Source of the DNA: Armatimonadota bacterium | Lineage (GTDB): Bacteria > Armatimonadota > Fimbriimonadia > Fimbriimonadales > GBS-DC | Direction of reading: 5' to 3' | Length of the DNA stretch: 64,000 nt | Assembly: GCA_037444405.1 (NCBI GenBank) | Contig: JBBIML010000014.1 | Span: 45,689-109,688 of the forward strand | In this document: piece by piece, positions 1 through 64,000 of the stretch | Position numbering within the stretch: position 1 is the stretch's first letter | How the letters are laid out: the number at the start of each line of letters is the position of its first letter | The notes under the pieces: generated by a model | Database searches by the model: none | What the model was told of the DNA's origin: nothing | What the model saw: only the letters and a program-made list of their open reading frames with translations | Translations under genes and position numbers: made by a program

Positions 1-1
1 G

Positions 2-412
2 GAACTGGATGACCTGCTGGCACGGCGCGATAAAATCAATCAGCAGCTGCAGAGCATCATCGACGAGCAGACGGAGGCGTTCGGGGTGAAAGTCACCAGC
101 GTGGAGGTGCGCGATGTGACTCTGCCGGAGGAGATGAAGCGGGCGCTGGCGAAGCAGGCGGAGAGTGAGCGCGAGCGCCGCGCGAAAGTGATTGCCGCCG
201 AGGGTGAATATCAGGCGGCGGAGCGACTGGTGCAGGCAGCTGAACGCATCGCCCAGCAGCCCGCCGCGCTCCAGCTGCGCTACCTGCAGACACTCGTCGA
301 AATCGCCAGCGAACGCAACTCCACTGTCGTGTTCCCCATCCCCATCGAACTCATCCGCCCGCTCTTTCTCACCGATCAGCGGGGGAACACGCCGCCCTCC
401 AGCTCCGTCTAA
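2..412 (+). CDS. SPFH/band 7 (stomatin/slipin-like) protein, C-terminal part; 5' end lies outside the window
   Basis: Frame is open from the window edge: [39 protein letters not shown]...[18 protein letters not shown]...[10 protein letters not shown], the typical stomatin C-terminus. Confidence 0.93.
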
Positions 413-449
413 ATCGACGCGTCAGCGGGTTCGATTGCCCGCCTGAGTG

Positions 450-458
450 TGCTATAAT
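450..458 (+). promoter_or_regulatory. Extended -10 promoter element (TGcTATAAT) for the histidine kinase-dut unit
   Basis: Perfect TATAAT at 453-458 preceded by TG-N, ~50 nt upstream of the ATG at 509. Confidence 0.6.
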
Positions 459-508
459 AGAGTCGTGTCCGAACGAGTCAGTCCAGACCAACGACAGTGA
501 GGCGAACG

Positions 509-2233
509 ATGAACTGGGAGCAAGCCTATCGGGAGCTATTGCAGCAATATAACCAGCTCAAAACGGAGTGTGAACAGGCGCAGGCGCGATTGCGCGAACT
601 GGAGAGCCAGCTGAGGAACGGCGGGCGGGGCGCCGCGCCCGATGTGGTCGCCGCGGAGGTCGCCAGCCCCGCCAACTACGAGGCGACGCTGCGCCGACTG
701 GTGCGCCAGATCGGCGCCATCCTGCAAGCCGAGAAGGTCGTCTTTATGCTCTACGATCCAGAGGAGGGCGAGCTGCGCGCCTACCCGCCTGCCTACGGCA
801 TCAGCGACGACGAACTGCGCCTGCTGCGCGTGCGCGCCACGCAAGGCGTCTCCGGCGAAGTGTTCCGAGAAGGCAAGCCGATTATCGTGCATGACGCCAT
901 CAGCGACCCGCGCACGCTCAAAGAGAATGTTGCCCTGTTCCACATCCGCAACCTCGTATGTGTGCCCCTGATTTTAGAAAAACGCGACGAGGAGAACCGC
1001 GTCATCGACCGCCAGACGATTGGCGTGCTGCACGCCTTTAACAAGATGCGTGGTGGACACTTCATCGATGAAGATGTGCGCCTGCTGGAGCGCATGGCGC
1101 GCAACGCCGCCGCTGTCATCGCAGGCATGCGGCTCTATCAGGCGGTGCTGGAAGAAAAGGAGGAGCTGGTTCACACCATCGAGAGCCTGCGCGCAGGGCT
1201 GTTGCTGGTCAACCAGAACGGGCGCATCAACCAGATGAACGCCGCCGCCCGATTCATCTTCGGGCTGGGACCTGATGTGCTGGGCAAGCCCTATCAGGAG
1301 ATTATCCCGAACGAGACCATCCGCAGCATGATCCGCGCCGCCATTGAAGAGGAGCGGGAGGGCGAACTGATCGAGCTCACCGTGCAACTCGATGGCAAGG
1401 AGCATATCTATCAGGTGCAGAACGCCATCGTGCGCGGTGAAGACCAGAAGCCGATGGGCACGGTGATGATCTTCAACGACATCACCGATATTCGCAATCT
1501 GGAGCGGATGAAGTCGGCGTTTGTGGCGACCGTCTCCCACGAGCTGCGCACGCCGCTGACCGCCATCAAGGGCTTCATCTCCACCCTGCTGATGGACCCC
1601 GAAGACGCCTTCTCACCCGAAGAGCGGCGCGAGTTCTACACCATCATCGATCAGGAGACCGATCGCCTCACCCGTCTCATCAACGACCTGCTGAATATCG
1701 CTCGAATCGAGGCGGGCGAATCGCTCAAGCCCGTCTACAAAGAGGTCGACTTCTACAAACTGTCGCAGAAGGTGGTCACCATCCAGCGGGCGGCTACCAA
1801 CAAGCATGTAATCGTGCATGATGTGCCACCCGACCTGCCGCGCATTATTGCCGATGAAGACAAGCTCGACCAGATTCTCACCAACCTGCTCAGCAACGCC
1901 ATCAAATACTCGCCGAACGGCGGTGAGATTCGCGTCAAAGCATGGGAGGAAGACCCCGACCATATCATCTTCTATGTGTCCGATCAGGGCATGGGTATCC
2001 CGAAGGAACACCTGACGAAGGTGTTCGAAAAGTTCCACCGGGTGGACACCAGCGACACGCGCAAGCAGTATGGCACGGGTCTAGGGCTGTATCTGGTGAA
2101 GCACCTGGTGGAGGTGATTCATGGTGGGCAGATCTGGGTGGAGAGCGAGGTCGGTGTCGGCTCCACCTTCTATGTGCGCCTGCCGAAGATCCCGCCTGCT
2201 GTCAAGGAGGGCAAGGAGCAGGTTGAGAAATGA
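509..2233 (+). CDS. Soluble sensor histidine kinase (coiled coil-GAF-PAS-HisKA-HATPase)
   Basis: H-box [15 protein letters not shown]-box [15 protein letters not shown]1 [10 protein letters not shown]2 GTGLGL; GAF-like and PAS-like segments upstream; no TM helix. Alternative GTG start at 497. Confidence 0.92.
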
Positions 2234-2679
2234 GCCGTGTTCGTGTCGCCATCTGGCGTTCGCCAGCGGCGCGCGACCTGCCCCTGCCGGGTTATCGCAC
2301 CTCCGGCTCGGCAGGGGTCGATCTTTATGCCGCTGTCGATGAGCCTGTGGTGCTGATGCCGGGCGAGCGGCGGCTGATCCCCACAGGGGTTCATATCGCG
2401 CTCCCGCCGGGCTACGAGGCGCAGGTGCGACCCCGCAGCGGGCTGGCGCTCCAGCACGGCATCGGCATGGTCAATAGTCCCGGCACCATCGACAGCGACT
2501 ATCGGGGCGAGATTGGCGTGATCCTCATCAACTGGGGCAGCGAGCCGTTCACCATCCGCCGGGGCGACCGCATCGCCCAGCTGGTGGTCGCGCCCGTCGC
2601 CCGAATCGAGTGGGACGAAACCGAGCAGCTACCCCCCACTGAGCGCGGCGAGGGCGGATTCGGGCACACGGGACGCTGA
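2230..2679 (+). CDS. dut: dUTP diphosphatase
   Basis: Motifs [49 protein letters not shown] overlap with the kinase stop. Confidence 0.97.
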
Positions 2680-2681
2680 GC

Positions 2682-5600
2682 CTACCCCTCGAACGGCGCC
2701 AGCACCGCCTGCGCCAGCGGACGCAACTGCTCCACAAGATGCTCCCGACAGGTGCGGCACGCCTCCTGACGGAGTGATTCCAGCACCGCGTCGGACAGCC
2801 GCGCCGCCACCGCCTGTAGCAGGTCGGGTGGGCAGGGCTCGCCCGTGAGCGGTTCCATCAGCATCAGCCAGCGGGCAGCCTGCTCGATGTCGTTGCTCTG
2901 CAGGGCGAGCTGAGCCAGCGTCTGCAGAGAAGGCGCGATTTGATTATCCTGCTCGTAGGCGAGGCAGGCATAAAGGCGTGCGAGCTGCCACTGGTACGCC
3001 TGCTCGCACTCGCCACGCCGCTGTACCAGCTCTGCCAGATTCTGCAGCGCCTGCGGCAGGTACCAGAGCAGCCGATAGCGCAGGATGCGCTCCAGGCTCC
3101 GCTGGAACAGGGCTGCCGCCGTCTCATAATCGCCCTCGTGCAGGTAGGTGTCCGCCAGATTGTTGAGCGCGGCGGCTTCACCAATACCTTCGTGCAGCTC
3201 CTGCCAGAGGGCGCTCGCCTGCAGGCAGAGTTCGCGGGCACGCGCATATTCACCGCGCTCGCGCAACCAGACGCCCCAGTTGGTCAGCACGGTGGCAACC
3301 GTGCGCCGATCGCTCAGTTGCTGCGCCAGCTGAAGCACTGCCATCAGAAACGCCTCTGCCTGCTCATGCTGACCCTGCTGATACAGCACATTGGCGAGGT
3401 TGCTCATCGCCTGCAGGCGGATCAGGGGCGCCGATGAGTGCGATGCCTGCTCCAGAGCCTGCTGAAAGGCACAGTTAGCCGCCTCCAGATCGCCCCGAAT
3501 CCAGAGCGCAACCCCCAGATGATTCAGTGCCTCTGCCTGATCGGGCAGGCTCTGGTGGCGATCGAACAGCGCCAGCGCCCGCCTGAGAGAGCAAAGACTG
3601 CGCTCGCAATCGCCCTGCATCCAGTAATGGAACCCTGCGGCGACCCAGAACCGCCCCGCCGACAGCGTGTGGGGATGCGCATCAGCGACAGGCAGGAATC
3701 GATGGAGCATCGACTCGATCTGCGTCATATCCCTGCGCCGGATTGCCAGGCTCAGCGCCACGCGCGCCGCCTGCAGCTGATGCCCGGCATCCGTCAGGCG
3801 CTGCGGGAGCTGGCACGCCATCGAATAGAGGGCATCCCCACAGCCGCGCCGCTCCCAGAAAGAGGCGAGCGCCGTCACGAGAGGGAGCGCCTGCTCAGGC
3901 GCATGCGCCAGACCCCATTCAAGAGCAGCCTCGATGTTCGCCCGCTCCGGCTCGAGCTGCTGCTCCCACAGAGTGATCTGACCGCCGACCTGCTCACTCA
4001 GCTCACAAAAGTAGCGCAGGTGAGCCGCTCGCGTCGATTCCCACTCGTCGCTGGCGTGCAGATGCATCTCGGCGAAGAGGCGCACCGGCTCCAGCAGGTG
4101 ATACCGCTCGCCATCCCGCTGCACCAGCGAGAGGCGCGTTAACTCTTCAAGAGACGGCTCGGCGTCAGGTGGGGCTGCCACCGCCTGCGCCGCCGAGAGG
4201 GTGAACCCGCCATGAAAAACGCTGAGCCGTGCGAAAAAGGCGCGGATGGCAGGCGGCAATAACTGGTAGGTGGCAGTCAGCGAGGTATGAAGCGAATGGC
4301 TCAGCGTGCCTGTGGGTCGCCCGCGCAGCCATTCCCATGAGTGGCGCAGTTGCTGAACCAGCTCAGCAGGCGAGTGGCTCCGCAGGCGTGCGGACACCAG
4401 CTCGATCGCCAGCGGGAGACCGCCGGTCAGCCGGACCAGCATCCCCACCGATTCGGCGTTCCGCGCTGTGAGCCGAAAATCGGGCATGACTTGGCGGGCG
4501 CGCTCCAGAAAGAGGCGCACGGCGGCATACCGTAGCAGCTCCTCAACCTCGCTCGCACCCTCCGGCGGGACAGGCAACGGCTCCAGATGGAACACCTGCT
4601 CCGGTTCCAGTTCTGTAGGCGTCTGCACCGTCACAAGACAGCAGAGGGTTGGCACGGCGGACCGAAGCTGCTTCAGTTCCTGCCGTTGCGCGGGCGAAAG
4701 CTGTCCGCCGCTTGTGTCCACAACAAGGAGCGCGGGCTGGGCGGTCAGCATCGCGCTGAAGGACCGCAGGAAGGGTTCCCGACCCTGCCACTCCCAGCTG
4801 AGCCGCTGCGCAAGTTGCTCCATGACCGAGTCGCGGGCGCTGTGCAGGGCAAGCCACCAGCGCGCCTCGCCAAACAGCGGCTCCGCTTCCCAGGCGCATT
4901 CCAGCGCCAGTCGGCTCTTCCCCACGCCGGGCGCGCCGATGAGCGTGATGAGCGAACCCGCACCGCTCTGCAGGCACGCATGCAGGTGGGCGCGCTCCGT
5001 CTCCCGCCCGACGAAGGTGGTGGGCACCTGAATCAGCCACTGACGCAGGGGCGATTCCACACGCAGGGGCGCGAAGGTCTGCTCACGACCGGCGAACTCC
5101 AGCTGGTAGATTTGCTCGCTGGAGGCGCGCTCGCCGAGCCGATAGCAGCCCAGATGGCGCAGGGTGAACCGCACGGGAGCCGTCCCTTGCGGCAGCAGCA
5201 GCGCGGCGCGCTCCGTGCAGAGAATCTGACGAGGGGAACCAGCCTTCAGCAGCTGCTCCACCGTTGAGAGCGGAACCCCACCTGCCTGACCCAACCCGTA
5301 ACGCAGTTCGCCCACATCCAGCGCGAATCGGCACTCCCTCAGCTCCTGATGCAGCGTCGCCAGCGATTTCAGCACTCCCTCCAGCGAGTTGAAGAAGGCG
5401 CGAAGTCCCGCAGGCGCCACCCCCAGAATGGAACCCTGATGAGTGCGAATCACCCGACATGCCCAGCTGCGCCGATGCTTCAGCAGCGTTTCGCTCTCCA
5501 GTCCCAGCACAACCCCCAGCCCACTGGGTGTGGTGCTGGTGTAGGCTGGCGGACGGGCAGCGACAGGAGCATGAGCAGGCGGCGCGGTCGCCCCCAGCTG

Positions 5601-6101
5601 GTGGATCGCCGATTCATACAGCTGGCGCAGGCGCTCGCGCTCCGCCACCACCCACGGCTCGTCAAAATCGCAGAGGAAGTCGCCCCGATAGAGCGAGCAG
5701 GCATACTCCAGCAGGCGGCGCTGCTCCTCGGCGGAGACGCCGCTGGCGACCCGGTGGAGCGCCTCCTCAAAGCGCGCCACATCGGTCTCCACCGCGTCGG
5801 GATTCAGCCCAACCGATTGCCGACCGCTCCACAGCACCAGCCCTGCCGGCACGCCAGGCGGCTCCAGCACGCGGCGCAGCAGCGCGAGCGTCACGCGCAG
5901 ATTGTTGCGAGCGGACGGTTGAGGCAGCCCGCGCCAGAACAGACGCAGGAGCTGCGCACGGGGATGGCGCTGGGGATAGCGCAGCAGATAAGCCAGCAGC
6001 AATGCCGCTTTGCGCGTGCGCAGCCGAAGCACACGCTGACCCGCCACCTCCACCTCCAGCTCGCCAAACAGCCGCGCCTTGACCAGAGGGACAGCCGACA
6101 T
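2682..6101 (-). CDS. AfsR/SARP-like regulator: wHTH-BTAD, degenerate cyclase-like region, NB-ARC/STAND ATPase, TPR repeats
   Basis: LFGELEVEV...RTRKAALLLAYL; LYRGDFL..FDEPWVVAERERL; FVGRETE; Walker A GAPGVGKS; GGLPLAIEL; RLSVFHGGFTL; C-terminal TPRs. Start may be the GTG at 6140. Confidence 0.85.
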   Translation of the reverse strand: MSAVPLVKARLFGELEVEVAGQRVLRLRTRKAALLLAYLLRYPQRHPRAQLLRLFWRGLPQPSARNNLRVTLALLRRVLEPPGVPAGLVLWSGRQSVGLNPDAVETDVARFEEALHRVASGVSAEEQRRLLEYACSLYRGDFLCDFDEPWVVAERERLRQLYESAIHQLGATAPPAHAPVAARPPAYTSTTPSGLGVVLGLESETLLKHRRSWACRVIRTHQGSILGVAPAGLRAFFNSLEGVLKSLATLHQELRECRFALDVGELRYGLGQAGGVPLSTVEQLLKAGSPRQILCTERAALLLPQGTAPVRFTLRHLGCYRLGERASSEQIYQLEFAGREQTFAPLRVESPLRQWLIQVPTTFVGRETERAHLHACLQSGAGSLITLIGAPGVGKSRLALECAWEAEPLFGEARWWLALHSARDSVMEQLAQRLSWEWQGREPFLRSFSAMLTAQPALLVVDTSGGQLSPAQRQELKQLRSAVPTLCCLVTVQTPTELEPEQVFHLEPLPVPPEGASEVEELLRYAAVRLFLERARQVMPDFRLTARNAESVGMLVRLTGGLPLAIELVSARLRSHSPAELVQQLRHSWEWLRGRPTGTLSHSLHTSLTATYQLLPPAIRAFFARLSVFHGGFTLSAAQAVAAPPDAEPSLEELTRLSLVQRDGERYHLLEPVRLFAEMHLHASDEWESTRAAHLRYFCELSEQVGGQITLWEQQLEPERANIEAALEWGLAHAPEQALPLVTALASFWERRGCGDALYSMACQLPQRLTDAGHQLQAARVALSLAIRRRDMTQIESMLHRFLPVADAHPHTLSAGRFWVAAGFHYWMQGDCERSLCSLRRALALFDRHQSLPDQAEALNHLGVALWIRGDLEAANCAFQQALEQASHSSAPLIRLQAMSNLANVLYQQGQHEQAEAFLMAVLQLAQQLSDRRTVATVLTNWGVWLRERGEYARARELCLQASALWQELHEGIGEAAALNNLADTYLHEGDYETAAALFQRSLERILRYRLLWYLPQALQNLAELVQRRGECEQAYQWQLARLYACLAYEQDNQIAPSLQTLAQLALQSNDIEQAARWLMLMEPLTGEPCPPDLLQAVAARLSDAVLESLRQEACRTCREHLVEQLRPLAQAVLAPFEG

Positions 6102-6149
6102 CGCCCTCTGTCGATTCGCCTTTCCCGCGCTTTTTCCCACCGCAATGAT

Positions 6150-6180
6150 AAAAAATCCCCTTCCCGCAAGGGGAAGGGGA
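6150..6180 (-). terminator. Intrinsic terminator after the PEP-CTERM gene
   Basis: 10-bp stem tccccttccc/gggaagggga (6156-6180), followed by a T-run on the minus strand (A-run 6150-6155). Confidence 0.75.
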
Positions 6181-6191
6181 CTGGATAGGCT

Positions 6192-7220
6192 CTATCGACG
6201 GGCACGGCGCGGGCGGAGCAAGGCTCCCAGCCCCAGCGCCAGCACCGCCAGGCTCGACGGCTCAGGCACCACCTCAAAGCGGAACCACTTAATCTCGTAA
6301 GATTCCATCCCCGTGAAGGAGAAGTTGTGGGTTCCTGCGCTGTCGGTGACGGTGAACCCGAAATTGGCGGTGGTGGTGGTCGACGCGGAGCTGAGAACCG
6401 CGCCCGCGTTTTCAGGGAAGAGCATGCCCCCTGTGCGGCGATCGTCGTCGCTGGGGCTGCCCTGCTCGTTGACCAGATCGAATCGGGTCAACGCAAGGTA
6501 ATAGACGCCGGGCGCGTAATCCCGCACCAGTAGAGATTGCGTGGTTGCGCCGGTGCCGCCAGGCGCGTCAGCGCTTTCGTCGTCGTTGCCATAGCCCGGA
6601 ATGGCGTTGAAGTTCGCGTCGTAGACCCACAGGTCGGTGTTCAGGGTGGTTCCCCCGATGGTGGAGATGGTAATCGTGCCGGGCAGGAAGGTGCCGAGGT
6701 CCACGGGGGTAATCTCTACCCGTTCCAGTGTGGCTCGGTAAGGCTCCGTTGTGGCGGCGGTTCCCGTGACCCGATAGTAGATTTGCTCCTCACGCCCGAA
6801 GCCGTACCACTGAACGAAGCGCGGCGGGTTCGTGGAGGAAGAAGAGCGCTGAACGAACCCCTCGACTCCGTTGCCTGTGCCTACCTGACCATTCCATGGA
6901 CCGGGCGGCGCCGGGTTCTGCCCCTGCCCCCGAATCTCGCCTGTGTGCCCCACAATATCGGAGGTCAGCACCAGCCGATAGCGGTAGATAGCGGGCGCGG
7001 CAGATACCGTGCGCACCAGGAAGTAGTCCTGTTCAGAACCAGTGGAACCCATGCTGACTCCCTGGATCCAGTCGCCCGGGCTCAGGGTGAAGGCGTTCGC
7101 CTGCGCGCGCGAGTCGTTTGGCTCGCTCTCAAAGTAGCCCGTTTGAGCAAGCCCGTTCGTCATCAGACCAGCTGCAATAAGCCCGATAATCCAGAGTTTA
7201 GTTGTACGCATCGTCATCAC
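6192..7220 (-). CDS. Exported PEP-CTERM protein (PPC/DVUA0089-like Ig domains)
   Basis: Signal peptide; ESEPNDS motif; DLWVYD...NDD; C-terminus VPEPSSLAVLALGLGALLRPRRARR. Confidence 0.88.
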   Translation of the reverse strand: MMTMRTTKLWIIGLIAAGLMTNGLAQTGYFESEPNDSRAQANAFTLSPGDWIQGVSMGSTGSEQDYFLVRTVSAAPAIYRYRLVLTSDIVGHTGEIRGQGQNPAPPGPWNGQVGTGNGVEGFVQRSSSSTNPPRFVQWYGFGREEQIYYRVTGTAATTEPYRATLERVEITPVDLGTFLPGTITISTIGGTTLNTDLWVYDANFNAIPGYGNDDESADAPGGTGATTQSLLVRDYAPGVYYLALTRFDLVNEQGSPSDDDRRTGGMLFPENAGAVLSSASTTTTANFGFTVTDSAGTHNFSFTGMESYEIKWFRFEVVPEPSSLAVLALGLGALLRPRRARR

Positions 7221-7258
7221 TCTCCTCTCATGACCTCAACAGGGGCATCTCACAGGGC

Positions 7259-8512
7259 TTAGCATCCACTTCCAAAGTTAAACAGCACAATCAGCAGGTC
7301 GGCGTCGTCGACGGTGCCGTCGCAGTTGACATCCACACGCCCCAGATTGGAGCCGCTGTTGCCGAACGCGAACAGCACTGCCAGCAGGTCCGCGTCGTCC
7401 ACGCAGTTGTTGTTGTCCACATCGCCGTTATGCGCGGAGCACCGCGGTCCCGTGTCCAGCAGGAAAACTTCTGTTTTGCCAGTGGCGGCGTGGTAGCCAT
7501 TGCCCACGATGTAGCGTCCATCGGAGGAGATGGCGGACGCCCACTCCAGCCGTGAGCCGTCGGTGAGCAGGGAGGCGTAGGTAACGTTCAGGTCTTCCAT
7601 CCCCGTCTCGGTCCAGCGGAATGCTGCCCATTGGGATTGCGAACCGGGCAGGCGGTCTGACCAGCCGACGATGATGGTGCCATCATAGTTCGCATCCCAG
7701 GCTTCGCCCCATTCGCCGCCCAGCGTGCCCAGGTCCACCATGCCGGTGGATGCGGTCCAGCGGAAGGGACGCGCCGGGGTGAAGCTCGGATCGCCCCACG
7801 CGCCGACCACCACATTCCCGTCGCCTGACACGCCGAGCGCCTCGCTCTGCCCGAAAGCCGGGTTATGAATATCCACCATCCCTGCGGGCGTCCAGCGAAA
7901 GGCGTGGTGGATGCCGGTCGCGTCGCCCGACCAGCCAACAACCACATTGCCGTCGTGCGAAACGGCGCGCGCCACACTTCGGATGCCGCCCGGCAGTGTG
8001 CCCAGATTCACCATCCCATCGCTCTGCGTCCAGCGGAAGGCACGATTGAAGCCGTTGCTGAGCTGGGCAGCGCCCACAATCACCGAGCCGTCATAGTTGG
8101 CGCCCCATGCCCAGCTGGTGGCCCCGCCGAAGGTGCTAAATTGCATAAAAGTGCCGTTCTCCCAGCGGAAACCGCGATAAACGGAGCCGCTGATGAACCC
8201 GTATCCCACAATCACTCGCCCGTCCGCCGACAGCCCCCACGCTTCAGTATCCCGCCCCGATGCGAGCGAACCGATGTTTTGCATGCCCGTGTCGGGCGTC
8301 CAGCGAAAGGCGATATGCGTTTCGGTAACGCCTGCCCACCCGGCCACGACCGTGCCGTCGTCGGAGACGCCGTGCGCCTCCGCATAAGGCGTGCCGAAAG
8401 AGCCAAGCCAGGTGAGCGACTGCCCGAATGTAGCAGGCAGCAGCATCAACACCAGAATCCCGGCGACCAGCGGTCGCACCAATGTACCGAACCCGTTCAT
8501 GCTATGTCTCAT
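7259..8512 (-). CDS. Exported HAF-repeat beta-propeller protein with C-terminal dockerin-like double repeat
   Basis: Repeats A.GVS.DG.VVVG...AFRWT...GM..LGTL; tail GDVDNNNCVDDADLLAVLFAFG...DVNCDGTVDDADLLIVLFNFGSGC; SD AAGGAGG. Confidence 0.88.
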   Translation of the reverse strand: MRHSMNGFGTLVRPLVAGILVLMLLPATFGQSLTWLGSFGTPYAEAHGVSDDGTVVAGWAGVTETHIAFRWTPDTGMQNIGSLASGRDTEAWGLSADGRVIVGYGFISGSVYRGFRWENGTFMQFSTFGGATSWAWGANYDGSVIVGAAQLSNGFNRAFRWTQSDGMVNLGTLPGGIRSVARAVSHDGNVVVGWSGDATGIHHAFRWTPAGMVDIHNPAFGQSEALGVSGDGNVVVGAWGDPSFTPARPFRWTASTGMVDLGTLGGEWGEAWDANYDGTIIVGWSDRLPGSQSQWAAFRWTETGMEDLNVTYASLLTDGSRLEWASAISSDGRYIVGNGYHAATGKTEVFLLDTGPRCSAHNGDVDNNNCVDDADLLAVLFAFGNSGSNLGRVDVNCDGTVDDADLLIVLFNFGSGC

Positions 8513-8815
8513 TGTTGCTCTGTCCTCCTTATGGGTTGTCCCATCTATTATGACTCCGTGATCATCCCCCTATCGTTAACGCATCATTAACCGTAGTGGG
8601 TGGCTCCGCCTTCTTGTGGTCTGCAGGAATCGCCCTGCAGAGAGCGAACTGGCTCAGTGAGCGGTTTCGTGCGAATCGCGTTGTGAGGGAGTAGAGGGCA
8701 GGAAGGTGGGCGACCAGCGTTGAATCTGACGGCGTGCAGGGACTGACTGGGGGTGGCAGGGAGCCGCGCGGGAAACCGCGACGCCCGAACCGAGCGTATT
8801 AAGAGGTGGCACCCT

Positions 8816-11275
<2,460 letters not shown>

Positions 11276-11313
11276 GCAAACATCTCTTCCCCTCTGAGGC
11301 GAGGGTCACCCTG

Positions 11314-11342
11314 CCCCCTCTCCACGCTATTTGGAGAGGGGG
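11314..11342. repeat. Strong inverted repeat downstream of lon (terminator or REP-like hairpin)
   Basis: ccccctctcca-N7-tggagaggggg. Confidence 0.55.
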
Positions 11343-11455
11343 TACAGCGTAAAGGAGATTGTGCCACACAGACGCGACCTGCCCCAGAAAACCTGTCACA
11401 ATCACCGCGGCGCAAGCCTATACCCCAATGAGAGCAGCTTCTCGGAGATATGCCA

Positions 11456-11590
11456 ATGCGTCAGCCACTATTGTCAGAGGTCATGCAGCTAGCCCCCCTG
11501 CAGGGGGGACAGTTGCGCCCGCTCATTCACCAGATGGTGCGTCGCATCGTGCGCGACCGCGATCTGCAGGAAGACATCACTTGTGGATAA
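11456..11590 (+). pseudogene. N-terminal stub of an ECF-type sigma factor (start of region 2)
   Basis: Manual translation MRQPLLSEVMQLAPLQGGQLRPLIHQMVRRIVRDRDLQEDITCG*; GGAG SD 8 nt upstream. Confidence 0.55.
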
Positions 11591-11623
11591 CGGCAAGGTA
11601 CAATAGGGGGGAGGAACAGGGCG

Positions 11624-14377
<2,754 letters not shown>

Positions 14378-14395
14378 TTTGAGGGAGCAGGAGCG

Positions 14396-14632
14396 ATGGG
14401 CACGCAAACAAAGGCAAAATCGCGAGTGCAGTCTCGCCAGGAGGTGTTGCAGCACCTGCGAGATGCAATCCCCACCTTGCGCGAGCGCTACGGGGTGAAG
14501 CGGTTGGCTCTGTATGGCTCATTTGCAGAAGATAAGCCCCACGCTCGCAGTGATGTGGATCTGGTGGTGGAGCTGGAACACCCGTTGGGATGGGACTTTG
14601 TGGCAATGGCACAGTTTCTGAAGCAGCTATGA
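14396..14632 (+). pseudogene. MNT (minimal nucleotidyltransferase) antitoxin, C-terminally truncated
   Basis: YGVKRLALYGSFA...SDVDLVVE motif; stops at FLKQL before the expected LGxxVDLV strand. Confidence 0.78.
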
Positions 14633-14717
14633 AGAGGTATATAAGATTGTCGTTGAAAAATTAGAGCCTTTGCGAAGGGAGATAGAACGGATTATTCAAA
14701 CGGAGCAAAATCTGTAG
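14628..14717 (+). pseudogene. C-terminal remnant of a HEPN/DUF86 (HepT-like) toxin
   Basis: Manual translation YEEVYKIVVEKLEPLRREIERIIQTEQNL* resembles the DUF86 terminal helices; no start codon and no RxxxxH motif. Confidence 0.6.
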
Positions 14718-14744
14718 AGTGCCCGCGCCCGGTCAACAGCGTGA

Positions 14745-16049
14745 TCATTTTAGCCAGACAGGGGACGCAAGAGGAATCTGTCCCCACGGCTTGTTGCGAA
14801 ACCCTTCGGGGATGGGGCGGTGGAGAGGCAGAAGGTCGCCGCGGGGCGAGCTGGGTCGGAAATAGTCAAACCGCCCGCCGTCGTCCCGGCGGTTGACCCC
14901 CAGCGAATAGATGAGAAAGCCGCGCTGGGGATCCACCTTATACACGAACGGCTTGCCGCTGAAGGGGTCGATCGCCATCTCGCCCAGATTGAGCGCGCTC
15001 AGCTGGTCAGGATAGCGCCCCGTGCGCGATTTGTATAACCGAATCGCTGCAACACACCCCATCAGGCGTATCTGCGCCAGCTCGACGGCTTCCCTTTGCA
15101 AAAAGGGTACAAGCGCAGGTATCAGGATGGCGCTCAGCATATGGCGCGGCTCAAACGGCTCTTTATCGGAGCGCTGCCAGGCAGGCTTGCGGCTTTCGGC
15201 GACGGCGGCATCCGCCCATGCCTCCACTTCGGGCACGGCAAGGCGCACAAACGGGCGCAGAAACCAGCTGGGTATATCGTCACGGGTTGAGGAAGGGTCA
15301 GAAGAGGTTGTTGTCAGCTCACTCCACTGCAGGTTGCCTTCGGCAAGGGCTTTCATCGTGGCGCGAAGGAAATAGCGCTCGTTCTGGATTGGAACGGAGG
15401 GAGATGGGCGCTGTTGCTCCCAGCGGCGCACCGTTTCTACCATTTGCTTCAGCGCGGTCGGTTCATCGAGCGCGTTCGGCGACTCAAAGAATGGGCGTAG
15501 AGCAATTGTGGTCATCGCGATGCCTACAAGATAGTGAATCGTTCCTCCATCGTTGCGAATCTGGTTGCCCAGCGTGAGGACGCGGCGAAGGCGTTCCACC
15601 GCCTGTTTGTCCCGCCCGCGAGCCAGATTCTCACCCATAAGGAGCGATTCGGCGCGTGCCAGCTCGCGGAACCCAATCAATTCGGGAAAGGTGATTCGGG
15701 GGTCATACTCCCAGATAGCGACGCAGGGCTGGTCGAGGTGGCGGGGATAGGCTTTGAGGTAAGGCTCCATTATCTGCAGATAAGCTTGTCGTTCTGCAGG
15801 GGTTAACGATGGCGGCTGTCTGCCAATCTTTTTGGTCAGCTGTTCGAAGTAAGCATCGTGTTGCCGCTGCTGCTGGATAGCTATCCCGATGCGGCGCAGC
15901 GGCTCGTAGGCGTTGCCGGGCGGGTAGCGTCGGGGCGGCACCTGCAGCTGAGGCGGAGTAAAGAGCCACATCAGCCCTGTGCATGCCCCGATGCACACCA
16001 GCCCGATCACTATGCCAAACCCGATCAATACCTTCGCCGTGCGGGACAT
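14745..16049 (-). CDS. Membrane-anchored hypothetical protein with a pseudopilin (GspG)-like C-terminal motif
   Basis: N-terminal TM helix; helical body; C-terminal AIRLYKSRTGRYPDQLSAL...DPFSGKPFVY...IYSLGVNRRDDGG. Confidence 0.75.
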   Translation of the reverse strand: MSRTAKVLIGFGIVIGLVCIGACTGLMWLFTPPQLQVPPRRYPPGNAYEPLRRIGIAIQQQRQHDAYFEQLTKKIGRQPPSLTPAERQAYLQIMEPYLKAYPRHLDQPCVAIWEYDPRITFPELIGFRELARAESLLMGENLARGRDKQAVERLRRVLTLGNQIRNDGGTIHYLVGIAMTTIALRPFFESPNALDEPTALKQMVETVRRWEQQRPSPSVPIQNERYFLRATMKALAEGNLQWSELTTTSSDPSSTRDDIPSWFLRPFVRLAVPEVEAWADAAVAESRKPAWQRSDKEPFEPRHMLSAILIPALVPFLQREAVELAQIRLMGCVAAIRLYKSRTGRYPDQLSALNLGEMAIDPFSGKPFVYKVDPQRGFLIYSLGVNRRDDGGRFDYFRPSSPRGDLLPLHRPIPEGFRNKPWGQIPLASPVWLK

Positions 16050-16141
16050 AATCGGCAACCGATCAAGAGAATACCTGCTGCTTTGCGAGCAGAGTCTGAA
16101 AGTGCTGGCAGGTCATGGGGCTTCGGGTACAATCTCGCGCG

Positions 16142-17308
16142 ATGGCGTTTCGGGTCTTTTGCGGGCAGCTCATCACCGATGGGCAACTCTATCGGGATGT
16201 GGCGCTGCTCATCGATAAAGGGCGTGTGGTGGCGTGGGAATCCTTTAATAATAGGGGCGACCTGCGCATCGAGCCGCCCGATGTGGATGCGCGTGCCTGC
16301 GCCGTGCTGCCAGGCATGATCGATATTCACATTCACGGTGGGGGCGGGCGCGACCTGATGGAGGGCACTGTCGAGGCGGTGCAGGCGGTTGCCCGCCATC
16401 TTGCCCGCTACGGCGTAACGGGCTTTCTGGTGACGCCGCTGACGGGTCCGTGGGAGGCGATTCGGGCGACGATTCGCGCCGCGCAACAGGTGCGCCAGCA
16501 CGGTTCCGATGGCGCCCAGGTGCTGGGCTGCCATGTGGAGGGTCCCTTTATCAATCCTGCACGGGCGGGCGCACAGCCACCTGAATATATCCGCCCTGCC
16601 AGCGTCGCCGAGCTGGAGCGCGAGCTGGGCACGCTGCTGGAGGAGGTGCGCATCGTGACACTGGCGCCCGAGATCGAAGGTGGCTACGAGCTGACCCGCT
16701 ACCTGGCGAATCAGGGCGTGATTGTGTCTATCGGGCACACCGACGCCCGCTATGAAGAGGTCACCCGCGCGATTGATCTGGGCGCCCGTCACGCCACGCA
16801 TTGCTACAACGCCATGCGCCCGTTCCAGCATCGGGAGCCGGGCACGGTGGGCGCGGTGCTGACCCATCCCGAACTGAAAGCCGAACTCATCTGGGACAAC
16901 ATCCACACGCATCCTGCCGTTGCCCGCCTGCTGGTTCAGGCGAAGGGCGTGGAGGGCGTCATCTGCATCTCGGATGGCACCACGGGCGTCGGCATGCCCG
17001 ACGGCTATCGGTTCGAGCTGTGGGGGCACGCGGCGGTGGTGCAGGGAGGCGCGGCGCGCCTTATCGAGAACGGCTCGCTGGCGGGCAGCACTATCGCGAT
17101 GGATGCCTGCCTGCGCCATTGCGCCCAAACTTTTAGCCTTGCCGTCGCCTCGATGCTCTGCTGTGCGAACCCGGCGCGGGCGCTGGGGCTGGAAGGACGC
17201 AAGGGCACCCTGCGCCCCGGCGCCGACGCCGACCTCTGCCTCTGGAATCCCGAGCGCCAGCAGGTGGAAAGCACCTACATCGGCGGGCAACGGCAGGAAT
17301 CTCTGTGA
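16142..17308 (+). CDS. nagA: N-acetylglucosamine-6-phosphate deacetylase
   Basis: PGMIDIHIHGGGG, HVEGPFIN, TLAPE, SIGHTDA, THCYNAM, LAGS, NPARALG. Confidence 0.95.
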   Translation: MAFRVFCGQLITDGQLYRDVALLIDKGRVVAWESFNNRGDLRIEPPDVDARACAVLPGMIDIHIHGGGGRDLMEGTVEAVQAVARHLARYGVTGFLVTPLTGPWEAIRATIRAAQQVRQHGSDGAQVLGCHVEGPFINPARAGAQPPEYIRPASVAELERELGTLLEEVRIVTLAPEIEGGYELTRYLANQGVIVSIGHTDARYEEVTRAIDLGARHATHCYNAMRPFQHREPGTVGAVLTHPELKAELIWDNIHTHPAVARLLVQAKGVEGVICISDGTTGVGMPDGYRFELWGHAAVVQGGAARLIENGSLAGSTIAMDACLRHCAQTFSLAVASMLCCANPARALGLEGRKGTLRPGADADLCLWNPERQQVESTYIGGQRQESL

Positions 17309-17491
17309 AAGCGTCGAATAACCTGTAGGGCAGGTAATCGAGCCGTTGGGCAGAGCTGGAGCGCCGCTCGCAAGGAGAGAAAAGCCTCTCCGTGCGTGCG
17401 CGTTTTGTCGGCGCCTGCCCCCAAACGGCAGGAATCGCGAATCGGACAGCGAATCATATCCAGATGCACTCTACGAGGAGGTTAGTGAGCG

Positions 17492-19012
17492 ATGTGGTAC
17501 GACGAGCCAGTGGACGAGCAGCGACCGGACACGACCAGTACCGACGGGTATCCGGAACCGGGTGATACGGACGCGATGAACGCGCCAGAGGGCGCGGCGA
17601 GCGAGGCGACACCGCCTGCCGCCGGGGCGCCCGCTGACAACTCTGCTGACGCCGAATCGCCGGTGCCAGCCGCGACCAGCGAGGAAGAGGTCTCGATGGA
17701 GGAAGCCCTCGAACAGAGCTTTCGCTCGTTTGAGCAGGGCGAGATCGTGCGGGCAACAGTGGTGCAGGTCGACCGTGAGGGCGCATTAGTCGATGTGGGC
17801 ACCAAGACGGAGGTCAAAATCCCGCTCTCGGAGCTATCGGGCGAGCAGGTCAGCTCTGCCGAGGAGGTAGTGCAGGTCGGCGACGAGATCGAGGTGATGG
17901 TGGTGCGCCCGCGCGGTGAAGAGGGCGCACCCGTGCTGTCCAAGCGACTCGCCGACTTCGAACGCCTCTGGCAGAGCATCGTGGACGCCTACGAGAAGGG
18001 AGAAACGCTGGAGGCGATGGTCACCGAACGGGTCAAAGGCGGTGTGGTGGTCGATATCGGCATCCGCTGTTTTGTGCCCGCCAGCCTGATTGCCCGCAAA
18101 CTGCCGCCCCAGCAACTGGATCGGCTCATCGGCGAGACCTTGCCCATCAAGATTATCGATCTGGATTACGAGCGTCGCAAGGCGGTGGCGTCGAATGTGG
18201 CGGCGGAGGAGGAGCGGCGACGCCAGCGCGATGCCGAAGAGCGTGCCCGCCGCGAGCAGATTTTCAACCAGCTGCGGGTCGGACAACGGCTCACAGGCAG
18301 GGTCAAGCGGTTCACCAGCTACGGCGCCTTCATGGACATCGGCGGCTACGAAGGGCTGCTGCATGTGAGCGAAATCAGCTGGACGCGCATCGAGCATCCG
18401 CGCGACGCGCTCAAAATCGGCGAGGAGATCGAAGTGGTGGTCATTCGGCTGGAGCCGGAGCGGGGCAAAGTGGCATTGAGCCGCCGCCAGCTGCTGCCCG
18501 ATCCATGGGTGAAGGTCACCCAGCGCTATCGTGAGGGCGAGGTGCTGGAGCTGCCCATCTCGCGTGTGGAGCGCACGGGCGCCTTCGTGAAACTGCCTGA
18601 AGGCGTGGAAGGGTTCATTCCACTCGGGGAACTGACCAGCAAGCGGGGCGTGCGCAGCGCCCAGGAGGTGGCATCGGTCGGGGAAACCGTCAAAGCGCGT
18701 ATCACGGAGATAGATCCGCGCCGCCGACGCATGGTGTTGAGCGTGCGTAATGCCGAAGAGCAGGCAGCGATACAGGAACACGCCCGCCAGCGCGCGGCAC
18801 AGCCCACCCGAACAAGCGGCTTCACCATCGGGCAACGCCTCCAGTCGCAACTGCAGGAGCTGCAGCAGAGCCTTGCATCTTCAGAGGAGAGCCAACCCGC
18901 CGAAGCGGAACCGCCAGCCGCTGATGCGAGCGAACCCACCCAGCCAGAACCATCCAGCGATGCAGGAACGCCAGAGCCAACTGACGAACAGGAATCCGCG
19001 AAGGCGGAATGA
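17492..19012 (+). CDS. rpsA: 30S ribosomal protein S1 (4 S1 domains, acidic disordered termini)
   Basis: S1 repeats, e.g. YGAFMDIGGYEGLLHVSEISW, LSRRQLLPDPW, GAFVKLPEGVEGFIP; SD GAGGAGG; followed by coaE. Confidence 0.9.
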   Translation: MWYDEPVDEQRPDTTSTDGYPEPGDTDAMNAPEGAASEATPPAAGAPADNSADAESPVPAATSEEEVSMEEALEQSFRSFEQGEIVRATVVQVDREGALVDVGTKTEVKIPLSELSGEQVSSAEEVVQVGDEIEVMVVRPRGEEGAPVLSKRLADFERLWQSIVDAYEKGETLEAMVTERVKGGVVVDIGIRCFVPASLIARKLPPQQLDRLIGETLPIKIIDLDYERRKAVASNVAAEEERRRQRDAEERARREQIFNQLRVGQRLTGRVKRFTSYGAFMDIGGYEGLLHVSEISWTRIEHPRDALKIGEEIEVVVIRLEPERGKVALSRRQLLPDPWVKVTQRYREGEVLELPISRVERTGAFVKLPEGVEGFIPLGELTSKRGVRSAQEVASVGETVKARITEIDPRRRRMVLSVRNAEEQAAIQEHARQRAAQPTRTSGFTIGQRLQSQLQELQQSLASSEESQPAEAEPPAADASEPTQPEPSSDAGTPEPTDEQESAKAE

Positions 19013-19665
19013 ATCGCTCATCCGTCGTGGCGCAGCCCACCGGCAGCGGCAAACCGCCATTGCGGATCGCCATCACGGGCGGCATCGCCGAGGGCAAAAC
19101 GACCGTTTTGAACCTGTTTGGCTCGCTGGGCGGGCAAACCATCAGCAGTGACGGGATTGTCGCAACGCTGTTGCGTCCAGGGACGGACTTATGGCACGCG
19201 CTTATCAGGGAATTTGGGGAAACGATCTGCACATCAGCGGGCGAGCTGGACCGCGAGCGGCTCGCCGCGCTCGCTTTTGGCGACCCGCGCCAGCGTCGAC
19301 GCCTCAACCAGCTGCTCCACCCGCCAGCGGTGCAGGCAATCGAGAAATCGATCGCCCACAGCGACAGGGACGCGCCGCTGTTTATCGAGGTGCCGCTGCT
19401 GATCGAGGTTTGCCTGCAGGGGCTGTTCGATCGGGTTATCGTGGTGCAGGCGACGCCTGCCCTCCAGCGGCAACGATTGCTCATGCGGGGCATCTCGCCC
19501 GCGCTGGCACGTCAGATGCTGCGCTCGCAGCTACCCACCCGCGCCAAAGTGCCCTTCGCCGACTGGATTGTGCGCACCCATCGCTCGCTCGCCGAAGTGG
19601 AGCAACAGGTGCGCCGCATCTGGCAATCGTTGCACACCGATGGGGTATACTTGGCTACCCCCTGA
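19009..19665 (+). CDS. coaE: Dephospho-CoA kinase
   Basis: IAITGGIAEGKTTV, LDRERLA..AF.D, LLHP, EVPLLIE. Confidence 0.93.
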   Translation: MNRSSVVAQPTGSGKPPLRIAITGGIAEGKTTVLNLFGSLGGQTISSDGIVATLLRPGTDLWHALIREFGETICTSAGELDRERLAALAFGDPRQRRRLNQLLHPPAVQAIEKSIAHSDRDAPLFIEVPLLIEVCLQGLFDRVIVVQATPALQRQRLLMRGISPALARQMLRSQLPTRAKVPFADWIVRTHRSLAEVEQQVRRIWQSLHTDGVYLATP

Positions 19666-19789
19666 TTGGGGGCATGGCTCTTATCGAAGCGCAACCATTC
19701 GCGGCGGTTAACCGTCAAAAAAGCAGGCAGGAGCATGGGAATGCCTGTCGAACCGATAGGAACGCAAACGAAGAGGAGGTTTAGTCACA

Positions 19790-22700
19790 GTGGCTAAGCG
19801 ATGGTGGCTGATTTTGACGGCACTGATCATCGGGAGCGTTGCTTTTGGGCAGAACACGGCAAGCGAGCGTCCGTGGGAGGAGGTGTATCGCAACCGTCCC
19901 AATCGGCACGTGCTGCCGAACGAGCGTCCGCGCACGATTCCGCTCCAGAACTATCGGGAGGTGCCACCCTTCTCCCGCTGGCAGGGGAGCCTCCAGTGGC
20001 AAAAGGGTGGACTGTTCGATCCGCAGCGCTTCCATCAACAGCGGCAATCTCAACCACAGCGTTCGCGCGCGCCGCGCTGGGATCGCGACCTGACCAACGC
20101 GCCCACCGACGAGCTACATCCTGTCTATGCGTCGCGTGCCACCCGCATGTTCTTCGCCAGCAACGCCACAGCTGTCGTGGATGGGCGCCTGGCGAACCCG
20201 GGTCCATACTATCATATCTGGCGCGGCGATCTGGACGACGGCAGCAACCCCGACCTGGGACAGCTGACCAACTACACCCAGATCACGGGTGATACCCCCG
20301 ATGAGCAGTTCTCGTCCCAGATTCAGCCCAGCACCAACGCGAACGGGCACCTCCTCGCCTATGCCTCCCGCTCCGCCGCTGGCAGCTATAACATCATCAT
20401 TCGGAACCTGACCACCAACCAGCGGGTGATTATCACCACCGACAACAACGGCGTGACGCAGAACCTGCGTCCAACGCTGGATCCGGGCGGAGGGCTGGTT
20501 ATTTTCTCTTCGAATCGGCTGGAGGCAGGCGAGACGGAAGCCGACCGCCGATTTCGGCTCTATATGGCACGCGCGGATGGGCGTCCCTTCGATGACGGGC
20601 TCTTCCTGAAACGCCTCACGACCCCTGCCCCTGGCGAGAACGACATCGAACCGGCATGGTCGCCCGATGGCAGTCGGGTGGCGTTCGTGCGAACCTTTGC
20701 GGACGGCAGCAGCTACATCTTTATGCTGGATGTGCGCAACCTCAATATCGGGCAATGGACGAACTTCGTGGATAACAACAATAACCGTCCGCAGGATCGC
20801 CAGCCTACATGGACCACCGACACCGACGGCTCCCTGCGGCTGGTGTTTGCCTCCACGCGCAAGTCGCTCGATAATCAGGGGCGCCACCAGCGACAGCAGC
20901 CGTCGAACAGCGTGGACACCACCAATCGGATTTTCGATATCTATGAGATTGGCACCGACATCCCTGAGGAACTGGGCGCCGTTGCGCTCTCCATCACCGC
21001 CGATCCCAGCACGCCCGCGCTGGCGCGCCCCAACTACCCGGGCGACACCGAGCAGCTGGCAGGTGCCCTGTACCCGACAGGCGCCATCCGCGAGCGCAAC
21101 CGCGTCGCCTACCAGTCCACCCGCCTCAACGAACAACAAAACCAGGGTCCACACGACATCTGGGAGACCTTCCGAACGGACACCATCCCACCCGTAATGG
21201 AGATATTGCCGGTCGTCACCCCGAAAGAGGTCTATCCGCCCGGCTCCAATGTGACCATCCGCATCCGCGCGGTGGACTTCCAGAGCGGGCTGCAGTTCGT
21301 GCGCATCCAGATCAAAGACCCCGATAGCGCCGAACAGGACGAGGAGGGGCTGGAACATAAAATCTATCTTTTCTCGGAGGAGGTGGTTGATCAAAACATT
21401 GTTATTCCTGTGTTTATCGAAATCGGTCAGCAGGCGATTCACCCGGAGACCTATGAGTATAAAGACCCCTATGTGCTGGCGCCGCTGGGCTTCAATGGTC
21501 GCCTGGAGGACACGCTGGCATTGCGGTATGTGCCCGACGACCCGAACAACCCTGATCCCACACAATCGGGCTGGTGGGAGGTCACTTGGCGCACGCCCGA
21601 TGTCGCCAGCGACTTCTACATCGATGTTATCGTGCGCGATAATGCGGGGAATGAGTTCCTCTACGACAACATTTCCGGCTTCACCACGAAGATATTCACA
21701 GGTGGCAACCGCATTCTGCTGGTGTCGGACTATGCGGCGGGACAGATGTTCGTGCAGAACCGAATCGGGGCAGTAGGCAACTCGGCGGGGCGCCCGACAT
21801 GGCTGCCTGTGGAAAGCTACTGGACCGATAACCCGACGGGCAAGCCGCCGTTTGATATTGCCATTAGTCCACCGGGTGTGCCTATCATCGGGGACGGAGC
21901 CATTCCCAGCCCCACGGTACTGCTCGCATTCATTCGCTCCGACACGCTGGGGAGCAACACCACCTACGGCAATCTATACGAGATCTGGCGGGTGCAGTGT
22001 CGGAACCCGATCTCGCCCTCGGTGCTGGCAGGCTATCTACCCCGCTATGAGCGGGAGCCAACCGATTTGCAGGGTGGATTCCGCACCAAGTTGCATGCCG
22101 AGCGTATTGTGGTATGGGCAAGCCCCTACACGGGCGACCTGTGGGCAGGCGCGGGGCATCTGCTGGATCCTGAAATCCAAACACTGCTGCGGAGCTTCCT
22201 GGCAGGAGCAGGGCGCCTGGTGGTCAGCGGTCAGGATGTCGCCTGGGCGCTGAGCCTCGCAGGCGGCACCGCCAACGAGTTCCTCCAGCAGACTTTGCAA
22301 GCGCAGTTCGACACCGATGCAGCCCAGGATGTGTTCCTGCCCATCCCCTACGCCTACCTGCGCCACCAGCTCGACTCCGACGGGCTGGAAACCAATCCTG
22401 ATAATAACGATCCGAACCCGATTGCTTTCAATCCGGGCGGGATGCCCATCTGGTTCATCGAAGATGACGGTACTCAAGGCTCGCCCACCAATCTGCAGAT
22501 CGCCGATCCCGCCACGATGTTGCCCAATAGCGTGATTCTCCGTATTACACCATCCCCACTGATTCCTGGCATCAACAGCGATGGCGCATGGAACCAGATC
22601 TGGCTCGACACCATCTTCACCAACCCGAACGAACGAGCGCCCTACAAGTACACCAACCCCGGCATCACGAACGACCCTCAGCGTCAGCGCGCGGGTACCT

Positions 22701-25252
22701 ACTACGAGAACACAGCCAACAAATCCAAAGTCCTCTACCTTGCTTTCGGGCTGGAAGGTGTTGACTCGGGCTATGAGGATATTGGCGGCATCATCTGGTG
22801 CAACGCCTTCCGCAATAAGGTGCTGCATAACGCTTTCGGCTGGATGACGCACAGCGTGCTGCGCGGCGTCGTGCGCGAGTACGACCCTGAAACCCGCACC
22901 TATCGACCGTTGCCGCGAGCCTTCGTGCGAGTCACGGGCATCCTGCCGCCCAGCGTCAACGGCGTGGAGGTGGGCTACGCCATCACCGACTCGGCAGGTG
23001 AATACACCATCTTCGGAATAGAGGCAGGGCTTTACCTGGTGGACGCCATTCGCCCTGGCTATCGTGTGCAGCACCCGGAGACCGTGATTTTAGTCGCGCA
23101 GGAGTTTGAGCTGAATCTGGTGATGCTGAAAGTGCCGCCCGGGCAAATCAGCGGTCAGGTTATCGATATCAACAATCAGCCCGTGCGCTATGCCCTGGTA
23201 CGAGCCACCAATGTGGACGACCCAACCCTCACCATCGAGGTGTTGAGCGATCCCGACGGCAATTTCCTGATGCCACGCGTGCCAGTGGGTACCTGGAATG
23301 TGACCGTGGTCTCGCTGGCGCTGGGTGGCTACACATTACCGCCCATCCGCCCGCAGCCCGATGGCGTGTTCCGCAATGTGCAGGTGCAAGCAGGTCAGAC
23401 CACGCAACTGCCTGAACCCTTCGTGCTGGAGCCACTGCCGGGCACCATTCGCGGGCAGGTCACCCGCGCCGATAACGGGCAGCCGATTCAGGGCGCGCGC
23501 GTGGTCGCCGTCGCCAATAATGTGGAGCGCGGCTCCGCCACCACCGACGCCAGCGGCAACTACAGCTTCGAGGTGCCCGGCGGCGAATACCAGGTGACGG
23601 CGACGGCGCCCGGATTTGCGCCCAGCACGCAGACTGTCACCGTGCCCCGCGAAGGTGAGGTGGTGGTGAACTTCCAGCTGGCAAAGCTGCCGCCAGGGCG
23701 CGTGACGGGGCGCGTGGTGCGCAAGTTCGGCGGCGCACCGGAGCCGGGTGTTAAGATCGAACTGCTATTTGGCAATACATCCATCTACAGGGCGACCACC
23801 GAACCCGACGGCACCTACACTATCGACCCTGTGGAGCCGGGCGACTATGTGGTGCGCCCGACCAAGACGGGGTTCACCTTCGAGCCGCCCACACGCACTA
23901 TCACGGTTCAACCGAATCAGACCACAACGGTGCCGGACTTCAAGTCGCAGCCGTTGCGCACCTTCTTCCGCGGGCGCAGCCTGGTGTCGGCGCCGTTCGA
24001 TTACAGTCAGGATATTGCCGACCTGCTCGATGTGCCGCCCGACCAGCGGCGCTTCCCCAACTTCCGATTCTTCACCTGGGACACGGTGAACAGCCGCTAT
24101 ATCTTCTATCCTGACGCGCCTGCCAACCGCTTCGCGCTCGGACGCGGCTACTTCATCGAGACCACGCAGGACCTGCCGCTGGCAACCGAAGGCACACCCG
24201 CCGACGAGAGCCAGAGCTTCCCGATACCTCTGCGACGCGGCTGGAACCTGATTGGCACGCCGTTCCGATTCGACATCGACTGGGAGCAGACCCAGGTGAT
24301 TGACCCCGACACCAACACGCCCATCTCCAACGCGACGGCAGTCGGCAAGCAGATTATCGCGAACGCGCTGTGGGGCTATGCGTTTGGCACCTACAACGCC
24401 ACTCGCCGCATGAAAATCTGGGAGGGCTACTGGGTCTACGCCTATAAGGACACCACGCTGCTGATCCCGCCCACAGCGCGGGCGCGCTCGGCGGTCAGTC
24501 GCAGCGTGGACGCACCGACGCCGGGGGGCTGGACGCTCGCGCTGCAGGTGCAATCGGGCGAGCTGATGGATCAGGCGTACATCGGCGTCTCGCGCGGCGC
24601 ATCGCCGGGCTATGACGCCTCGCACGACCTGCTCAAACCGCCGCCCGTTGGGCGCGACTATGTGTATATCAGCATGCCGCGCCTGAACTGGGGCGCGCAG
24701 AGCGGCATGTACGGCGTGGATGTGCAGGCGCCCTCGCGCAGCGCAAGCTGGGAGTTCACCGTCGAGACCACCCAGCCCAATCGCGAAATCACCCTGCGCT
24801 GGCCCAACATCCACCTGCTGCCCCGCTCGGCGAACCTGGTGCTGGTGGACCTGCAGACGGGCGCCCGCCGCTACCTGCGCACCACTGGCTCCTACACCTT
24901 CCGCAGCCCGCAAAACGGTGTCAGCCGATTCCGAATCGAGCTGGCGTCCAGTGCAGGGCTGCTGCGGATTGGCAATGTGCAGGTTACGGGCGGTCGCGGC
25001 AACCAGCGTACCATCACCTTCACCCTGACGGGCGAGGCGAGCGTGGAGGTCAGCGTGCTGGCGGGCGGCAGGGTGGTGCGCCAGCTGCTGACCAGCGCTG
25101 GACGCAGCGCGGGCGTACAACAGGTCAGCTGGGACGGGCGCGACCAGAACGGCATCGCGCTACCGCCTGGCACCTACACCGTCGAAATTCGAGCGGTGAG
25201 CGAGGATGGGCAGGTGGCACGCGCCGCCACCACCATCATCCTCACCCGATAG
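19790..25252 (+). CDS. Large exported protein: PD40/TolB-like propeller, carboxypeptidase-regulatory-like Ig repeats, shared C-terminal module with FlgD-Ig domain
   Basis: Signal peptide; EPAWSPDGSRVAF; repeats G.I.G.V...G.P..GA.V...TD..G.Y; GWNLIGTPF; WDGRDQNGIALPPGTY; ends IILTR; SD GAGGAGG. Confidence 0.85.
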   Translation: MAKRWWLILTALIIGSVAFGQNTASERPWEEVYRNRPNRHVLPNERPRTIPLQNYREVPPFSRWQGSLQWQKGGLFDPQRFHQQRQSQPQRSRAPRWDRDLTNAPTDELHPVYASRATRMFFASNATAVVDGRLANPGPYYHIWRGDLDDGSNPDLGQLTNYTQITGDTPDEQFSSQIQPSTNANGHLLAYASRSAAGSYNIIIRNLTTNQRVIITTDNNGVTQNLRPTLDPGGGLVIFSSNRLEAGETEADRRFRLYMARADGRPFDDGLFLKRLTTPAPGENDIEPAWSPDGSRVAFVRTFADGSSYIFMLDVRNLNIGQWTNFVDNNNNRPQDRQPTWTTDTDGSLRLVFASTRKSLDNQGRHQRQQPSNSVDTTNRIFDIYEIGTDIPEELGAVALSITADPSTPALARPNYPGDTEQLAGALYPTGAIRERNRVAYQSTRLNEQQNQGPHDIWETFRTDTIPPVMEILPVVTPKEVYPPGSNVTIRIRAVDFQSGLQFVRIQIKDPDSAEQDEEGLEHKIYLFSEEVVDQNIVIPVFIEIGQQAIHPETYEYKDPYVLAPLGFNGRLEDTLALRYVPDDPNNPDPTQSGWWEVTWRTPDVASDFYIDVIVRDNAGNEFLYDNISGFTTKIFTGGNRILLVSDYAAGQMFVQNRIGAVGNSAGRPTWLPVESYWTDNPTGKPPFDIAISPPGVPIIGDGAIPSPTVLLAFIRSDTLGSNTTYGNLYEIWRVQCRNPISPSVLAGYLPRYEREPTDLQGGFRTKLHAERIVVWASPYTGDLWAGAGHLLDPEIQTLLRSFLAGAGRLVVSGQDVAWALSLAGGTANEFLQQTLQAQFDTDAAQDVFLPIPYAYLRHQLDSDGLETNPDNNDPNPIAFNPGGMPIWFIEDDGTQGSPTNLQIADPATMLPNSVILRITPSPLIPGINSDGAWNQIWLDTIFTNPNERAPYKYTNPGITNDPQRQRAGTYYENTANKSKVLYLAFGLEGVDSGYEDIGGIIWCNAFRNKVLHNAFGWMTHSVLRGVVREYDPETRTYRPLPRAFVRVTGILPPSVNGVEVGYAITDSAGEYTIFGIEAGLYLVDAIRPGYRVQHPETVILVAQEFELNLVMLKVPPGQISGQVIDINNQPVRYALVRATNVDDPTLTIEVLSDPDGNFLMPRVPVGTWNVTVVSLALGGYTLPPIRPQPDGVFRNVQVQAGQTTQLPEPFVLEPLPGTIRGQVTRADNGQPIQGARVVAVANNVERGSATTDASGNYSFEVPGGEYQVTATAPGFAPSTQTVTVPREGEVVVNFQLAKLPPGRVTGRVVRKFGGAPEPGVKIELLFGNTSIYRATTEPDGTYTIDPVEPGDYVVRPTKTGFTFEPPTRTITVQPNQTTTVPDFKSQPLRTFFRGRSLVSAPFDYSQDIADLLDVPPDQRRFPNFRFFTWDTVNSRYIFYPDAPANRFALGRGYFIETTQDLPLATEGTPADESQSFPIPLRRGWNLIGTPFRFDIDWEQTQVIDPDTNTPISNATAVGKQIIANALWGYAFGTYNATRRMKIWEGYWVYAYKDTTLLIPPTARARSAVSRSVDAPTPGGWTLALQVQSGELMDQAYIGVSRGASPGYDASHDLLKPPPVGRDYVYISMPRLNWGAQSGMYGVDVQAPSRSASWEFTVETTQPNREITLRWPNIHLLPRSANLVLVDLQTGARRYLRTTGSYTFRSPQNGVSRFRIELASSAGLLRIGNVQVTGGRGNQRTITFTLTGEASVEVSVLAGGRVVRQLLTSAGRSAGVQQVSWDGRDQNGIALPPGTYTVEIRAVSEDGQVARAATTIILTR

Positions 25253-25260
25253 TGCGCTTT

Positions 25261-25289
25261 TGCCCGTTCCCCCGCGCGGGGAACGGGCA
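25261..25289. other. Intra-operon stem-loop
   Basis: 12-bp stem tgcccgttcccc/ggggaacgggca, 8 nt after the stop; no U-tract on the + strand. Confidence 0.65.
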
Positions 25290-25342
25290 GGAAGCAAGCT
25301 GTTCACAAAGAAAATAGACAACGGTAAGGAGGAACGACCAGA

Positions 25343-27142
25343 GTGAGAACACGGAGACGACGAATCTGGGCAAAACGCTGGAGTCTGGCGGGCGTTGCCA
25401 GCATGCTGCTGATGTGGCTGCTGGCGCCATTTGGCATGCCGCCGGCACAGGCACAGCTGGTGCAACTGCCGCGCATTGCGGTCATCGACTTCCAGAACAA
25501 AAGCGGCTACGGCGGCGCCAGCATCGCGCGCGCCGCCACCGACGCCATCGCCAGCGAGTACCAGAAAACGGGGCGCTATGAGGTGCTGGCGCGGGGCGAA
25601 ATCGAGCAGCAGCTCAAAGACCTCGATTTAGCTCCCCCGCTGAGCAAAACGGGCTACCTGCGACTGGGACGCGCCCTCCAGCTCGAATCGATTGTGGCAG
25701 GCGATGTGGAAGCCATCACCTTCACTGGCTCCCCGAAGCAGGCGCAGGTAACCCTCACGGTCAAGGTGATCGATGTGGCATCAGGTGAGCCGGTGAACGG
25801 CGCGGTCGTGACAGGCTCCAGCAACCCGCGCCCGGGCTACAGCGGCGACGACGATACCCTGGTGCTGGAGGCGGTGCGCAACGCCGCCTTCGAAGCGGTG
25901 CGTACCATCCTGAACTACACCATCCCTGAAGCGACCGTGCTGACCACCCGCGCGGGCAAGGAGGTGCTGCTCAATCGCGGCATTCGCGGCGGGCTGAAAC
26001 CCGGCATGGAGATGATTGTCATTCGCAACAACGAAGAGGTCGGACGCATCCGCATCACCGAAGTGTCCGATAGTGACGCCGTGGGCGTGATCATCCAGTC
26101 GCTGCGCGGCATCCAGACCGAAGACAAGGCGCGCGCCGTGTACGAAATACCTTCGGTCAAAGTCAAAGCCGGCAAAGTAGTTAAAGAAGAGCCGCGCAGT
26201 CGCGCTGAGCGCAACCGGGCACTCAAAGCGCTGGGTCCGATCCTTGTGCTGGGACTGATTGCGTTCGGCATTGCACGCGCTTCATCTGGCGGCAACACAC
26301 CCGTGCAGGATGTCCTCGCCGAAGCGGGTGCCGACGGCAACTTCGAACCCTTCGTGCGAGTCTCATGGAAGACCACCCTCTTCGCCAAGAGCAACCGCGA
26401 CCAGATCCAGTGGCAAATCTACCGCTCCGACTTCATCGATATCGACGGCAACGGCAATATGATCCCGGTGGGTGTGGTGCCGGGCAATCAGCACTGGTTT
26501 ATTGACACCACTGTGCCGCGCGTGGTGAACTACGCCAGCCTGCCGCGCGAGGGCAGTGAGGACCTGGGGCTGGAGGAGGTCGATACCGCGCCGGGCGTCG
26601 CGCCAGGACGATCCTACACCTACCAGCTGGCTCTGGTCTATCGTGAGGTGCGTGATGTGGCAGGTGGTGGCACGGGAGGCGGTGGCGGGCAGCAGGTGGT
26701 TTTCCTGCTGTCGGACCGTGTGCGCTCCGGGCAGGTGACCGTCATTCAGCCCGTGCAGCTGCTGACCCCTGTCCAGCGCAGCGAGGATGTGGACCCGAAA
26801 GACATCCTCTTCAGCTGGCTGGCATCGGAGGGCGCCAACGCCTACCGTATTGAGGTCTCCACCGATCCCACCTTCCGCGACCGCAGCCGAACCTTCGTCT
26901 CGGCGGAGATTCTCTCCACAGCGGTGGGCGGTAGCCCCGTTAGCCCGCCTGACCGAATCAATATTGAATCTGCGCTGCTGCAGCGGCTGGGACTGGCGGG
27001 TAAGCGCGTCACGCTCTACTGGCGTGTGGGCGCCCGCAACCTGAACGATAACCCCGGTCCAATACCGGGTCCGGGCGGTCTGCGCTATGTGTGGAGCCGA
27101 CCGTTCGAGTTCACCACGCAGGAGCTGCCGCCGCCACCCTGA
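25343..27142 (+). CDS. CsgG/FlgT-fold exported protein with internal hydrophobic segment and Fn3-like domains
   Basis: Signal peptide; RIAVIDFQNKS...TGRYEVLAR..I...LGRALQLESIVAGDV...VKVIDVASGE; FlgT-C-like VLLNRG...GLKPGM...VGRIRITEV; LGPILVLGLIAFGIA; ends PPPP. Confidence 0.75.
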   Translation: MRTRRRRIWAKRWSLAGVASMLLMWLLAPFGMPPAQAQLVQLPRIAVIDFQNKSGYGGASIARAATDAIASEYQKTGRYEVLARGEIEQQLKDLDLAPPLSKTGYLRLGRALQLESIVAGDVEAITFTGSPKQAQVTLTVKVIDVASGEPVNGAVVTGSSNPRPGYSGDDDTLVLEAVRNAAFEAVRTILNYTIPEATVLTTRAGKEVLLNRGIRGGLKPGMEMIVIRNNEEVGRIRITEVSDSDAVGVIIQSLRGIQTEDKARAVYEIPSVKVKAGKVVKEEPRSRAERNRALKALGPILVLGLIAFGIARASSGGNTPVQDVLAEAGADGNFEPFVRVSWKTTLFAKSNRDQIQWQIYRSDFIDIDGNGNMIPVGVVPGNQHWFIDTTVPRVVNYASLPREGSEDLGLEEVDTAPGVAPGRSYTYQLALVYREVRDVAGGGTGGGGGQQVVFLLSDRVRSGQVTVIQPVQLLTPVQRSEDVDPKDILFSWLASEGANAYRIEVSTDPTFRDRSRTFVSAEILSTAVGGSPVSPPDRINIESALLQRLGLAGKRVTLYWRVGARNLNDNPGPIPGPGGLRYVWSRPFEFTTQELPPPP

Positions 27143-27160
27143 GCGCGGCACGATTCTCAA

Positions 27161-27190
27161 GCCGTTTCGGGAGCGACTTCCCGAAACGGC
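27161..27190. other. Intra-operon stem-loop
   Basis: 12-bp stem gccgtttcggga/tcccgaaacggc. Confidence 0.65.
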
Positions 27191-27255
27191 ATACCCGTTT
27201 GAGCGTCTGAACAGATGAGCGTGCGATTGGGAACCAATCGGGAGGGAAGCAACCG

Positions 27256-30198
27256 ATGAGATGGATGTGGCGACTGTGGCTTGGATGGGTGCTGATTCTG
27301 GGCTGCGCAGCAGCCCAGACGCTGACACCTGACGATGTGGTGCGCGGCGAGATACTGCTGACGATGCGCGCGGGCACTTCGATAGAGAAGGCGCGCGCGC
27401 TGGCAAACAGCGTGAATGCCGATTTGCGCCCGATCCGCGTGCCCGACACCTATGTGCTGCGCCTGCGCGACCAGCAGGGCGTAACGGACGCCGCGCTGCT
27501 GGAGCGGGTTCAGCAGGCGGTGGAGCGGCTCAAAAACGAGCCTGATGTGCGGTATGTCCGCCCGCACTGGCGCGCCCGCCTGATGGATGTGCCCAACGAC
27601 CCGCGCTACGGCGAACAGTGGGCGCTTCCGATGATCCGCGCACCCGAAGCTTGGGATCAGGAAAAGGGGCAGGCAGGTGTCCGAATCGCCATCATCGATG
27701 ATAACTTCGAACGCAACCATCCCGATCTCGCAGGTCGCTTCGATCCGCTTTCGCGCAACTTTGAAGCCGACCCTCCCGATGAGAACATCGATCCCGCGCC
27801 CGGCTCCTTCTTCTCACACGGGACACTGGTGATGGGTGTAGCCGCCGCCAATACCAATAACGGCGTCGGGATTGCAGGTCTATGCTGGGAGGGAGTTACG
27901 GTCGTGGCGCTGACCACCACCAAGCAGAGCTCTGGCTTCCTCAACGGCGAGAATATCCTTGAAGCGATGCAGTATGTCGTGGATAACGCACGCGACGGCA
28001 GCGGCAATCAGGTTATTCACACTGTTAACATGAGTTTCGGTAGCGGCTTCCCTGACCCTCAGGAAAACAGCCTGATCCAGCAGATGTATCAGCGGGGCGT
28101 GGTGCCCGTCGCTTCAGCTGGCAACGAGAACAGCTCGAGCCCACGCTACCCCAGCGATTTTGATAATGTGATTCGGGTGTCCGCTGTTGGTCCCACAGGG
28201 CTGAAAGCTTCTTATTCGAACTTTGAGCGCATCGATCTGGCGGCGCCCGGCGGCGATCAGCAGTCCCGCCTGCAGGATGGGGTGCTTAGCACCGCGATAG
28301 GTGGCAGCTACGAATATGTGCAGGGCACTTCCTTCTCCTCGCCTTATGTGGCGGCGGCGGTGGCGCTGCTGATCTCGGCTGGTGCGCCCGTGCATGACCC
28401 CAATCGGGACCCCATCCCCCCTGCCCAGGAGGCGCTGCAGGAGACGGCTGACTCGCAGGGGCGGGCGGTGCCCGATCCAGAATTGGGCTGGGGCATCATC
28501 GATGTGGGTTCAGCCATTCGGGGCTTCGGCGGCGCCAGCATCACCATTGTAAGCCCCGCGAACAATACCTTCACCGACACCCGACGCATGCGAATCAATG
28601 TGATTGTGCGTCGCAGCACACTGCCCCAGATTCACCTCTTCTTCATGGGTGAAGAAATCCCGCGCTCGCAGTGGGAGCCGTTCGCCAGCGTCTCCAGCGA
28701 TGGCAAAACCATCACCATTTTCGGCTATGAGCTGGTCGCACCAGGTGAGGGGCGCTTCGACTTCACCGTAACAGCAGTGGGACAGGACGGCAACACAGCC
28801 ACGCAAACGGCGACGATTAATGTCCGCTCCCGTCAGCAGCCAGCAGGTCTGGCAATGTTCGCCACACCCTATCGTGTGAGCGGGGCGCCCGAAGAGATTT
28901 TCGGTGCGGATGCGATTCTGGCGCGCTACCTGCCATCTCAGGGGCGCTACGCGCGCTACTCTGGCAGCGGCACGCGCGAGCCGGAAGCGAGCTTCAATCC
29001 GCCCGGCGTGCGCGTGCGCCCTGAAGGGAGCGCGATTCCCACCCCGCCACGCGGACTGGGCTACTTCCTGCGCACGAACAGCCCCACCTTCATTCTGGGC
29101 GACGAGTTCATCGATCCGAACACCGCCTACCTGATCCCACTGGAGCCAGGCTGGAACATGATTGGCAATCCCTTCCCATTCTCGGTACCCTGGAGTGCGT
29201 GCGAGATCGAGGTGGAAGGGCAGGCAGGCGTGCGCCAGCGGCTCAATATCCTGGAGGCTGCTGACAAAGAGTACATTCGCCCGCAAATCTATCGCTACAT
29301 CACGCTCACGGGCGAATATACATGGCGCACAGCGCCGCTGGGCGAGCTGTTGCCCTGGCAGGCGCACTGGGTCAGGGTACTCAAGCCCTGCACGCTGATT
29401 GTGCCGCCGCTGGGCACAACCCGCAGCCGTGACGAAGCGGCATCCGAGAACCCGCGCGTTACACCGGACACGCGCGACGGCTGGCTGATCCGCCTCATCG
29501 CTCGCAGCGGCGACCGGGAAGACGCCAACAACTTCATCGGGGTCAGCCCGCGCGCCCGCGACGAGATGGGCAGCGAAGATGTGGAGAAGCCACCGCTGTT
29601 CCAGTCGTATGTGCAGCTGCGTGTGATCGAGCCGCGCAGCCGCGCTGCGCTCGCTCAGGACCTGCGACGGGCTGCTAAACGCCTGATGCGCTGGGAGCTG
29701 GAAGTTACCACCGACAAGCCCAACGCGGAGGTCACACTCCGCTGGCAACAGGAGGTGCCGCTGCCGACCAGCATGCGACTGACGCTGGTGGATAGCCTCA
29801 CAGGGCAGCGCATCTCGATGAATCGCCAGAGCGCGTACACCTTCCGCACCGACGAGAACAGTCGGCGGCGGTTTATTATCGAGGCGCAACCCTCGCGCCT
29901 GAGCCAGCTGCGCATCACGAACTTTACCATCGCCCGCACGCGCGGCAATCAGATCACTGTCCAGTACGCGCTGAATGCGACCGCCAGCGTGCAGGTGCTG
30001 GTTCAGGATTCGGCGGGGCGAACAATTGCGCGTCTAACAGGCGGTACCCGCTCGGCAGGGCTGAACACCGTCACATGGACAGGGCGCACCGATTCGGGTA
30101 TCGCCGTGCCGCCAGGCACTTATCAGATTCAGATTATCGCGACGGGCGAGGAGGGCGACACCGCCCGCGCTGTGCGCCCGCTCGTCATCACCCGCTAA
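27256..30198 (+). CDS. Exported S8 subtilisin-like serine protease with the shared C-terminal module and FlgD-Ig domain
   Basis: Prodomain; triad IAIIDD / SHGTLVMG / QGTSFSSPYVA; ASAGNE; GWNMIGNPF; ends ARAVRPLVITR. Confidence 0.92.
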   Translation: MRWMWRLWLGWVLILGCAAAQTLTPDDVVRGEILLTMRAGTSIEKARALANSVNADLRPIRVPDTYVLRLRDQQGVTDAALLERVQQAVERLKNEPDVRYVRPHWRARLMDVPNDPRYGEQWALPMIRAPEAWDQEKGQAGVRIAIIDDNFERNHPDLAGRFDPLSRNFEADPPDENIDPAPGSFFSHGTLVMGVAAANTNNGVGIAGLCWEGVTVVALTTTKQSSGFLNGENILEAMQYVVDNARDGSGNQVIHTVNMSFGSGFPDPQENSLIQQMYQRGVVPVASAGNENSSSPRYPSDFDNVIRVSAVGPTGLKASYSNFERIDLAAPGGDQQSRLQDGVLSTAIGGSYEYVQGTSFSSPYVAAAVALLISAGAPVHDPNRDPIPPAQEALQETADSQGRAVPDPELGWGIIDVGSAIRGFGGASITIVSPANNTFTDTRRMRINVIVRRSTLPQIHLFFMGEEIPRSQWEPFASVSSDGKTITIFGYELVAPGEGRFDFTVTAVGQDGNTATQTATINVRSRQQPAGLAMFATPYRVSGAPEEIFGADAILARYLPSQGRYARYSGSGTREPEASFNPPGVRVRPEGSAIPTPPRGLGYFLRTNSPTFILGDEFIDPNTAYLIPLEPGWNMIGNPFPFSVPWSACEIEVEGQAGVRQRLNILEAADKEYIRPQIYRYITLTGEYTWRTAPLGELLPWQAHWVRVLKPCTLIVPPLGTTRSRDEAASENPRVTPDTRDGWLIRLIARSGDREDANNFIGVSPRARDEMGSEDVEKPPLFQSYVQLRVIEPRSRAALAQDLRRAAKRLMRWELEVTTDKPNAEVTLRWQQEVPLPTSMRLTLVDSLTGQRISMNRQSAYTFRTDENSRRRFIIEAQPSRLSQLRITNFTIARTRGNQITVQYALNATASVQVLVQDSAGRTIARLTGGTRSAGLNTVTWTGRTDSGIAVPPGTYQIQIIATGEEGDTARAVRPLVITR

Positions 30199-30211
30199 CG
30201 GAGGAGAGACT

Positions 30212-32944
30212 ATGATGCGGTTCTGCATATCTGGATGGGTTTTAAGCGTTATGCTGGTCGTCACGAGCCTGACACCTTTATGGGGGCAGCGCGTGTACGA
30301 TCCCTTCAGCTTCCCCTGCTGCTGCCCCACCGATCAGGGCGGCTGCGTAGAGAACCCTGTAAGCGACGATTATGCGGCGATTAACATCACCAATGGCGTG
30401 CTGGGCGCCACTTTGGGGCTGGGTGGCACTATTCAGTGGTACACAGGTTGCTTCCCGATGACCAATACGCGGTGCATCACGCTGCAGGCGGAAGGTAGCA
30501 TCCAGTTCGGCACCAGCGGTGGTACCAGCCTGCTGCGCGGTAATGATGATAATATCGCGATGACCTCCGGCTACCCATGGGCAGTCTATCCTGGTGGAAT
30601 TTATATCAGCATGCAGGAACAGCGTGGGAACCAGACGCGCACCTTCGTGTGGGGGCGCGAACAGGGCGCTCCCAGCCTAATCTTCGATCGCGCCTGGCCC
30701 GGTGTCAGCGGCGTCTATATTCGGCGCCAGTGGTATGTGGAGGGCTGGCAGACCGATATGCGCATCGAGCTGATCCAGTCGGTGGCGCGTATCGAGCTGC
30801 GCGTGCGCAACACCGGCACCGAAGCGGCGTCGCTTGCGCTGCGCCTGGCATCCGATGTGGAGGTGGGTGTCGAGGAAGGTGTGGACCCGAACGGCGCGTC
30901 GCTGCCCCCCTATGTCTATGTGCAGGGTCAGCGCCCCATTAAAGTGGACACCGATTTGCGCGGTGTGCAGGTGCCGCCTGCGGTGGAGTTCTATCTTTCA
31001 CGCGGCGATCTCAACGGCGCGTCGCGCTACATCCTGCGCCCGATGCCCGGCTTCGAAGACGCCACCCCCATCGACCGCCTGGTGTTCGGTGAGTGGTTCT
31101 TCATTCAGGCGACCACCAACTGGGAGCCAGTGCTGTTCCCCGATAGATTTATCAGCGATGTGGCGGTTAACATGTTCGTGAATCCGCGCAACTTCGCGCC
31201 GGGTCAGGAGCGCGTGTTCGTGTTCTATGTGGTGCTGACCCCCGTCGATATCGATGTGCAGCCGCCTCTGGCAGTCGGGGTGGAAACCCTGCCCGTCATC
31301 GAACCGAACCAGCAGGATCTGTCCCAGCTGGCGAACGGCGGCGTGTTCGATGTGATTGCCTCGGTCACCAACATGTTCCATGTGGTGGACAAGGAGGTTG
31401 ACCTGCGCAATGTGACGGTCGATCTGGCGCTGCCTGCGGGGCTGAGCCTGGCATCCGGGGAAACGCGCACCAAAAGCATCGCGCAGATTCAACCGGAATC
31501 GACCGGTTCGGTTCGGTGGCGCGTGGTTGCCGATCCGAAGGCAGTGGGCTTTTCGACCATCCGTGTCTCGGTGAACGCGCCGCCCGCGCCGCCCAAAACG
31601 GTCAGCCGCACGATTTTGATTTCCGCCACCGCGAGCCGCGAGCTGAAACGCGGATTCCAGATAGTTTCGATCCCCTTCACTACGACGGCGCCGCTGGTCG
31701 ATGTGCTGGGTCTACCTGAAGGCACCTACCTTGCTAAGCGCTGGAACCCCGACCGGGAAGTGTACGAGACGGTGGATGTCCTGCAGCCCGGCATCGGGTT
31801 CTGGCTCTACCTGCCCAACGAGGGCACAAACATCACCATGAGCAATGTGCGCTTCCCGCCTGCGGTCTTCACTGCCAGCGTGCCGATCCGCCTCAGCCGC
31901 GGATGGAACCAGATTGGCAATCCCTATCCGTACCCGCTGGTGCTGGGGCAGATCGTGGTGGTAAGTGCGAGCGATCCACGCACCAGCCTCAGCTTCTTCG
32001 AAGCTGCCCAGCGTGGGGTCATTCGCGGCGTCATCTACTACTGGGACGAGTTCTTCGGCGAATATAAGTTCACTTCCGACCCCAACACGCCCCTGATACC
32101 GCACAGGGGGTACTGGATCAAGTGCAACGACGATATTGATCTGGTGTTTCCGCCCGTGTTCATGCCTGGCACAGGATTCGGTGGCGTGATCGGCGGACGC
32201 TCCGCCTCGGAGCAGCCAAATCGCCCCAATGAGTGGCGTCTGCAGCTGATTGCTCGCACCGAGCGCGGCGAGGACAGCCAGAATTATATCGGTCTCACCA
32301 GCGGTCGCTCGGCAGGTGAGGTGGAGGAGCCGCCCGCACCGTTAGCTGAGGTGCCCGTGCGCCTGACCATTCTCAAACCGGGCACAAACGCGCCCCTGAT
32401 GCAGGATGTGCGTCCCGCCTCCGCCACGCGCCACACCTTCGAACTGCTGGTGGAGGCGCCAGCGGGCACAGAAGTGAGCCTGCGCGCGCCTAATGTGCGC
32501 ACCGTGCCGCGCACCTACCGCCTGCGCCTGACCGATCAAAGCACGGGGCGCACGGTCGACTTGCGCAACACGCCCGAATATCGCTTCACTTCCAGCGGGC
32601 GCAACCGATTCACGCTGAGCGTGGAGCGCGGCGCGCGCGGTGGTGCGCTCATCACCAGCATCAGCGTGGGCGCAGCGGGGCGTGGCGCAAACAGCGTCAG
32701 CATCTCCTATGTGCTGGCGCAGGACGCCCAGACCAATGTGCAGATTCTGGGCGCGGACGGACGCCTCATCGCCAGCCTGCAACAGGGGCGCGCTGCCACA
32801 CGCGGCGTGAACACCGTCGTCTGGAACCTGCGCGATAACGCCGGACGCGCTGTGCCACCTGGCACCTATCGTGTGCAGGTCGAAGCCCGCGACTCCGACG
32901 GGCAGATCGCGCGCGCGGTACGACCGCTTATCGTAACGCGCTAA
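30212..32944 (+). CDS. Large exported protein (Cys-rich N-terminus, beta-rich) with the shared C-terminal module and FlgD-Ig domain
   Basis: Signal peptide; PCCCPTDQGGC; GWNQIGNPY; WNLRDNAGRAVPPGTY; ends ARAVRPLIVTR; SD GGAGGAG. Confidence 0.85.
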   Translation: MMRFCISGWVLSVMLVVTSLTPLWGQRVYDPFSFPCCCPTDQGGCVENPVSDDYAAINITNGVLGATLGLGGTIQWYTGCFPMTNTRCITLQAEGSIQFGTSGGTSLLRGNDDNIAMTSGYPWAVYPGGIYISMQEQRGNQTRTFVWGREQGAPSLIFDRAWPGVSGVYIRRQWYVEGWQTDMRIELIQSVARIELRVRNTGTEAASLALRLASDVEVGVEEGVDPNGASLPPYVYVQGQRPIKVDTDLRGVQVPPAVEFYLSRGDLNGASRYILRPMPGFEDATPIDRLVFGEWFFIQATTNWEPVLFPDRFISDVAVNMFVNPRNFAPGQERVFVFYVVLTPVDIDVQPPLAVGVETLPVIEPNQQDLSQLANGGVFDVIASVTNMFHVVDKEVDLRNVTVDLALPAGLSLASGETRTKSIAQIQPESTGSVRWRVVADPKAVGFSTIRVSVNAPPAPPKTVSRTILISATASRELKRGFQIVSIPFTTTAPLVDVLGLPEGTYLAKRWNPDREVYETVDVLQPGIGFWLYLPNEGTNITMSNVRFPPAVFTASVPIRLSRGWNQIGNPYPYPLVLGQIVVVSASDPRTSLSFFEAAQRGVIRGVIYYWDEFFGEYKFTSDPNTPLIPHRGYWIKCNDDIDLVFPPVFMPGTGFGGVIGGRSASEQPNRPNEWRLQLIARTERGEDSQNYIGLTSGRSAGEVEEPPAPLAEVPVRLTILKPGTNAPLMQDVRPASATRHTFELLVEAPAGTEVSLRAPNVRTVPRTYRLRLTDQSTGRTVDLRNTPEYRFTSSGRNRFTLSVERGARGGALITSISVGAAGRGANSVSISYVLAQDAQTNVQILGADGRLIASLQQGRAATRGVNTVVWNLRDNAGRAVPPGTYRVQVEARDSDGQIARAVRPLIVTR

Positions 32945-32951
32945 AATTCAC

Positions 32952-32976
32952 GGGGGTAGCCGTCAACGCTGCCCCC
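32952..32976. other. Intra-operon stem-loop
   Basis: gggggtagc/gctgccccc, 9 bp including one G-U pair. Confidence 0.5.
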
Positions 32977-32999
32977 AAACCAAACAGGGAGGCAAATCG

Positions 33000-33689
33000 G
33001 TGAAACGGACTGTTCTGACCGGGGCACTCATGATTCATCTGCTGCTCGCAGGCGCGTTCGCCAGCACGCGCGAGCTGGTCATCTTGCCCTTCGGCATGGG
33101 CAGCGGCGTGCAACAGCCGCAGGATTTCAACCTGAATACGGAGCTGACGAACGCGCTCTATGCCCAGCTGAAGGCGATCCCCGACCTGTATGTGATGCGC
33201 TTCAAGGAGACGAACCCAGCGGTGCGCCGTGCGCTGGACGAGAACCGCCTGCGCCGCGACCGCCTGAACCCGCCCTTTAATGTGCGTGAGGCGGATGGCA
33301 CATGGCGCTCCGCCCGAATCGGGCAGATTCTGGGCGTGACCTATGCGCTGGCGGGCAATATCGAGGAGTTCCGCTATGATCCCGACACCCGAACGGCGAC
33401 CATCACGGTGAGCATGGACCTGGTGCAGGTGTCGGACGGCACCGTGCTGGTCTCGCTGGCGGAGACGGGTCAGGGACGCCTGAGTGGCGACGACCCGAAC
33501 ACCGCTTATATAGCCGCGATTGCCAGCGTCGCCAAGAAGCTGGGCGCGTCGCTGCAGGAGCGGTTGACCCCACCTGCACCCGCCGAGCCGCCCAAAACAC
33601 CGAAAGTGTCCATCCGCCGCACGGAGCGAGCCACTGCTGCCATTTTTGGACTGCTGATTCTGGTGGGGTTGCGCCTCACCTTTTTCTAA
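33000..33689 (+). CDS. Small CsgG/LpoB-fold exported protein with C-terminal hydrophobic anchor
   Basis: Signal peptide; LVILPF...IGQILGVTYALAGNIEEF...SMDLVQVSDG; Pro/Lys linker, then ATAAIFGLLILVGLRLTFF. Confidence 0.7.
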   Translation: MKRTVLTGALMIHLLLAGAFASTRELVILPFGMGSGVQQPQDFNLNTELTNALYAQLKAIPDLYVMRFKETNPAVRRALDENRLRRDRLNPPFNVREADGTWRSARIGQILGVTYALAGNIEEFRYDPDTRTATITVSMDLVQVSDGTVLVSLAETGQGRLSGDDPNTAYIAAIASVAKKLGASLQERLTPPAPAEPPKTPKVSIRRTERATAAIFGLLILVGLRLTFF

Positions 33690-33692
33690 CGC

Positions 33693-35636
33693 ATGCGAAC
33701 TGGGTTGTTGCGCAGGGCGCGTTTGAGCTGGGCAGGGAGCCTGTGGCTGGTTCTCTGCCTGCTTGCTCATGGCGGTTCCGGCACCATTCGGCTCACGGCA
33801 TACCCCACTGCGCTCGTGGCGGATGGCGCGTCTTCCGTCACGCTCACCGCTGAAGTGCGCACCGCGCAGGGCAAACCGGTGCCCGACGGCACTCAGGTTA
33901 CCTTCAGCACCACGCTGGGCACTCTGCGCGAATCGGTGGTTCCCACCGAAGGCGGTGTGGCGCGCGCGACGCTGATTGCCAGCCAGCTGCCCGGCGTCGC
34001 TCTTGTCACCGCCACCGCGCTGGGGCAGGGGCTTGTGGCGCAGACGCAGGTGATGATGGTGCGCGACGCCAGCGAGCTGCGCACCGCCACCGACTATGTG
34101 CAGGTAACAGCGTCTGACTATCTGGCTTACGCGAACGAACAGCGTGTGATTGCCGCCAGCGGGCGCGACAAAGGCGCAACCATCCAGTACGGCTTCATCC
34201 GCATCGAAGCCGACGACCTGCAACTGCTGGTGGATGACCTGCAGGTGAAAGCCCGCAACGCGACGCTCCACTACGGACCTGCCACGCTCAGCTTCGATGA
34301 GCTTGCCTGCAACCTGCGCACGGGCGACGGCTACGGGACTGTTCAGCAGGAAGGACGATGGCAGGTGATGCGCGTTCAGAGCGCCCGCGCGACCCCTGTG
34401 CAGGAGCCGCTCCCGCCAGAAATGTTCCGCTTCGAAGACATCTCCCAATCGGAGATGGTGATCAAGGCGGAGCAGATATGGTTCTATCCGGGCGAGCGGT
34501 TGCAGTTCCATCGCGCCGATTTTTATGTGGGTGCGGTGCGCGTGATGAGCCTGCCGCTCTATTCGCACAGCCTGTGGGGTGGTGTGGGTACCGATACCCT
34601 GATTGGCGTGCAGGGCAGTCAGCTCTATCTCGATCTGCCCTATTATTATGCGCTCAAGCCGGGTCAGGTGGGCGCGCTGCGGTTGCGCACGGCGCAGCGG
34701 GGCGGTCGCGGCGTCAGCAGCGCGCGCGGGCTGTTCCTTGATCTGGAGCATGAGTACCGCTTCGGGCTGGGCAGGGGGAGTTTCACGGTGTCCAGCCTCG
34801 CTCGCGAGGATTGGGGCATCAGCTGGCGCCACTATCAGCCGCTGGGCGCGTCGATGCGCCTGAACCTATGGCTCGACTCGCCCGCGCACAGGGGTCTGTT
34901 CGCCTCTGCGCAGCTGTCGCATCAGGGCAGGAGCTACTCCACCGGACTGACGCTCGCGGGCAGCACCTTCTGGGAGGGTGCCCGCGCCCGCACCCTGCGC
35001 GCCGAGTTCTATGTGGAGAGCAACCCGCGCAAGGTGACTAACTGGCCGCTGCGCCAGAGCCTCTCGCTGAATCTCAGCTCCGCGCGCACGCACCTGAGCG
35101 GTTCATCGGGCACGCGGCGCGACGGGGTGGGACTGCGCGCCCGCTGGACGCTCGTGCCGCTCGATCTGGACAGCCGTACCACGCTGACAGGCGGGTTGAG
35201 CATCGGGCGCTTTCTGGGCAACCTGCCGAACGCGGGCTGGGAACTGCTCGGCTCGCTGGGCATCTCGCATGCGCTGGGCAGCGGCGCTCTCACGCTCACC
35301 TACGACTATGCGCAGGACCCGCTCGGCATCAACTTGCTGGGGCAGCACCGACTGTCGGGCAGCCTCAACTGGACAATCGGTGACCGCCTCTACGCCACCG
35401 CCTACGGCAGCCGCTCGCTGGATCGGGACGCCACCAGCCTCATCGCCGACCTCTCATGGCGGCTGGGCACACGCTGGCGCATCGGCACGGGCATCACCTG
35501 GCAGCAGTTTCACGGCTCTGCCTTTCGCGACCAGACCTACACCATCGCCTATCGGCTCGGATTCCGCGAACTCGCGCTCACATGGTCCACTTTTAGCCGC
35601 CGCTGGAGCTTTGATCTGCTGACCGTTTTTTATTGA
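33693..35636 (+). CDS. Outer-membrane protein: invasin/Big_1 Ig domain, OstA-like jellyroll and LptD-like beta-barrel
   Basis: LVADGASSVTLTAEVRTAQGKPVPDGTQVTFSTTLG; IEADDLQL; IKAEQIWFYPGERLQFHRADFYVG..VMSLP; YLDLPYYY; amphipathic strands; aromatic C-terminus VFY. Confidence 0.72.
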   Translation: MRTGLLRRARLSWAGSLWLVLCLLAHGGSGTIRLTAYPTALVADGASSVTLTAEVRTAQGKPVPDGTQVTFSTTLGTLRESVVPTEGGVARATLIASQLPGVALVTATALGQGLVAQTQVMMVRDASELRTATDYVQVTASDYLAYANEQRVIAASGRDKGATIQYGFIRIEADDLQLLVDDLQVKARNATLHYGPATLSFDELACNLRTGDGYGTVQQEGRWQVMRVQSARATPVQEPLPPEMFRFEDISQSEMVIKAEQIWFYPGERLQFHRADFYVGAVRVMSLPLYSHSLWGGVGTDTLIGVQGSQLYLDLPYYYALKPGQVGALRLRTAQRGGRGVSSARGLFLDLEHEYRFGLGRGSFTVSSLAREDWGISWRHYQPLGASMRLNLWLDSPAHRGLFASAQLSHQGRSYSTGLTLAGSTFWEGARARTLRAEFYVESNPRKVTNWPLRQSLSLNLSSARTHLSGSSGTRRDGVGLRARWTLVPLDLDSRTTLTGGLSIGRFLGNLPNAGWELLGSLGISHALGSGALTLTYDYAQDPLGINLLGQHRLSGSLNWTIGDRLYATAYGSRSLDRDATSLIADLSWRLGTRWRIGTGITWQQFHGSAFRDQTYTIAYRLGFRELALTWSTFSRRWSFDLLTVFY

Positions 35637-35652
35637 CGGGAGGGACTGCCCT

Positions 35653-36090
35653 GTGCGTTCGTCAACGGTCGCTGTATGGGTGTTGCGATTGCTCGGCGTG
35701 GGCTTTCTGGTATTCGGGCTGCTGTTCGCCTTCGCGCCGGCGGGCACCCTCGAATATTTCAACCGCTGGGGTCAGGCGCTGGGCTGGCAGGAGCCGATGC
35801 CCCTCGATGAGGGCGGACTCTGGCGGGTGCTGGCGGTTGCCTTCATGGTGATGGTGACGGTGCTGGCGTTCTGGGGCGCACAGCCGACTCCGGCGCGTCC
35901 CGCCCTGCTGATGGTGCTGACCCTCGGCAAGCTCAGTTCCTCCCTGCTGGCGCTGCTGTTCTACTGGCTGGTTGCTCCCCACTTTATCTACCTGCTCAAC
36001 TTTGCGGTGGATGGCTCCATCGCGCTGATCGTGTTCTGGTGTCGGCAAGTGTTGCGAGGCGCCGATTCGGTGGGAGGGGTTGCCCGATGA
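35653..36090 (+). CDS. Hypothetical 4-TM membrane protein
   Basis: Four hydrophobic segments; SD GGAGG; ATGA overlap with the next gene. Confidence 0.75.
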   Translation: MRSSTVAVWVLRLLGVGFLVFGLLFAFAPAGTLEYFNRWGQALGWQEPMPLDEGGLWRVLAVAFMVMVTVLAFWGAQPTPARPALLMVLTLGKLSSSLLALLFYWLVAPHFIYLLNFAVDGSIALIVFWCRQVLRGADSVGGVAR

Positions 36091-37166
36091 GCGGTCCCGA
36101 ACTGGGCGATCCGCTGCTATGGAACCGTCCGCGCTGGTATGGGCAGTCGCCCTTCTACGAGGTCTACTTTCTCAAACTGAACCTGCCTGCAACGGGAAGC
36201 GGCACGGAACACGCCGACTGGCGCCATGCCCTCTGGATACGCTACACGCTGACCGCCACGAAGGGCGAGCCACCGACTGGCGAGGTGTGGGCGTTCATCT
36301 TTGATGCCCAGATGCCCGAATGCAATCAGGGTGCAAAGGGAGCAGCATCCCCTGCGGATGTGCGCTGGCAGGCGGAGTTCCCCATCCGGATCGGCGCGAT
36401 AGGAGAACTGACGCACACAGACGCCACAGGCACGCTGCTTGTGGGTGGGCAACCCCTGCAGTGGACGCTTCACTGGGAGCCTGCGCGGTCGGCAATCGGG
36501 CTGTTCCCGATGCGCTGGATGTATGGAGCGCGGTTTCCCCGTACTAAATATGTGTCGCCGCACTGGGATGTGCGCGTCAGCGGCATGCTTCGCTGGGGCG
36601 ACCAGAGCTGGCAGGTTTGGGACGCGCCCGCCCAGCAGGCGCATATCTGGGGCACCCGCTACGCCGAACGCTGGGTGTGGGCGCACTGCAACACCTTTGT
36701 CGACGCGCCCGATGCCGTCTTCGAAGGGCTGGAGGTGCAGGTGCAGCTGGGGCGATGGCGAACGCCGCCGATGCGCATGCTCTACCTGCGCACCAGCGAA
36801 ATCCAGTTTTTCACCCGCCGCTGGCGAACCATCATCCAGAGGCGTGGCGGTCCTTCGCAAGTCTGGACTGCTGAAGCTGCGCTTCAGCAGTCCATAGGTC
36901 GATGGCGATTCGATGCCATAGAGGGCAATCTGCGCCTGACAGGTGAGTTGGATGCCGAACCGTTCCAGATTCTGGGCGCGTGCTACACCGACCCTGACGG
37001 CTCGCGCCGATGGTGCCATAACACCAAAATCGGGCGTGCAACGCTTCAGCTCTTTCGGCGAGTGGGCAGCGGCTGGCAGATGGTTCGGAGCCTGCACGCG
37101 CAAAACAGCTGCGCGATTGAATGGGTGGAACCCGCGCCCGATGCGCGAATCGAGAAGTGGGTCTGA
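36087..37166 (+). CDS. Hypothetical Trp-rich protein, tocopherol cyclase/AttH-like fold
   Basis: FYEVYFLK...LWIRYTL; QQAHIWGTRYAERWVWAHCN; YTDPDG..RWCHN. Confidence 0.6.
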   Translation: MSGPELGDPLLWNRPRWYGQSPFYEVYFLKLNLPATGSGTEHADWRHALWIRYTLTATKGEPPTGEVWAFIFDAQMPECNQGAKGAASPADVRWQAEFPIRIGAIGELTHTDATGTLLVGGQPLQWTLHWEPARSAIGLFPMRWMYGARFPRTKYVSPHWDVRVSGMLRWGDQSWQVWDAPAQQAHIWGTRYAERWVWAHCNTFVDAPDAVFEGLEVQVQLGRWRTPPMRMLYLRTSEIQFFTRRWRTIIQRRGGPSQVWTAEAALQQSIGRWRFDAIEGNLRLTGELDAEPFQILGACYTDPDGSRRWCHNTKIGRATLQLFRRVGSGWQMVRSLHAQNSCAIEWVEPAPDARIEKWV

Positions 37167-37169
37167 ACG

Positions 37170-39050
37170 ATGACGGATATCCATCCTGTGCTGACGCGAC
37201 TGGGACAGCATCTGTTCGGGCGGGACGGGCAGCTCGATTCAGAGGCGTGCGCAATATTCGGTCAGTGGCTGGCTCAGCTGGAGCCGTCGGTACGGCGGAT
37301 GCTGACCGCTCTGATGGTTGCCTGCGATGCCCTGCCGCTCATCTCGCCGTGCTGGAAGCCGCTGCGCTGGCTTTCGGACGAGGCGCTGACGCGCTTCGTG
37401 CAGGGAGTGCGCGATCCCTATCGCCTGCTGATCCTGCGGCTGGTGAAGGGGTTGTGTGGGGTGGCGTATCTTTCGGCGGAGGCGTTGAGCGAGCGTCTGG
37501 GTTATGGTGTCCAGCCTTACAAACAGCCGTATGCGCCGTTGCCGCCGGAGCTGCCCCTGCGTGTGGAGGTGCCTTCGGGTGGGTTCGAGGCGCGTTATGA
37601 TGTGGTGATTGTGGGCACGGGCGCAGGCGGGGCAACGGTTGCCCGCCGTCTCTCGGAGGCGGGGTTGAGCGTCGCGCTGGTGGAGGAGGGCGAGTTAGCC
37701 ACCCGCGCCCATACCCGGCTCCCTTTGCTGGAGCGGGCACGCCGCTTCTATCGCCAGAACGGCTTCACCGTTGCGCTGGGCATGCCACCCATCATCATGC
37801 CGATGGGACGCACGGTAGGCGGCACAACAGTGGTCAACTCTGGCACTTGCTTTCGCACGCCGCGCTTCGTGCTGGAACGCTGGCAAAAGGAGTTCGGCGT
37901 TCAGGGGCTGGAGCCAGCGGTGCTGGAACCCCTCTTTGAGTGGATCGAGCAGGAGCTTCGGATCGCGCCTGTTGCCGACGAGGTGCTGGGCGGGAACGGG
38001 CAGGTGGTTCGGCGGGGAGCGGAGCGGCTGAAGGTGCGCCATCAGCCGCTGAATCGCCCGCAGCGCGACTGTCATGGCACGGGCGTGTGCGCCCTTATCT
38101 GCCCGCGCGACGCGAAGCTCGACATGCGCTTCAGCATGCTGCTGCCCGCCCAGCAACACGGCGCCACCATCTTCGCCAGCTGTCGCGTGGAGCGCGTGCT
38201 GTTTGACGGCGAGCGCGCGGTGGGGGTGGAGGGAACGGTGCTGAACGGCAACGGACGCTTCCAGATATGGGCGAAGGAGGTGGTGCTGTGTGCGGGCGCG
38301 ATCCACACGCCCTGGCTGCTCCATCGGTCAGGGGTTCACCACCCGCGCATCGGGCATAACCTGCACATCCACCCTTCGGCGAGCGTGTTTGCCCGCATGC
38401 CAGAGCCTGTCAGGGCGTGGAGCGGCGTGATGCAGTCATACGGCGTCACGGAATGGATAGAGCAGGGCACGCTGATCGAGGCGACTTTTCCACCGCTGGC
38501 GATTGGCTACGGTCTTCATCCGCTGCCCTTCTGGGGTTCGGAACATCGCCGCCTGCTGGAGGATGTCGCGCATCTGACGGGGGTCGGCGTGCTGACGGCA
38601 GACGAGCGGAGTGAGGGGCGCGTGCTGCACCTGCCAGGCGCCAGTGAACCCGTGATTGTGTATCGCTTGCATCGGGCAGACGCCCAGCGTATACTGGAAG
38701 GGATGACGCGCGCGGCGCAGGTCTTCTTTGCGGGCGGCGCGGAGCGCGTCTACACCGATTTGCCCGGCGCGGAACAGCTCCGCACACCCGACGAGCTGGA
38801 TTGCCTGCTGAAGAGCAACGCCCGTTTGCTGAACCTGAGCGCGTACCATCCCGGCGGTACATGCTGTATGGGTGAGGACGAGCGGCGCTGCCCGGTGGAC
38901 AGCTTCGGGCGTGTGCGCGGGCGCACCCATCTGTGGGTTGCCGACGCCTCGCTGATCCCCACACCGACGGTGGTCAACCCGCAAATTACCATCATGATGC
39001 TGGCGGCGCGAGTGGCAGACGCACTCGTAGCACGGGCATCCTGCCCGTGA
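37170..39050 (+). CDS. GMC family oxidoreductase (long-chain alcohol oxidase-like)
   Basis: DVVIVGTGAGG, GRTVGGTTVVNSG, CHGTGVCALICP, AYHPGGTC, VADASLIPT..VVNPQITIM. Confidence 0.92.
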   Translation: MTDIHPVLTRLGQHLFGRDGQLDSEACAIFGQWLAQLEPSVRRMLTALMVACDALPLISPCWKPLRWLSDEALTRFVQGVRDPYRLLILRLVKGLCGVAYLSAEALSERLGYGVQPYKQPYAPLPPELPLRVEVPSGGFEARYDVVIVGTGAGGATVARRLSEAGLSVALVEEGELATRAHTRLPLLERARRFYRQNGFTVALGMPPIIMPMGRTVGGTTVVNSGTCFRTPRFVLERWQKEFGVQGLEPAVLEPLFEWIEQELRIAPVADEVLGGNGQVVRRGAERLKVRHQPLNRPQRDCHGTGVCALICPRDAKLDMRFSMLLPAQQHGATIFASCRVERVLFDGERAVGVEGTVLNGNGRFQIWAKEVVLCAGAIHTPWLLHRSGVHHPRIGHNLHIHPSASVFARMPEPVRAWSGVMQSYGVTEWIEQGTLIEATFPPLAIGYGLHPLPFWGSEHRRLLEDVAHLTGVGVLTADERSEGRVLHLPGASEPVIVYRLHRADAQRILEGMTRAAQVFFAGGAERVYTDLPGAEQLRTPDELDCLLKSNARLLNLSAYHPGGTCCMGEDERRCPVDSFGRVRGRTHLWVADASLIPTPTVVNPQITIMMLAARVADALVARASCP

Positions 39051-39059
39051 GCATCGGGT

Positions 39060-39892
<833 letters not shown>

Positions 39893-39929
39893 CGGTGCCT
39901 CCTGATCCTGCTGAAGCAGGGCTTCATAA

Positions 39930-40817
39930 TCAGGCTCGCAAAATGAGCAAGTTGTATGACTCGGCAGTGGCGAAGTGGTGGGAGACGCTGCCGAGTGTGA
40001 GGCGTTCCAGCAGGCTGTGCCCTTTCGCGCCGAGAATGAGCAGCTGGGCGTCGGTGTCGGTCAGCACGGTGCGCAGGGCGGGGATGGTCGCGCCCTCCAC
40101 CACCAGCGATTCACAACCTGCGCCTAACGGACGCAGTTGCTCGCACAGCTCACGATTGCGCTCATGAAGCTGTTCGATAATCCATTCGTTGCCCGCCTCC
40201 TTGAGCGCGGGCGTGGTGCGGGCTAAAATCTCCATTATCTCGCTGTCCAGTTCGAAGGCGGTGGTCAGCAGCAGTTTCTGAATGCCTGTGGGCGCGAACG
40301 CCAGCAACTTTTGCAGGCAGCGGTGATTGTACTCCGAGTGGTCGGTCGCGACGACCGCCTGCAGGGGCTTCTCACTGATGGGCGGCTGATGGGCGATCAG
40401 CACGCTCTGGTGAGCGTGCGTGACGGCGGCGCGTCCCGTGCTGCCGAGCAGCCATGCTCGCCAGCCGCACCGACCCTTGCTGCCCAACGCGATCAGATCG
40501 ACGCCGTTCTCGTCGGCGACGCGCAGCAGCTCGGTGCTGGCGTGCCCGCGCCTGATCAGGCGGGTGGCAGGGATATTCACAGCGGTGAGCGTATCCTGCG
40601 CCCGTTGCAACATCTGCTGGGCTGCCTGCTCCTGCGCCTGCAGGCTTTGCAGGGCAATCCCCTCTGGCATCGGCGCCAGCACGCCCACCACCAGCGGGCT
40701 GACAGGCTCCAGCACGGTCATGAGCAACACTTCCGGCTCACGAAAGCGCAGCTGAATAATCCACTGCAGCGCGCTCTCATAAGAACCCTCAATATCTACA
40801 CCCAACAGAATCTTCAT
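39930..40817 (-). CDS. Universal stress protein (tandem USP domains)
   Basis: KILLGVD...DLIALGSKG...LLGSTG; second domain VVATDHS...LILGAKG...LGSVS. Confidence 0.92.
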   Translation of the reverse strand: MKILLGVDIEGSYESALQWIIQLRFREPEVLLMTVLEPVSPLVVGVLAPMPEGIALQSLQAQEQAAQQMLQRAQDTLTAVNIPATRLIRRGHASTELLRVADENGVDLIALGSKGRCGWRAWLLGSTGRAAVTHAHQSVLIAHQPPISEKPLQAVVATDHSEYNHRCLQKLLAFAPTGIQKLLLTTAFELDSEIMEILARTTPALKEAGNEWIIEQLHERNRELCEQLRPLGAGCESLVVEGATIPALRTVLTDTDAQLLILGAKGHSLLERLTLGSVSHHFATAESYNLLILRA

Positions 40818-40820
40818 CGT

Positions 40821-42837
40821 TTATCCCTCGTCCAGCACCTGGCGCACCCGATTGGCGAGCTGGGAGGGCGTGTAAGGCTTCGGCAGGAAGCGGACTCCCT
40901 CAGCCAGCACTCCATGGTGAGCAACCATATTTTCAGTGTACCCCGAAACATAGAGAATCTTGATTTCGGAGTGGAGTCGCTGCACCAGTTTCGCCAGCTC
41001 GCTCCCGCTCATCACAGGGAGCATCACATCGGTCAGCAGCAGGTGGATGGGGTCAGTGTACTGCTCGGCGATTTGAAGGGCTTCGGTGGGCGTGGCGGCT
41101 TCCAGCACGCGATAGCCCAGCATGCGCAGGCTTTCAGCGGCGACGGCGCGCACCTCCGCCTCATCCTCCACCAGCAGGATCGTTTCGGTGCCTGTCTGCA
41201 TCACAGGCAGTGGCAGCGTGACGATGGGCGCATGGTCAACGGCGGGCGTGCGAGGCAGATAGATTTTGAAGCTGGTGCCGCGTCCCGCCTCGCTGTAGAC
41301 CCAGATATGCCCGCCCAGCTGCTTCACGATGCTGTAGACGGTTGCCAGCCCCAGCCCGCTGCCTTGCCCGCGCGGCTTGGTGGTGAAGAACGGCTCAAAG
41401 ATGCGTCGCTGCACCTCAGGTGTCATGCCGACGCCTGTGTCCGAGACCACCAGCATCACATAGTCGCCCGGCACCACATCGTAGTGGACGCGGGCATACT
41501 CGGCGTCGAGCGACACATTTGCCAGTTCGATGGTGAGCGTGCCGCCGTTCGGCATCGCGTCGCGGGCGTTCAGCGCGAGGTTGTACAGCACCTGCGTCAG
41601 CTGGGCGGGGTCCGCCTCCACCCGCCAGAGGTCGTCGGGCAGGAAGGTGGCGATGTGGATATTGGTGGGCAGCCACCGCCGCATAATGGGTTCCGCTTCG
41701 CGAACCAGCTGGCTCAGGTTCACCGGCTGGAGTTGCATCGGCTGGCGGCGGGCGAAGGTCATCAGCTGGCGCGTGAAGTCGGTCGCTCGTTCGATGCCAC
41801 GCAGCGCGTTCTGCAGAAACTGATACGCCTGCGACTCTTCGGGCACGCTCGCCTGTGCCAGCTCCACATAGCCCAGAATGGCGGTCAGCAGGTTATTGAA
41901 GTCGTGGGCGATGCCGCCCGCCATCTGCCCGATGCTCTCCAGCTTCTGCGCCTGAATCAGCTGTTCTCGCACCTGCTGCAGCTCCTGCTCGATCCGGAGG
42001 CGTTCCAGTTCCGCGCTGGCGCGTTCCGCGAACAGGTTCAGCACTTCGAGCAGTATGGGCATGTTGGGCATTGGCTTGGTGTCCGCGAACCACACCAGTC
42101 CCATCACGCGCCCTTTCGAATCGCGCAGCGGCACGCCCATATAACTTTCGGCGCCGATTGCCTGCAGCTCCCGGTCCACAGGGAAGAGTTGCTGCACGCG
42201 CTGCGGATACAGGCATGCCTCGCGCATAACCACATTCTCGCACGGCGTGCCCGGCAGGTCATAATCGGGCGGCTCGCGGAACTCGCCCTCCGCCCAGTAG
42301 AACAGCCCGCGCACGCGCTCCTCACCCGGCACCACCTCGCCGAGATAGCCGTAGCGCAGATTGAGCATCTGGGCGGTTTGTTGCAGGAGCTGGCGCAGGT
42401 AGTCGGCGCCCGACAGCCGCGCCGTGCCCGTGAGAATATCCGTCAGCAACTGGCGCGAGAGATAAAGCGTGGTGAAGTCGCCAAACAGCAGGTGATACAG
42501 CTCATAGTCGGGCAGCTCGGTGAGCAGAGCCACCAGATAGCGCATCTCGCCAGCCGCATTGCGGGCGATAATCAACCGATAGCTGGCGCTGGCGCCCACC
42601 AGCTGCGCGAACTCCGGGGAGCATCTCCTGCCGAATATCCAGCATGAACTCGGACACCCGCATCTGGAGCAACTCGCTTTCCGAGTAGCCCAGGATTGCC
42701 TGTGCGGCGGCGTTCGCCCGGTAGACGCGCTCCCTATCAGGGAGCAGGAGCATCTGGGGCGCAGGCAGCTGCGTAAAGAGGGGCGACGCAATGAGCTGAG
42801 CGCGCCGCTGCTCCAGTTCCGCCGGCTTCCGTCTCAT
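40821..42837 (-). pseudogene. Hybrid histidine kinase (PAS-GAF-HisKA-HATPase-REC), split by a frameshift near 42616-42619
   Basis: The PAS start (ANAAAQAILGYSESELL) is in one frame; GAF (GTPCENV), AGGIAHDFNNLL, FEPFFTTK, GLGL and REC (LLLTDVMLP) are in another. May be a sequencing error. Confidence 0.8.
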
Positions 42838-42961
42838 AGCCTTGCATCCCTCCCAGCAAGCGTCTTGCTTTCCCCTGTACCTGCTTTTTATTTTTTATTC
42901 GCCTCCTATCCCAGCCATTCCTGCCGCTATGAAGCCCTTTCGGGGTATAATCGCCTCAGCG

Positions 42962-43849
42962 ATGATGAACCCGCCTTATGAAACCGTGCCAGGCACCGAC
43001 GCTCTGATTCTGAACGGCAAAGCGGTCGCCCAGCAGATTCGCGAATCGTTGCGGGAGCAGGTGGAGCAGTTGCGTCAGCGCGGGGTACAGCCCTGCCTCG
43101 CGGTGATGCTGGTGGGCGACGATCCCGCCTCGCATACCTATGTGCGCACCAAAGCCCGCGCCTGCGAATCGGTGGGTATCCGCTCGGTTGTCCGTCATTA
43201 TCCCGCCACTGTCTCGCAGTCCGAGTTAGAGGCGCAAATCGACGCCTGGAACGCTGATCCGGCGGTGCATGGCGTGCTGATTCAGCATCCCGTGCCTCCG
43301 CCGCTGGACGAAGCGGCGCTGTTGCGGCGGCTGGCGCCTCACAAAGATGTGGACGGCATCACGCCCGCCTCGCTGGGCGCATTGCTCACGGGCGAACCCG
43401 CCTTCGGCGCCTGCACCCCGCTGGGCATCATCACCCTGCTGGACGCCTATCAGATTCCGATCGAGGGCAGGCATGCGGTGGTGGTCGGGCGCAGTGTGAT
43501 TCTGGGCAAGCCGATGGCGCTGATGCTGCTCAACCGCCACGCGACGGTCACCATCTGCCATTCGCGCACGCGCGATCTCGCCTATCACACCCGTCAGGCG
43601 GACATTCTGGTGGCGGCGGTCGGTAAGCCGGAGTTCATCACGGGCGAGATGATTAAGCCCGGCGCGGTGGTCATCGACGCAGGCTACAATCGGGTGGAGG
43701 GGCGCACGGGCGATGTAGGCGATGTGCATTTTGAATCGGCGGCGCGCGTGGCGTCCGCCATCACGCCTGTGCCCGGCGGCGTCGGTCCGATGACCGTCGC
43801 GATGCTGCTGCAGAACACCCTCCGCGCCGCCCAGCGGAGCGTCCAATAG
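42962..43849 (+). CDS. folD: Bifunctional methylenetetrahydrofolate dehydrogenase/cyclohydrolase
   Basis: ILNGKAVA, VGDDPAS..YV..K, KDVDG, CTPLG, VGRSVILGKP, TPVPGGVGPMT. Confidence 0.97.
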   Translation: MMNPPYETVPGTDALILNGKAVAQQIRESLREQVEQLRQRGVQPCLAVMLVGDDPASHTYVRTKARACESVGIRSVVRHYPATVSQSELEAQIDAWNADPAVHGVLIQHPVPPPLDEAALLRRLAPHKDVDGITPASLGALLTGEPAFGACTPLGIITLLDAYQIPIEGRHAVVVGRSVILGKPMALMLLNRHATVTICHSRTRDLAYHTRQADILVAAVGKPEFITGEMIKPGAVVIDAGYNRVEGRTGDVGDVHFESAARVASAITPVPGGVGPMTVAMLLQNTLRAAQRSVQ

Positions 43850-45912
43850 CTAACAGCCCGCGCCAAACGCGAACAGAACGATCAGCAGATCGGCGTCATC
43901 AACAATGCCATCCCCGTTCACATCAGCAGGCAAATTCGCGCCCGTCTGCCCGAACGCAAACAGTACCGTCAGCAGGTCGGCATCGTCCACACAGCCGTCG
44001 CCGTTCACATCGCCCTCCTGTCGGAGGGGGCTGCGAGCGACCAGCAGAGTCGCATCCCGGCGCCCCACCACAAAGAACCGCCCATCGGGTGAGAATCGCA
44101 CCGAGTTAATGCCGTTGCCCGTTTCCTGATCGTAGAGCCTTAGCTGGGAGCCATCGCTGACCCGCCACAAACGAATCGTTCGATCCCACCAGCCACCCGA
44201 GATGAGATACTCACCATAGAAAGCAACCGAAAACACATGCCCGTTGTGCCCGTCCAGAAAGCGCACCAGCGTACCATCCGCCACGCGCCAGAGCGCGAGG
44301 GAGCCGTTCGGATACCCTGTGCTGCCCACCGCCAGCATTTGACCATCGGGCGAAAAGGCGACCGCCAGCCCACTATCGGGAAAGTCGATTCGGCGCACCA
44401 GTGTGCCATCCGCCACGCGCCAGAGACCGACATAACTGCCATCCGCCGAGGCGAGCAGGCGCCCATCGGGCGAAAAAGCGAGCGCAAAAACCCAACTCGG
44501 ACCCACGATGACGCGGACGAGGTTGCCATCAGCAACCCGCCAGAGACGAATCTGCCCCTCCACACTCCCGGAAGCCAGATACTGCCCATCGGGTGAGAAA
44601 ACCACCGCCCGGACCTGATCGGTGTGTCCGCTGAGCGTGCGGATCAGCGTACCGTCGGCAACCCGCCAGAGGTGTACCGTCATGTCCCGACCGCCTGAAG
44701 CAAGCAGGCTACCATCGGGCGAAAAGGCGACGGCAAGCACGGCGTCGGTGTGCCCCCTCAGGGTGCGAATCGGGCTGCCGTCGCTCGCGCGCCAGAGCCG
44801 AATGGTGCCGTCGTAGCTGCTTGAAGCCCCAATCTGTCCATCGGGCGAAAAAGCCACCGCGCTGATCTCGTGGGTGTAGACGGTGAGCGTGCGTTGCAGA
44901 CCGCCATCTGCCACGCGCCAGAGCCGCGCGGCGCCGTCCAGTCCGCCCGACACCACATGCTGACTATCGGGCGAGAAGGCGATGCTTGTTGCCTCATCCG
45001 TGTGCGCAGCGAGCTGGCGTACTAAGCTCCAGTCGGACACCCGCCAGAAGCTAACGGTGCCGTTCCCCAGCGCCGCCGCCAGATATTGCCCATCGGGCGA
45101 GAAGGCGAGCGCCTGCACGCTGCTGGGCACACTGATCTGCCGCACCAGGCTCCCGTTCGAAACGCGCCAGAACCGAATGGTGCTGTCCAGTCCGCCCGAC
45201 ACCACATGTTGACCATCGGGCGAGAAGGTAACCGCCAGAACCATGTCGGTGTGTCCGCTCAGCGTGCGCAACAGGTCCCAGTTAGAGGTGGAAAAGAGCT
45301 TCACGGTGTTATCGCCGCCGCCTGTCGCCAGATACTGCCTGTTGGGTGAGAAGGCGACCGAGCGCATCCCGAACGCATGCCCTGGCAGGGAGCGGATCTG
45401 GGTTCCATCCGCGACGCGCCAGATGCGGGTCGTGTTGTCGCCACCACCTGATGCCAGATACTCGTTGCTCGCGAAGGCAACCGCCTCCACCCAGTTTATA
45501 TGCCCAACAAAGGTTCGGACGAGGCTGCCATCCGCCACACGCCAGAGGTGCAGGGTGTGCCCCCTTACGAAGGGGTTCTCGAACCCCGTCACCAGAAACT
45601 GTCCATCGGGCGAAAAGGCAACCGCATAAACCGAATCGGGTTCGCAATTGTGCGGACAAGTTGCCCATCCGCCACGCGCCAGATTTTGACCGTGCCATCA
45701 AAACTGCCGGCGGACGCGATATACTGCCCATCGGGCGAGAAGGCGACGGCGCTGACCGCGATGGTATGACCGCCCACCATCCACTGGATGTCTGGACGCC
45801 CCTGCGCCACAACATCGGGCGCGACCAGCAGCCACATCCACCAGAGAGTCAGACGGAGCCACAGCGCCGAAACTCGCTCTGAACCCCAGCACCCACGCTG
45901 TCTCGCTCTCAT
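43850..45912 (-). pseudogene. Exported WD40-repeat protein with dockerin-like tail, frameshifted near 45638-45640
   Basis: About 14 repeats GH...V.AVAFSPDG..LASG..D.T.RLWRV.DG; the signal peptide and first repeat are in a different frame; tail GDVNGDGCVDDADLL...FGAGC; SD GGAGGTG. May be a sequencing error. Confidence 0.82.
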
Positions 45913-46061
45913 CGCAGCACCTCCACACCGCTTCTCTCCCGGTACTGGCGAATTTATACGCCTCATTCGCGCCCTCTCTTGCCTGCTGTTGCAACCAGTG
46001 GTGTGTGGTTGGGGGTATTCTTATAAATGGGGGGTGTACAGGAGCGGTGATTCAATCAGAG

Positions 46062-48287
46062 ATGGCGACGCTGGAGTTTGAGCTACCTGAACAGGTCGAA
46101 GCGCTGGTGGAGAAGGTGCGCGACTATCTGCCCGGCGCCGATACTTCGCGCATCGTGAACGCCTATCTGTTCGCCGAAGAGCGCCATCACGGGCAGTACC
46201 GCAAAAATGGCGAACCCTATATTATGCATCCGCTCGCCGTCGCGCATATTCTGGCTGATTTGCAGCTGGGGGTCAACACCATCACGGCAGGGTTACTGCA
46301 CGATGTGCTGGAGGACACCGCCACCACGCCCGAAGAGCTGGAACAGCAGTTCGGCGCGACCGTGCGCAAGCTGGTGGAGGGCGTCACCAAGCTGCACCAT
46401 TCGGAGCGGCAGTTCGAAATCTTCTCGGAAGCCGATCGGCGCCAGCTGAGCCTGCGCAAGACGGCAGAGAACCTGCGCCGCCTGCTGATGGCGGTCGCCG
46501 ACGACCTGCGCGTGATGATTATCAAGCTCGCTGACCGCCTGCACAACATGCAGACGCTCGACGCCCTCCCGCCCGATAAACAGCTCCAGATTGCCACCGA
46601 AACCCTGCATGTCTACTCGCCGCTGGCACATCGGCTTGGTATCTGGCAGATTAAATCACAACTGGACGACCTCGCTTTCAAATATCTCTACCCCAAGGAG
46701 TATGAGGAGCTGAGCCAGCAGGTGGCGCGCACGCGCGAGGAGCGACAGGCGGAGGTGCGCGAGCTGATCCGCACCCTCAAAGACTATCTCTGGGAGCGGG
46801 GCATCCGCGCCGAAGTGACGGGACGCCCTAAACACCTCTGGAGCATCTTCAACAAAATGAAGCAGCAGCAGATCGACTTCGACCAGATTTACGATCTGAT
46901 CGCCCTGCGCGTGCTGGTGGACACCGTTGAAGAGTGCTATCTCGCGCTGGGGATGGTGCATACGCTCTGGACGCCACTGCCCGCCCTCTTCGCCGACTAT
47001 ATCGCCGCGCCCAAGCCGAACGGCTACCGCTCCCTGCACACCAAGGTGATTGGCCCTGCCGGGCGACCGCTGGAGATTCAAATCCGCACATGGCAGATGC
47101 ACCAGATTGCCGAGTACGGCGTGGCGGCGCACTGGCGCTACAAGGAGGGCGAGGACTTGCGCTCGTCCGACCAGAAGCCCCTGCAGTTGCCCCATCTGCA
47201 GACCCAGCTGCGCGATTTGACCAACCTGCGCAGCAATCTGGAGTTCATCGCCAGCGTGCTACGCGATATTACCGCCGACGAGGTGCTGGTGCTGACGCCC
47301 AAGGGCGACCTGATCGATCTGCCAGCAGGTTCCACGCCCATCGACTTCGCCTACCGGATTCATACGGAGGTGGGTCATCGGTGCGTGGGGGCGCGGGTCA
47401 ACGGGCGGATTGTGCCGCTGGACTACCCGCTGCGCACAGGCGATATGGTGGAGATTATCACGCGCCCGAACGCGCAGCCCAGCTACGACTGGTTGAGCAT
47501 CGTGCGCACATCGAGCGCGCGCAGCAAGATTCGCGCCTATTTTCGCACGCAGCGTCGGGCGGAGTTCGCGGCGCAGGGACGCGCCCTGCTGGAGCGCGAG
47601 CTGGAGCGGCAGGGCATCGACCGCGCCCGCTTCACCGAACAGCTCCCGACCCTGCTCCAGCGCATGAACCTGCGCACTGAAGAAGACCTCTACGCCAGCA
47701 TCGGTGAGGGACTGCACAGCGTGCAGGCGGTTATCCAGCGTCTGCGGATGCAGACCGATCTCAAGCCGTCGCCGCAACCCGCCCCGACTACCGTTTCGCC
47801 CCGTCGCGAGATTCGCGCGATGCAGATTGAAGACGCCGACGGCTACATGACCCGCCGTGCCGCCTGCTGCCATCCTCTGCCCGGCGACGAACTGCTGGGC
47901 TACATCTCGCGCGGGCGCGGCATCGTTGTGCATCGCGCCACCTGCCCGAACCTGCGCGCCCTCGAAGAGAAGGAACCCGAACGCATCATGACCATCGAGT
48001 GGGTGCCCCGCGAGTCGAAAAAGGAGCTGCAAACCTACCCTGCTGGCATCTGTATTGAAGCCACTGATCGCGTGGGCGTGCTGGCGGACATCACCGCCAT
48101 CTTGAGCGGGCAGGGCATCAACATCTCCGATGTGCGCGTGCGCCGCTCCGATAAGAACACCGCCCTCATCGATATGGTGCTGGAAGTGCGCAACGCGACG
48201 GAACTGCGCACCGTCCTGCAGAAACTGCATTCCATAGAGGATATTATCGCCATCTATCGAACAGGTGGGCGCGGACGGGCAAACTGA
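46062..48287 (+). CDS. rel: Bifunctional (p)ppGpp synthetase/hydrolase Rel (HD-SYN-TGS-ZFD-ACT)
   Basis: [59 protein letters not shown]. Confidence 0.96.
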
Positions 48288-48288
48288 G

Positions 48289-48735
48289 ATGCGGGCAGTG
48301 ATTCAACGGGTCGGCTGGGCAGAGGTTTGGGTCAACGAGCAACCGATAGCCCGTATCGGGCAGGGCATTCTGGTGCTGCTGGGCGTCCACAAGGACGACA
48401 CCGAAGCCGATGTGAACTGGCTCGCGCCCAAAGTCGCCCACCTGCGTGTTTTTGAAGATGAGGCGGGCAAGCTCAATCGCTCCCTGCTGGAGGTGAACGG
48501 CGCCGCGCTGGTGGTGTCGAACTTCACCCTGTATGGCGACTGCCGCAAGGGGCGCCGACCCAGCTTCACCGAATCGGCGCCCTTCGAGCAGGGACGCGCC
48601 CTCTACGCAGCCTTCTGCCAGCGCCTGGCTGCCGAGGGCATCCCCGTGCAGACAGGCGCCTACGGCGAAACGATGCAGGTACGCCTCCAGAACGACGGTC
48701 CCGTCACGCTGATTATCGACAGCAGAGAGAATTGA
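48289..48735 (+). CDS. dtd: D-aminoacyl-tRNA deacylase
   Basis: [30 protein letters not shown]; rel-dtd synteny. Confidence 0.96.
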
Positions 48736-48739
48736 TGGG

Positions 48740-48895
48740 TCAAAGGAGTTTATACAGCTGGAGGAAAATACTTTTGCCTGTTGCCTGTGGTCCCACGAAC
48801 ACGGTGAGGTCGCCGAAGGTGATGTCGGCGTCCCTGATTGGTCCGAACTGCAGCACCTTCAGCCGCGGCGGGTCAGTGTCTTTTTGCGAGCACAT
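48740..48895 (-). pseudogene. N-terminal stub (51 aa) of an ABC/AAA_15-AAA_21-type ATPase
   Basis: RLKVLQFGPIRDADITFGDLTVFVGPQATGKSIFLQLYKLL*; the Walker A motif is followed almost immediately by a stop. Confidence 0.75.
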
Positions 48896-48946
48896 ACGGT
48901 TGAAGTATACCTGACAGGTATAATCTTTGAGCAGGGAGGCGCACGG

Positions 48947-50746
48947 ATGGCACTGACTGGCAATGTGCTGGCAACCCGTTATGAGCTGATTGAGCGACTG
49001 TCGGAGGGGTTGCTGTTCGATGTGTACCGCGCCCGCGATCTGGTTCAGGGGCGGGTGGTCACGGTCAAGCTGGTGCGCTCGCCCTACTTTCAGAACCCGC
49101 GCGTGCGCGAGCGTCTTCAGCAGGTGATTGATGCCCGCCAGCGCGTGCGACATCCCAACCTGATCACTCTTTACAGCCTTGAGGACGAGAACGGTCAGCC
49201 GTTTCTGGTGGAGGAGTTCGTGCGGGGGCTGGACCTGGCGACGCGCATCCGTCGAACCGCGCCCTTCACCGTGCCGATTGCTGTGGAGATTATGATTGGC
49301 GTCGTGGAGGGGCTGAACGCGCTCCATCAGGCAGGGCTGATTCACGGCGATCTGCGTCCTGCGAATGTGCTGGTCGGCTCCGAGTGGCATGTATGGCTGA
49401 ACGGTGCGGAGATGCGCGCTGTGTATCAGGCGGACCCGACGCTGGCAGCCGCCCATGAATCGCGCGCCGTCGCCTATAGCGCGCCCGAACTGCTGTGTGG
49501 TGAGGTGCCAGGCGTCGCCAGCGATATTTACGCCTGCGGCGTGATGCTCTTTGAGATGCTCGCTGGTGTACCGCCTTTCACGGGTGAGACGCCGCTGCTG
49601 ATTGCCGAAGCGCACCTGAACAAGCCAGTGCCCTCGCTGCGGGCACGCAACCCGGCTGTGCCCCGCGCGGTGGAGGGCATCGTGACCCGGTGCCTGCAGA
49701 AGAATCCCGAAAATCGCTATCCGAACGCGCTGGCGCTGCTGAACGATTTGAAGGCGGTGCGCGACGCGCTGCGTTTCGGGCGACCGCTGGGCTGGTCGCC
49801 GATGGAGATGCCAGCTCCGGCACCTGCGGCAACCGCCGCTGGCGGTTCCGCCATCAGCTTCGCCGCGAGACCCGCTCCGCCCGTAAGTGAGACCGAAGAA
49901 GAGGAGGCAGACATTCCTAACTGGTTGAGAACCCTGCTTCTGGTGATGACGACGCTGGTGGTGCTGGGGCTGATTGTGTTTGGCGCGGCGATGCTGGCGC
50001 TACGGGTTGCGCCCGAAGACCGCCCCGTGCCCCCGGTGGTGGGCAAAACGCTACAGGAGGCGAACCAGATACTCCGTGAAGCGGGCTTTGAACCCGAAGT
50101 GAAGCAGGAGGGCTACAGCGAGCAGTACCCGCCTGGGGTGATCTATTCCGTCTCGCCGCCCGAGGGACGGCTCATTAGTCGGGGCAGTAAGGTGTACCTG
50201 TGGGTGAGCAAGGGTTCACGCTTCACGACGGTGCCCGATGTGCGCAACCTGCCCGAATCGCGGGCGCGCGCCGAGCTGGAGAGAGCAGGGCTGGCGGTGA
50301 TGGACGCTACCGAAGAACGCACCAGCGCCCAGATACCCTTCGGCTTCGTGATTGGCACCATCCCACCCGCAGGCTCGCGCATCGACCGCTCCCAGCCCGT
50401 CAAGCTCATCGTGAGCATCGGACAGGACGGCACGCCACCGTCAGAAACCGTGCCTCCACCATCCGAACCCGGTGAGAACCTGGCGACAGAACCACCCGCT
50501 CCTGAAACCCAGCAAAACGCCCAGGCGCCGCCCGGAACCCGCGAGTTCATCGTTAAAGTCGACCTCCGGGACCAGCCTGCCCGCACCATCCGAATCGAGG
50601 TGGAGGACGCTGACGGGCAACGCACCGTGATCAACGAGCGCAAGGCAGGCGGTAATCTCTACGAGTTCACCGTGCAGGCGCGCGGCGAACGCGTGCGCAT
50701 CCGAATCTTCGTCGACAATCAACTGGTGCAGGAGATCAACCGATGA
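48947..50746 (+). CDS. PknB/PrkC-like membrane Ser/Thr kinase-fold protein with 2 PASTA domains, probably a pseudokinase
   Basis: HPN, HGDLRPAN, YSAPE, SDIYACG, RY motifs; TM helix; PASTA repeats VPPVVGKT and VPDVRNL; no DFG. Confidence 0.88.
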   Translation: MALTGNVLATRYELIERLSEGLLFDVYRARDLVQGRVVTVKLVRSPYFQNPRVRERLQQVIDARQRVRHPNLITLYSLEDENGQPFLVEEFVRGLDLATRIRRTAPFTVPIAVEIMIGVVEGLNALHQAGLIHGDLRPANVLVGSEWHVWLNGAEMRAVYQADPTLAAAHESRAVAYSAPELLCGEVPGVASDIYACGVMLFEMLAGVPPFTGETPLLIAEAHLNKPVPSLRARNPAVPRAVEGIVTRCLQKNPENRYPNALALLNDLKAVRDALRFGRPLGWSPMEMPAPAPAATAAGGSAISFAARPAPPVSETEEEEADIPNWLRTLLLVMTTLVVLGLIVFGAAMLALRVAPEDRPVPPVVGKTLQEANQILREAGFEPEVKQEGYSEQYPPGVIYSVSPPEGRLISRGSKVYLWVSKGSRFTTVPDVRNLPESRARAELERAGLAVMDATEERTSAQIPFGFVIGTIPPAGSRIDRSQPVKLIVSIGQDGTPPSETVPPPSEPGENLATEPPAPETQQNAQAPPGTREFIVKVDLRDQPARTIRIEVEDADGQRTVINERKAGGNLYEFTVQARGERVRIRIFVDNQLVQEINR

Positions 50747-51420
50747 GTCGGGACGGGGTCAAAATCGCGCCGTCGATTCTGTCCGCCGATTTCGGGCGGA
50801 TGCGCGACGCCGTCGAGGCGCTCACCGCCGCAGGCAGCGACTGGATCCACTTCGATGTGATGGACGGGCACTTCGTGCCGAACCTCACCTTTGGTCCGCC
50901 GATGATTGCGGCGTTGCGTCCCTATTCGCCCCTGCCGTTCGATGTGCATCTGATGGTGGAGCGTCCGTGGGAGCTGCTGTCCATGTATGTGGAGGCGGGA
51001 GCGAACCATATCACGGTGCATGTGGAGGCGTGCCCGCACCTGCATCGCGTGGTTCAGCAGATCCGGGGCTACGGGCTGGCGGCGGGCGTCGCGCTCAACC
51101 CGCATACCCCGCTGGAGATGGTGCTTTCCATCCTGCCAGAGCTGGACATTCTGCTGATTATGACGGTCAATCCGGGTTTTGGCGGGCAGGAGTTCATTGA
51201 GCGGATGTTGCCGAAGGTGGCGCGGGCGGCGGAGGTGATTGAGCGTGAGGCGCCCCATGTCTATCTGGCGGTGGATGGTGGCGTGTCGCCCGCGAACGCG
51301 CGCCCGCTGGTGGAGGCAGGGGCGCGCGTGCTGGTGGCAGGCGCCAGCGTGTTCAATGCGCCCAGCATTCAGGCGGGCGTCGACGCGCTGCGACTCGCCG
51401 CCCTGAGCGAAACAACATGA
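50743..51420 (+). CDS. rpe: Ribulose-phosphate 3-epimerase
   Basis: IAPSILSADF, HFDVMDGHFVPNLTFG, DVHLMV, MTVNPGFGGQ, VDGG. Confidence 0.97.
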   Translation: MSRDGVKIAPSILSADFGRMRDAVEALTAAGSDWIHFDVMDGHFVPNLTFGPPMIAALRPYSPLPFDVHLMVERPWELLSMYVEAGANHITVHVEACPHLHRVVQQIRGYGLAAGVALNPHTPLEMVLSILPELDILLIMTVNPGFGGQEFIERMLPKVARAAEVIEREAPHVYLAVDGGVSPANARPLVEAGARVLVAGASVFNAPSIQAGVDALRLAALSETT

Positions 51421-51782
51421 GAAAACTGTCCTATCGCGCATGGACAACGATTCTGTTCGGCATACTGATCGCGATGATCCCGGTGGCGGTGCTGCTGATG
51501 CGGTCGGTGCCCGCGGAGGGTGAGGAGGCGAAGCGGATGTGGCTGCGCCTCGCAGGCGCCTACCTGCTGATCCTGCTGGGGCTGCTGGTCGCGCTGGCGT
51601 GGGTCGTGCTGCAGGATATTCGCCAGTCGCTGGAGCGGTTCCGCGCCGCGCACCGACGCGCCTTCGAGGAGATGACTGAGCAGATTCGCGAGGACTATCG
51701 CCGCCGCCAGCAGCGCATGGCGAACGGGCGCCCCGAACCGAGACCCGCCGATAAGCAGGAGCCGGGCGACAGATCGAATTGA
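51417..51782 (+). CDS. Hypothetical 2-TM membrane protein
   Basis: Two hydrophobic helices and a charged tail; ATGA overlap with rpe. Confidence 0.7.
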   Translation: MRKLSYRAWTTILFGILIAMIPVAVLLMRSVPAEGEEAKRMWLRLAGAYLLILLGLLVALAWVVLQDIRQSLERFRAAHRRAFEEMTEQIREDYRRRQQRMANGRPEPRPADKQEPGDRSN

Positions 51783-51785
51783 AAA

Positions 51786-52925
51786 ATGGCGCTGAGCGAT
51801 GCTGATTGGGGCTGGATGCGTCGGGCGGTTCAGCTGGCGCGGCGGGGCTACCCCGCGCCAAACCCGCATGTGGGTGCGGTCGTGGTGGCGAGCGGCGAGC
51901 GCGTCGGCGAGGGCTATCACCCCTACGCGGGCGCACCCCACGCCGAAACCTTTGCGCTTCAGCAGGCGGGCGGGCGCGCCCGCAACGCCACACTCTATGT
52001 AACGCTGGAACCGTGCTGTCATCACGGGCGCACGCCGCCCTGCACGCAGGCGATCCTGCAGGCGGGCATTCGGCGCGTGGTGGTCGCCATGCGCGACCCG
52101 AACCCGAAGGTTGCAGGCAGGGGCATTCACGAGCTGCAAACCGCAGGCGTGCAGATAGACCTGCTGGACGAGAACGACCCGCGTGCGCAGCCGCTGCTTG
52201 CCAGGCTGCAGCAGTTGAACCGCGCTTTCCTCCATTTTCACCGCGTGGGGCGACCACTCATCACGCTCAAAGCCGCGCTCAGCCTCGACGGCAAAATCGC
52301 CACCCGCACAGGCGATTCAAAATGGCTCACGGGCGAGCGGGCACGCCGATACGCCCATCGCCTGCGAGCCGAGCATGGCTGCGTGCTGGTGGGGGTCAAC
52401 ACCGTGCTGAAAGATGATCCGCTGCTGACGGCGCGGCTAAAGGGGGTCAGAAACCAGCCCCTGCGTGTGGTGCTGGATTCGCGCCTGCGCACGCCGCGCA
52501 CCGCTCGCCTGCTTCGGACTGCCGATGCGCCCACGCTCCTCTTCTGCACCGAGCCTGAGCCGCCCCACGCCGACGCCTATCGCGAGCTGGGCGTGCAGGT
52601 GGTTGCCTTACCGCCCGATCCAGGCGGGCGCGTGCCCGTGCCCCTCGCGGTGGATTACCTTGCCCGGCAGGGCGTGATCGGCGTTCTGGTGGAAGGTGGT
52701 GGCGAGGTCATCGCCTCGTTCCTCAACGCGGGGCTGGCAGACCGGATCACCTTCTTCTACGCGCCGATTCTGGTGGGTGGACGCAACGCGCCCACCCCGA
52801 TTGAGGGAGACGGCATCGCCCAGATCGCGCACGCCGTGCGTCTTACACGCATCCAGCGCAGGCGACTGGGCGACGACCTGCTCATCGAGGGGGAGCTGTG
52901 CCCCCATCAGAAGCTCAGCCCGTAG
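51786..52925 (+). CDS. ribD: Riboflavin biosynthesis deaminase/reductase
   Basis: PNPHVGAV, HAE, TLEPCCHHGRTPPC, SLDGKIA, DDPLLTAR, VEGGG. Confidence 0.97.
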   Translation: MALSDADWGWMRRAVQLARRGYPAPNPHVGAVVVASGERVGEGYHPYAGAPHAETFALQQAGGRARNATLYVTLEPCCHHGRTPPCTQAILQAGIRRVVVAMRDPNPKVAGRGIHELQTAGVQIDLLDENDPRAQPLLARLQQLNRAFLHFHRVGRPLITLKAALSLDGKIATRTGDSKWLTGERARRYAHRLRAEHGCVLVGVNTVLKDDPLLTARLKGVRNQPLRVVLDSRLRTPRTARLLRTADAPTLLFCTEPEPPHADAYRELGVQVVALPPDPGGRVPVPLAVDYLARQGVIGVLVEGGGEVIASFLNAGLADRITFFYAPILVGGRNAPTPIEGDGIAQIAHAVRLTRIQRRRLGDDLLIEGELCPHQKLSP

Positions 52926-53572
52926 GTCACGCCAAAGTAGATGACCTTCGCCTGCACGCCAAGCTGCATCCGCAGCGATTCGTCATGCACATAGCGCAGG
53001 GCGGCGTTGGTGTCGACGCCGTTGTACTCGGCAATCACACTGAACCGTCGATCCAGGAAGATTTCCCCACCACCGATAATCTTGTCGCGGAACAGCCCCG
53101 TGCCATAGCCTGCATGCAGGCGTAGTCGGACTGCTTGCTCCTCGGTTTCGGAGGGCAACCTGACATTCACGCTGGCAATCCCGTAGGCGGTGTTGTTAAT
53201 CGCGTCGAAGGGGTCAATCGTGCCGAAGCCCAGCTCCAGCCAGTCGAAGTTCTGCGGGATGATGGTGACCTTCGCGGTGGCGATGACCTTGTTATCGGCG
53301 TTGTTGCGGTCAACCACTGCACCGCCGATCTCGATGCTGTTGTAGACGCCCCAGTTGAGCGAGACGGTGCGCACATTGTGCCCGAACGAGGTGCCCAGCT
53401 GGAACCGCTCCACGCGCGTGGTGGCGGAAGTGGGCACGGTGATCAGCCCGGTGGAACCGAAGAGGGTGTTCATCCGAATCGCAGGGTTCTCGCCACGCGG
53501 CTCAATTTGAGCCATAACCATCCCCAGAGAACCCGTCAGAACAATACTCCAGATGCTCCTGCTCAGTCGCAT
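52907..53572 (-). CDS. YjbH-like small outer-membrane beta-barrel protein
   Basis: Signal peptide; NTLFGSTGLITVPTS; alternating strands; IAEYNG; terminal YGLSF; SD GGAGGTG. Confidence 0.75.
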   Translation of the reverse strand: MRLSRSIWSIVLTGSLGMVMAQIEPRGENPAIRMNTLFGSTGLITVPTSATTRVERFQLGTSFGHNVRTVSLNWGVYNSIEIGGAVVDRNNADNKVIATAKVTIIPQNFDWLELGFGTIDPFDAINNTAYGIASVNVRLPSETEEQAVRLRLHAGYGTGLFRDKIIGGGEIFLDRRFSVIAEYNGVDTNAALRYVHDESLRMQLGVQAKVIYFGVTYGLSF

Positions 53573-53618
53573 AGCCACCTCCATGTGTCTGGAAGTATAC
53601 CTGATGGCGGAATCGGTG

Positions 53619-54083
53619 CTACGGGCGCAGCTCACGGCGCAGTTCGCGTTCGATATCGCGCTGGCGGATGGCTTCGCGCTTGTCATATTTGCGTTTGCCG
53701 CGTACCAGCCCGATCTCCAGCTTCGCCTTGCCGTTGCGGAAGTAGAGACGCAGCGGGACAATCGTGTAGCCCTTCTGCTCGGCTTTGCTGCCCAGCCGCT
53801 CGATCTCCCATTTGTGCAGCAGCAGTTTGCGCTTGCGGCGGGGTTCATGATTGAAGCGGGCGGCGGGATCATACGGCGCGATATGCATGTTATGCACCCA
53901 CATCTCGCCGTTCTCCACGCGGCAATAGGCGTCGGTCAGGCTCACCTTGCCTGCCGCGACCGACTTGACCTCCGAGCCAACCAGCACCAGCCCCGCTTCG
54001 AGGGTATCCTCAATATGGTACTCATGGTAGGCTTTGCGGTTGGTGGCGATGAGTTTGATGCCGCCCTCCGATTGCTTCGCCAT
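53619..54083 (-). CDS. smpB: SsrA-binding protein
   Basis: [41 protein letters not shown]. Confidence 0.97.
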
Positions 54084-54197
54084 CGAGCCTGATTGTACCT
54101 GATGGCACGCTGAAGCTCCTCTCTCTCCAGAGCACGGGCGGTATATAAACACCCCTCATCATCGGGTACAATCAGGGGCGACGGAGGAAACAGGCGT

Positions 54198-54335
54198 ATG
54201 AAGCGAACTTATCAACCGAACAATCGGCATCGGCACATGGTGCATGGCTTTCGGCGGCGGATGCGCAGTAAGGACGGGCGGAATGTGCTGAAGCGTCGGC
54301 GGCTCAAAGGGCGCTGGCGACTGACCGTCGACTGA
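54198..54335 (+). CDS. rpmH: 50S ribosomal protein L34 (absent from the ORF track)
   Basis: Manual translation [58 protein letters not shown] at 54167. Confidence 0.97.
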
Positions 54336-54697
54336 TGCTGCCCCGCGCCGCGCGTCTGCGCAAGCGTCACGAGTTCGAACGCGCCTACCAGCAAGGGAGA
54401 CGGGTACGGATGGCAACCTTTACATTGTATGCCTGCCCCCGCGCGGATAATCAGCCGACCCGAATCGGGATTGTGGTCGGGCGGCGGCTGGGTACACATG
54501 TGCGGCGTAATCGGGCGAAGCGCCGCCTGCGCGCCGCCTGCCGCGCGCAGCTGCCCCAGCTGCGGGCGGGCTATAACCTGGTGCTGGTCGCCCACGAGCC
54601 GGTGCTGACAGCGCCCTTCGAGCAGATTGAACGCGAGCTGACCGACGCGCTGCGGCAGACGGGCGTGTTGAATCTGGAGGAAGGGGGTCGCTCATGA
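54335..54697 (+). CDS. rnpA: Ribonuclease P protein component
   Basis: [25 protein letters not shown]; synteny with rpmH. Confidence 0.95.
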
Positions 54698-54981
54698 GCC
54701 AGCCATACTCGCCCAGCGTTCTGGCACGCCTGCTGATGGGCGCGATTCGGCTCTATCAGCGTGGCTCGCGCTTCAAGCCGCCCGTCTGCCGCTTCTACCC
54801 CAGCTGCTCGCAATACGCCTACGAAGCCATCCAGCGGCACGGCGCTCTGCGCGGGCTGTGGCTCGGTCTCAGGCGCATCCTGCGCTGCCACCCGCTGCAC
54901 CCCGGCGGCTACGACCCCGTGCCTGAACCCAATATCCTAAAAGCAAGGAGCGAATCACGCGATGGCACAGGAACCCATTGA
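54694..54981 (+). CDS. yidD: Membrane protein insertion efficiency factor
   Basis: [15 protein letters not shown]...[15 protein letters not shown]. Confidence 0.96.
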
Positions 54982-56128
54982 TCAGAAAAAGCTGTTTCTG
55001 CAAACTCTTGTGATTGCGACGATGATCTGGCTGCTGATTATTATCGGCTGGAGCATGCTGCATCGTCCGCCCGTCAGCAACAAGCCACCCGGACAGATCA
55101 TCGCCGAGATTCAGAAGCTGCGAGCCGACAAAGATTATGTGGAGGCGATTCGTCGCTGCCAGGAGCTGACCCAGCGGTTCAGCGGCACCGAATACGCCGC
55201 GCTGGGACTGCTGCTGGAAGCCCGAATCTATCACGACGACCAGAAAAACGCCCGTGAAGCCTTCAATGTGCTGCGCCGACTGGAGGAGTTTTATGCCCAC
55301 ACGCAGGTCTATCGCACGCAGGGACGCGACCTGCAACGCAAAATAGAGACCGAAATAGATCAGCACAATCGGCAGTTTACCTCGTATAAAATTATCGACG
55401 CGCTGGTGCGGCTGTTCGGGCGCTCCGACGCGAGCTATGTGCTGGCAATCCTGACGATTGCGGTGCTGGTGCGACTGCTGTTGCTGCCACTCTCGAACAG
55501 GCAGTTCGCCAGCATGCGGGTGATGACTCAACTCGCGCCCAAACTGCAGGAGCTGCAGGAGAAGTACGCGGGTGAGGAGCTGATGCGCCGCCAGATGGCG
55601 CTGTACAAAGAGTACGGCGTGAACCCGATGGCGGGCTGCTTCTATGCGCTGCTGCCGATGCCGTTCCTCATCTGGGTGTACAACATGATTCTGCTCTATC
55701 AGGTGCAGTTCAAGCAGGGGCACTTCCTGTGGATTAACCCGGAGCTGGGCACGCGCTTTCCGGGGCTGGTCGGCTCCCATCTGGCGCAGTTCGACATGCC
55801 CCTGATGCTCCTCTATGCGATCAGCATGTATCTCACCAGCCGTCTGACCATCACGGATCCGTCGCAGGCGCAGATGCAGAAGACGATGGCGCTGATGACC
55901 ACCTTCATGCTGGTTGTCGTTACCTGGCAGTTCCGCTTCCCCGCAGCGTTTATTCTGTACTGGATGCTGACCAATATTCTGTACACACTGCACTACAAGC
56001 TGTACATGAGCCGTCCTGCGCCTGTGCTGGAGCCGGCGGGTTCGGCAGGCAATGCTGCCAGCACCGCCCTGCAGGACGGTCGTAAGCCCCGCTATCAGCC
56101 GCCCAGAAAGCGATCGAAACGCCGTTGA
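54962..56128 (+). CDS. yidC: Membrane protein insertase YidC with TPR-like periplasmic domain
   Basis: [38 protein letters not shown]; synteny. Confidence 0.92.
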
Positions 56129-56146
56129 GAAGGAGGGAGCCATTCC

Positions 56147-56818
56147 ATGACATCGATAGAAGCAACGGGCAACACGGTGGAAGAAGCCAAGCGCAAGGCG
56201 CTGGAACAGTTAGGTGTGCAGGACGAGAGCCGCGTGCAGTTCGAAGTGCTGGACGAGGGCAAGCGCAGCCTGCTCGGCATTCTGGTTAGCCCCGCGCGCG
56301 TGCGGGCAACGCTGCTGGAACCCGCTGTCAGCCCGGCAGAGGCAGAAACCCTCTCGCCTGAAGTGGCGCGTCAGGTTGCCGACTCGGTGGATCAGCTGCT
56401 GCGTCGGCTGCGCCTGAATGTGCAGGCGGTGCTGCGTGGCACGCACGGACGCTATGTCGAAATCGAAATGGTTGGGCGCGATGTGCCCATCCTGGTGGGC
56501 AAAAACGGCGAGGTCATCAATCAGCTCCAGTTCCTGTTGAATCTGATAGTTCCGCGAACGACGGGGCTGGACGCGCGCATTGTGCTGGATGGGGCAGGCT
56601 GGCGTCGGCGGCGCACCGAGCGCCTGCGCAATCAGGTGATAGCGATTGCCAGCGAGGTCAAGAAACGGCGCGAGGAAGCCGTTCTACCGCCCATGCCGCC
56701 CCACGAGCGGCGCATCGTGCATCAGACCCTCAAGGACGACCCCGAAGTCTACACTTACAGCGAGGGCGAGGAACCCAACCGCTATGTGGTCATCTCGCCA
56801 CGCGAGCCAGGAGGGTAG
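56147..56818 (+). CDS. jag: RNA-binding protein Jag/EloR/KhpB (Jag_N-KH-R3H)
   Basis: IEATGNTVEEA, LVGKNGEVINQLQ, PMPPHERRIVH, TYSEGEEPNRYV. Confidence 0.94.
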   Translation: MTSIEATGNTVEEAKRKALEQLGVQDESRVQFEVLDEGKRSLLGILVSPARVRATLLEPAVSPAEAETLSPEVARQVADSVDQLLRRLRLNVQAVLRGTHGRYVEIEMVGRDVPILVGKNGEVINQLQFLLNLIVPRTTGLDARIVLDGAGWRRRRTERLRNQVIAIASEVKKRREEAVLPPMPPHERRIVHQTLKDDPEVYTYSEGEEPNRYVVISPREPGG

Positions 56819-56825
56819 GCACCGC

Positions 56826-56855
56826 TTGCATTTCGCCCGCCGATTGGGGTATCAT
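56826..56855 (+). promoter_or_regulatory. Sigma70-type promoter of the tRNA pair
   Basis: TTGCAT-N18-TATCAT, 9 nt before tRNA-Pro. Confidence 0.65.
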
Positions 56856-56864
56856 GAGGGGCGT

Positions 56865-56942
56865 CGGGGCGTGGCGCAGTATGGTTAGCGCGCTACCATG
56901 GGGTGGTAGAGGTCCCCGGTTCGAGTCCGGGCGCCCCGACCA
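56865..56942 (+). tRNA. tRNA-Pro(GGG)
   Basis: Acceptor CGGGGCG/CGCCCCG; anticodon arm CTACC-ATGGGGT-GGTAG; GTTCGAGTCC; encoded CCA. Confidence 0.95.
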
Positions 56943-56952
56943 TTTCACTCTT

Positions 56953-57029
56953 GCGCCCGTAGCTCAGCGGACCAGAGCACCAGACTTCGGATCTGGGGGT
57001 CGGGGGTTCGAATCCCTCCGGGCGCGCCA
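56953..57029 (+). tRNA. tRNA-Arg(TCG)
   Basis: Acceptor GCGCCCG/CGGGCGC; anticodon arm CCAGA-CTTCGGA-TCTGG; GTTCGAATCC; encoded CCA. Confidence 0.95.
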
Positions 57030-57147
57030 GCCCCCCTCATCGCTACATCCCAAATGAAATTTAGATGAAACAGCGCGTCATGATGGAACCCCAGCGCGAT
57101 TGATTCGTTCATCACGGTACCATCCTTTCAGAAGGGAGGTTCAAGCG

Positions 57148-57645
57148 ATGAGACGAGTGCTGAGTGTTGTGCTGAGTGTGCTCGCGCTGGGTGTGTGGAG
57201 CGCTGGAGCGCAAATCTGGACCTTCAATACGCCGCTGTCGGGAAGCGAGGAAGTGCCGCCAACCGATAGCCCCGCAACAGGCACCGCGACGGGCACCTAC
57301 GACCAGCAGACGAATGTGCTGCGCATCATAGTGAGCGCCTCTGGCTTCGAGAGCGACCTGCTGTTCGGGCATATCCATCGCGGGGCGGCTGGACAGACGG
57401 GGCCCGTGGTTTCCCCTCTGACCAACACCAGTGGCGACCCGCGTGTCTGGTCATCTGACAACACCTTCACGCTCACCGAAGCGCAGGAGGCGGACTTTCT
57501 GGGCGGGCTGTATTATGTGAACCTGCACACACAGCGGTTCGCCAGCGGCGCCATTCGCGGGCAAATCTTTCCTGTGCCTGAACCCGCTTCGTTACTCGCG
57601 CTGGGTACGGGGCTGGCGCTGTGCCTGCGCTGCCGACGCCGTTAG
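57148..57645 (+). CDS. CHRD-domain PEP-CTERM protein
   Basis: Signal peptide; LSGSEEVPP..SPATG, GHIHRG, YYVNLHT..F.SGAIRGQ; VPEPASLLALGTGLALCLRCRRR. Confidence 0.92.
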   Translation: MRRVLSVVLSVLALGVWSAGAQIWTFNTPLSGSEEVPPTDSPATGTATGTYDQQTNVLRIIVSASGFESDLLFGHIHRGAAGQTGPVVSPLTNTSGDPRVWSSDNTFTLTEAQEADFLGGLYYVNLHTQRFASGAIRGQIFPVPEPASLLALGTGLALCLRCRRR

Positions 57646-58532
57646 AAATCGACAGGGCGCAGGTAATACTCTCCGATAGCGGTGGTGGACAGCATCGCGG
57701 TGGTGGGCAGATGCCGCTTCCAGTGGGTGCTGTCCACCTTGTTTTTGACGAGCATCACTTCCTCGCGTGGGAAGCCCATCTGCACCAGCCGCTCTGGCGA
57801 GTAGCCCTGCGTGAGAAAGTACAGAATGCGATCCGCCTTGCGGTAAGAGATGCCGAAGTCGCCCTCGTCGGTCTGACCCACAATCAGATCGGCGGAGGCG
57901 GGCTTCTCCACAATCACTTCGGGCACGCCCATATAACGCGCCAGCTGCCACACCTGCGTTTTGAACAGGTCGCCCAGCGGGTTCACAGGAGGCGAATCGT
58001 CGGCATGCCAGGTGAAGTAGCCGAAGAGACGCTCGCTCTTGTTGCCCGTGCCAATCGGCAGCGCGTTCAGTTTGGCGGACTGGTCGAACAGCACAATCAT
58101 ACGCATGCGGGCGCAGATGTTGCCGATGCGGGCGGGCGTCGCGTCGGGTTCATAACGCTCGATGTAGGGGTCCACCATCGGCGTGATATCGATCACGCGC
58201 GAATGGATGCCCAGCATATCCACCACCAGCTGCGCATGCTCCAGGCTCTGCGGGCTGCTGATTTTGTAGGGCATCATGAACGCCCACACATTCTCGGCGC
58301 CGAACGCGCGGGCGCATAAAAACGCCACCAGCGACGAGTCGACGCCGCCCGACAGCCCCAGCAGCACGCGCTCGAAGCCGCGCCGCCGACGAACCTCATC
58401 GCGCAGGAACTCGATCAGCCACTCCGCCACCAGCGGCGCGTTAATGCGCAGTGGGTCGTCCGAAGTGGGATCGAACGCCGGCGCATACAGCACAGGGAAC
58501 CCCTGCCCTGCCTCGCTCTTCGCTGCCACCAT
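57642..58532 (-). CDS. nadE: NH3-dependent NAD+ synthetase
   Basis: GLSGGVDSS, GNICARMRM, GTGNKSE, NPLGDLFKTQV, KPASADL..GQTDE; no glutaminase domain. Confidence 0.94.
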   Translation of the reverse strand: MVAAKSEAGQGFPVLYAPAFDPTSDDPLRINAPLVAEWLIEFLRDEVRRRRGFERVLLGLSGGVDSSLVAFLCARAFGAENVWAFMMPYKISSPQSLEHAQLVVDMLGIHSRVIDITPMVDPYIERYEPDATPARIGNICARMRMIVLFDQSAKLNALPIGTGNKSERLFGYFTWHADDSPPVNPLGDLFKTQVWQLARYMGVPEVIVEKPASADLIVGQTDEGDFGISYRKADRILYFLTQGYSPERLVQMGFPREEVMLVKNKVDSTHWKRHLPTTAMLSTTAIGEYYLRPVDF

Positions 58533-58546
58533 CGCGCGTTTCACCA

Positions 58547-59779
58547 CTATTGATGAGTGTACCTCAGCGGCGCGCGGCGCTCGTCTTCGGAAACCGCCCG
58601 AAAGCCCGCCTGCTTCAGCCCCTTCTGAATGGGTGGCATCCGCGCCGTCAGCTCCCAGATGAAGCCGCTCGCATGGTTCTCCAGCGCCAGCAGCATCATG
58701 CCCAGATCGATGCCGACCACCTCGCGATCCCACCAGTCGCGCTCCAGATTAAAGGCGTTGCCGAAGCCGTAGCGTCCCCACAGTTTGGGGTGATAGCGGT
58801 TATAGATGGCTTTGAGCGCCCCCAGGCTCTCGTCTGGCGTGAAGATGACGGAGGTGATGGGCGCGGTGGGCGCGACGGTGCCGTCATGCTCGATATCGCC
58901 AGGCGCGCCGTAGCCCCTGTAGCCGTCGGGTCCATCGGACGCCGTCAGCCCCCACACATCCTCGCTGTAGGTTTTGTAGCGGCACGCCATGTCGATGCAG
59001 AAGGCGCGTTGCGCCAGCGTCGCGTTGCGTGAGGCAATCCAGTAGTTATAGCCCAGCCTGTCGCGCTTGCCCCGAAAGTCGATGAACACATGGCTCATCT
59101 GGTGCAGGAAGAGCGGTCCGCCGAACAGGATCGGATAGTTCTGATAGCGCAGGAGGGGGCGATACCATGCGTCCCAGCATTCAGATGGGATGGGGTGCGT
59201 GGGCGAGCCGAGCGCGAGCAGATACAGGAACATCATCTCGGCGTAGTGGTCCCAGCGGTTGGGCAGGAAGCCCGTTTCGGGTTTCCAGCCCATCGCGAGC
59301 GTCTTTTCGGCGGGGCGCGCGCCGCCATCGGTCAGCATCCAGGTGAAGTCGACACGCTCGTAGAGGCTCTGCGCCTGTTTGCGGAGGACAGGTGTGTCCA
59401 GCCCCTCGGCGGCAATCAGCGCGCCCATTATGAGCAGTCCCGTGTCGATGGAGGAGACCTCGCAGTTCCAGTGGCGTTCGCCCGTTGCCCAGTGGATGAA
59501 GTGATAGAGCCAGCCGCGCTGGTGGGGCAGCTGCAGGTGCGATTCGAGCATCTGCTCGGCGCGTTTGACCGCCTGACCCTTCTCCAGCCAGCCGCGTCGG
59601 ACAGCAATCGGCAAGGCGGCGAGCGCGAAGCCACTGGCAGCGACGCTCGACACCACGAACTCGTCGCGCTCATGATTATTTGCACGGTCTTTGACAAACC
59701 CTGTGTCGGGATGCGCCTCGCGCCAGAAATAGTCAAACGCCCGCCGCGCTAACTGCTCCAGCAAAACTTTCGTATCCAT
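58547..59779 (-). CDS. Glycoamylase-domain (GH144-like, putative beta-1,2-glucanase) protein
   Basis: AFDYFW...TGFVKDR, SSVAASGFALA, GWLYHF, EVSSIDT, GPLFLHQ.SH, WGLTASD, WGRYGF, GIDLG...EN. Confidence 0.85.
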   Translation of the reverse strand: MDTKVLLEQLARRAFDYFWREAHPDTGFVKDRANNHERDEFVVSSVAASGFALAALPIAVRRGWLEKGQAVKRAEQMLESHLQLPHQRGWLYHFIHWATGERHWNCEVSSIDTGLLIMGALIAAEGLDTPVLRKQAQSLYERVDFTWMLTDGGARPAEKTLAMGWKPETGFLPNRWDHYAEMMFLYLLALGSPTHPIPSECWDAWYRPLLRYQNYPILFGGPLFLHQMSHVFIDFRGKRDRLGYNYWIASRNATLAQRAFCIDMACRYKTYSEDVWGLTASDGPDGYRGYGAPGDIEHDGTVAPTAPITSVIFTPDESLGALKAIYNRYHPKLWGRYGFGNAFNLERDWWDREVVGIDLGMMLLALENHASGFIWELTARMPPIQKGLKQAGFRAVSEDERRAPLRYTHQ

Positions 59780-59829
59780 CAGTGCGATTATAACCCATCT
59801 TGCGGACGAAAACCAGAAAAACAGTGATA

Positions 59830-59860
59830 ATCTCACCCCTCCAGTGAGGAGGGGTGAGAT
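59830..59860 (-). terminator. Probable terminator hairpin
   Basis: 13-bp stem atctcacccctcc/ggaggggtgagat, with a T-run shortly downstream on the minus strand. Confidence 0.65.
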
Positions 59861-59903
59861 GGGAAAGGCCCCCCATGATCGCCAGCTGGTTCCTTACCGA
59901 CCT

Positions 59904-60959
59904 CTAATACTCAGTACCGAACCACTGCAGTACCATGAGGAGATCCGCGTCGTCGACTATACCGTCGTCGTTAACATCCGCAAGTGATTCGCGACCATCG
60001 TTGCCCCATTCTGCGAACACACTTAACAGATCTCCATCGTCCACGCTATAGCTCCCGTCGATATCAGCTCGCACTGCTTCCAGCGGTATCGGTATCGTGT
60101 GGCGGTAGGCGATTAAACCTACGCCTAACGATGTGCCGGAACCACCACCTGCCGTTACAGTGCATGCCATAATACATCTGGGCTCCAAAGGACAAACCAC
60201 GGCTACTGCGCTGCTATTAGCATCGGAAAAATCCCGCCATTCCAGAAGGTATCTTCCAGCTGGCAGATACAGTTCACGCATGGTGTCCCGCCGACCAGGC
60301 TCGGTTGTGGAAAGGGACTCTGCAAAGATAATATTCCCTGCGGAGTCGGTGATGAATACCCAGTAACCTGCGCCTGACACATAAAAACTATAGTAGGGTT
60401 CGCAGAAAGGCCCGCCACATTCACCGCTTGCACCACCGCCGCTGCTCACTGTATGAAACCAGCTGAGTCGCACAACCACAGGGCCAGTCTCAGGCATTAT
60501 AAAAGGCAGTCGCCCCCCTGCCCCATGGTCACCATCTGAATCCGTATGCTGAAGAGCAAAACCACACTCATCATCGTTGTTGACTGCTGCAACTGCTATG
60601 GCTCCAGTTGCTCCATAGGCATAGACATGTATCCACGCCTTATTACCTTTTGCCACAGAGATAGCGCCGCTCGTCGCCTCCACATGACTCCACCCCCAAC
60701 CACCACCCAGGGTTGGTGGCCGCTCTTCCCAGCTGTCCTGATCCACGCAGTTGGCCGCAGCGGTTGCTCCACAGACAGTTTCACTCGTTATTGGGCGCTC
60801 GATTGCTTGCCTGTCTTCACAGCGGAGAGCTCTCGCCACGGCATCAACGAAAACGCTTTCCCCAACCGGGAAGCGGAAGCCGGGTTGTCCGCTGGATATG
60901 CTGTATCCAACAAAGAGCGACACCACAAAGAATCGCTGCATCGTTGTGCAGGTTCGCAT
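59904..60959 (-). CDS. Exported Cys-rich hypothetical protein with a divergent dockerin-like tail
   Basis: Signal-like N-terminus; tail ADIDGSYSVDDGDLLSVFAEWG...ADVNDDGIVDDADLLMVLQWFG; SD GGAGGTG; visibly AT-richer DNA. Confidence 0.78.
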   Translation of the reverse strand: MRTCTTMQRFFVVSLFVGYSISSGQPGFRFPVGESVFVDAVARALRCEDRQAIERPITSETVCGATAAANCVDQDSWEERPPTLGGGWGWSHVEATSGAISVAKGNKAWIHVYAYGATGAIAVAAVNNDDECGFALQHTDSDGDHGAGGRLPFIMPETGPVVVRLSWFHTVSSGGGASGECGGPFCEPYYSFYVSGAGYWVFITDSAGNIIFAESLSTTEPGRRDTMRELYLPAGRYLLEWRDFSDANSSAVAVVCPLEPRCIMACTVTAGGGSGTSLGVGLIAYRHTIPIPLEAVRADIDGSYSVDDGDLLSVFAEWGNDGRESLADVNDDGIVDDADLLMVLQWFGTEY

Positions 60960-61073
60960 TGTTCTTCACCTCCACTTGAGATTGAAATGGCAATGCAGCG
61001 ACTACGCTGCATGAACCCATAAATCACTGCTGCGTGAGGGTGATACCCTCCGCATCACCTGCCCTCCTATTAA

Positions 61074-61997
61074 TTAAGCCTGTCTGGGGACATCACGGGT
61101 CATTCGCGGGTCATTCGCATAGCGCAGGGTCTGACAAACCCTCTTTATCCAGTTATAGTCAATCCCGCACTGGCTGGTGACATAGTTGAAGTCCATGTCA
61201 AACTGCCACATGTTCGTGTTATCGGAGTTAACAGGTCTACAGGTTTCATGCAAATGGGTCAGTTTGACATGCCCATCGGCGAAAATGATATTGAAGCGCT
61301 TGTCCGTGCCGCGATGGCGCGCCCCCCAGTTACTGTAGGGGCTGTCTCCCCACCTGTAGGGGCAGGTCGGGCAGAGATAGAACATCCAGGGACCGTAGTC
61401 CGGATAGACATCCTTGTTCTCGCCAACCAGAATTGCGGTTGAGGGATATGTGATGGCTGTGAGGCGGTAGTTTATGCCCTTTTGCCAAGCCGCAGTGCCT
61501 TCTGGAAAAGAGGACTTGAAGAAAGCATGGTAGTAAAAGTACCCTCGCCTGAAAGAAGGCGGAATGCGTCGATTCTGCAGGCATACATCGACACCCGGCG
61601 CCTCATCGGGGTCAGCCGATGCCTGATCACGAGCTCGCGATAGAGGATTGGTAGGGCAGATGAAAACATCTGCGTTTTTCAGGTAAGGATAAACCATGTG
61701 TTTCCACTCGAAGCATGGATTTTCCTGATACCCCTCGCGGCATGGGTCTGGATGGGGATAGAACAGATATGTCTCGCGTCTTAGAGGAAGCCCATCATCG
61801 TGGTCGCTGGCGTAGCTGAGGAGTGCGATGCCGAGCTGCCTCATATTGCTGGCGCACTGGGTCAATCGTGCCGATTCGCGCGCCTGTGCAAACACGGGGA
61901 ACAGAATCGCCGCCAGAATGGCGATAATCGCTATCACGACCAGCAGTTCGATGAGTGTGAATCCCGCAATCTTCGGTTGCACTTTTTGGAGTTTCAT
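61074..61997 (-). CDS. DUF1559 prepilin-type N-terminal cleavage/methylation protein with H-X9-DG-type motif
   Basis: [46 protein letters not shown]...[10 protein letters not shown]. Confidence 0.93.
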
Positions 61998-62009
61998 GAC
62001 TCAGACCTC

Positions 62010-62243
62010 CTATTGTGGATTGGATGGTGTGGGCTGTGATGGTTGCGCGGGCGATAAAAGCTCTTCAAGAGGTGGAGAGCCTGGAGGCGGCTCGCCCGGA
62101 CGCACAGGGGGGCCTGCGCCCGCCTCCTTCGCGCTTATCTCGCCCGAAGGCGTGCGGAAAAAGAAGTAGTAGATGGCGATGACGAGAACAACCGCCACCA
62201 CAATAATGCCCCATGCAATCTTGGGATCGATCTCGGTTTTCAT
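62010..62243 (-). CDS. Small single-TM protein with Pro-rich tail
   Basis: MKTEIDPKIAWGIIVVAVVLVIAIYYFFF, then a P-rich segment; overlaps the LacI stop; SD GGAGG. Confidence 0.75.
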   Translation of the reverse strand: MKTEIDPKIAWGIIVVAVVLVIAIYYFFFRTPSGEISAKEAGAGPPVRPGEPPPGSPPLEELLSPAQPSQPTPSNPQ

Positions 62244-63265
62244 GGTTGTGCCTCCCTGAAAGCGCCGCAAGAGGCGCGGATGTCGAGGCTGGGCGTGTAG
62301 AGGCGCGGCTCCACCCGCTCGCCCCGAATCAGCTGCACCAGCAGGGTCAGCGCGTCGGCTGCCATCTGATAGATGGGCTGGCGGATGCTGGTCAGCGGCG
62401 GATGAGTGTGTTCACAGATGGGCGTCGAGTCGAAGCCGACAATCGCGATATCGTCGGGCACCTTCAGCCCCAGCTCGTTGCAGAGGCTCAGCGCCCGAAA
62501 CGCCACCTCGTCGCTCCATGCGAAGAGGGCGGTCGGGCGATTGGGGCTGCAGAGCAGCTCGCGCAGGGGCGTCAGATCCGCGCCGCCGTGATGGAGAGGA
62601 ATGATGTAGTCCTCGCGGATGCGCAGACCGTGTTCCGCCATCGTCTGGCGATAGCCCTGCAGGCGGTCGCGGGCGCTGCAGGCGCGCGGCGAGCCAGCCA
62701 GATGGGCAATCCGCCGATGTCCCAGTTGAATCAGATGCTCCACCGCCATGCGTGCGCCCGCCACATTATCGCAATCGACCCAGCACACATCGTCGCGGTG
62801 GCTGCGCGTGAAGAACAGCACCATTGGGAAGCCCCGCTCCGTTAGCAGGTCAATCAGCGGGTCTTCGTAATCGCGCAGGAGGAGTGCGCCGTCCACGCGT
62901 CCGTCCATCAGCACCGACGCCTCCGCCGACGGCTGGGCGCGCGTGTGCATGAGGATATCGTAGCCCAGCTCGATGGCTTTGTCCGACACGCCGTGCATCA
63001 GCTCGTTGGTGAAGCCGGACCAGCCCTGAAAGATGGCGGGGAACTGCAGCACGACGGCAATCGTGTCGGTGCGCTGGCGCACCAGTGCGCGCGCGACGGC
63101 GTTCGGGTAGTAGCCCAGTTCCTGCACCGCTGCCAGCACGCGCTGGCGCGTCGCCTCGCTGATGGGTACCGCGGTCGGACGGTTGTTCAGAATGTTCGAG
63201 ACCGTCACCTTAGAGATGCCCGCTCGCCTTGCCACATCCGCCAGCGTCACTCTGCGCCGATTCAT
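62240..63265 (-). CDS. LacI family transcriptional regulator
   Basis: VTLADVARRAGISKVTVSNILN, LGYYPN..AR.L, LGHRRIA, PTALF..SD, VPDDIAIVGFD, PPLTSIRQP. Confidence 0.96.
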   Translation of the reverse strand: MNRRRVTLADVARRAGISKVTVSNILNNRPTAVPISEATRQRVLAAVQELGYYPNAVARALVRQRTDTIAVVLQFPAIFQGWSGFTNELMHGVSDKAIELGYDILMHTRAQPSAEASVLMDGRVDGALLLRDYEDPLIDLLTERGFPMVLFFTRSHRDDVCWVDCDNVAGARMAVEHLIQLGHRRIAHLAGSPRACSARDRLQGYRQTMAEHGLRIREDYIIPLHHGGADLTPLRELLCSPNRPTALFAWSDEVAFRALSLCNELGLKVPDDIAIVGFDSTPICEHTHPPLTSIRQPIYQMAADALTLLVQLIRGERVEPRLYTPSLDIRASCGAFREAQP

Positions 63266-63288
63266 CTCTACGCAACCTCCCTCTGGAT

Positions 63289-63314
63289 GGGGAGCCTCCT
63301 TCAGGAGGCTCCCC
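63289..63314. other. Intergenic stem-loop upstream of the LacI gene
   Basis: ggggagcctcc-ttca-ggaggctcccc. Confidence 0.55.
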
Positions 63315-63334
63315 GCTGGGGGTATGGTTGGGTG

Positions 63335-64000
63335 TTATCCACCCGCTCCGAAGTTGAACAGCACGATCAGCAGGTCCGCGTCGTCGACCACACCATCCAG
63401 GTTCACATCGCCGACGCCCGAACCCAGCACGGTGCGCCCGTTGAGCTTGATGTTGCACCACTGGGCGGTGCCGCCCGCCGTGTTGCCCTGATTGATGCCG
63501 TTGATCTGAAGGTAGCCGCCGATGGAGAAGTAGCGCAGACCGTGCGGACCGCCGTTGTAGGTGCTGCCCGAGTCGCCGGGGCTGAGCCAGCCGCTGGTGT
63601 AGGTCAGGTTGTTGTAGCGCACCTCGTATTGCACCTTCTTCTGGGCGCCGTCATAGCGGAAGATGAGCGTGATGTCGCCGCCCTGATAGCGGGCGCCGCC
63701 ACCGTTCCAGAAGGGCAGGCGTCCACCGAAGGCAGCAATCTCGCCGCCTGCACCGCCCGCCGACTCGTTGGCGACCATCAGCACGCCGTCTGCCCACCAG
63801 TTGCCCTGATCGTTCACCTCGCGCGGAAAGCGCGGGAAGGGACGCTCCAGCACGAACAGCCCCGCCTCCACGGTACGGTTCGCCTGCATCACCGGGGTCA
63901 GATTGAAGGTAACTTCCAGCTCCAGCGTGCTGCCAGTCGTGTCGGGGTCAAACCAGGTGGGACCAATCCCGTCCGTCGTGATGAACCACACATGGCGGTT
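63335..64000 (-). CDS. Exported beta-sandwich protein with a single dockerin-like repeat; 5' end lies outside the window
   Basis: Frame is open to the window edge; ends GDVNLDGVVDDADLLIVLFNFGAGG. Confidence 0.82.
   Translation of the reverse strand, partial: NRHVWFITTDGIGPTWFDPDTTGSTLELEVTFNLTPVMQANRTVEAGLFVLERPFPRFPREVNDQGNWWADGVLMVANESAGGAGGEIAAFGGRLPFWNGGGARYQGGDITLIFRYDGAQKKVQYEVRYNNLTYTSGWLSPGDSGSTYNGGPHGLRYFSIGGYLQINGINQGNTAGGTAQWCNIKLNGRTVLGSGVGDVNLDGVVDDADLLIVLFNFGAGG

Follow-up and report, generated by a model that had tools for sequence, protein, structure and literature searches.

A conserved six-gene operon of Armatimonadota encoding an LptD paralogue, CsgG/PelC-like proteins, and carriers of a shared C-terminal module

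The window analysed here, a stretch of 64,000 nucleotides from an Armatimonadota bacterium, contains six co-oriented genes, named P1 to P6 (Table 1). The ORF listing places all six on the + strand at the coordinates claimed for them in the first-pass annotation, with intergenic gaps of, in order, 90, 113, 13, 55, and 3 nt, the last of these separating the P5 stop from the P6 start. That annotation had described a closely spaced set in which three proteins share a C-terminal module and a barrel protein with a Big_1 Ig domain comes last; all of this was borne out. The Pfam matches are PD40, four CarboxypepD_reg domains, and a C-terminal FlgD_ig in P1; Peptidase_S8 and FlgD_ig in P3; and FlgD_ig alone in P4, the Cys-rich N-terminus of which matches no known family in Pfam. 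Signal peptides were called by eye on the N-termini, and that of P3 includes a candidate lipobox (LILGC, likewise by eye). Next to the operon lie rpsA, coaE, a tocopherol-cyclase-like gene, and a gene for a small membrane protein; neither within it nor adjoining it were genes for lipid or sugar biosynthesis found. We found no published description of this operon.

Table 1. Genes P1 to P6 and their features, in coordinates of the window.
Feature	Position	Strand	Description
P1	19790..25252	+	1820 aa, exported; PD40 (TolB-like) propeller, 4 CarboxypepD_reg, C-terminal A-B-C module
P1 module (A, B, C)	23894..25249	+	from alignments; GWNLIGTPF motif at 24239-24265
P2	25343..27142	+	599 aa; signal peptide, CsgG/PelC/TolB_N-like domain at residues 41-159
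P2 K/R stretch	26195-26230		
P2 hydrophobic helix	26231-26275		follows the K/R stretch
P3	27256..30198	+	980 aa; prodomain, S8 subtilase (residues 140-413), Ig-like spacer, A-B-C module
P3 domain A	28843..29412	+	model residues 1-190; GWNMIGNPF at 29149-29175; no Pfam family
P3 domain B	29482..29892	+	model residues 214-350; beta-sandwich; no Pfam family
P3 domain C	29914..30189	+	model residues 358-449; Ig-like FlgD_ig domain
P4	30212..32944	+	910 aa, exported; Cys-rich N-terminus, A-B-C module at 31565-32941
P5	33000..33689	+	229 aa; signal peptide, PelC/LpoB/TolB_N-like domain, Pro-rich linker
P5 K/R stretch	33603-33629		
P5 hydrophobic helix	33630-33686		C-terminal; follows the K/R stretch
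P6	33693..35636	+	647 aa; signal peptide, Big_1 Ig domain, beta-jellyroll, barrel
P6 Big_1 Ig domain	33783-34061	+	Pfam Big_1/Invasin_D3, residues 31-123
P6 beta-jellyroll	~34098-34571	+	AF2 model
P6 barrel	~34602-35621	+	AF2 model; ~22-24 strands (DSSP)

The tails of P1, P3, and P4 align over about 400 aa with 32 to 37% identity, and adding 22 copies to the alignment moves the start of the module some 45 aa upstream, for a total of about 450 aa. The module consists of two beta domains, A and B, and a final Ig domain, C. Its domains in P3, which ends in a conserved xTR, were drawn from an AF2 model (mb63aa939b017, pLDDT 89.4). Across 25 members, domains A and B show no Pfam match at E<=0.001 (the positions of weaker families are known for member 1 only), and FlgD_ig is found on domain C in all 25. 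Structural alignment of domain C by VIA-align gave Z scores of 13.9 with the Vpr C-terminal domain, 11.7 with the PorU CTD, and 10.0 with the PorZ CTD. The module HMM matches exactly five of the 23,385 six-frame ORFs (>=60 aa) of this genome, which is 98.9% complete: P1, P3, P4, and one ORF each on contigs C9 and C13. Its presence in five ORFs, always complete, is far beyond chance. Larger genomes each yield seven or more scored module matches and as many as 102 first-look candidates; module proteins encoded outside the operon differ entirely in their N-termini, with WD40, LVIVD, and Ig domains among them. The first-pass annotation had pointed to the Ig-like C-terminal domain that routes T9SS cargo, but six ORFs (at five loci, in four other families) stop right after domain A without any Ig tail, and domain A is the part retained in all cases examined.

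P2 reaches 25.0 bits with the Pfam CsgG profile (cut-off 20.8), of which positions 8-151 of 210 are covered; P5 has no Pfam match. The two proteins are weakly similar to each other (BLASTP E 1e-4, 24% identity, 177 aa). Compared with the PDB, the profile of the P5 family finds 5t10/5t11 (E 1.4e-5) and 9h80_C, titled PelC (E 0.032). On sequence evidence, P5 and the homologous N-terminal domain of P2 fall into the TolB_N/LpoB/PelC/CsgG-N fold group, and some homologues carry the NCBI name CsgG/HfaB family. Inspection by eye revealed no Cys or lipobox in either signal peptide, and P2 and P5 are predicted not to be lipoproteins. A hydrophobic alpha-helix after the domain is present in 43 of 55 P2 orthologues and 22 of 46 P5 orthologues; in P2 it precedes a beta-rich C-terminal region of about 290 aa with PPPP as its final residues. 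PelC is a ring lipoprotein around the outer-membrane barrel PelB. The probable fold is shared with PelC and CsgG, and the genes lie with that of a barrel as PelC does with PelB; the differences are that P2 and P5 have the helix in place of a lipid anchor, that P2 extends some 290 residues further, and that the barrel is of the LptD type, not the PelB type.

The AF2 model of P6 (pLDDT 84.5) comprises the Ig domain, the beta-jellyroll, and a large barrel. A Foldseek search with this model returned LptD for all of the best 14 chains listed, in full-length alignments with E 1e-14 to 2e-11. With VIA-align, the barrel gave Z 14-17 over about 310-320 residues (rmsd ~4.7) for TonB-dependent transporters and, below these, Z 13.9 over 308 residues (rmsd 5.2) for LptD. 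This failure of VIA-align to single out LptD counts against the reading preferred below, as does the profile of the P6 family, which has no sequence match among solved LptD. P6 matches neither Pfam LptD nor LptD_N, and nothing in this genome exceeds the Pfam LptD cut-off. A second, canonical LptD family is represented here by a 745-aa protein on contig C22 and occurs in 114 of 121 genomes of the phylum; its profile matches solved LptD (8h1r_A, E 2.3e-18; 7omm_A, E 1.2e-8) and also LptA, and two of 14 members exceed the Pfam LptD_N cut-off. In hhalign the P6 and C22 families match each other with 99.4% probability (E 1.1e-21, 510 columns). The kinship with LptD put forward in the first-pass annotation for an Ig/LptD-like barrel therefore stands in a refined form: P6 is a paralogue of LptD alongside a separate canonical LptD, the two families being distinct. 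Because its barrel is a duplicated and remodelled LptD, the apparatus derives from the LPS translocon. Like the LptD-LptE translocon (solved in 5iv9, 4q35, 8h1r, and 7omm), P6 combines an Lpt-type jellyroll with a large barrel following it, and the gene for a small alpha/beta partner, P5, lies directly upstream. Unlike LptD, it is a second copy, has an additional N-terminal Big_1 Ig domain, and forms a smaller barrel whose alignment with 22-strand TonB-dependent barrels is no worse than with LptD, while P5 is PelC-like and not detectably LptE-like.

The six genes form an ancient operon that has persisted across the phylum Armatimonadota. Among 251 Armatimonadota genomes the P2 family is present in 244, the P6 family in 242 (mostly in single copy), and the module in 232; LpxC was found in 118 of 121. 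Since P2, P6, the module, canonical LptD, and LpxC occur almost throughout the phylum, their co-occurrence does not discriminate, and synteny alone can. We sampled 19 P6-centred loci from 17 families. Of these, 14 have P2 in the same stretch, 12 have P5 immediately upstream of P6, and 9 have module genes lying between P2 and P6; the order P2, module genes, P5, P6 is conserved in many families. The P6 gene is tightly coupled to that of P5 and linked to that of P2. The co-occurrence and synteny foreseen in the first-pass annotation thus extend across the phylum. By hand count among the matches listed, P2 and P6 are at most 20 kb apart on one contig in 75 genomes, far apart on one contig in 3, and on different contigs in 41. 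Families f23, f33, f11, f8, and f4 either show no linkage between the two or have them on separate contigs in all genomes sampled, and in family f26 none of 12 genomes has a module match although P2 and P6 are present; both observations count against the reading preferred below. At the fetched loci, orthologues were found of P3 (the S8 gene, after P2) in nine cases, of P4 in eight, and of P1 (before P2) in four. P1, P3, and P4 had been taken for cargo, and they are indeed module-bearing and exported; they are conserved orthologues, however, and may be subunits instead of variable cargo. Such orthology is as compatible with fixed subunits as with cargo, which again counts against that reading.

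T9SS cargo of Calditrichota, KSB1, Bacteroidota, and Ignavibacteria carries the whole A-B-C module, which there ends in a recognised T9SS type A sorting domain. TIGR04183 scored above cut-off in all 12 FCB module proteins tested and in none of the three window proteins (P1, P3, P4), and domain C is a diverged homologue of the type A sorting domains, in keeping with the likeness to T9SS CTDs implied in the first-pass annotation. The T9SS consists of the SprA translocon, PorV, the PorU/PorZ attachment complex, and the type A CTD (TIGR04183); PorU is a protease that itself bears a sorting tail, and P3, also a tail-bearing protease, recalls it. Of the core proteins, no SprA, PorV, GldK, GldM, or PorU was above cut-off in this genome, and none of 101 Armatimonadota genomes had a SprA above cut-off; the same search was positive in all four module-bearing FCB-group genomes. 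Armatimonadota thus lack the T9SS translocon, and the first-pass annotation knew of no described T9SS in this lineage. In the FCB phyla the T9SS-borne module still has CsgG-family neighbours, so the CsgG-like proteins do not have to belong to a channel, which counts against the preferred reading.

Our preferred reading, held tentatively and with slightly less than even confidence, is that a putative outer-membrane complex, with the LptD paralogue as its base, serves to export or anchor the module-bearing proteins. On the periplasmic side of the P6 barrel, P5, and perhaps P2, would assemble into a plug or ring, by analogy with LptE-LptD and PelC-PelB. The P2/P5/P6 complex would move module proteins to the cell surface and/or retain them there, and domain A would be the part it recognises. 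P1, P3, and P4 could be conserved partners or first clients, with the S8 protease P3 possibly serving as processing enzyme, and further clients may be found among the module proteins of other loci (WD40, LVIVD, and Ig-rich proteins). The observation made in the first-pass annotation is confirmed by these results, and its interpretation is partly supported. LptD-dependent export of surface lipoproteins in Bacteroidota, described in a preprint (bioRxiv 10.64898/2026.10.03.756453), is a precedent, and the same source cites a Borrelia LptD homologue associated with surface lipoprotein export. [quoted passage not shown] It differs in that the canonical LptD does both jobs there, whereas a dedicated paralogue is present here, and in that its cargo consists of lipoproteins; the proteins associated with P6 bear a C-terminal module and signal peptides of the ordinary kind, P3 alone having a possible lipobox. 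The jellyroll retained in P6 suggests a lipid-like substrate and counts against protein export.

This jellyroll, the acyl-chain carrier in LptD, speaks for a rival reading that we consider unlikely, in which P5 and P6, alone or together with P2, export a further lipid or glycolipid, either an LPS variant or an anchor lipid, and no protein. The module proteins would then cross the outer membrane by another path and become attached to or embedded in the lipid product, and P3 could do the processing. T9SS sorting-domain cargo ends up linked to A-LPS in this manner, and the module tail is a homologue of those domains; PelC-type rings, which P5 resembles, have a role in polymer export; and LpxC is so widespread that glycolipid supply is universal. 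Against such a route stand the operon and its neighbours, devoid of lipid or sugar biosynthesis genes, and the nine loci with module genes inside the operon, amid the machinery genes. We regard it as distinctly improbable that P1 to P6 are all subunits of a structural or tethering complex, and not of a secretion system, in which the module is an assembly domain docking P1, P3, P4, and a few others onto a P2/P5/P6 core. An outer-membrane-to-wall tether or the base of a surface lattice would be examples, loosely like Tol-Pal in view of the TolB-type propeller of P1 and the TolB_N-like domains of P2 and P5. The fixed order of P1, P3, and P4 orthologues across families, the near-universality of all parts, the PD40/TolB-like repeats of P1, and the mere five module proteins of this genome agree with a complex of this kind, as do the up to eight extra subunits of the Bacteroidota LptD complex, among them a lipoprotein with five Ig-like domains, described in the preprint (bioRxiv 10.64898/2026.10.03.756453). 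The many more candidates in larger genomes, with their unrelated N-termini, are however typical of a sorting or anchoring tag, and the FCB module sits on T9SS cargo.

It is very unlikely that P6 is the LptD of an ordinary LPS translocon, with P5 as a substitute for LptE and the surface-protein genes adjacent by chance. The Foldseek matches, the near-universal and mostly single-copy occurrence, and the lack of any protein above the Pfam LptD cut-off in this genome would suit it, but the C22 family is closer to canonical LptD in its sequence match to solved structures (E 2.3e-18, 114 of 121 genomes) and in its two members passing LptD_N, and the P6 profile has no match of that kind. P6 as the sole ordinary LptD of the phylum is largely refuted, the P6 and C22 families being distinct paralogues. 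Scarcely credible, finally, is the form proposed in the first-pass annotation, with P2 and P5 as oligomeric CsgG-type outer-membrane pores for tagged cargo in a CTD-directed, T9SS-like system. P2 does exceed the CsgG cut-off, some homologues bear the CsgG/HfaB name, and the Ig-like tail resembles the CTDs of PorU and PorZ. The pore itself is unsupported, though, and against this form stand the partial CsgG match, the missing Cys or lipobox, the helix after the domain, the PelC-type proteins as nearest solved relatives of P5, the six ORFs that end after domain A, and the window tails unmatched by TIGR04183. As a sorting-type tail is present yet the T9SS is absent, the operon may represent an undescribed route of protein placement on the cell surface.

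The six co-oriented genes P1 to P6 lie exactly where the first-pass annotation had placed them, separated from P1 to P6 by gaps of only 90, 113, 13, 55, and 3 nt. A scan for promoters and terminators gave counts that were not above those in shuffled sequence (3 vs 3.8 and 5 vs 9.9 sites). The genes, their neighbours, and the other features discussed here are collected in the table.

Positions and family matches of the operon, its surroundings, and related features (window coordinates, unless a contig of the same genome or a protein model is named; matches of P1 to P6 are from Pfam/NCBIfam)
Feature	Position	Strand	Content
P1	19790-25252	+	PD40, four CarboxypepD_reg, terminal FlgD_ig
P2	25343-27142	+	CsgG, 25.0 bits (cut-off 20.8), profile positions 8-151 of 210 only
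P3	27256-30198	+	Peptidase_S8 and FlgD_ig
P4	30212-32944	+	FlgD_ig alone
P5	33000-33689	+	no match
P6	33693-35636	+	Big_1/Invasin_D3 at residues 31-123, then ~520 residues without a family
Upstream of operon			rpsA and coaE
Downstream of operon			small membrane protein, tocopherol-cyclase-like gene, GMC oxidoreductase
P3 signal peptide	27256-27320	+	LILGC, fits a lipobox
P2 hydrophobic segment	26195-26275	+	
P5 hydrophobic segment	33603-33686	+	
Module domain A	model residues 1-190		
Module domain B	model residues 214-350		
Module domain C	model residues 358-449		
Exported repeat protein	7259-8512	-	
Exported repeat protein	43850-45592	-	
Low-GC region	60001-62000		GC 0.538 vs 0.60-0.67 in rest of window
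P5-like gene (locus L012)	C32:18505-20175	-	LpoB/PelC-like domain fused to TPR repeats
LptD-jellyroll-like ORF	C7:106099-106386	-	

Judging from its signal peptide, P3 may be lipid-anchored, in which it would differ from P1, P2, P4, and P5. Elsewhere in the window, the exported repeat proteins, of which one is a WD40 propeller, share at their end a Cys-terminated, dockerin-like double motif (…DVNxDGxVDDADLLxVLFxFGxGC), a second C-terminal tag common to window proteins that bears no relation to the module described next.

P1, P3, and P4 carry a common C-terminal tail, 32-37% identical in alignment, and since the similarity starts ca. 45 residues further upstream once 22 more copies are added, we set the length of this module at about 450 residues. 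Its HMM finds exactly five of the 23,385 six-frame ORFs in the 2.68-Mb genome (98.9% complete): P1, P3, P4, a WD40/Fn3-rich protein (contig C9), and a protein of no family (contig C13), all five carrying the module whole, never in part. The AlphaFold model (25 sequences; pLDDT 89.4, pTM 0.77) shows three beta domains, A, B, and C. Pfam places FlgD_ig on domain C in 25 of 25 copies and nothing on domains A and B at E <= 0.001 across 25 copies; weaker families were also listed for the copies, with a position given for member 1 only. With Foldseek the whole module yields generic tandem Ig matches only (TM-score <= 0.2), and in the ESM Atlas domain A falls into unnamed clusters only. A wide VIA-align search, which effectively covered domain C alone, gave as the best match the C-terminal domain of Vpr (8jmw_A; Z 13.9, rmsd 2.1, 96 aligned), followed by the C-terminal domains of PorU (Z 11.7) and PorZ (Z 10.0) and by FlgD (Z 9.7), with many Ig domains also near Z 10. 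The notion of P3 as a sortase-like enzyme was rejected as an analogy only, the best structural match of the tail being the C-terminal domain of an S8 protease, Vpr. Six ORFs (families f44, f23, f30, and f7) stop 7-39 residues past domain A, so that in every case examined the constant part of the module is this domain rather than the Ig tail.

Outside the window, a pattern scan with a five-copy module alignment, in which each species was represented by a single genome, yielded 75 loci. By title, 15 of them belong to Calditrichota, KSB1/Zhuqueibacter, Bacteroidota, Ignavibacteria, Neomarinimicrobiota, and in one case Alphaproteobacteria; five loci titled only 'bacterium' were joined to these by tail type, making 20 non-Armatimonadota loci. 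The remaining 55, with titles of Armatimonadota lineages, Zipacnadia, WS1, and HR15 and three untitled (the assignment of the untitled ones being partly circular), have P2, P5, or P6 within 10 kb in 48 cases; none of the 20 has a match to P5 or P6. All 12 tails tested from the non-Armatimonadota loci have a domain C that scores above the cut-off of TIGR04183, the model of the T9SS type A sorting domain (30-41 bits; cut-off 23). In none of the three window tails is TIGR04183 found at E <= 0.01, and PF18962 is seen in one of 25 module copies (E 0.035); the window tails are homologous to those tails of the Calditrichota, KSB1, Bacteroidota, and Ignavibacteria group (FCB) that pass. The first-pass annotation had also raised the matter of a T9SS elsewhere in the genome. 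Our search for its core proteins SprA, PorV, GldK, GldM, and PorU brought none above cut-off: SprA (TIGR04189) scored no higher than 43 bits where 200 are needed, and PorV, GldK, GldM, and PorU all stayed below theirs in searches run without a positive control. SprA passes in four of four module-bearing FCB genomes, our positive control, in 0 of 101 Armatimonadota genomes, and in 0 of 1 WS1 genome, which holds the full cluster. Because all tested FCB tails pass TIGR04183 while SprA passes in none of the 101 Armatimonadota genomes, we regard the tail as a diverged sorting domain of T9SS type whose phylum lacks the translocon of that system.

P2 and P5, which resemble each other weakly (E 1e-4), were originally described as two CsgG-fold proteins. 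P2 passes PF03783 over part of the profile; P5 has no PF03783 match. Among 110 representative relatives of P5, those scanned show LpoB, GNA1162, CsgG, and once LptE, with weak scores; LptE (PF04390) has no match in P5 or in 18 of 19 scanned homologues, and the other homologue reaches 17 bits (E 0.0097), short of the 23 required. The P5 family profile matches in the PDB 5t10/5t11 (E 1.4e-5), 2iqi, and 9h80_C, titled PelC (E 0.032); 5t10/5t11 are titled 'uncharacterized protein' and we take them to be PelC. P5 is thus similar in sequence to a solved PelC, the lipid-anchored protein that forms a dodecameric ring and partners PelB; P5 itself has no lipobox, and the P2 family profile finds no PDB match. 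Whereas the CsgG family has a lipoprotein signal peptide, the N-termini of P2 and P5 as read contain no Cys in the signal peptide. In both proteins the exported domain is followed by a K/R stretch that leads into a helix hydrophobic throughout, beyond which P2 continues for ca. 300 residues. At a strict threshold this arrangement recurs in 43/55 P2 and 22/46 P5 orthologues, the net charge changing from about +2.6 on the near side of the helix to between 0 and -1.5 on the far side, the reverse of what the positive-inside rule predicts for an inner-membrane anchor. From this sequence pattern, the helix may be an alpha-helical anchor spanning the outer membrane.

A secretion pore of CsgG type is the alternative to be weighed here. 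Its basis is the CsgG match of P2, and since this match is partial and the hydrophobic segment is alpha-helical, P2 and P5 are unlikely to form the two-hairpin CsgG pore; nothing in their sequences favours a beta-hairpin pore, and we argue against it. The non-Armatimonadota loci bear on the same point. CsgG-family genes lie less than 10 kb from a module gene in five of the 20 (L111, L113, L116, L121, and L134), often paired, often with TPR repeats, and near giant T9SS-CTD module proteins. All six CsgG-family ORFs at these five loci pass the Pfam cut-off (37-66 bits), in genomes with only 2-13 such genes each, and the only two copies of the Ignavibacteria genome are neighbours at coordinates within the module locus. 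Because CsgG-like partners accompany the module even where a T9SS does the exporting, P2 and P5 need not be a channel. The sole other P5-like gene of our genome, on contig C32, has an architecture that recurs in FCB genomes beside module genes.

The AF2 model of P6 (24 sequences; pLDDT 84.5, pTM 0.64) consists of a signal peptide, an Ig domain, a jellyroll at residues ~136-293, and a barrel at ~304-643, thus showing both the Lpt/OstA jellyroll and the large C-terminal beta-barrel of the LptD family. Among the Foldseek matches listed, the best 14 are all LptD aligned over the full length (E 1e-14 to 2e-11), and FimD/PapC ushers come next. As to the barrel by itself, that of LptD has 26 strands and stands out structurally from other large barrels; DSSP counts ~22-24 strands in P6, and VIA-align ranks 22-strand TonB-dependent barrels (Z 14-17, ~310-320 aligned, rmsd ~4.7) above those of LptD (Z 13.9, 308 aligned, rmsd 5.2). 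P6 has no Pfam LptD or LptD_N match, and its family profile finds no solved LptD in the PDB, only invasin/intimin through the Ig domain. The connection runs through a 745-aa ORF on contig C22, whose Pfam LptD score of 15.6 bits stays under the threshold and which as a single sequence yields no relevant PDB match and no Pfam family. The profile of its family, by contrast with the single sequence, matches solved LptD (8h1r_A, E 2.3e-18; 7omm_A, 1.2e-8; 5iva_A, 2.1e-7) as well as LptA chains. Pfam LptD_N is passed by two of 14 members, and the family is present in 114 of 121 phylum genomes. In hhalign the P6 family and this canonical LptD family align with 99.4% probability (E 1.1e-21, 510 columns), and by this route P6 is, on sequence comparison, homologous to recognised LptD. 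With the closer family on contig C22 and in nearly all of the phylum genomes, P6 is a paralogue, and a role as the cell's LPS inserter by orthology is very unlikely. We consider the profile-level evidence decisive, and therefore ascribe to the phylum a canonical LptD plus the P6 paralogue. LpxC, present in our genome and in 118/121 phylum genomes, has no power to separate the two, and the neighbours of the C22 gene (an ECF sigma factor, a VTT/DedA protein, and a beta-eliminating lyase) give no hint of its role. The ORF on contig C7 belongs with its relatives to a conserved family of ~500-580 aa that resembles the jellyroll part of canonical LptD and, by that resemblance, may represent an LptA/LptC-type bridge protein.

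The 251 Armatimonadota genomes surveyed, ours among them, have a match to P6 in 242 cases, to P2 in 244, and to the module in 232; module matches reach at least 7 per genome at the richest, with up to 102 first-look candidates. In family f26, P2 and P6 are present and the module is matched in 0/12 genomes. Twenty loci from 19 genomes and 17 families were picked with their coordinates known, and are thus not an unbiased sample: of the 19 centred on P6, 14 include P2, in 12 the gene immediately upstream of P6 is P5, in nine the stretch from P2 to P6 includes one to four module genes, and four (f23, f8, f24, and f11) have P6 alone. Counted by hand among the listed rows, P2 and P6 share a contig in 78 genomes, within 20 kb of each other in 75 and far apart in three (all f23), and lie on different contigs in 41. 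Orthologues of the operon's supposed cargo genes occur among the fetched loci for P3 in nine, P4 in eight, and P1 in four. Five f6 genomes (G046, G125, G161, G229, and G197) lack both a P6 and a module match; we set this co-loss aside as evidence, matches in f6 being weak throughout and G046 being also without a canonical LptD match, and divergence may explain these blanks. Some relatives have split or interrupted genes (among them L045, 7815-10545, and L059, 7052-9239), which may be frameshifts or assembly errors: in G105 the P4 orthologue is spread over two overlapping frames, in G133 P6 is divided between two ORFs, and in-frame stops interrupt P6 in G225 and G050 and P2 in G102 and G090.

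The genetic linkage of module, CsgG-like, and barrel genes proposed in the first-pass annotation thus holds, as does the lack of a T9SS; its CsgG pore gives way to an apparatus that sequence and models predict to be a complex of the LptD paralogue with PelC-like partners. The module proteins of the operon may be subunits of this complex rather than its cargo, and we infer a function in protein display, glycolipid export, or a structural complex. A further-reaching proposal, which we put forward tentatively and think rather doubtful, is that Armatimonadota export and display proteins with T9SS-type tails via a duplicate of the LPS translocon, a new system in which the LptD-paralogue barrel and helix-anchored PelC-like rings would recognise domain A, the rings perhaps being held in the outer membrane by alpha-helices. 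We found no published description of such a system in the literature on the Armatimonadota envelope and secretion and on T9SS. A diderm envelope is confirmed in one member of the phylum (PMC11535203). The closest precedent is the expanded LPS translocon of Bacteroidota, with up to eight extra subunits, an Ig-rich periplasmic ring protein among them, a translocon that is reported to export surface lipoproteins; the same preprint cites a disputed report on a Borrelia LptD homologue (bioRxiv 10.64898/2026.10.03.756453).

Even minimally, these results have annotation value: there are two LptD paralogues per genome, of which one alone is canonical. To our knowledge, little is understood of the way in which proteins that lack a lipid anchor arrive at the surface of diderm Terrabacteria and stay on it. 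The locus offers a concrete, testable candidate, with core genes found phylum-wide, an LPS-inserting barrel duplicated and wired to exported proteins, and on these proteins a tail that in other phyla is a type IX secretion signal. If the proposal is true, LptD-type barrels would be a recurrent platform for exporting surface proteins, beside the recent reports from Bacteroidota and Borrelia; T9SS sorting domains would predate, or outlive, the T9SS itself; and Armatimonadota and the FCB phyla alike would gain a definition of two domains so far undescribed, A and B, and of the CsgG-family partners that go with them.

Follow-up and report, generated by a model that had tools for sequence, protein, structure and literature searches.

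A C-terminal module with a diverged relative of the T9SS type A sorting domain on exported proteins of Armatimonadota

Genes and domains at the locus

The window (the whole stretch of 64,000 nucleotides that we analysed) comes from a hot-spring Armatimonadota bacterium whose genome is 98.9% complete. Three plus-strand open reading frames in the window, at 19790-25252 (1820 aa), 27256-30198 (980 aa) and 30212-32944 (910 aa), have unrelated N-terminal parts (PD40/TolB-like repeats with CarboxypepD_reg domains, an S8 subtilase, and a region with no Pfam family) and end in a shared module. We refer to these as genes 1, 3 and 4. The genes of this region are:

Gene 1, 19790..25252 (+), 1820 aa: signal peptide, PD40/TolB-like repeats and four CarboxypepD_reg domains, then the module (23948-25252, +), ending IILTR-stop.
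Gene 2, 25343..27142 (+), 599 aa: a protein that is exported or membrane-bound, with an N-terminal CsgG-like domain and a single predicted membrane helix.
Gene 3, 27256..30198 (+), 980 aa: signal peptide, fervidolysin-like prodomain, S8 subtilase and Ig-like linker, then the module (28822-30198, +), ending LVITR-stop.
Gene 4, 30212..32944 (+), 910 aa: signal peptide and a 470-residue N-terminal part without a Pfam family, then the module (31631-32944, +), ending LIVTR-stop.
Gene 5, 33000..33689 (+), 229 aa: conserved neighbour with a signal peptide, a small alpha/beta domain and a C-terminal membrane helix.
Gene 6, 33693..35636 (+), 647 aa: signal peptide, Big_1/invasin-D3 domain and presumed outer-membrane barrel, ending ..TVFY.
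Gene 7, 35653..36090 (+), 145 aa: small hydrophobic protein.

In gene 3, the Asp, His and Ser motifs of the S8 subtilase can be seen in the sequence, and the enzyme is apparently active. Gene 2 does not contain the module but is a conserved neighbour of genes that do; its CsgG-like domain scores 25.0 bits (the cut-off is 20.8). The alpha/beta domain of gene 5 is a weak match to LpoB (E = 0.058). A homologue of gene 7 was seen elsewhere only in the closest relative, and gene 7 is at most a tentative member of the conserved gene block.

The last 434, 458 and 437 residues of genes 1, 3 and 4 align colinearly at 30-34% identity (BLASTP E = 1e-54, 3e-51 and 1e-38 for the pairs). An earlier note on this DNA had described a C-terminal module of about 430-460 residues in three paralogues. 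Its description is accurate: every motif that it listed is visible in the alignment of the three tails, and the three ends that it reported are all present, with the pattern [ILV]3-TR-stop. The module has four parts, D1a-D1b-D2-D3, of which D1a and D1b are an internal duplication (hhalign probability 75%, E = 2.5e-5, 65 columns). With residues numbered within the module of gene 3, the parts are:

D1a, 28822..29115 (+), residues 1-98: small beta domain with the motifs S.P[YF] ... L.RW.P..G.Y ... G.GYF.
D1b, 29116..29436 (+), residues 99-205: second copy, with the motifs GWN.IGNPF ... Y..G.Y ... W.GYWV.
D2, 29464..29907 (+), residues 215-362: beta-sandwich domain, no Pfam family.
D3, 29908..30198 (+), residues 363-458 plus the stop: seven-strand FlgD_ig-type sandwich whose last strand is RPLVITR.

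Neither D1 nor D2 has a Pfam match at E ≤ 5, and the 30 nearest Atlas clusters to D1-D2 are all without a family. A model of D1-D2 gave a best Z of 5.5 in a wide VIA-align search, with no chains at Z ≥ 8, and a best E of 7.4e-4 (probability 0.33) with Foldseek; D1 was barely probed by these searches because D2 filled the match list, and they cannot exclude any named family. With the model of all 458 residues, Foldseek found nothing but generic Ig/fn3 chains.

D3 is better defined. In the AlphaFold2 (AF2) model (pLDDT 92.5) it has seven strands at 365-456, and FlgD_ig (PF13860) matches the last ~75 residues of genes 1, 3 and 4 with 38.9, 54.7 and 39.8 bits (cut-off 27), so the FlgD-Ig-type cap that the earlier note recognized is over the Pfam cut-off in all three proteins. 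Another copy in this genome, on contig C13, scores 32.0 bits, which is also above the 27-bit gathering cut-off. The best structural match to D3 is the last domain of Vpr from Bacillus (PDB 8jmw, residues 704-802; Z 13.8, rmsd 2.0, 94 residues aligned, 21% identity). Vpr, like gene 3, is an S8 peptidase with a FlgD_ig-type last domain. In the Vpr fibril paper (PMC10657474) we found no passage on the C-terminal part, domain swaps, donor strands or Ig-like domains, and we take no mechanism from it.

Copies, neighbours and C-terminal residues

The whole genome contains five copies of the module, two of them beyond the trio in the window:

Fourth copy, contig C9:201960-206687 (-), ending ILLTR.
Fifth copy, contig C13:1048-4218 (-), ending IVLTR.

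These two copies are adjoined only by housekeeping genes (ThrRS, LpxK and an amylase-like gene), and their passengers are unrelated. Separate HMMs for D1, D2 and D3 each match the same five ORFs, in the order D1-D2-D3 and at the exact C-terminus, and match nowhere else in the genome; D3 always follows D1-D2 and never occurs alone. All five proteins have signal peptides, as read from their sequences. A genome-wide count of ends gave the same set: of the ORFs of 80 aa or longer that close with a stop (15,629), 156 have a terminal TR and 2,905 a terminal R, but the [LIV]3TR end belongs to the five module proteins alone.

At E ≤ 1e-30, the family of the D1-D2 block numbers 2,102 cluster representatives. 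Of the 150 best, 136 carry the module: 134 as D1-D2-D3, one as D3-D3-D1-D2-D3, and one as a D2-D3 fragment. The module is not found internally in this sample, as it ends 0-5 residues from the end of the protein in all 136 (at 0 in 107). Within the phylum, 141 of 151 Armatimonadota genomes have the module, with 1 to at least 11 copies each; most genomes of the same order have 2, versus 5 here, and one family (f26) has the module in 0 of 6 genomes.

The neighbourhood is conserved as well. The module trio and genes 2, 5 and 6 are syntenic across classes of Armatimonadota. Of the 76 loci that we fetched, 36 contain a relative of gene 2 and 34 a relative of gene 6. The gene 6 family is single-copy and is found in 147 of the 151 Armatimonadota genomes.

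The earlier note had taken the final TR to be invariant and hence a recognition signal. The terminal Arg is indeed conserved: R ends 119 of the 136 module-bearing representatives and 51 of 53 Armatimonadota-type loci (88-96%), and it is one of six nearly invariant columns of D3 in an alignment of 45 sequences. The TR dipeptide is not, as it ends only 56 of the 136 representatives and 26 of the 53 loci (41-49%). Generic FlgD_ig domains are internal and in tandem. Among the best 150 representatives, none of the 14 tandem FlgD_ig proteins end in R, and the match stops short of the last strand. One lineage (family f27; locus L027; genomes G047, G073 and G135) has orthologs of the S8 protein and its neighbour that carry D1 and some 57 further residues but lack D2-D3 and the TR end. 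Because these orthologous operon proteins have D1 alone, the TR-ended D3 is dispensable in this lineage, which weakens the case for TR as an indispensable signal. We regard a role of the TR end as a determinant of recognition as possible, but we lean against it.

Relationship to type IX secretion

Sorting domains of type IX secretion (T9SS) are regarded as characteristic of the Bacteroidota and of related phyla in the FCB group. By tblastn, relatives of D1-D2 (23-28% identity over as many as 447 residues) occur in Calditrichota, KSB1/Zhuqueibacterota, Bacteroidota, Gemmatimonadota and Marinimicrobia. As in the window's proteins, D1-D2 is homologous and colinear in the FCB proteins and lies directly before the terminal domain. 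Unlike the window's proteins, they end in a true type A CTD and their genomes encode SprA: 11 of 12 tails from outside the Armatimonadota (FCB group) are over the TIGR04183 cut-off, and all four tested FCB genomes with D1-D2 tails have SprA. So the earlier note was right that this block precedes the CTD in T9SS cargo. The Armatimonadota operon neighbours are at none of the 19 FCB-type loci, which lack relatives of both gene 2 and gene 6.

D3 itself resembles the T9SS type A CTD (TIGR04183, or PF18962, Por_Secre_tail). Both span some 95 residues at the very C-terminus of Sec-exported proteins whose passengers vary, both are seven-strand Ig-like sandwiches, and both groups have a basic final residue. 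We compared the last 100 residues of the 53 Armatimonadota-type loci with those of the 19 FCB-type loci using hhalign. The probability was 99.0% (E = 3.9e-18) over 65 columns (19-84 vs. 24-88), with the last strand outside of the aligned columns. Structural comparison with VIA-align gave Z 11.8 (rmsd 2.2, 94 residues) for the CTD of PorU and Z 10.0 for that of PorZ. Generic Ig-like domains of glycosidases reach Z 10-10.8, so that the PorU match is only about 1 Z higher, and FlgD itself gave Z 9.8. Judging from the profile alignment, the Armatimonadota D3 is a diverged homologue of the type A CTD.

The divergence is considerable. TIGR04183 had no match to the three window tails at E ≤ 1 and no match in the whole genome at E ≤ 0.01; of four other Armatimonadota tails, one was over the cut-off, at profile positions 9-61 only. 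The last strand is K-[ML]-[ILV]-L-[ILV]-[KR] in the FCB group versus (R)-P-[LIVF]-x-[LIV]-T-R in Armatimonadota. At position -6, the 19 FCB-type tails have K (15) or R (3), versus P in 40 of the 53 Armatimonadota-type tails. R is present at -7 in 29 of these 53 and in two of the five local copies. Lauber et al. (2024, PMC10994853) describe an almost invariant, functionally important Lys near the CTD's C-terminus, and conserved motifs that mostly specify the fold. Since the position of the near-invariant Lys is Pro here and the last strand is unaligned, a feature that is known to matter for T9SS is not kept. Other differences are that D3 occurs here only behind D1-D2, on five carriers in the genome, and that parts of the translocon were not found.

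We searched for SprA, PorV, PorU, GldL and GldM. In this genome, PorV had no match (the control was positive in Bacteroides), and the sole match for PorU was D3 itself. SprA had three short partial matches only. These are to three large barrel proteins, which match SprA positions 596-687 (best E = 7e-12). SprA is also absent from a complete Fimbriimonadales genome, while four of four FCB genomes were over the cut-off, and none of the 151 Armatimonadota genomes had SprA at E ≤ 1e-20. GldM and GldL were not found in the genome in searches that had no positive control.

Could these be ordinary T9SS cargo, exported by canonical type IX secretion with the CTD removed by PorU? D3 does give weak matches to the C-terminal ends of the models for PorU and PorZ (E = 0.001-0.1), and the FCB relatives are true T9SS cargo. 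However, there is no TIGR04183 match, no PorV, no PorU other than on D3, and no SprA in 151 genomes. We consider this reading very improbable, and given the negative TIGR04183, SprA, PorV and PorU searches in a 98.9%-complete genome, we reject it. Overall, the earlier note's interpretation is partly supported: the D1-D2 block before a CTD and the FlgD_ig cap hold up, the final TR is not invariant, and its role as a recognition signal stays hypothetical, given the failure to find SprA, PorV and PorU in the genome and the lineage with D1 alone. The conditions that the note had named for its refutation gave a mixed outcome: TR varies among homologues, but the module was internal in none of the 136 representatives, and the five local carriers all have signal peptides.

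Possible roles of the cassette

We propose, as probable but far from secure, that the tail targets or tethers the five exported proteins at the cell surface, with a cap that derives from a CTD. The five tails are copies of one C-terminal cassette, D1a-D1b-D2-D3, on proteins that are exported by Sec and whose N-terminal working domains are unrelated. D3 shares common descent with the type A sorting domain of T9SS; in Armatimonadota the core of the CTD is kept, its last strand would have changed, and the T9SS translocon is missing. The cassette may take its passenger to, or hold it at, what is presumably the outer face of the envelope. The aromatic-rich, duplicated D1, which is the part of the module that is retained in every lineage, may be a binding or tethering unit for some putative ligand. 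D2 and D3 would then be a pedestal and a cap that must finish exactly at a free basic C-terminus, and the Arg at that end might be read by a machine or might only stabilize the fold.

With five carriers, three of them fixed in one operon, an envelope complex fits as well as a general sorting tag does. The trio and genes 2, 5 and 6 would be parts of one fixed machine, the cassette would dock or oligomerize, and the TR end would be the structural end of an Ig-like cap instead of a sorting signal. This would account for the synteny across Armatimonadota classes, for the small number of copies in this genome and in most others of its order (5 and 2, respectively), and for the lineage that lacks D2-D3 while D1 and the operon persist; it is also consistent with CTD motifs that mostly specify the fold, as Lauber et al. 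(2024, PMC10994853) state. But two more copies lie amid housekeeping genes and have unrelated passengers, other genomes have at least 11 copies, and the FCB relatives bear the same D1-D2 on T9SS cargo, so a portable tag fits better than a fixed subunit interface. We think that the complex is somewhat unlikely. Gene 6 and its neighbours do bear some resemblance to the LptD-LptE lipopolysaccharide translocon, in that gene 6 has a presumed C-terminal barrel with weak Atlas leads (0.88) to the LptD_N/OstA families, and each of genes 2 and 5 contains a small CsgG/LpoB-like domain. The profile of the gene 6 family matched only Big_1/invasin domains among solved chains, and not LptD. PF04453 and PF03968 find no match in gene 6 but do so in other ORFs, and besides gene 6 the genome has another weak candidate for the LptD barrel as well as separate LptD_N proteins.

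Alternatively, the Arg-ended D3 could be a secretion signal for an unrecognized, SprA-independent outer-membrane translocon of Armatimonadota, for which the barrel of gene 6 and the large barrels with an SprA-like motif would be candidates. The strict free C-terminus and its conserved Arg would fit, as would the homology of D3 to CTDs, the constraint on D3 although SprA is in 0 of 151 genomes, and the three barrels that match SprA positions 596-687. Yet we found nothing that links a barrel to the module. In f26, all six genomes have the gene 6 family and none has the module, so that barrel is independent of the module. A 939-aa barrel with the SprA motif is present in 92 of 151 genomes (by a single-protein query) but is lacking in families where the module is present, so its distribution does not track the module. 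This phyletic test of the gene 6 family and the 939-aa barrel did not single out a receptor. A complex prediction for gene 6 (residues 31-647) with D2-D3 (215-458) scored 0.00, and as it was run without controls, it counts neither way. Also, D3 never occurs without D1-D2 here, unlike a free-standing tag, and a D1-only lineage exists. We consider this route quite unlikely. The related and broader idea, that D3 is an address label for an unrecognized outer-membrane pathway of export or attachment that reads the folded domain and the free C-terminal Arg, seems unlikely to us as well. If it were true, then this pathway would be related to type IX secretion as its sister or precursor, and the operon found across the phylum or the barrel proteins with the SprA motif would serve it.

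The open-access papers on Armatimonadota and type IX secretion that we read do not describe such tails. A clear homologue of the CTD is present in nearly every Armatimonadota genome that was sampled. This phylum lies outside the FCB group, and the known translocon was not found in it. If D3 was re-used as a plain structural cap, then FlgD_ig or CTD-like ends should be used with caution as predictors of T9SS cargo; alternatively, the phylum may have an unrecognized route for exporting or anchoring surface proteins. D1a, D1b and D2 are unnamed in the databases and are without a clear solved relative (D1 was barely probed), and D1-D2 is a large unnamed family that merits its own family model. The cassette marks a small, conserved set of envelope proteins, and so it offers an entry to the poorly known cell surface of the Armatimonadota.

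Three window proteins with a common C-terminal module

A run of genes on one strand (window 19790-36090; the window's G+C content is ~63%) encodes three proteins with the module, and three other genes are placed between and after these:

19790-25252, + strand: gene 1, module protein 1; PD40/TolB-like repeats and four CarboxypepD_reg domains, then a tail of 434 residues ending in IILTR
25343-27142, + strand: gene 2; exported, with a CsgG-like domain and a single membrane helix
27256-30198, + strand: gene 3, module protein 2; S8 subtilase with a fervidolysin-like prodomain, then a tail of 458 residues ending in LVITR
30212-32944, + strand: gene 4, module protein 3; 470 residues without a Pfam family, then a tail of 437 residues ending in LIVTR
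33000-33689, + strand: gene 5; exported, with a small LpoB-like domain and a single membrane helix
33693-35636, + strand: gene 6; 647 aa, with N-terminal Big_1/invasin-D3 and a presumed outer-membrane barrel ending in ..TVFY

Elsewhere in the window, positions 60001-62000 have a G+C content of 0.538, versus ~0.63 in the rest.

The three tails are colinear when aligned (30-34% identity; pairwise BLASTP E = 1e-54, 3e-51, and 1e-38), and the regions N-terminal to them are unrelated. An earlier note had listed a series of motifs in these tails, their three ends, and an FlgD-Ig-type cap. All of the listed motifs are present in our alignment, the three ORFs do have these ends, and Pfam's FlgD_ig is assigned to the final ~75 residues of every tail.

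An AlphaFold2 model of the tail of gene 3 (from an alignment of 45 sequences) is all-beta (pLDDT 92.5, pTM 0.83), and modelling residues 1-362 separately gave a consistent result (pLDDT 91.9, pTM 0.89). An internal duplication (D1a and D1b, together D1) spans residues 1-98 and 99-205, whose motifs come in the same order (hhalign probability 75%, E = 2.5e-5, 65 columns). Residues 215-362 are predicted to form an additional beta domain (D2), and residues 363-458 a seven-strand sandwich (D3). D1-D2 has no match in Pfam at E ≤ 5, and none of its 30 nearest Atlas clusters has a family. A fold search with D1-D2 gave a best Z of 5.5 (none at Z ≥ 8) and Foldseek a best E of 7.4e-4 (probability 0.33); in both, D2 filled the list and D1 was barely sampled. 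The structure closest to D3 is the final domain of Bacillus Vpr (Z = 13.8). D3 also resembles the C-terminal domain (CTD) of PorU (Z = 11.8) and, at lower scores, PorZ's CTD (Z = 10.0) and FlgD (Z = 9.8). This search also scores generic glycosidase Ig-like domains at Z = 10-10.8, and against such a background the modelled structure alone is suggestive but not decisive that D3 is a CTD.

Spread of the module

The window (G000:C14:45689-109688) comes from a genome of 2.68 Mb (completeness 98.9%), in which a profile built from the tails finds five copies of the module. The fourth is in a WD40 protein with five repeats on contig C9 (end ILLTR), and the fifth, on contig C13, follows a passenger without a family (end IVLTR). 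HMMs for the D1, D2, and D3 sections, run separately, each match exactly the same five ORFs, in the same order and at the C-terminus. Across the genome, just 5 of 15,629 stop-ended ORFs (≥80 aa) end in [LIV]3TR, and these are exactly the five module ORFs. Each of the five has a typical N-terminal signal peptide, as judged from sequence. We also note a WD40 propeller protein of 580 aa in the window (43850-45592, - strand), which lacks the module. Its 1556-aa paralogue on contig C9 (L001:7961-12631, - strand) has ~14 WD40 repeats, five repeats of ~95 residues, and then the module.

Across 1.84 billion cluster representatives, the module profile had 48,805 matches at E ≤ 1e-3 (many to the FlgD_ig part only), 10,426 at E ≤ 1e-10, and 2,102 at E ≤ 1e-30. 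Among the best 150 representatives, 134 have the order D1-D2-D3, one is D3-D3-D1-D2-D3, and one is a D2-D3 fragment. The module was never internal: in all 136 of these, the last domain lies 0-5 residues from the protein's end (0 residues in 107). A crude rule for signal peptides picked out 82 of 105 module representatives from the best 150 (counting only those with an initial M and with >150 residues preceding the module), and several of the other 23 look like truncated gene calls. Another 14 of the best 150 (P0005, P0007, P0009, and 11 more) are secreted proteins with 8-15 FlgD_ig domains in tandem; these are unrelated to the cassette. None of the 14 ends in R, and their match stops short of the last strand.

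We located 76 module loci by scanning species-representative genomes. Most are titled as Armatimonadota (Fimbriimonadia, Chthonomonadia, Armatimonadia, Zipacnadia, or WS1), and a smaller number come from Calditrichota, KSB1/Zhuqueibacterota, Bacteroidota, Gemmatimonadota, or Marinimicrobia. The closest loci are from an Armatimonadota MAG (95%) and "Bacterium HR15" (86%). At E ≤ 1e-10, 141 of 151 sampled Armatimonadota genomes have the module; the copy number starts at 1 and reaches at least 11, the scoring being capped. We found no published account of the cassette in the literature that we searched.

The C-terminal end and type IX secretion

The earlier note had also proposed that an invariant final TR is a recognition signal. 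TR is not invariant, but a terminal Arg at a fixed distance from the fold is conserved: among the 136 module representatives from the best 150, R is the last residue in 119, and TR the last two in 56 (P is at -6 in 80 and R at -10 in 87). For end statistics across loci, we set aside three that run off their contigs and a special case (L027, discussed below), which left 72: 53 of Armatimonadota type and 19 of FCB type (Bacteroidota-related phyla whose tails end in a true T9SS type A CTD). The Armatimonadota-type loci have a terminal R in 51/53 cases and TR in 26/53; the FCB-type loci end in K or R in 19/19, and 18/19 have a basic residue (K or R) at -6. The split was made mainly by record titles and is partly circular, because six unclear or "bacterium"-titled records were placed by low identity and tail type; among FCB-type loci with a phylum named in the title, 13/13 end in K or R. 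The terminal Arg is one of six nearly invariant columns in D3. This fixed end argues that the free C-terminus matters, whether for a recognition machine or for the fold only.

TIGR04183, the model for type A CTDs, does not match the three window tails at E ≤ 1; only the C-terminal parts of the PorU and PorZ models match them, and weakly. Its cut-off was exceeded by 11 of 12 non-Armatimonadota tails that we scanned and by 1 of 4 other Armatimonadota tails, the latter over profile positions 9-61 only. When profiles were compared with each other, the Armatimonadota end domain was homologous to the type A CTD (99%, E = 3.9e-18), but the alignment ends before the last strand. According to Lauber et al. 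2024 (PMC10994853), the conserved motifs of type A CTDs specify the fold, with the possible exception of a Lys close to the C-terminus that is almost invariant and important for function. This Lys corresponds to the K at -6 of FCB tails, where Armatimonadota have Pro.

In the genome, PorU has no match besides the one on D3 itself, PorV is absent (the positive control was detected), SprA has just three short partial matches, and GldM and GldL were not found in searches that ran without a positive control. SprA was above cut-off in all four module-bearing FCB genomes; it was not above cut-off in one complete Fimbriimonadales genome, and it was found in none of the 151 Armatimonadota genomes at E ≤ 1e-20. 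Within these searches, a canonical T9SS is ruled out, as its machinery was not found.

Three large presumed outer-membrane barrels share a short motif that corresponds to positions 596-687 of the SprA model (best E = 7e-12):

G000:C11:42361-45177, - strand: L079, 939 aa
G000:C6:51495-54995, - strand: L080, 1167 aa
G000:C16:75469-77217, - strand: L081, 583 aa

Each ends in Phe. None has a Pfam family (the 1167-aa protein alone has a weak, sub-cut-off match to Porin_4), and the 939-aa protein has relatives in 92/151 Armatimonadota genomes.

Operon neighbours, a D1-only lineage, and a proposed role for the cassette

The main rival explanation posits a single conserved envelope complex, with the cassette as its docking unit. 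Relatives of gene 2 are found at 36/76 loci and relatives of gene 6 at 34/76, with their relative positions kept across classes, and gene 2 relatives adjoin an S8 gene at 36/76 loci. Neither is found at FCB-type loci (0/19), which is weak evidence of absence as many loci end at a contig edge. Members of the gene 6 family occur in 147/151 Armatimonadota genomes, as a single copy, and family f26 has the gene (6/6) although neither the module (0/6) nor D1 alone (0/6) was found there, so the gene 6 barrel is a core envelope gene that is independent of the module. Genes 2 and 5, which flank module genes, each have a small CsgG/LpoB/TolB_N-like domain. Atlas leads from gene 6 to OstA/LptD_N are weak (0.88), and LptD was absent from the matches of the gene 6 family profile to solved chains. 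An ORF of 878 aa whose N-terminal stretch is OstA-like (L082; G000:C22:10261-12894, - strand) is the genome's sole match to Pfam's LptD barrel model, a weak one (E = 0.008), and may be the canonical LptD.

At L027, a relative of gene 2 is followed by two genes in which D1 is followed by ~57 residues and a stop:

L027:4291-6750, + strand: S8 subtilase, 820 aa
L027:6998-9148, + strand: 717-aa protein

D2 and D3 are absent from this locus in every reading frame, and ORFs of these sizes are seen again in genome G135 (family f27). D1 alone is found in 140/151 Armatimonadota genomes; its counts mostly equal those of the module, though a few genomes (G010, G020, and G034) have more copies of D1 than of the module. 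Given this D1-only lineage and these counts, D1 is the separable core of the cassette, and the TR-ended D3 is not needed everywhere.

The cassette is portable, as it is joined to unrelated passengers at scattered loci, reaches at least 11 copies, and also occurs on T9SS cargo of other phyla. Its position is terminal in every case, and its carriers are exported proteins. Because of these properties, we propose that it is a device for targeting proteins to the surface or tethering them there. D1, both of whose repeats have conserved Trp, Tyr, and Asn, would be the likely binding unit, and D3 would be a cap derived from a CTD.
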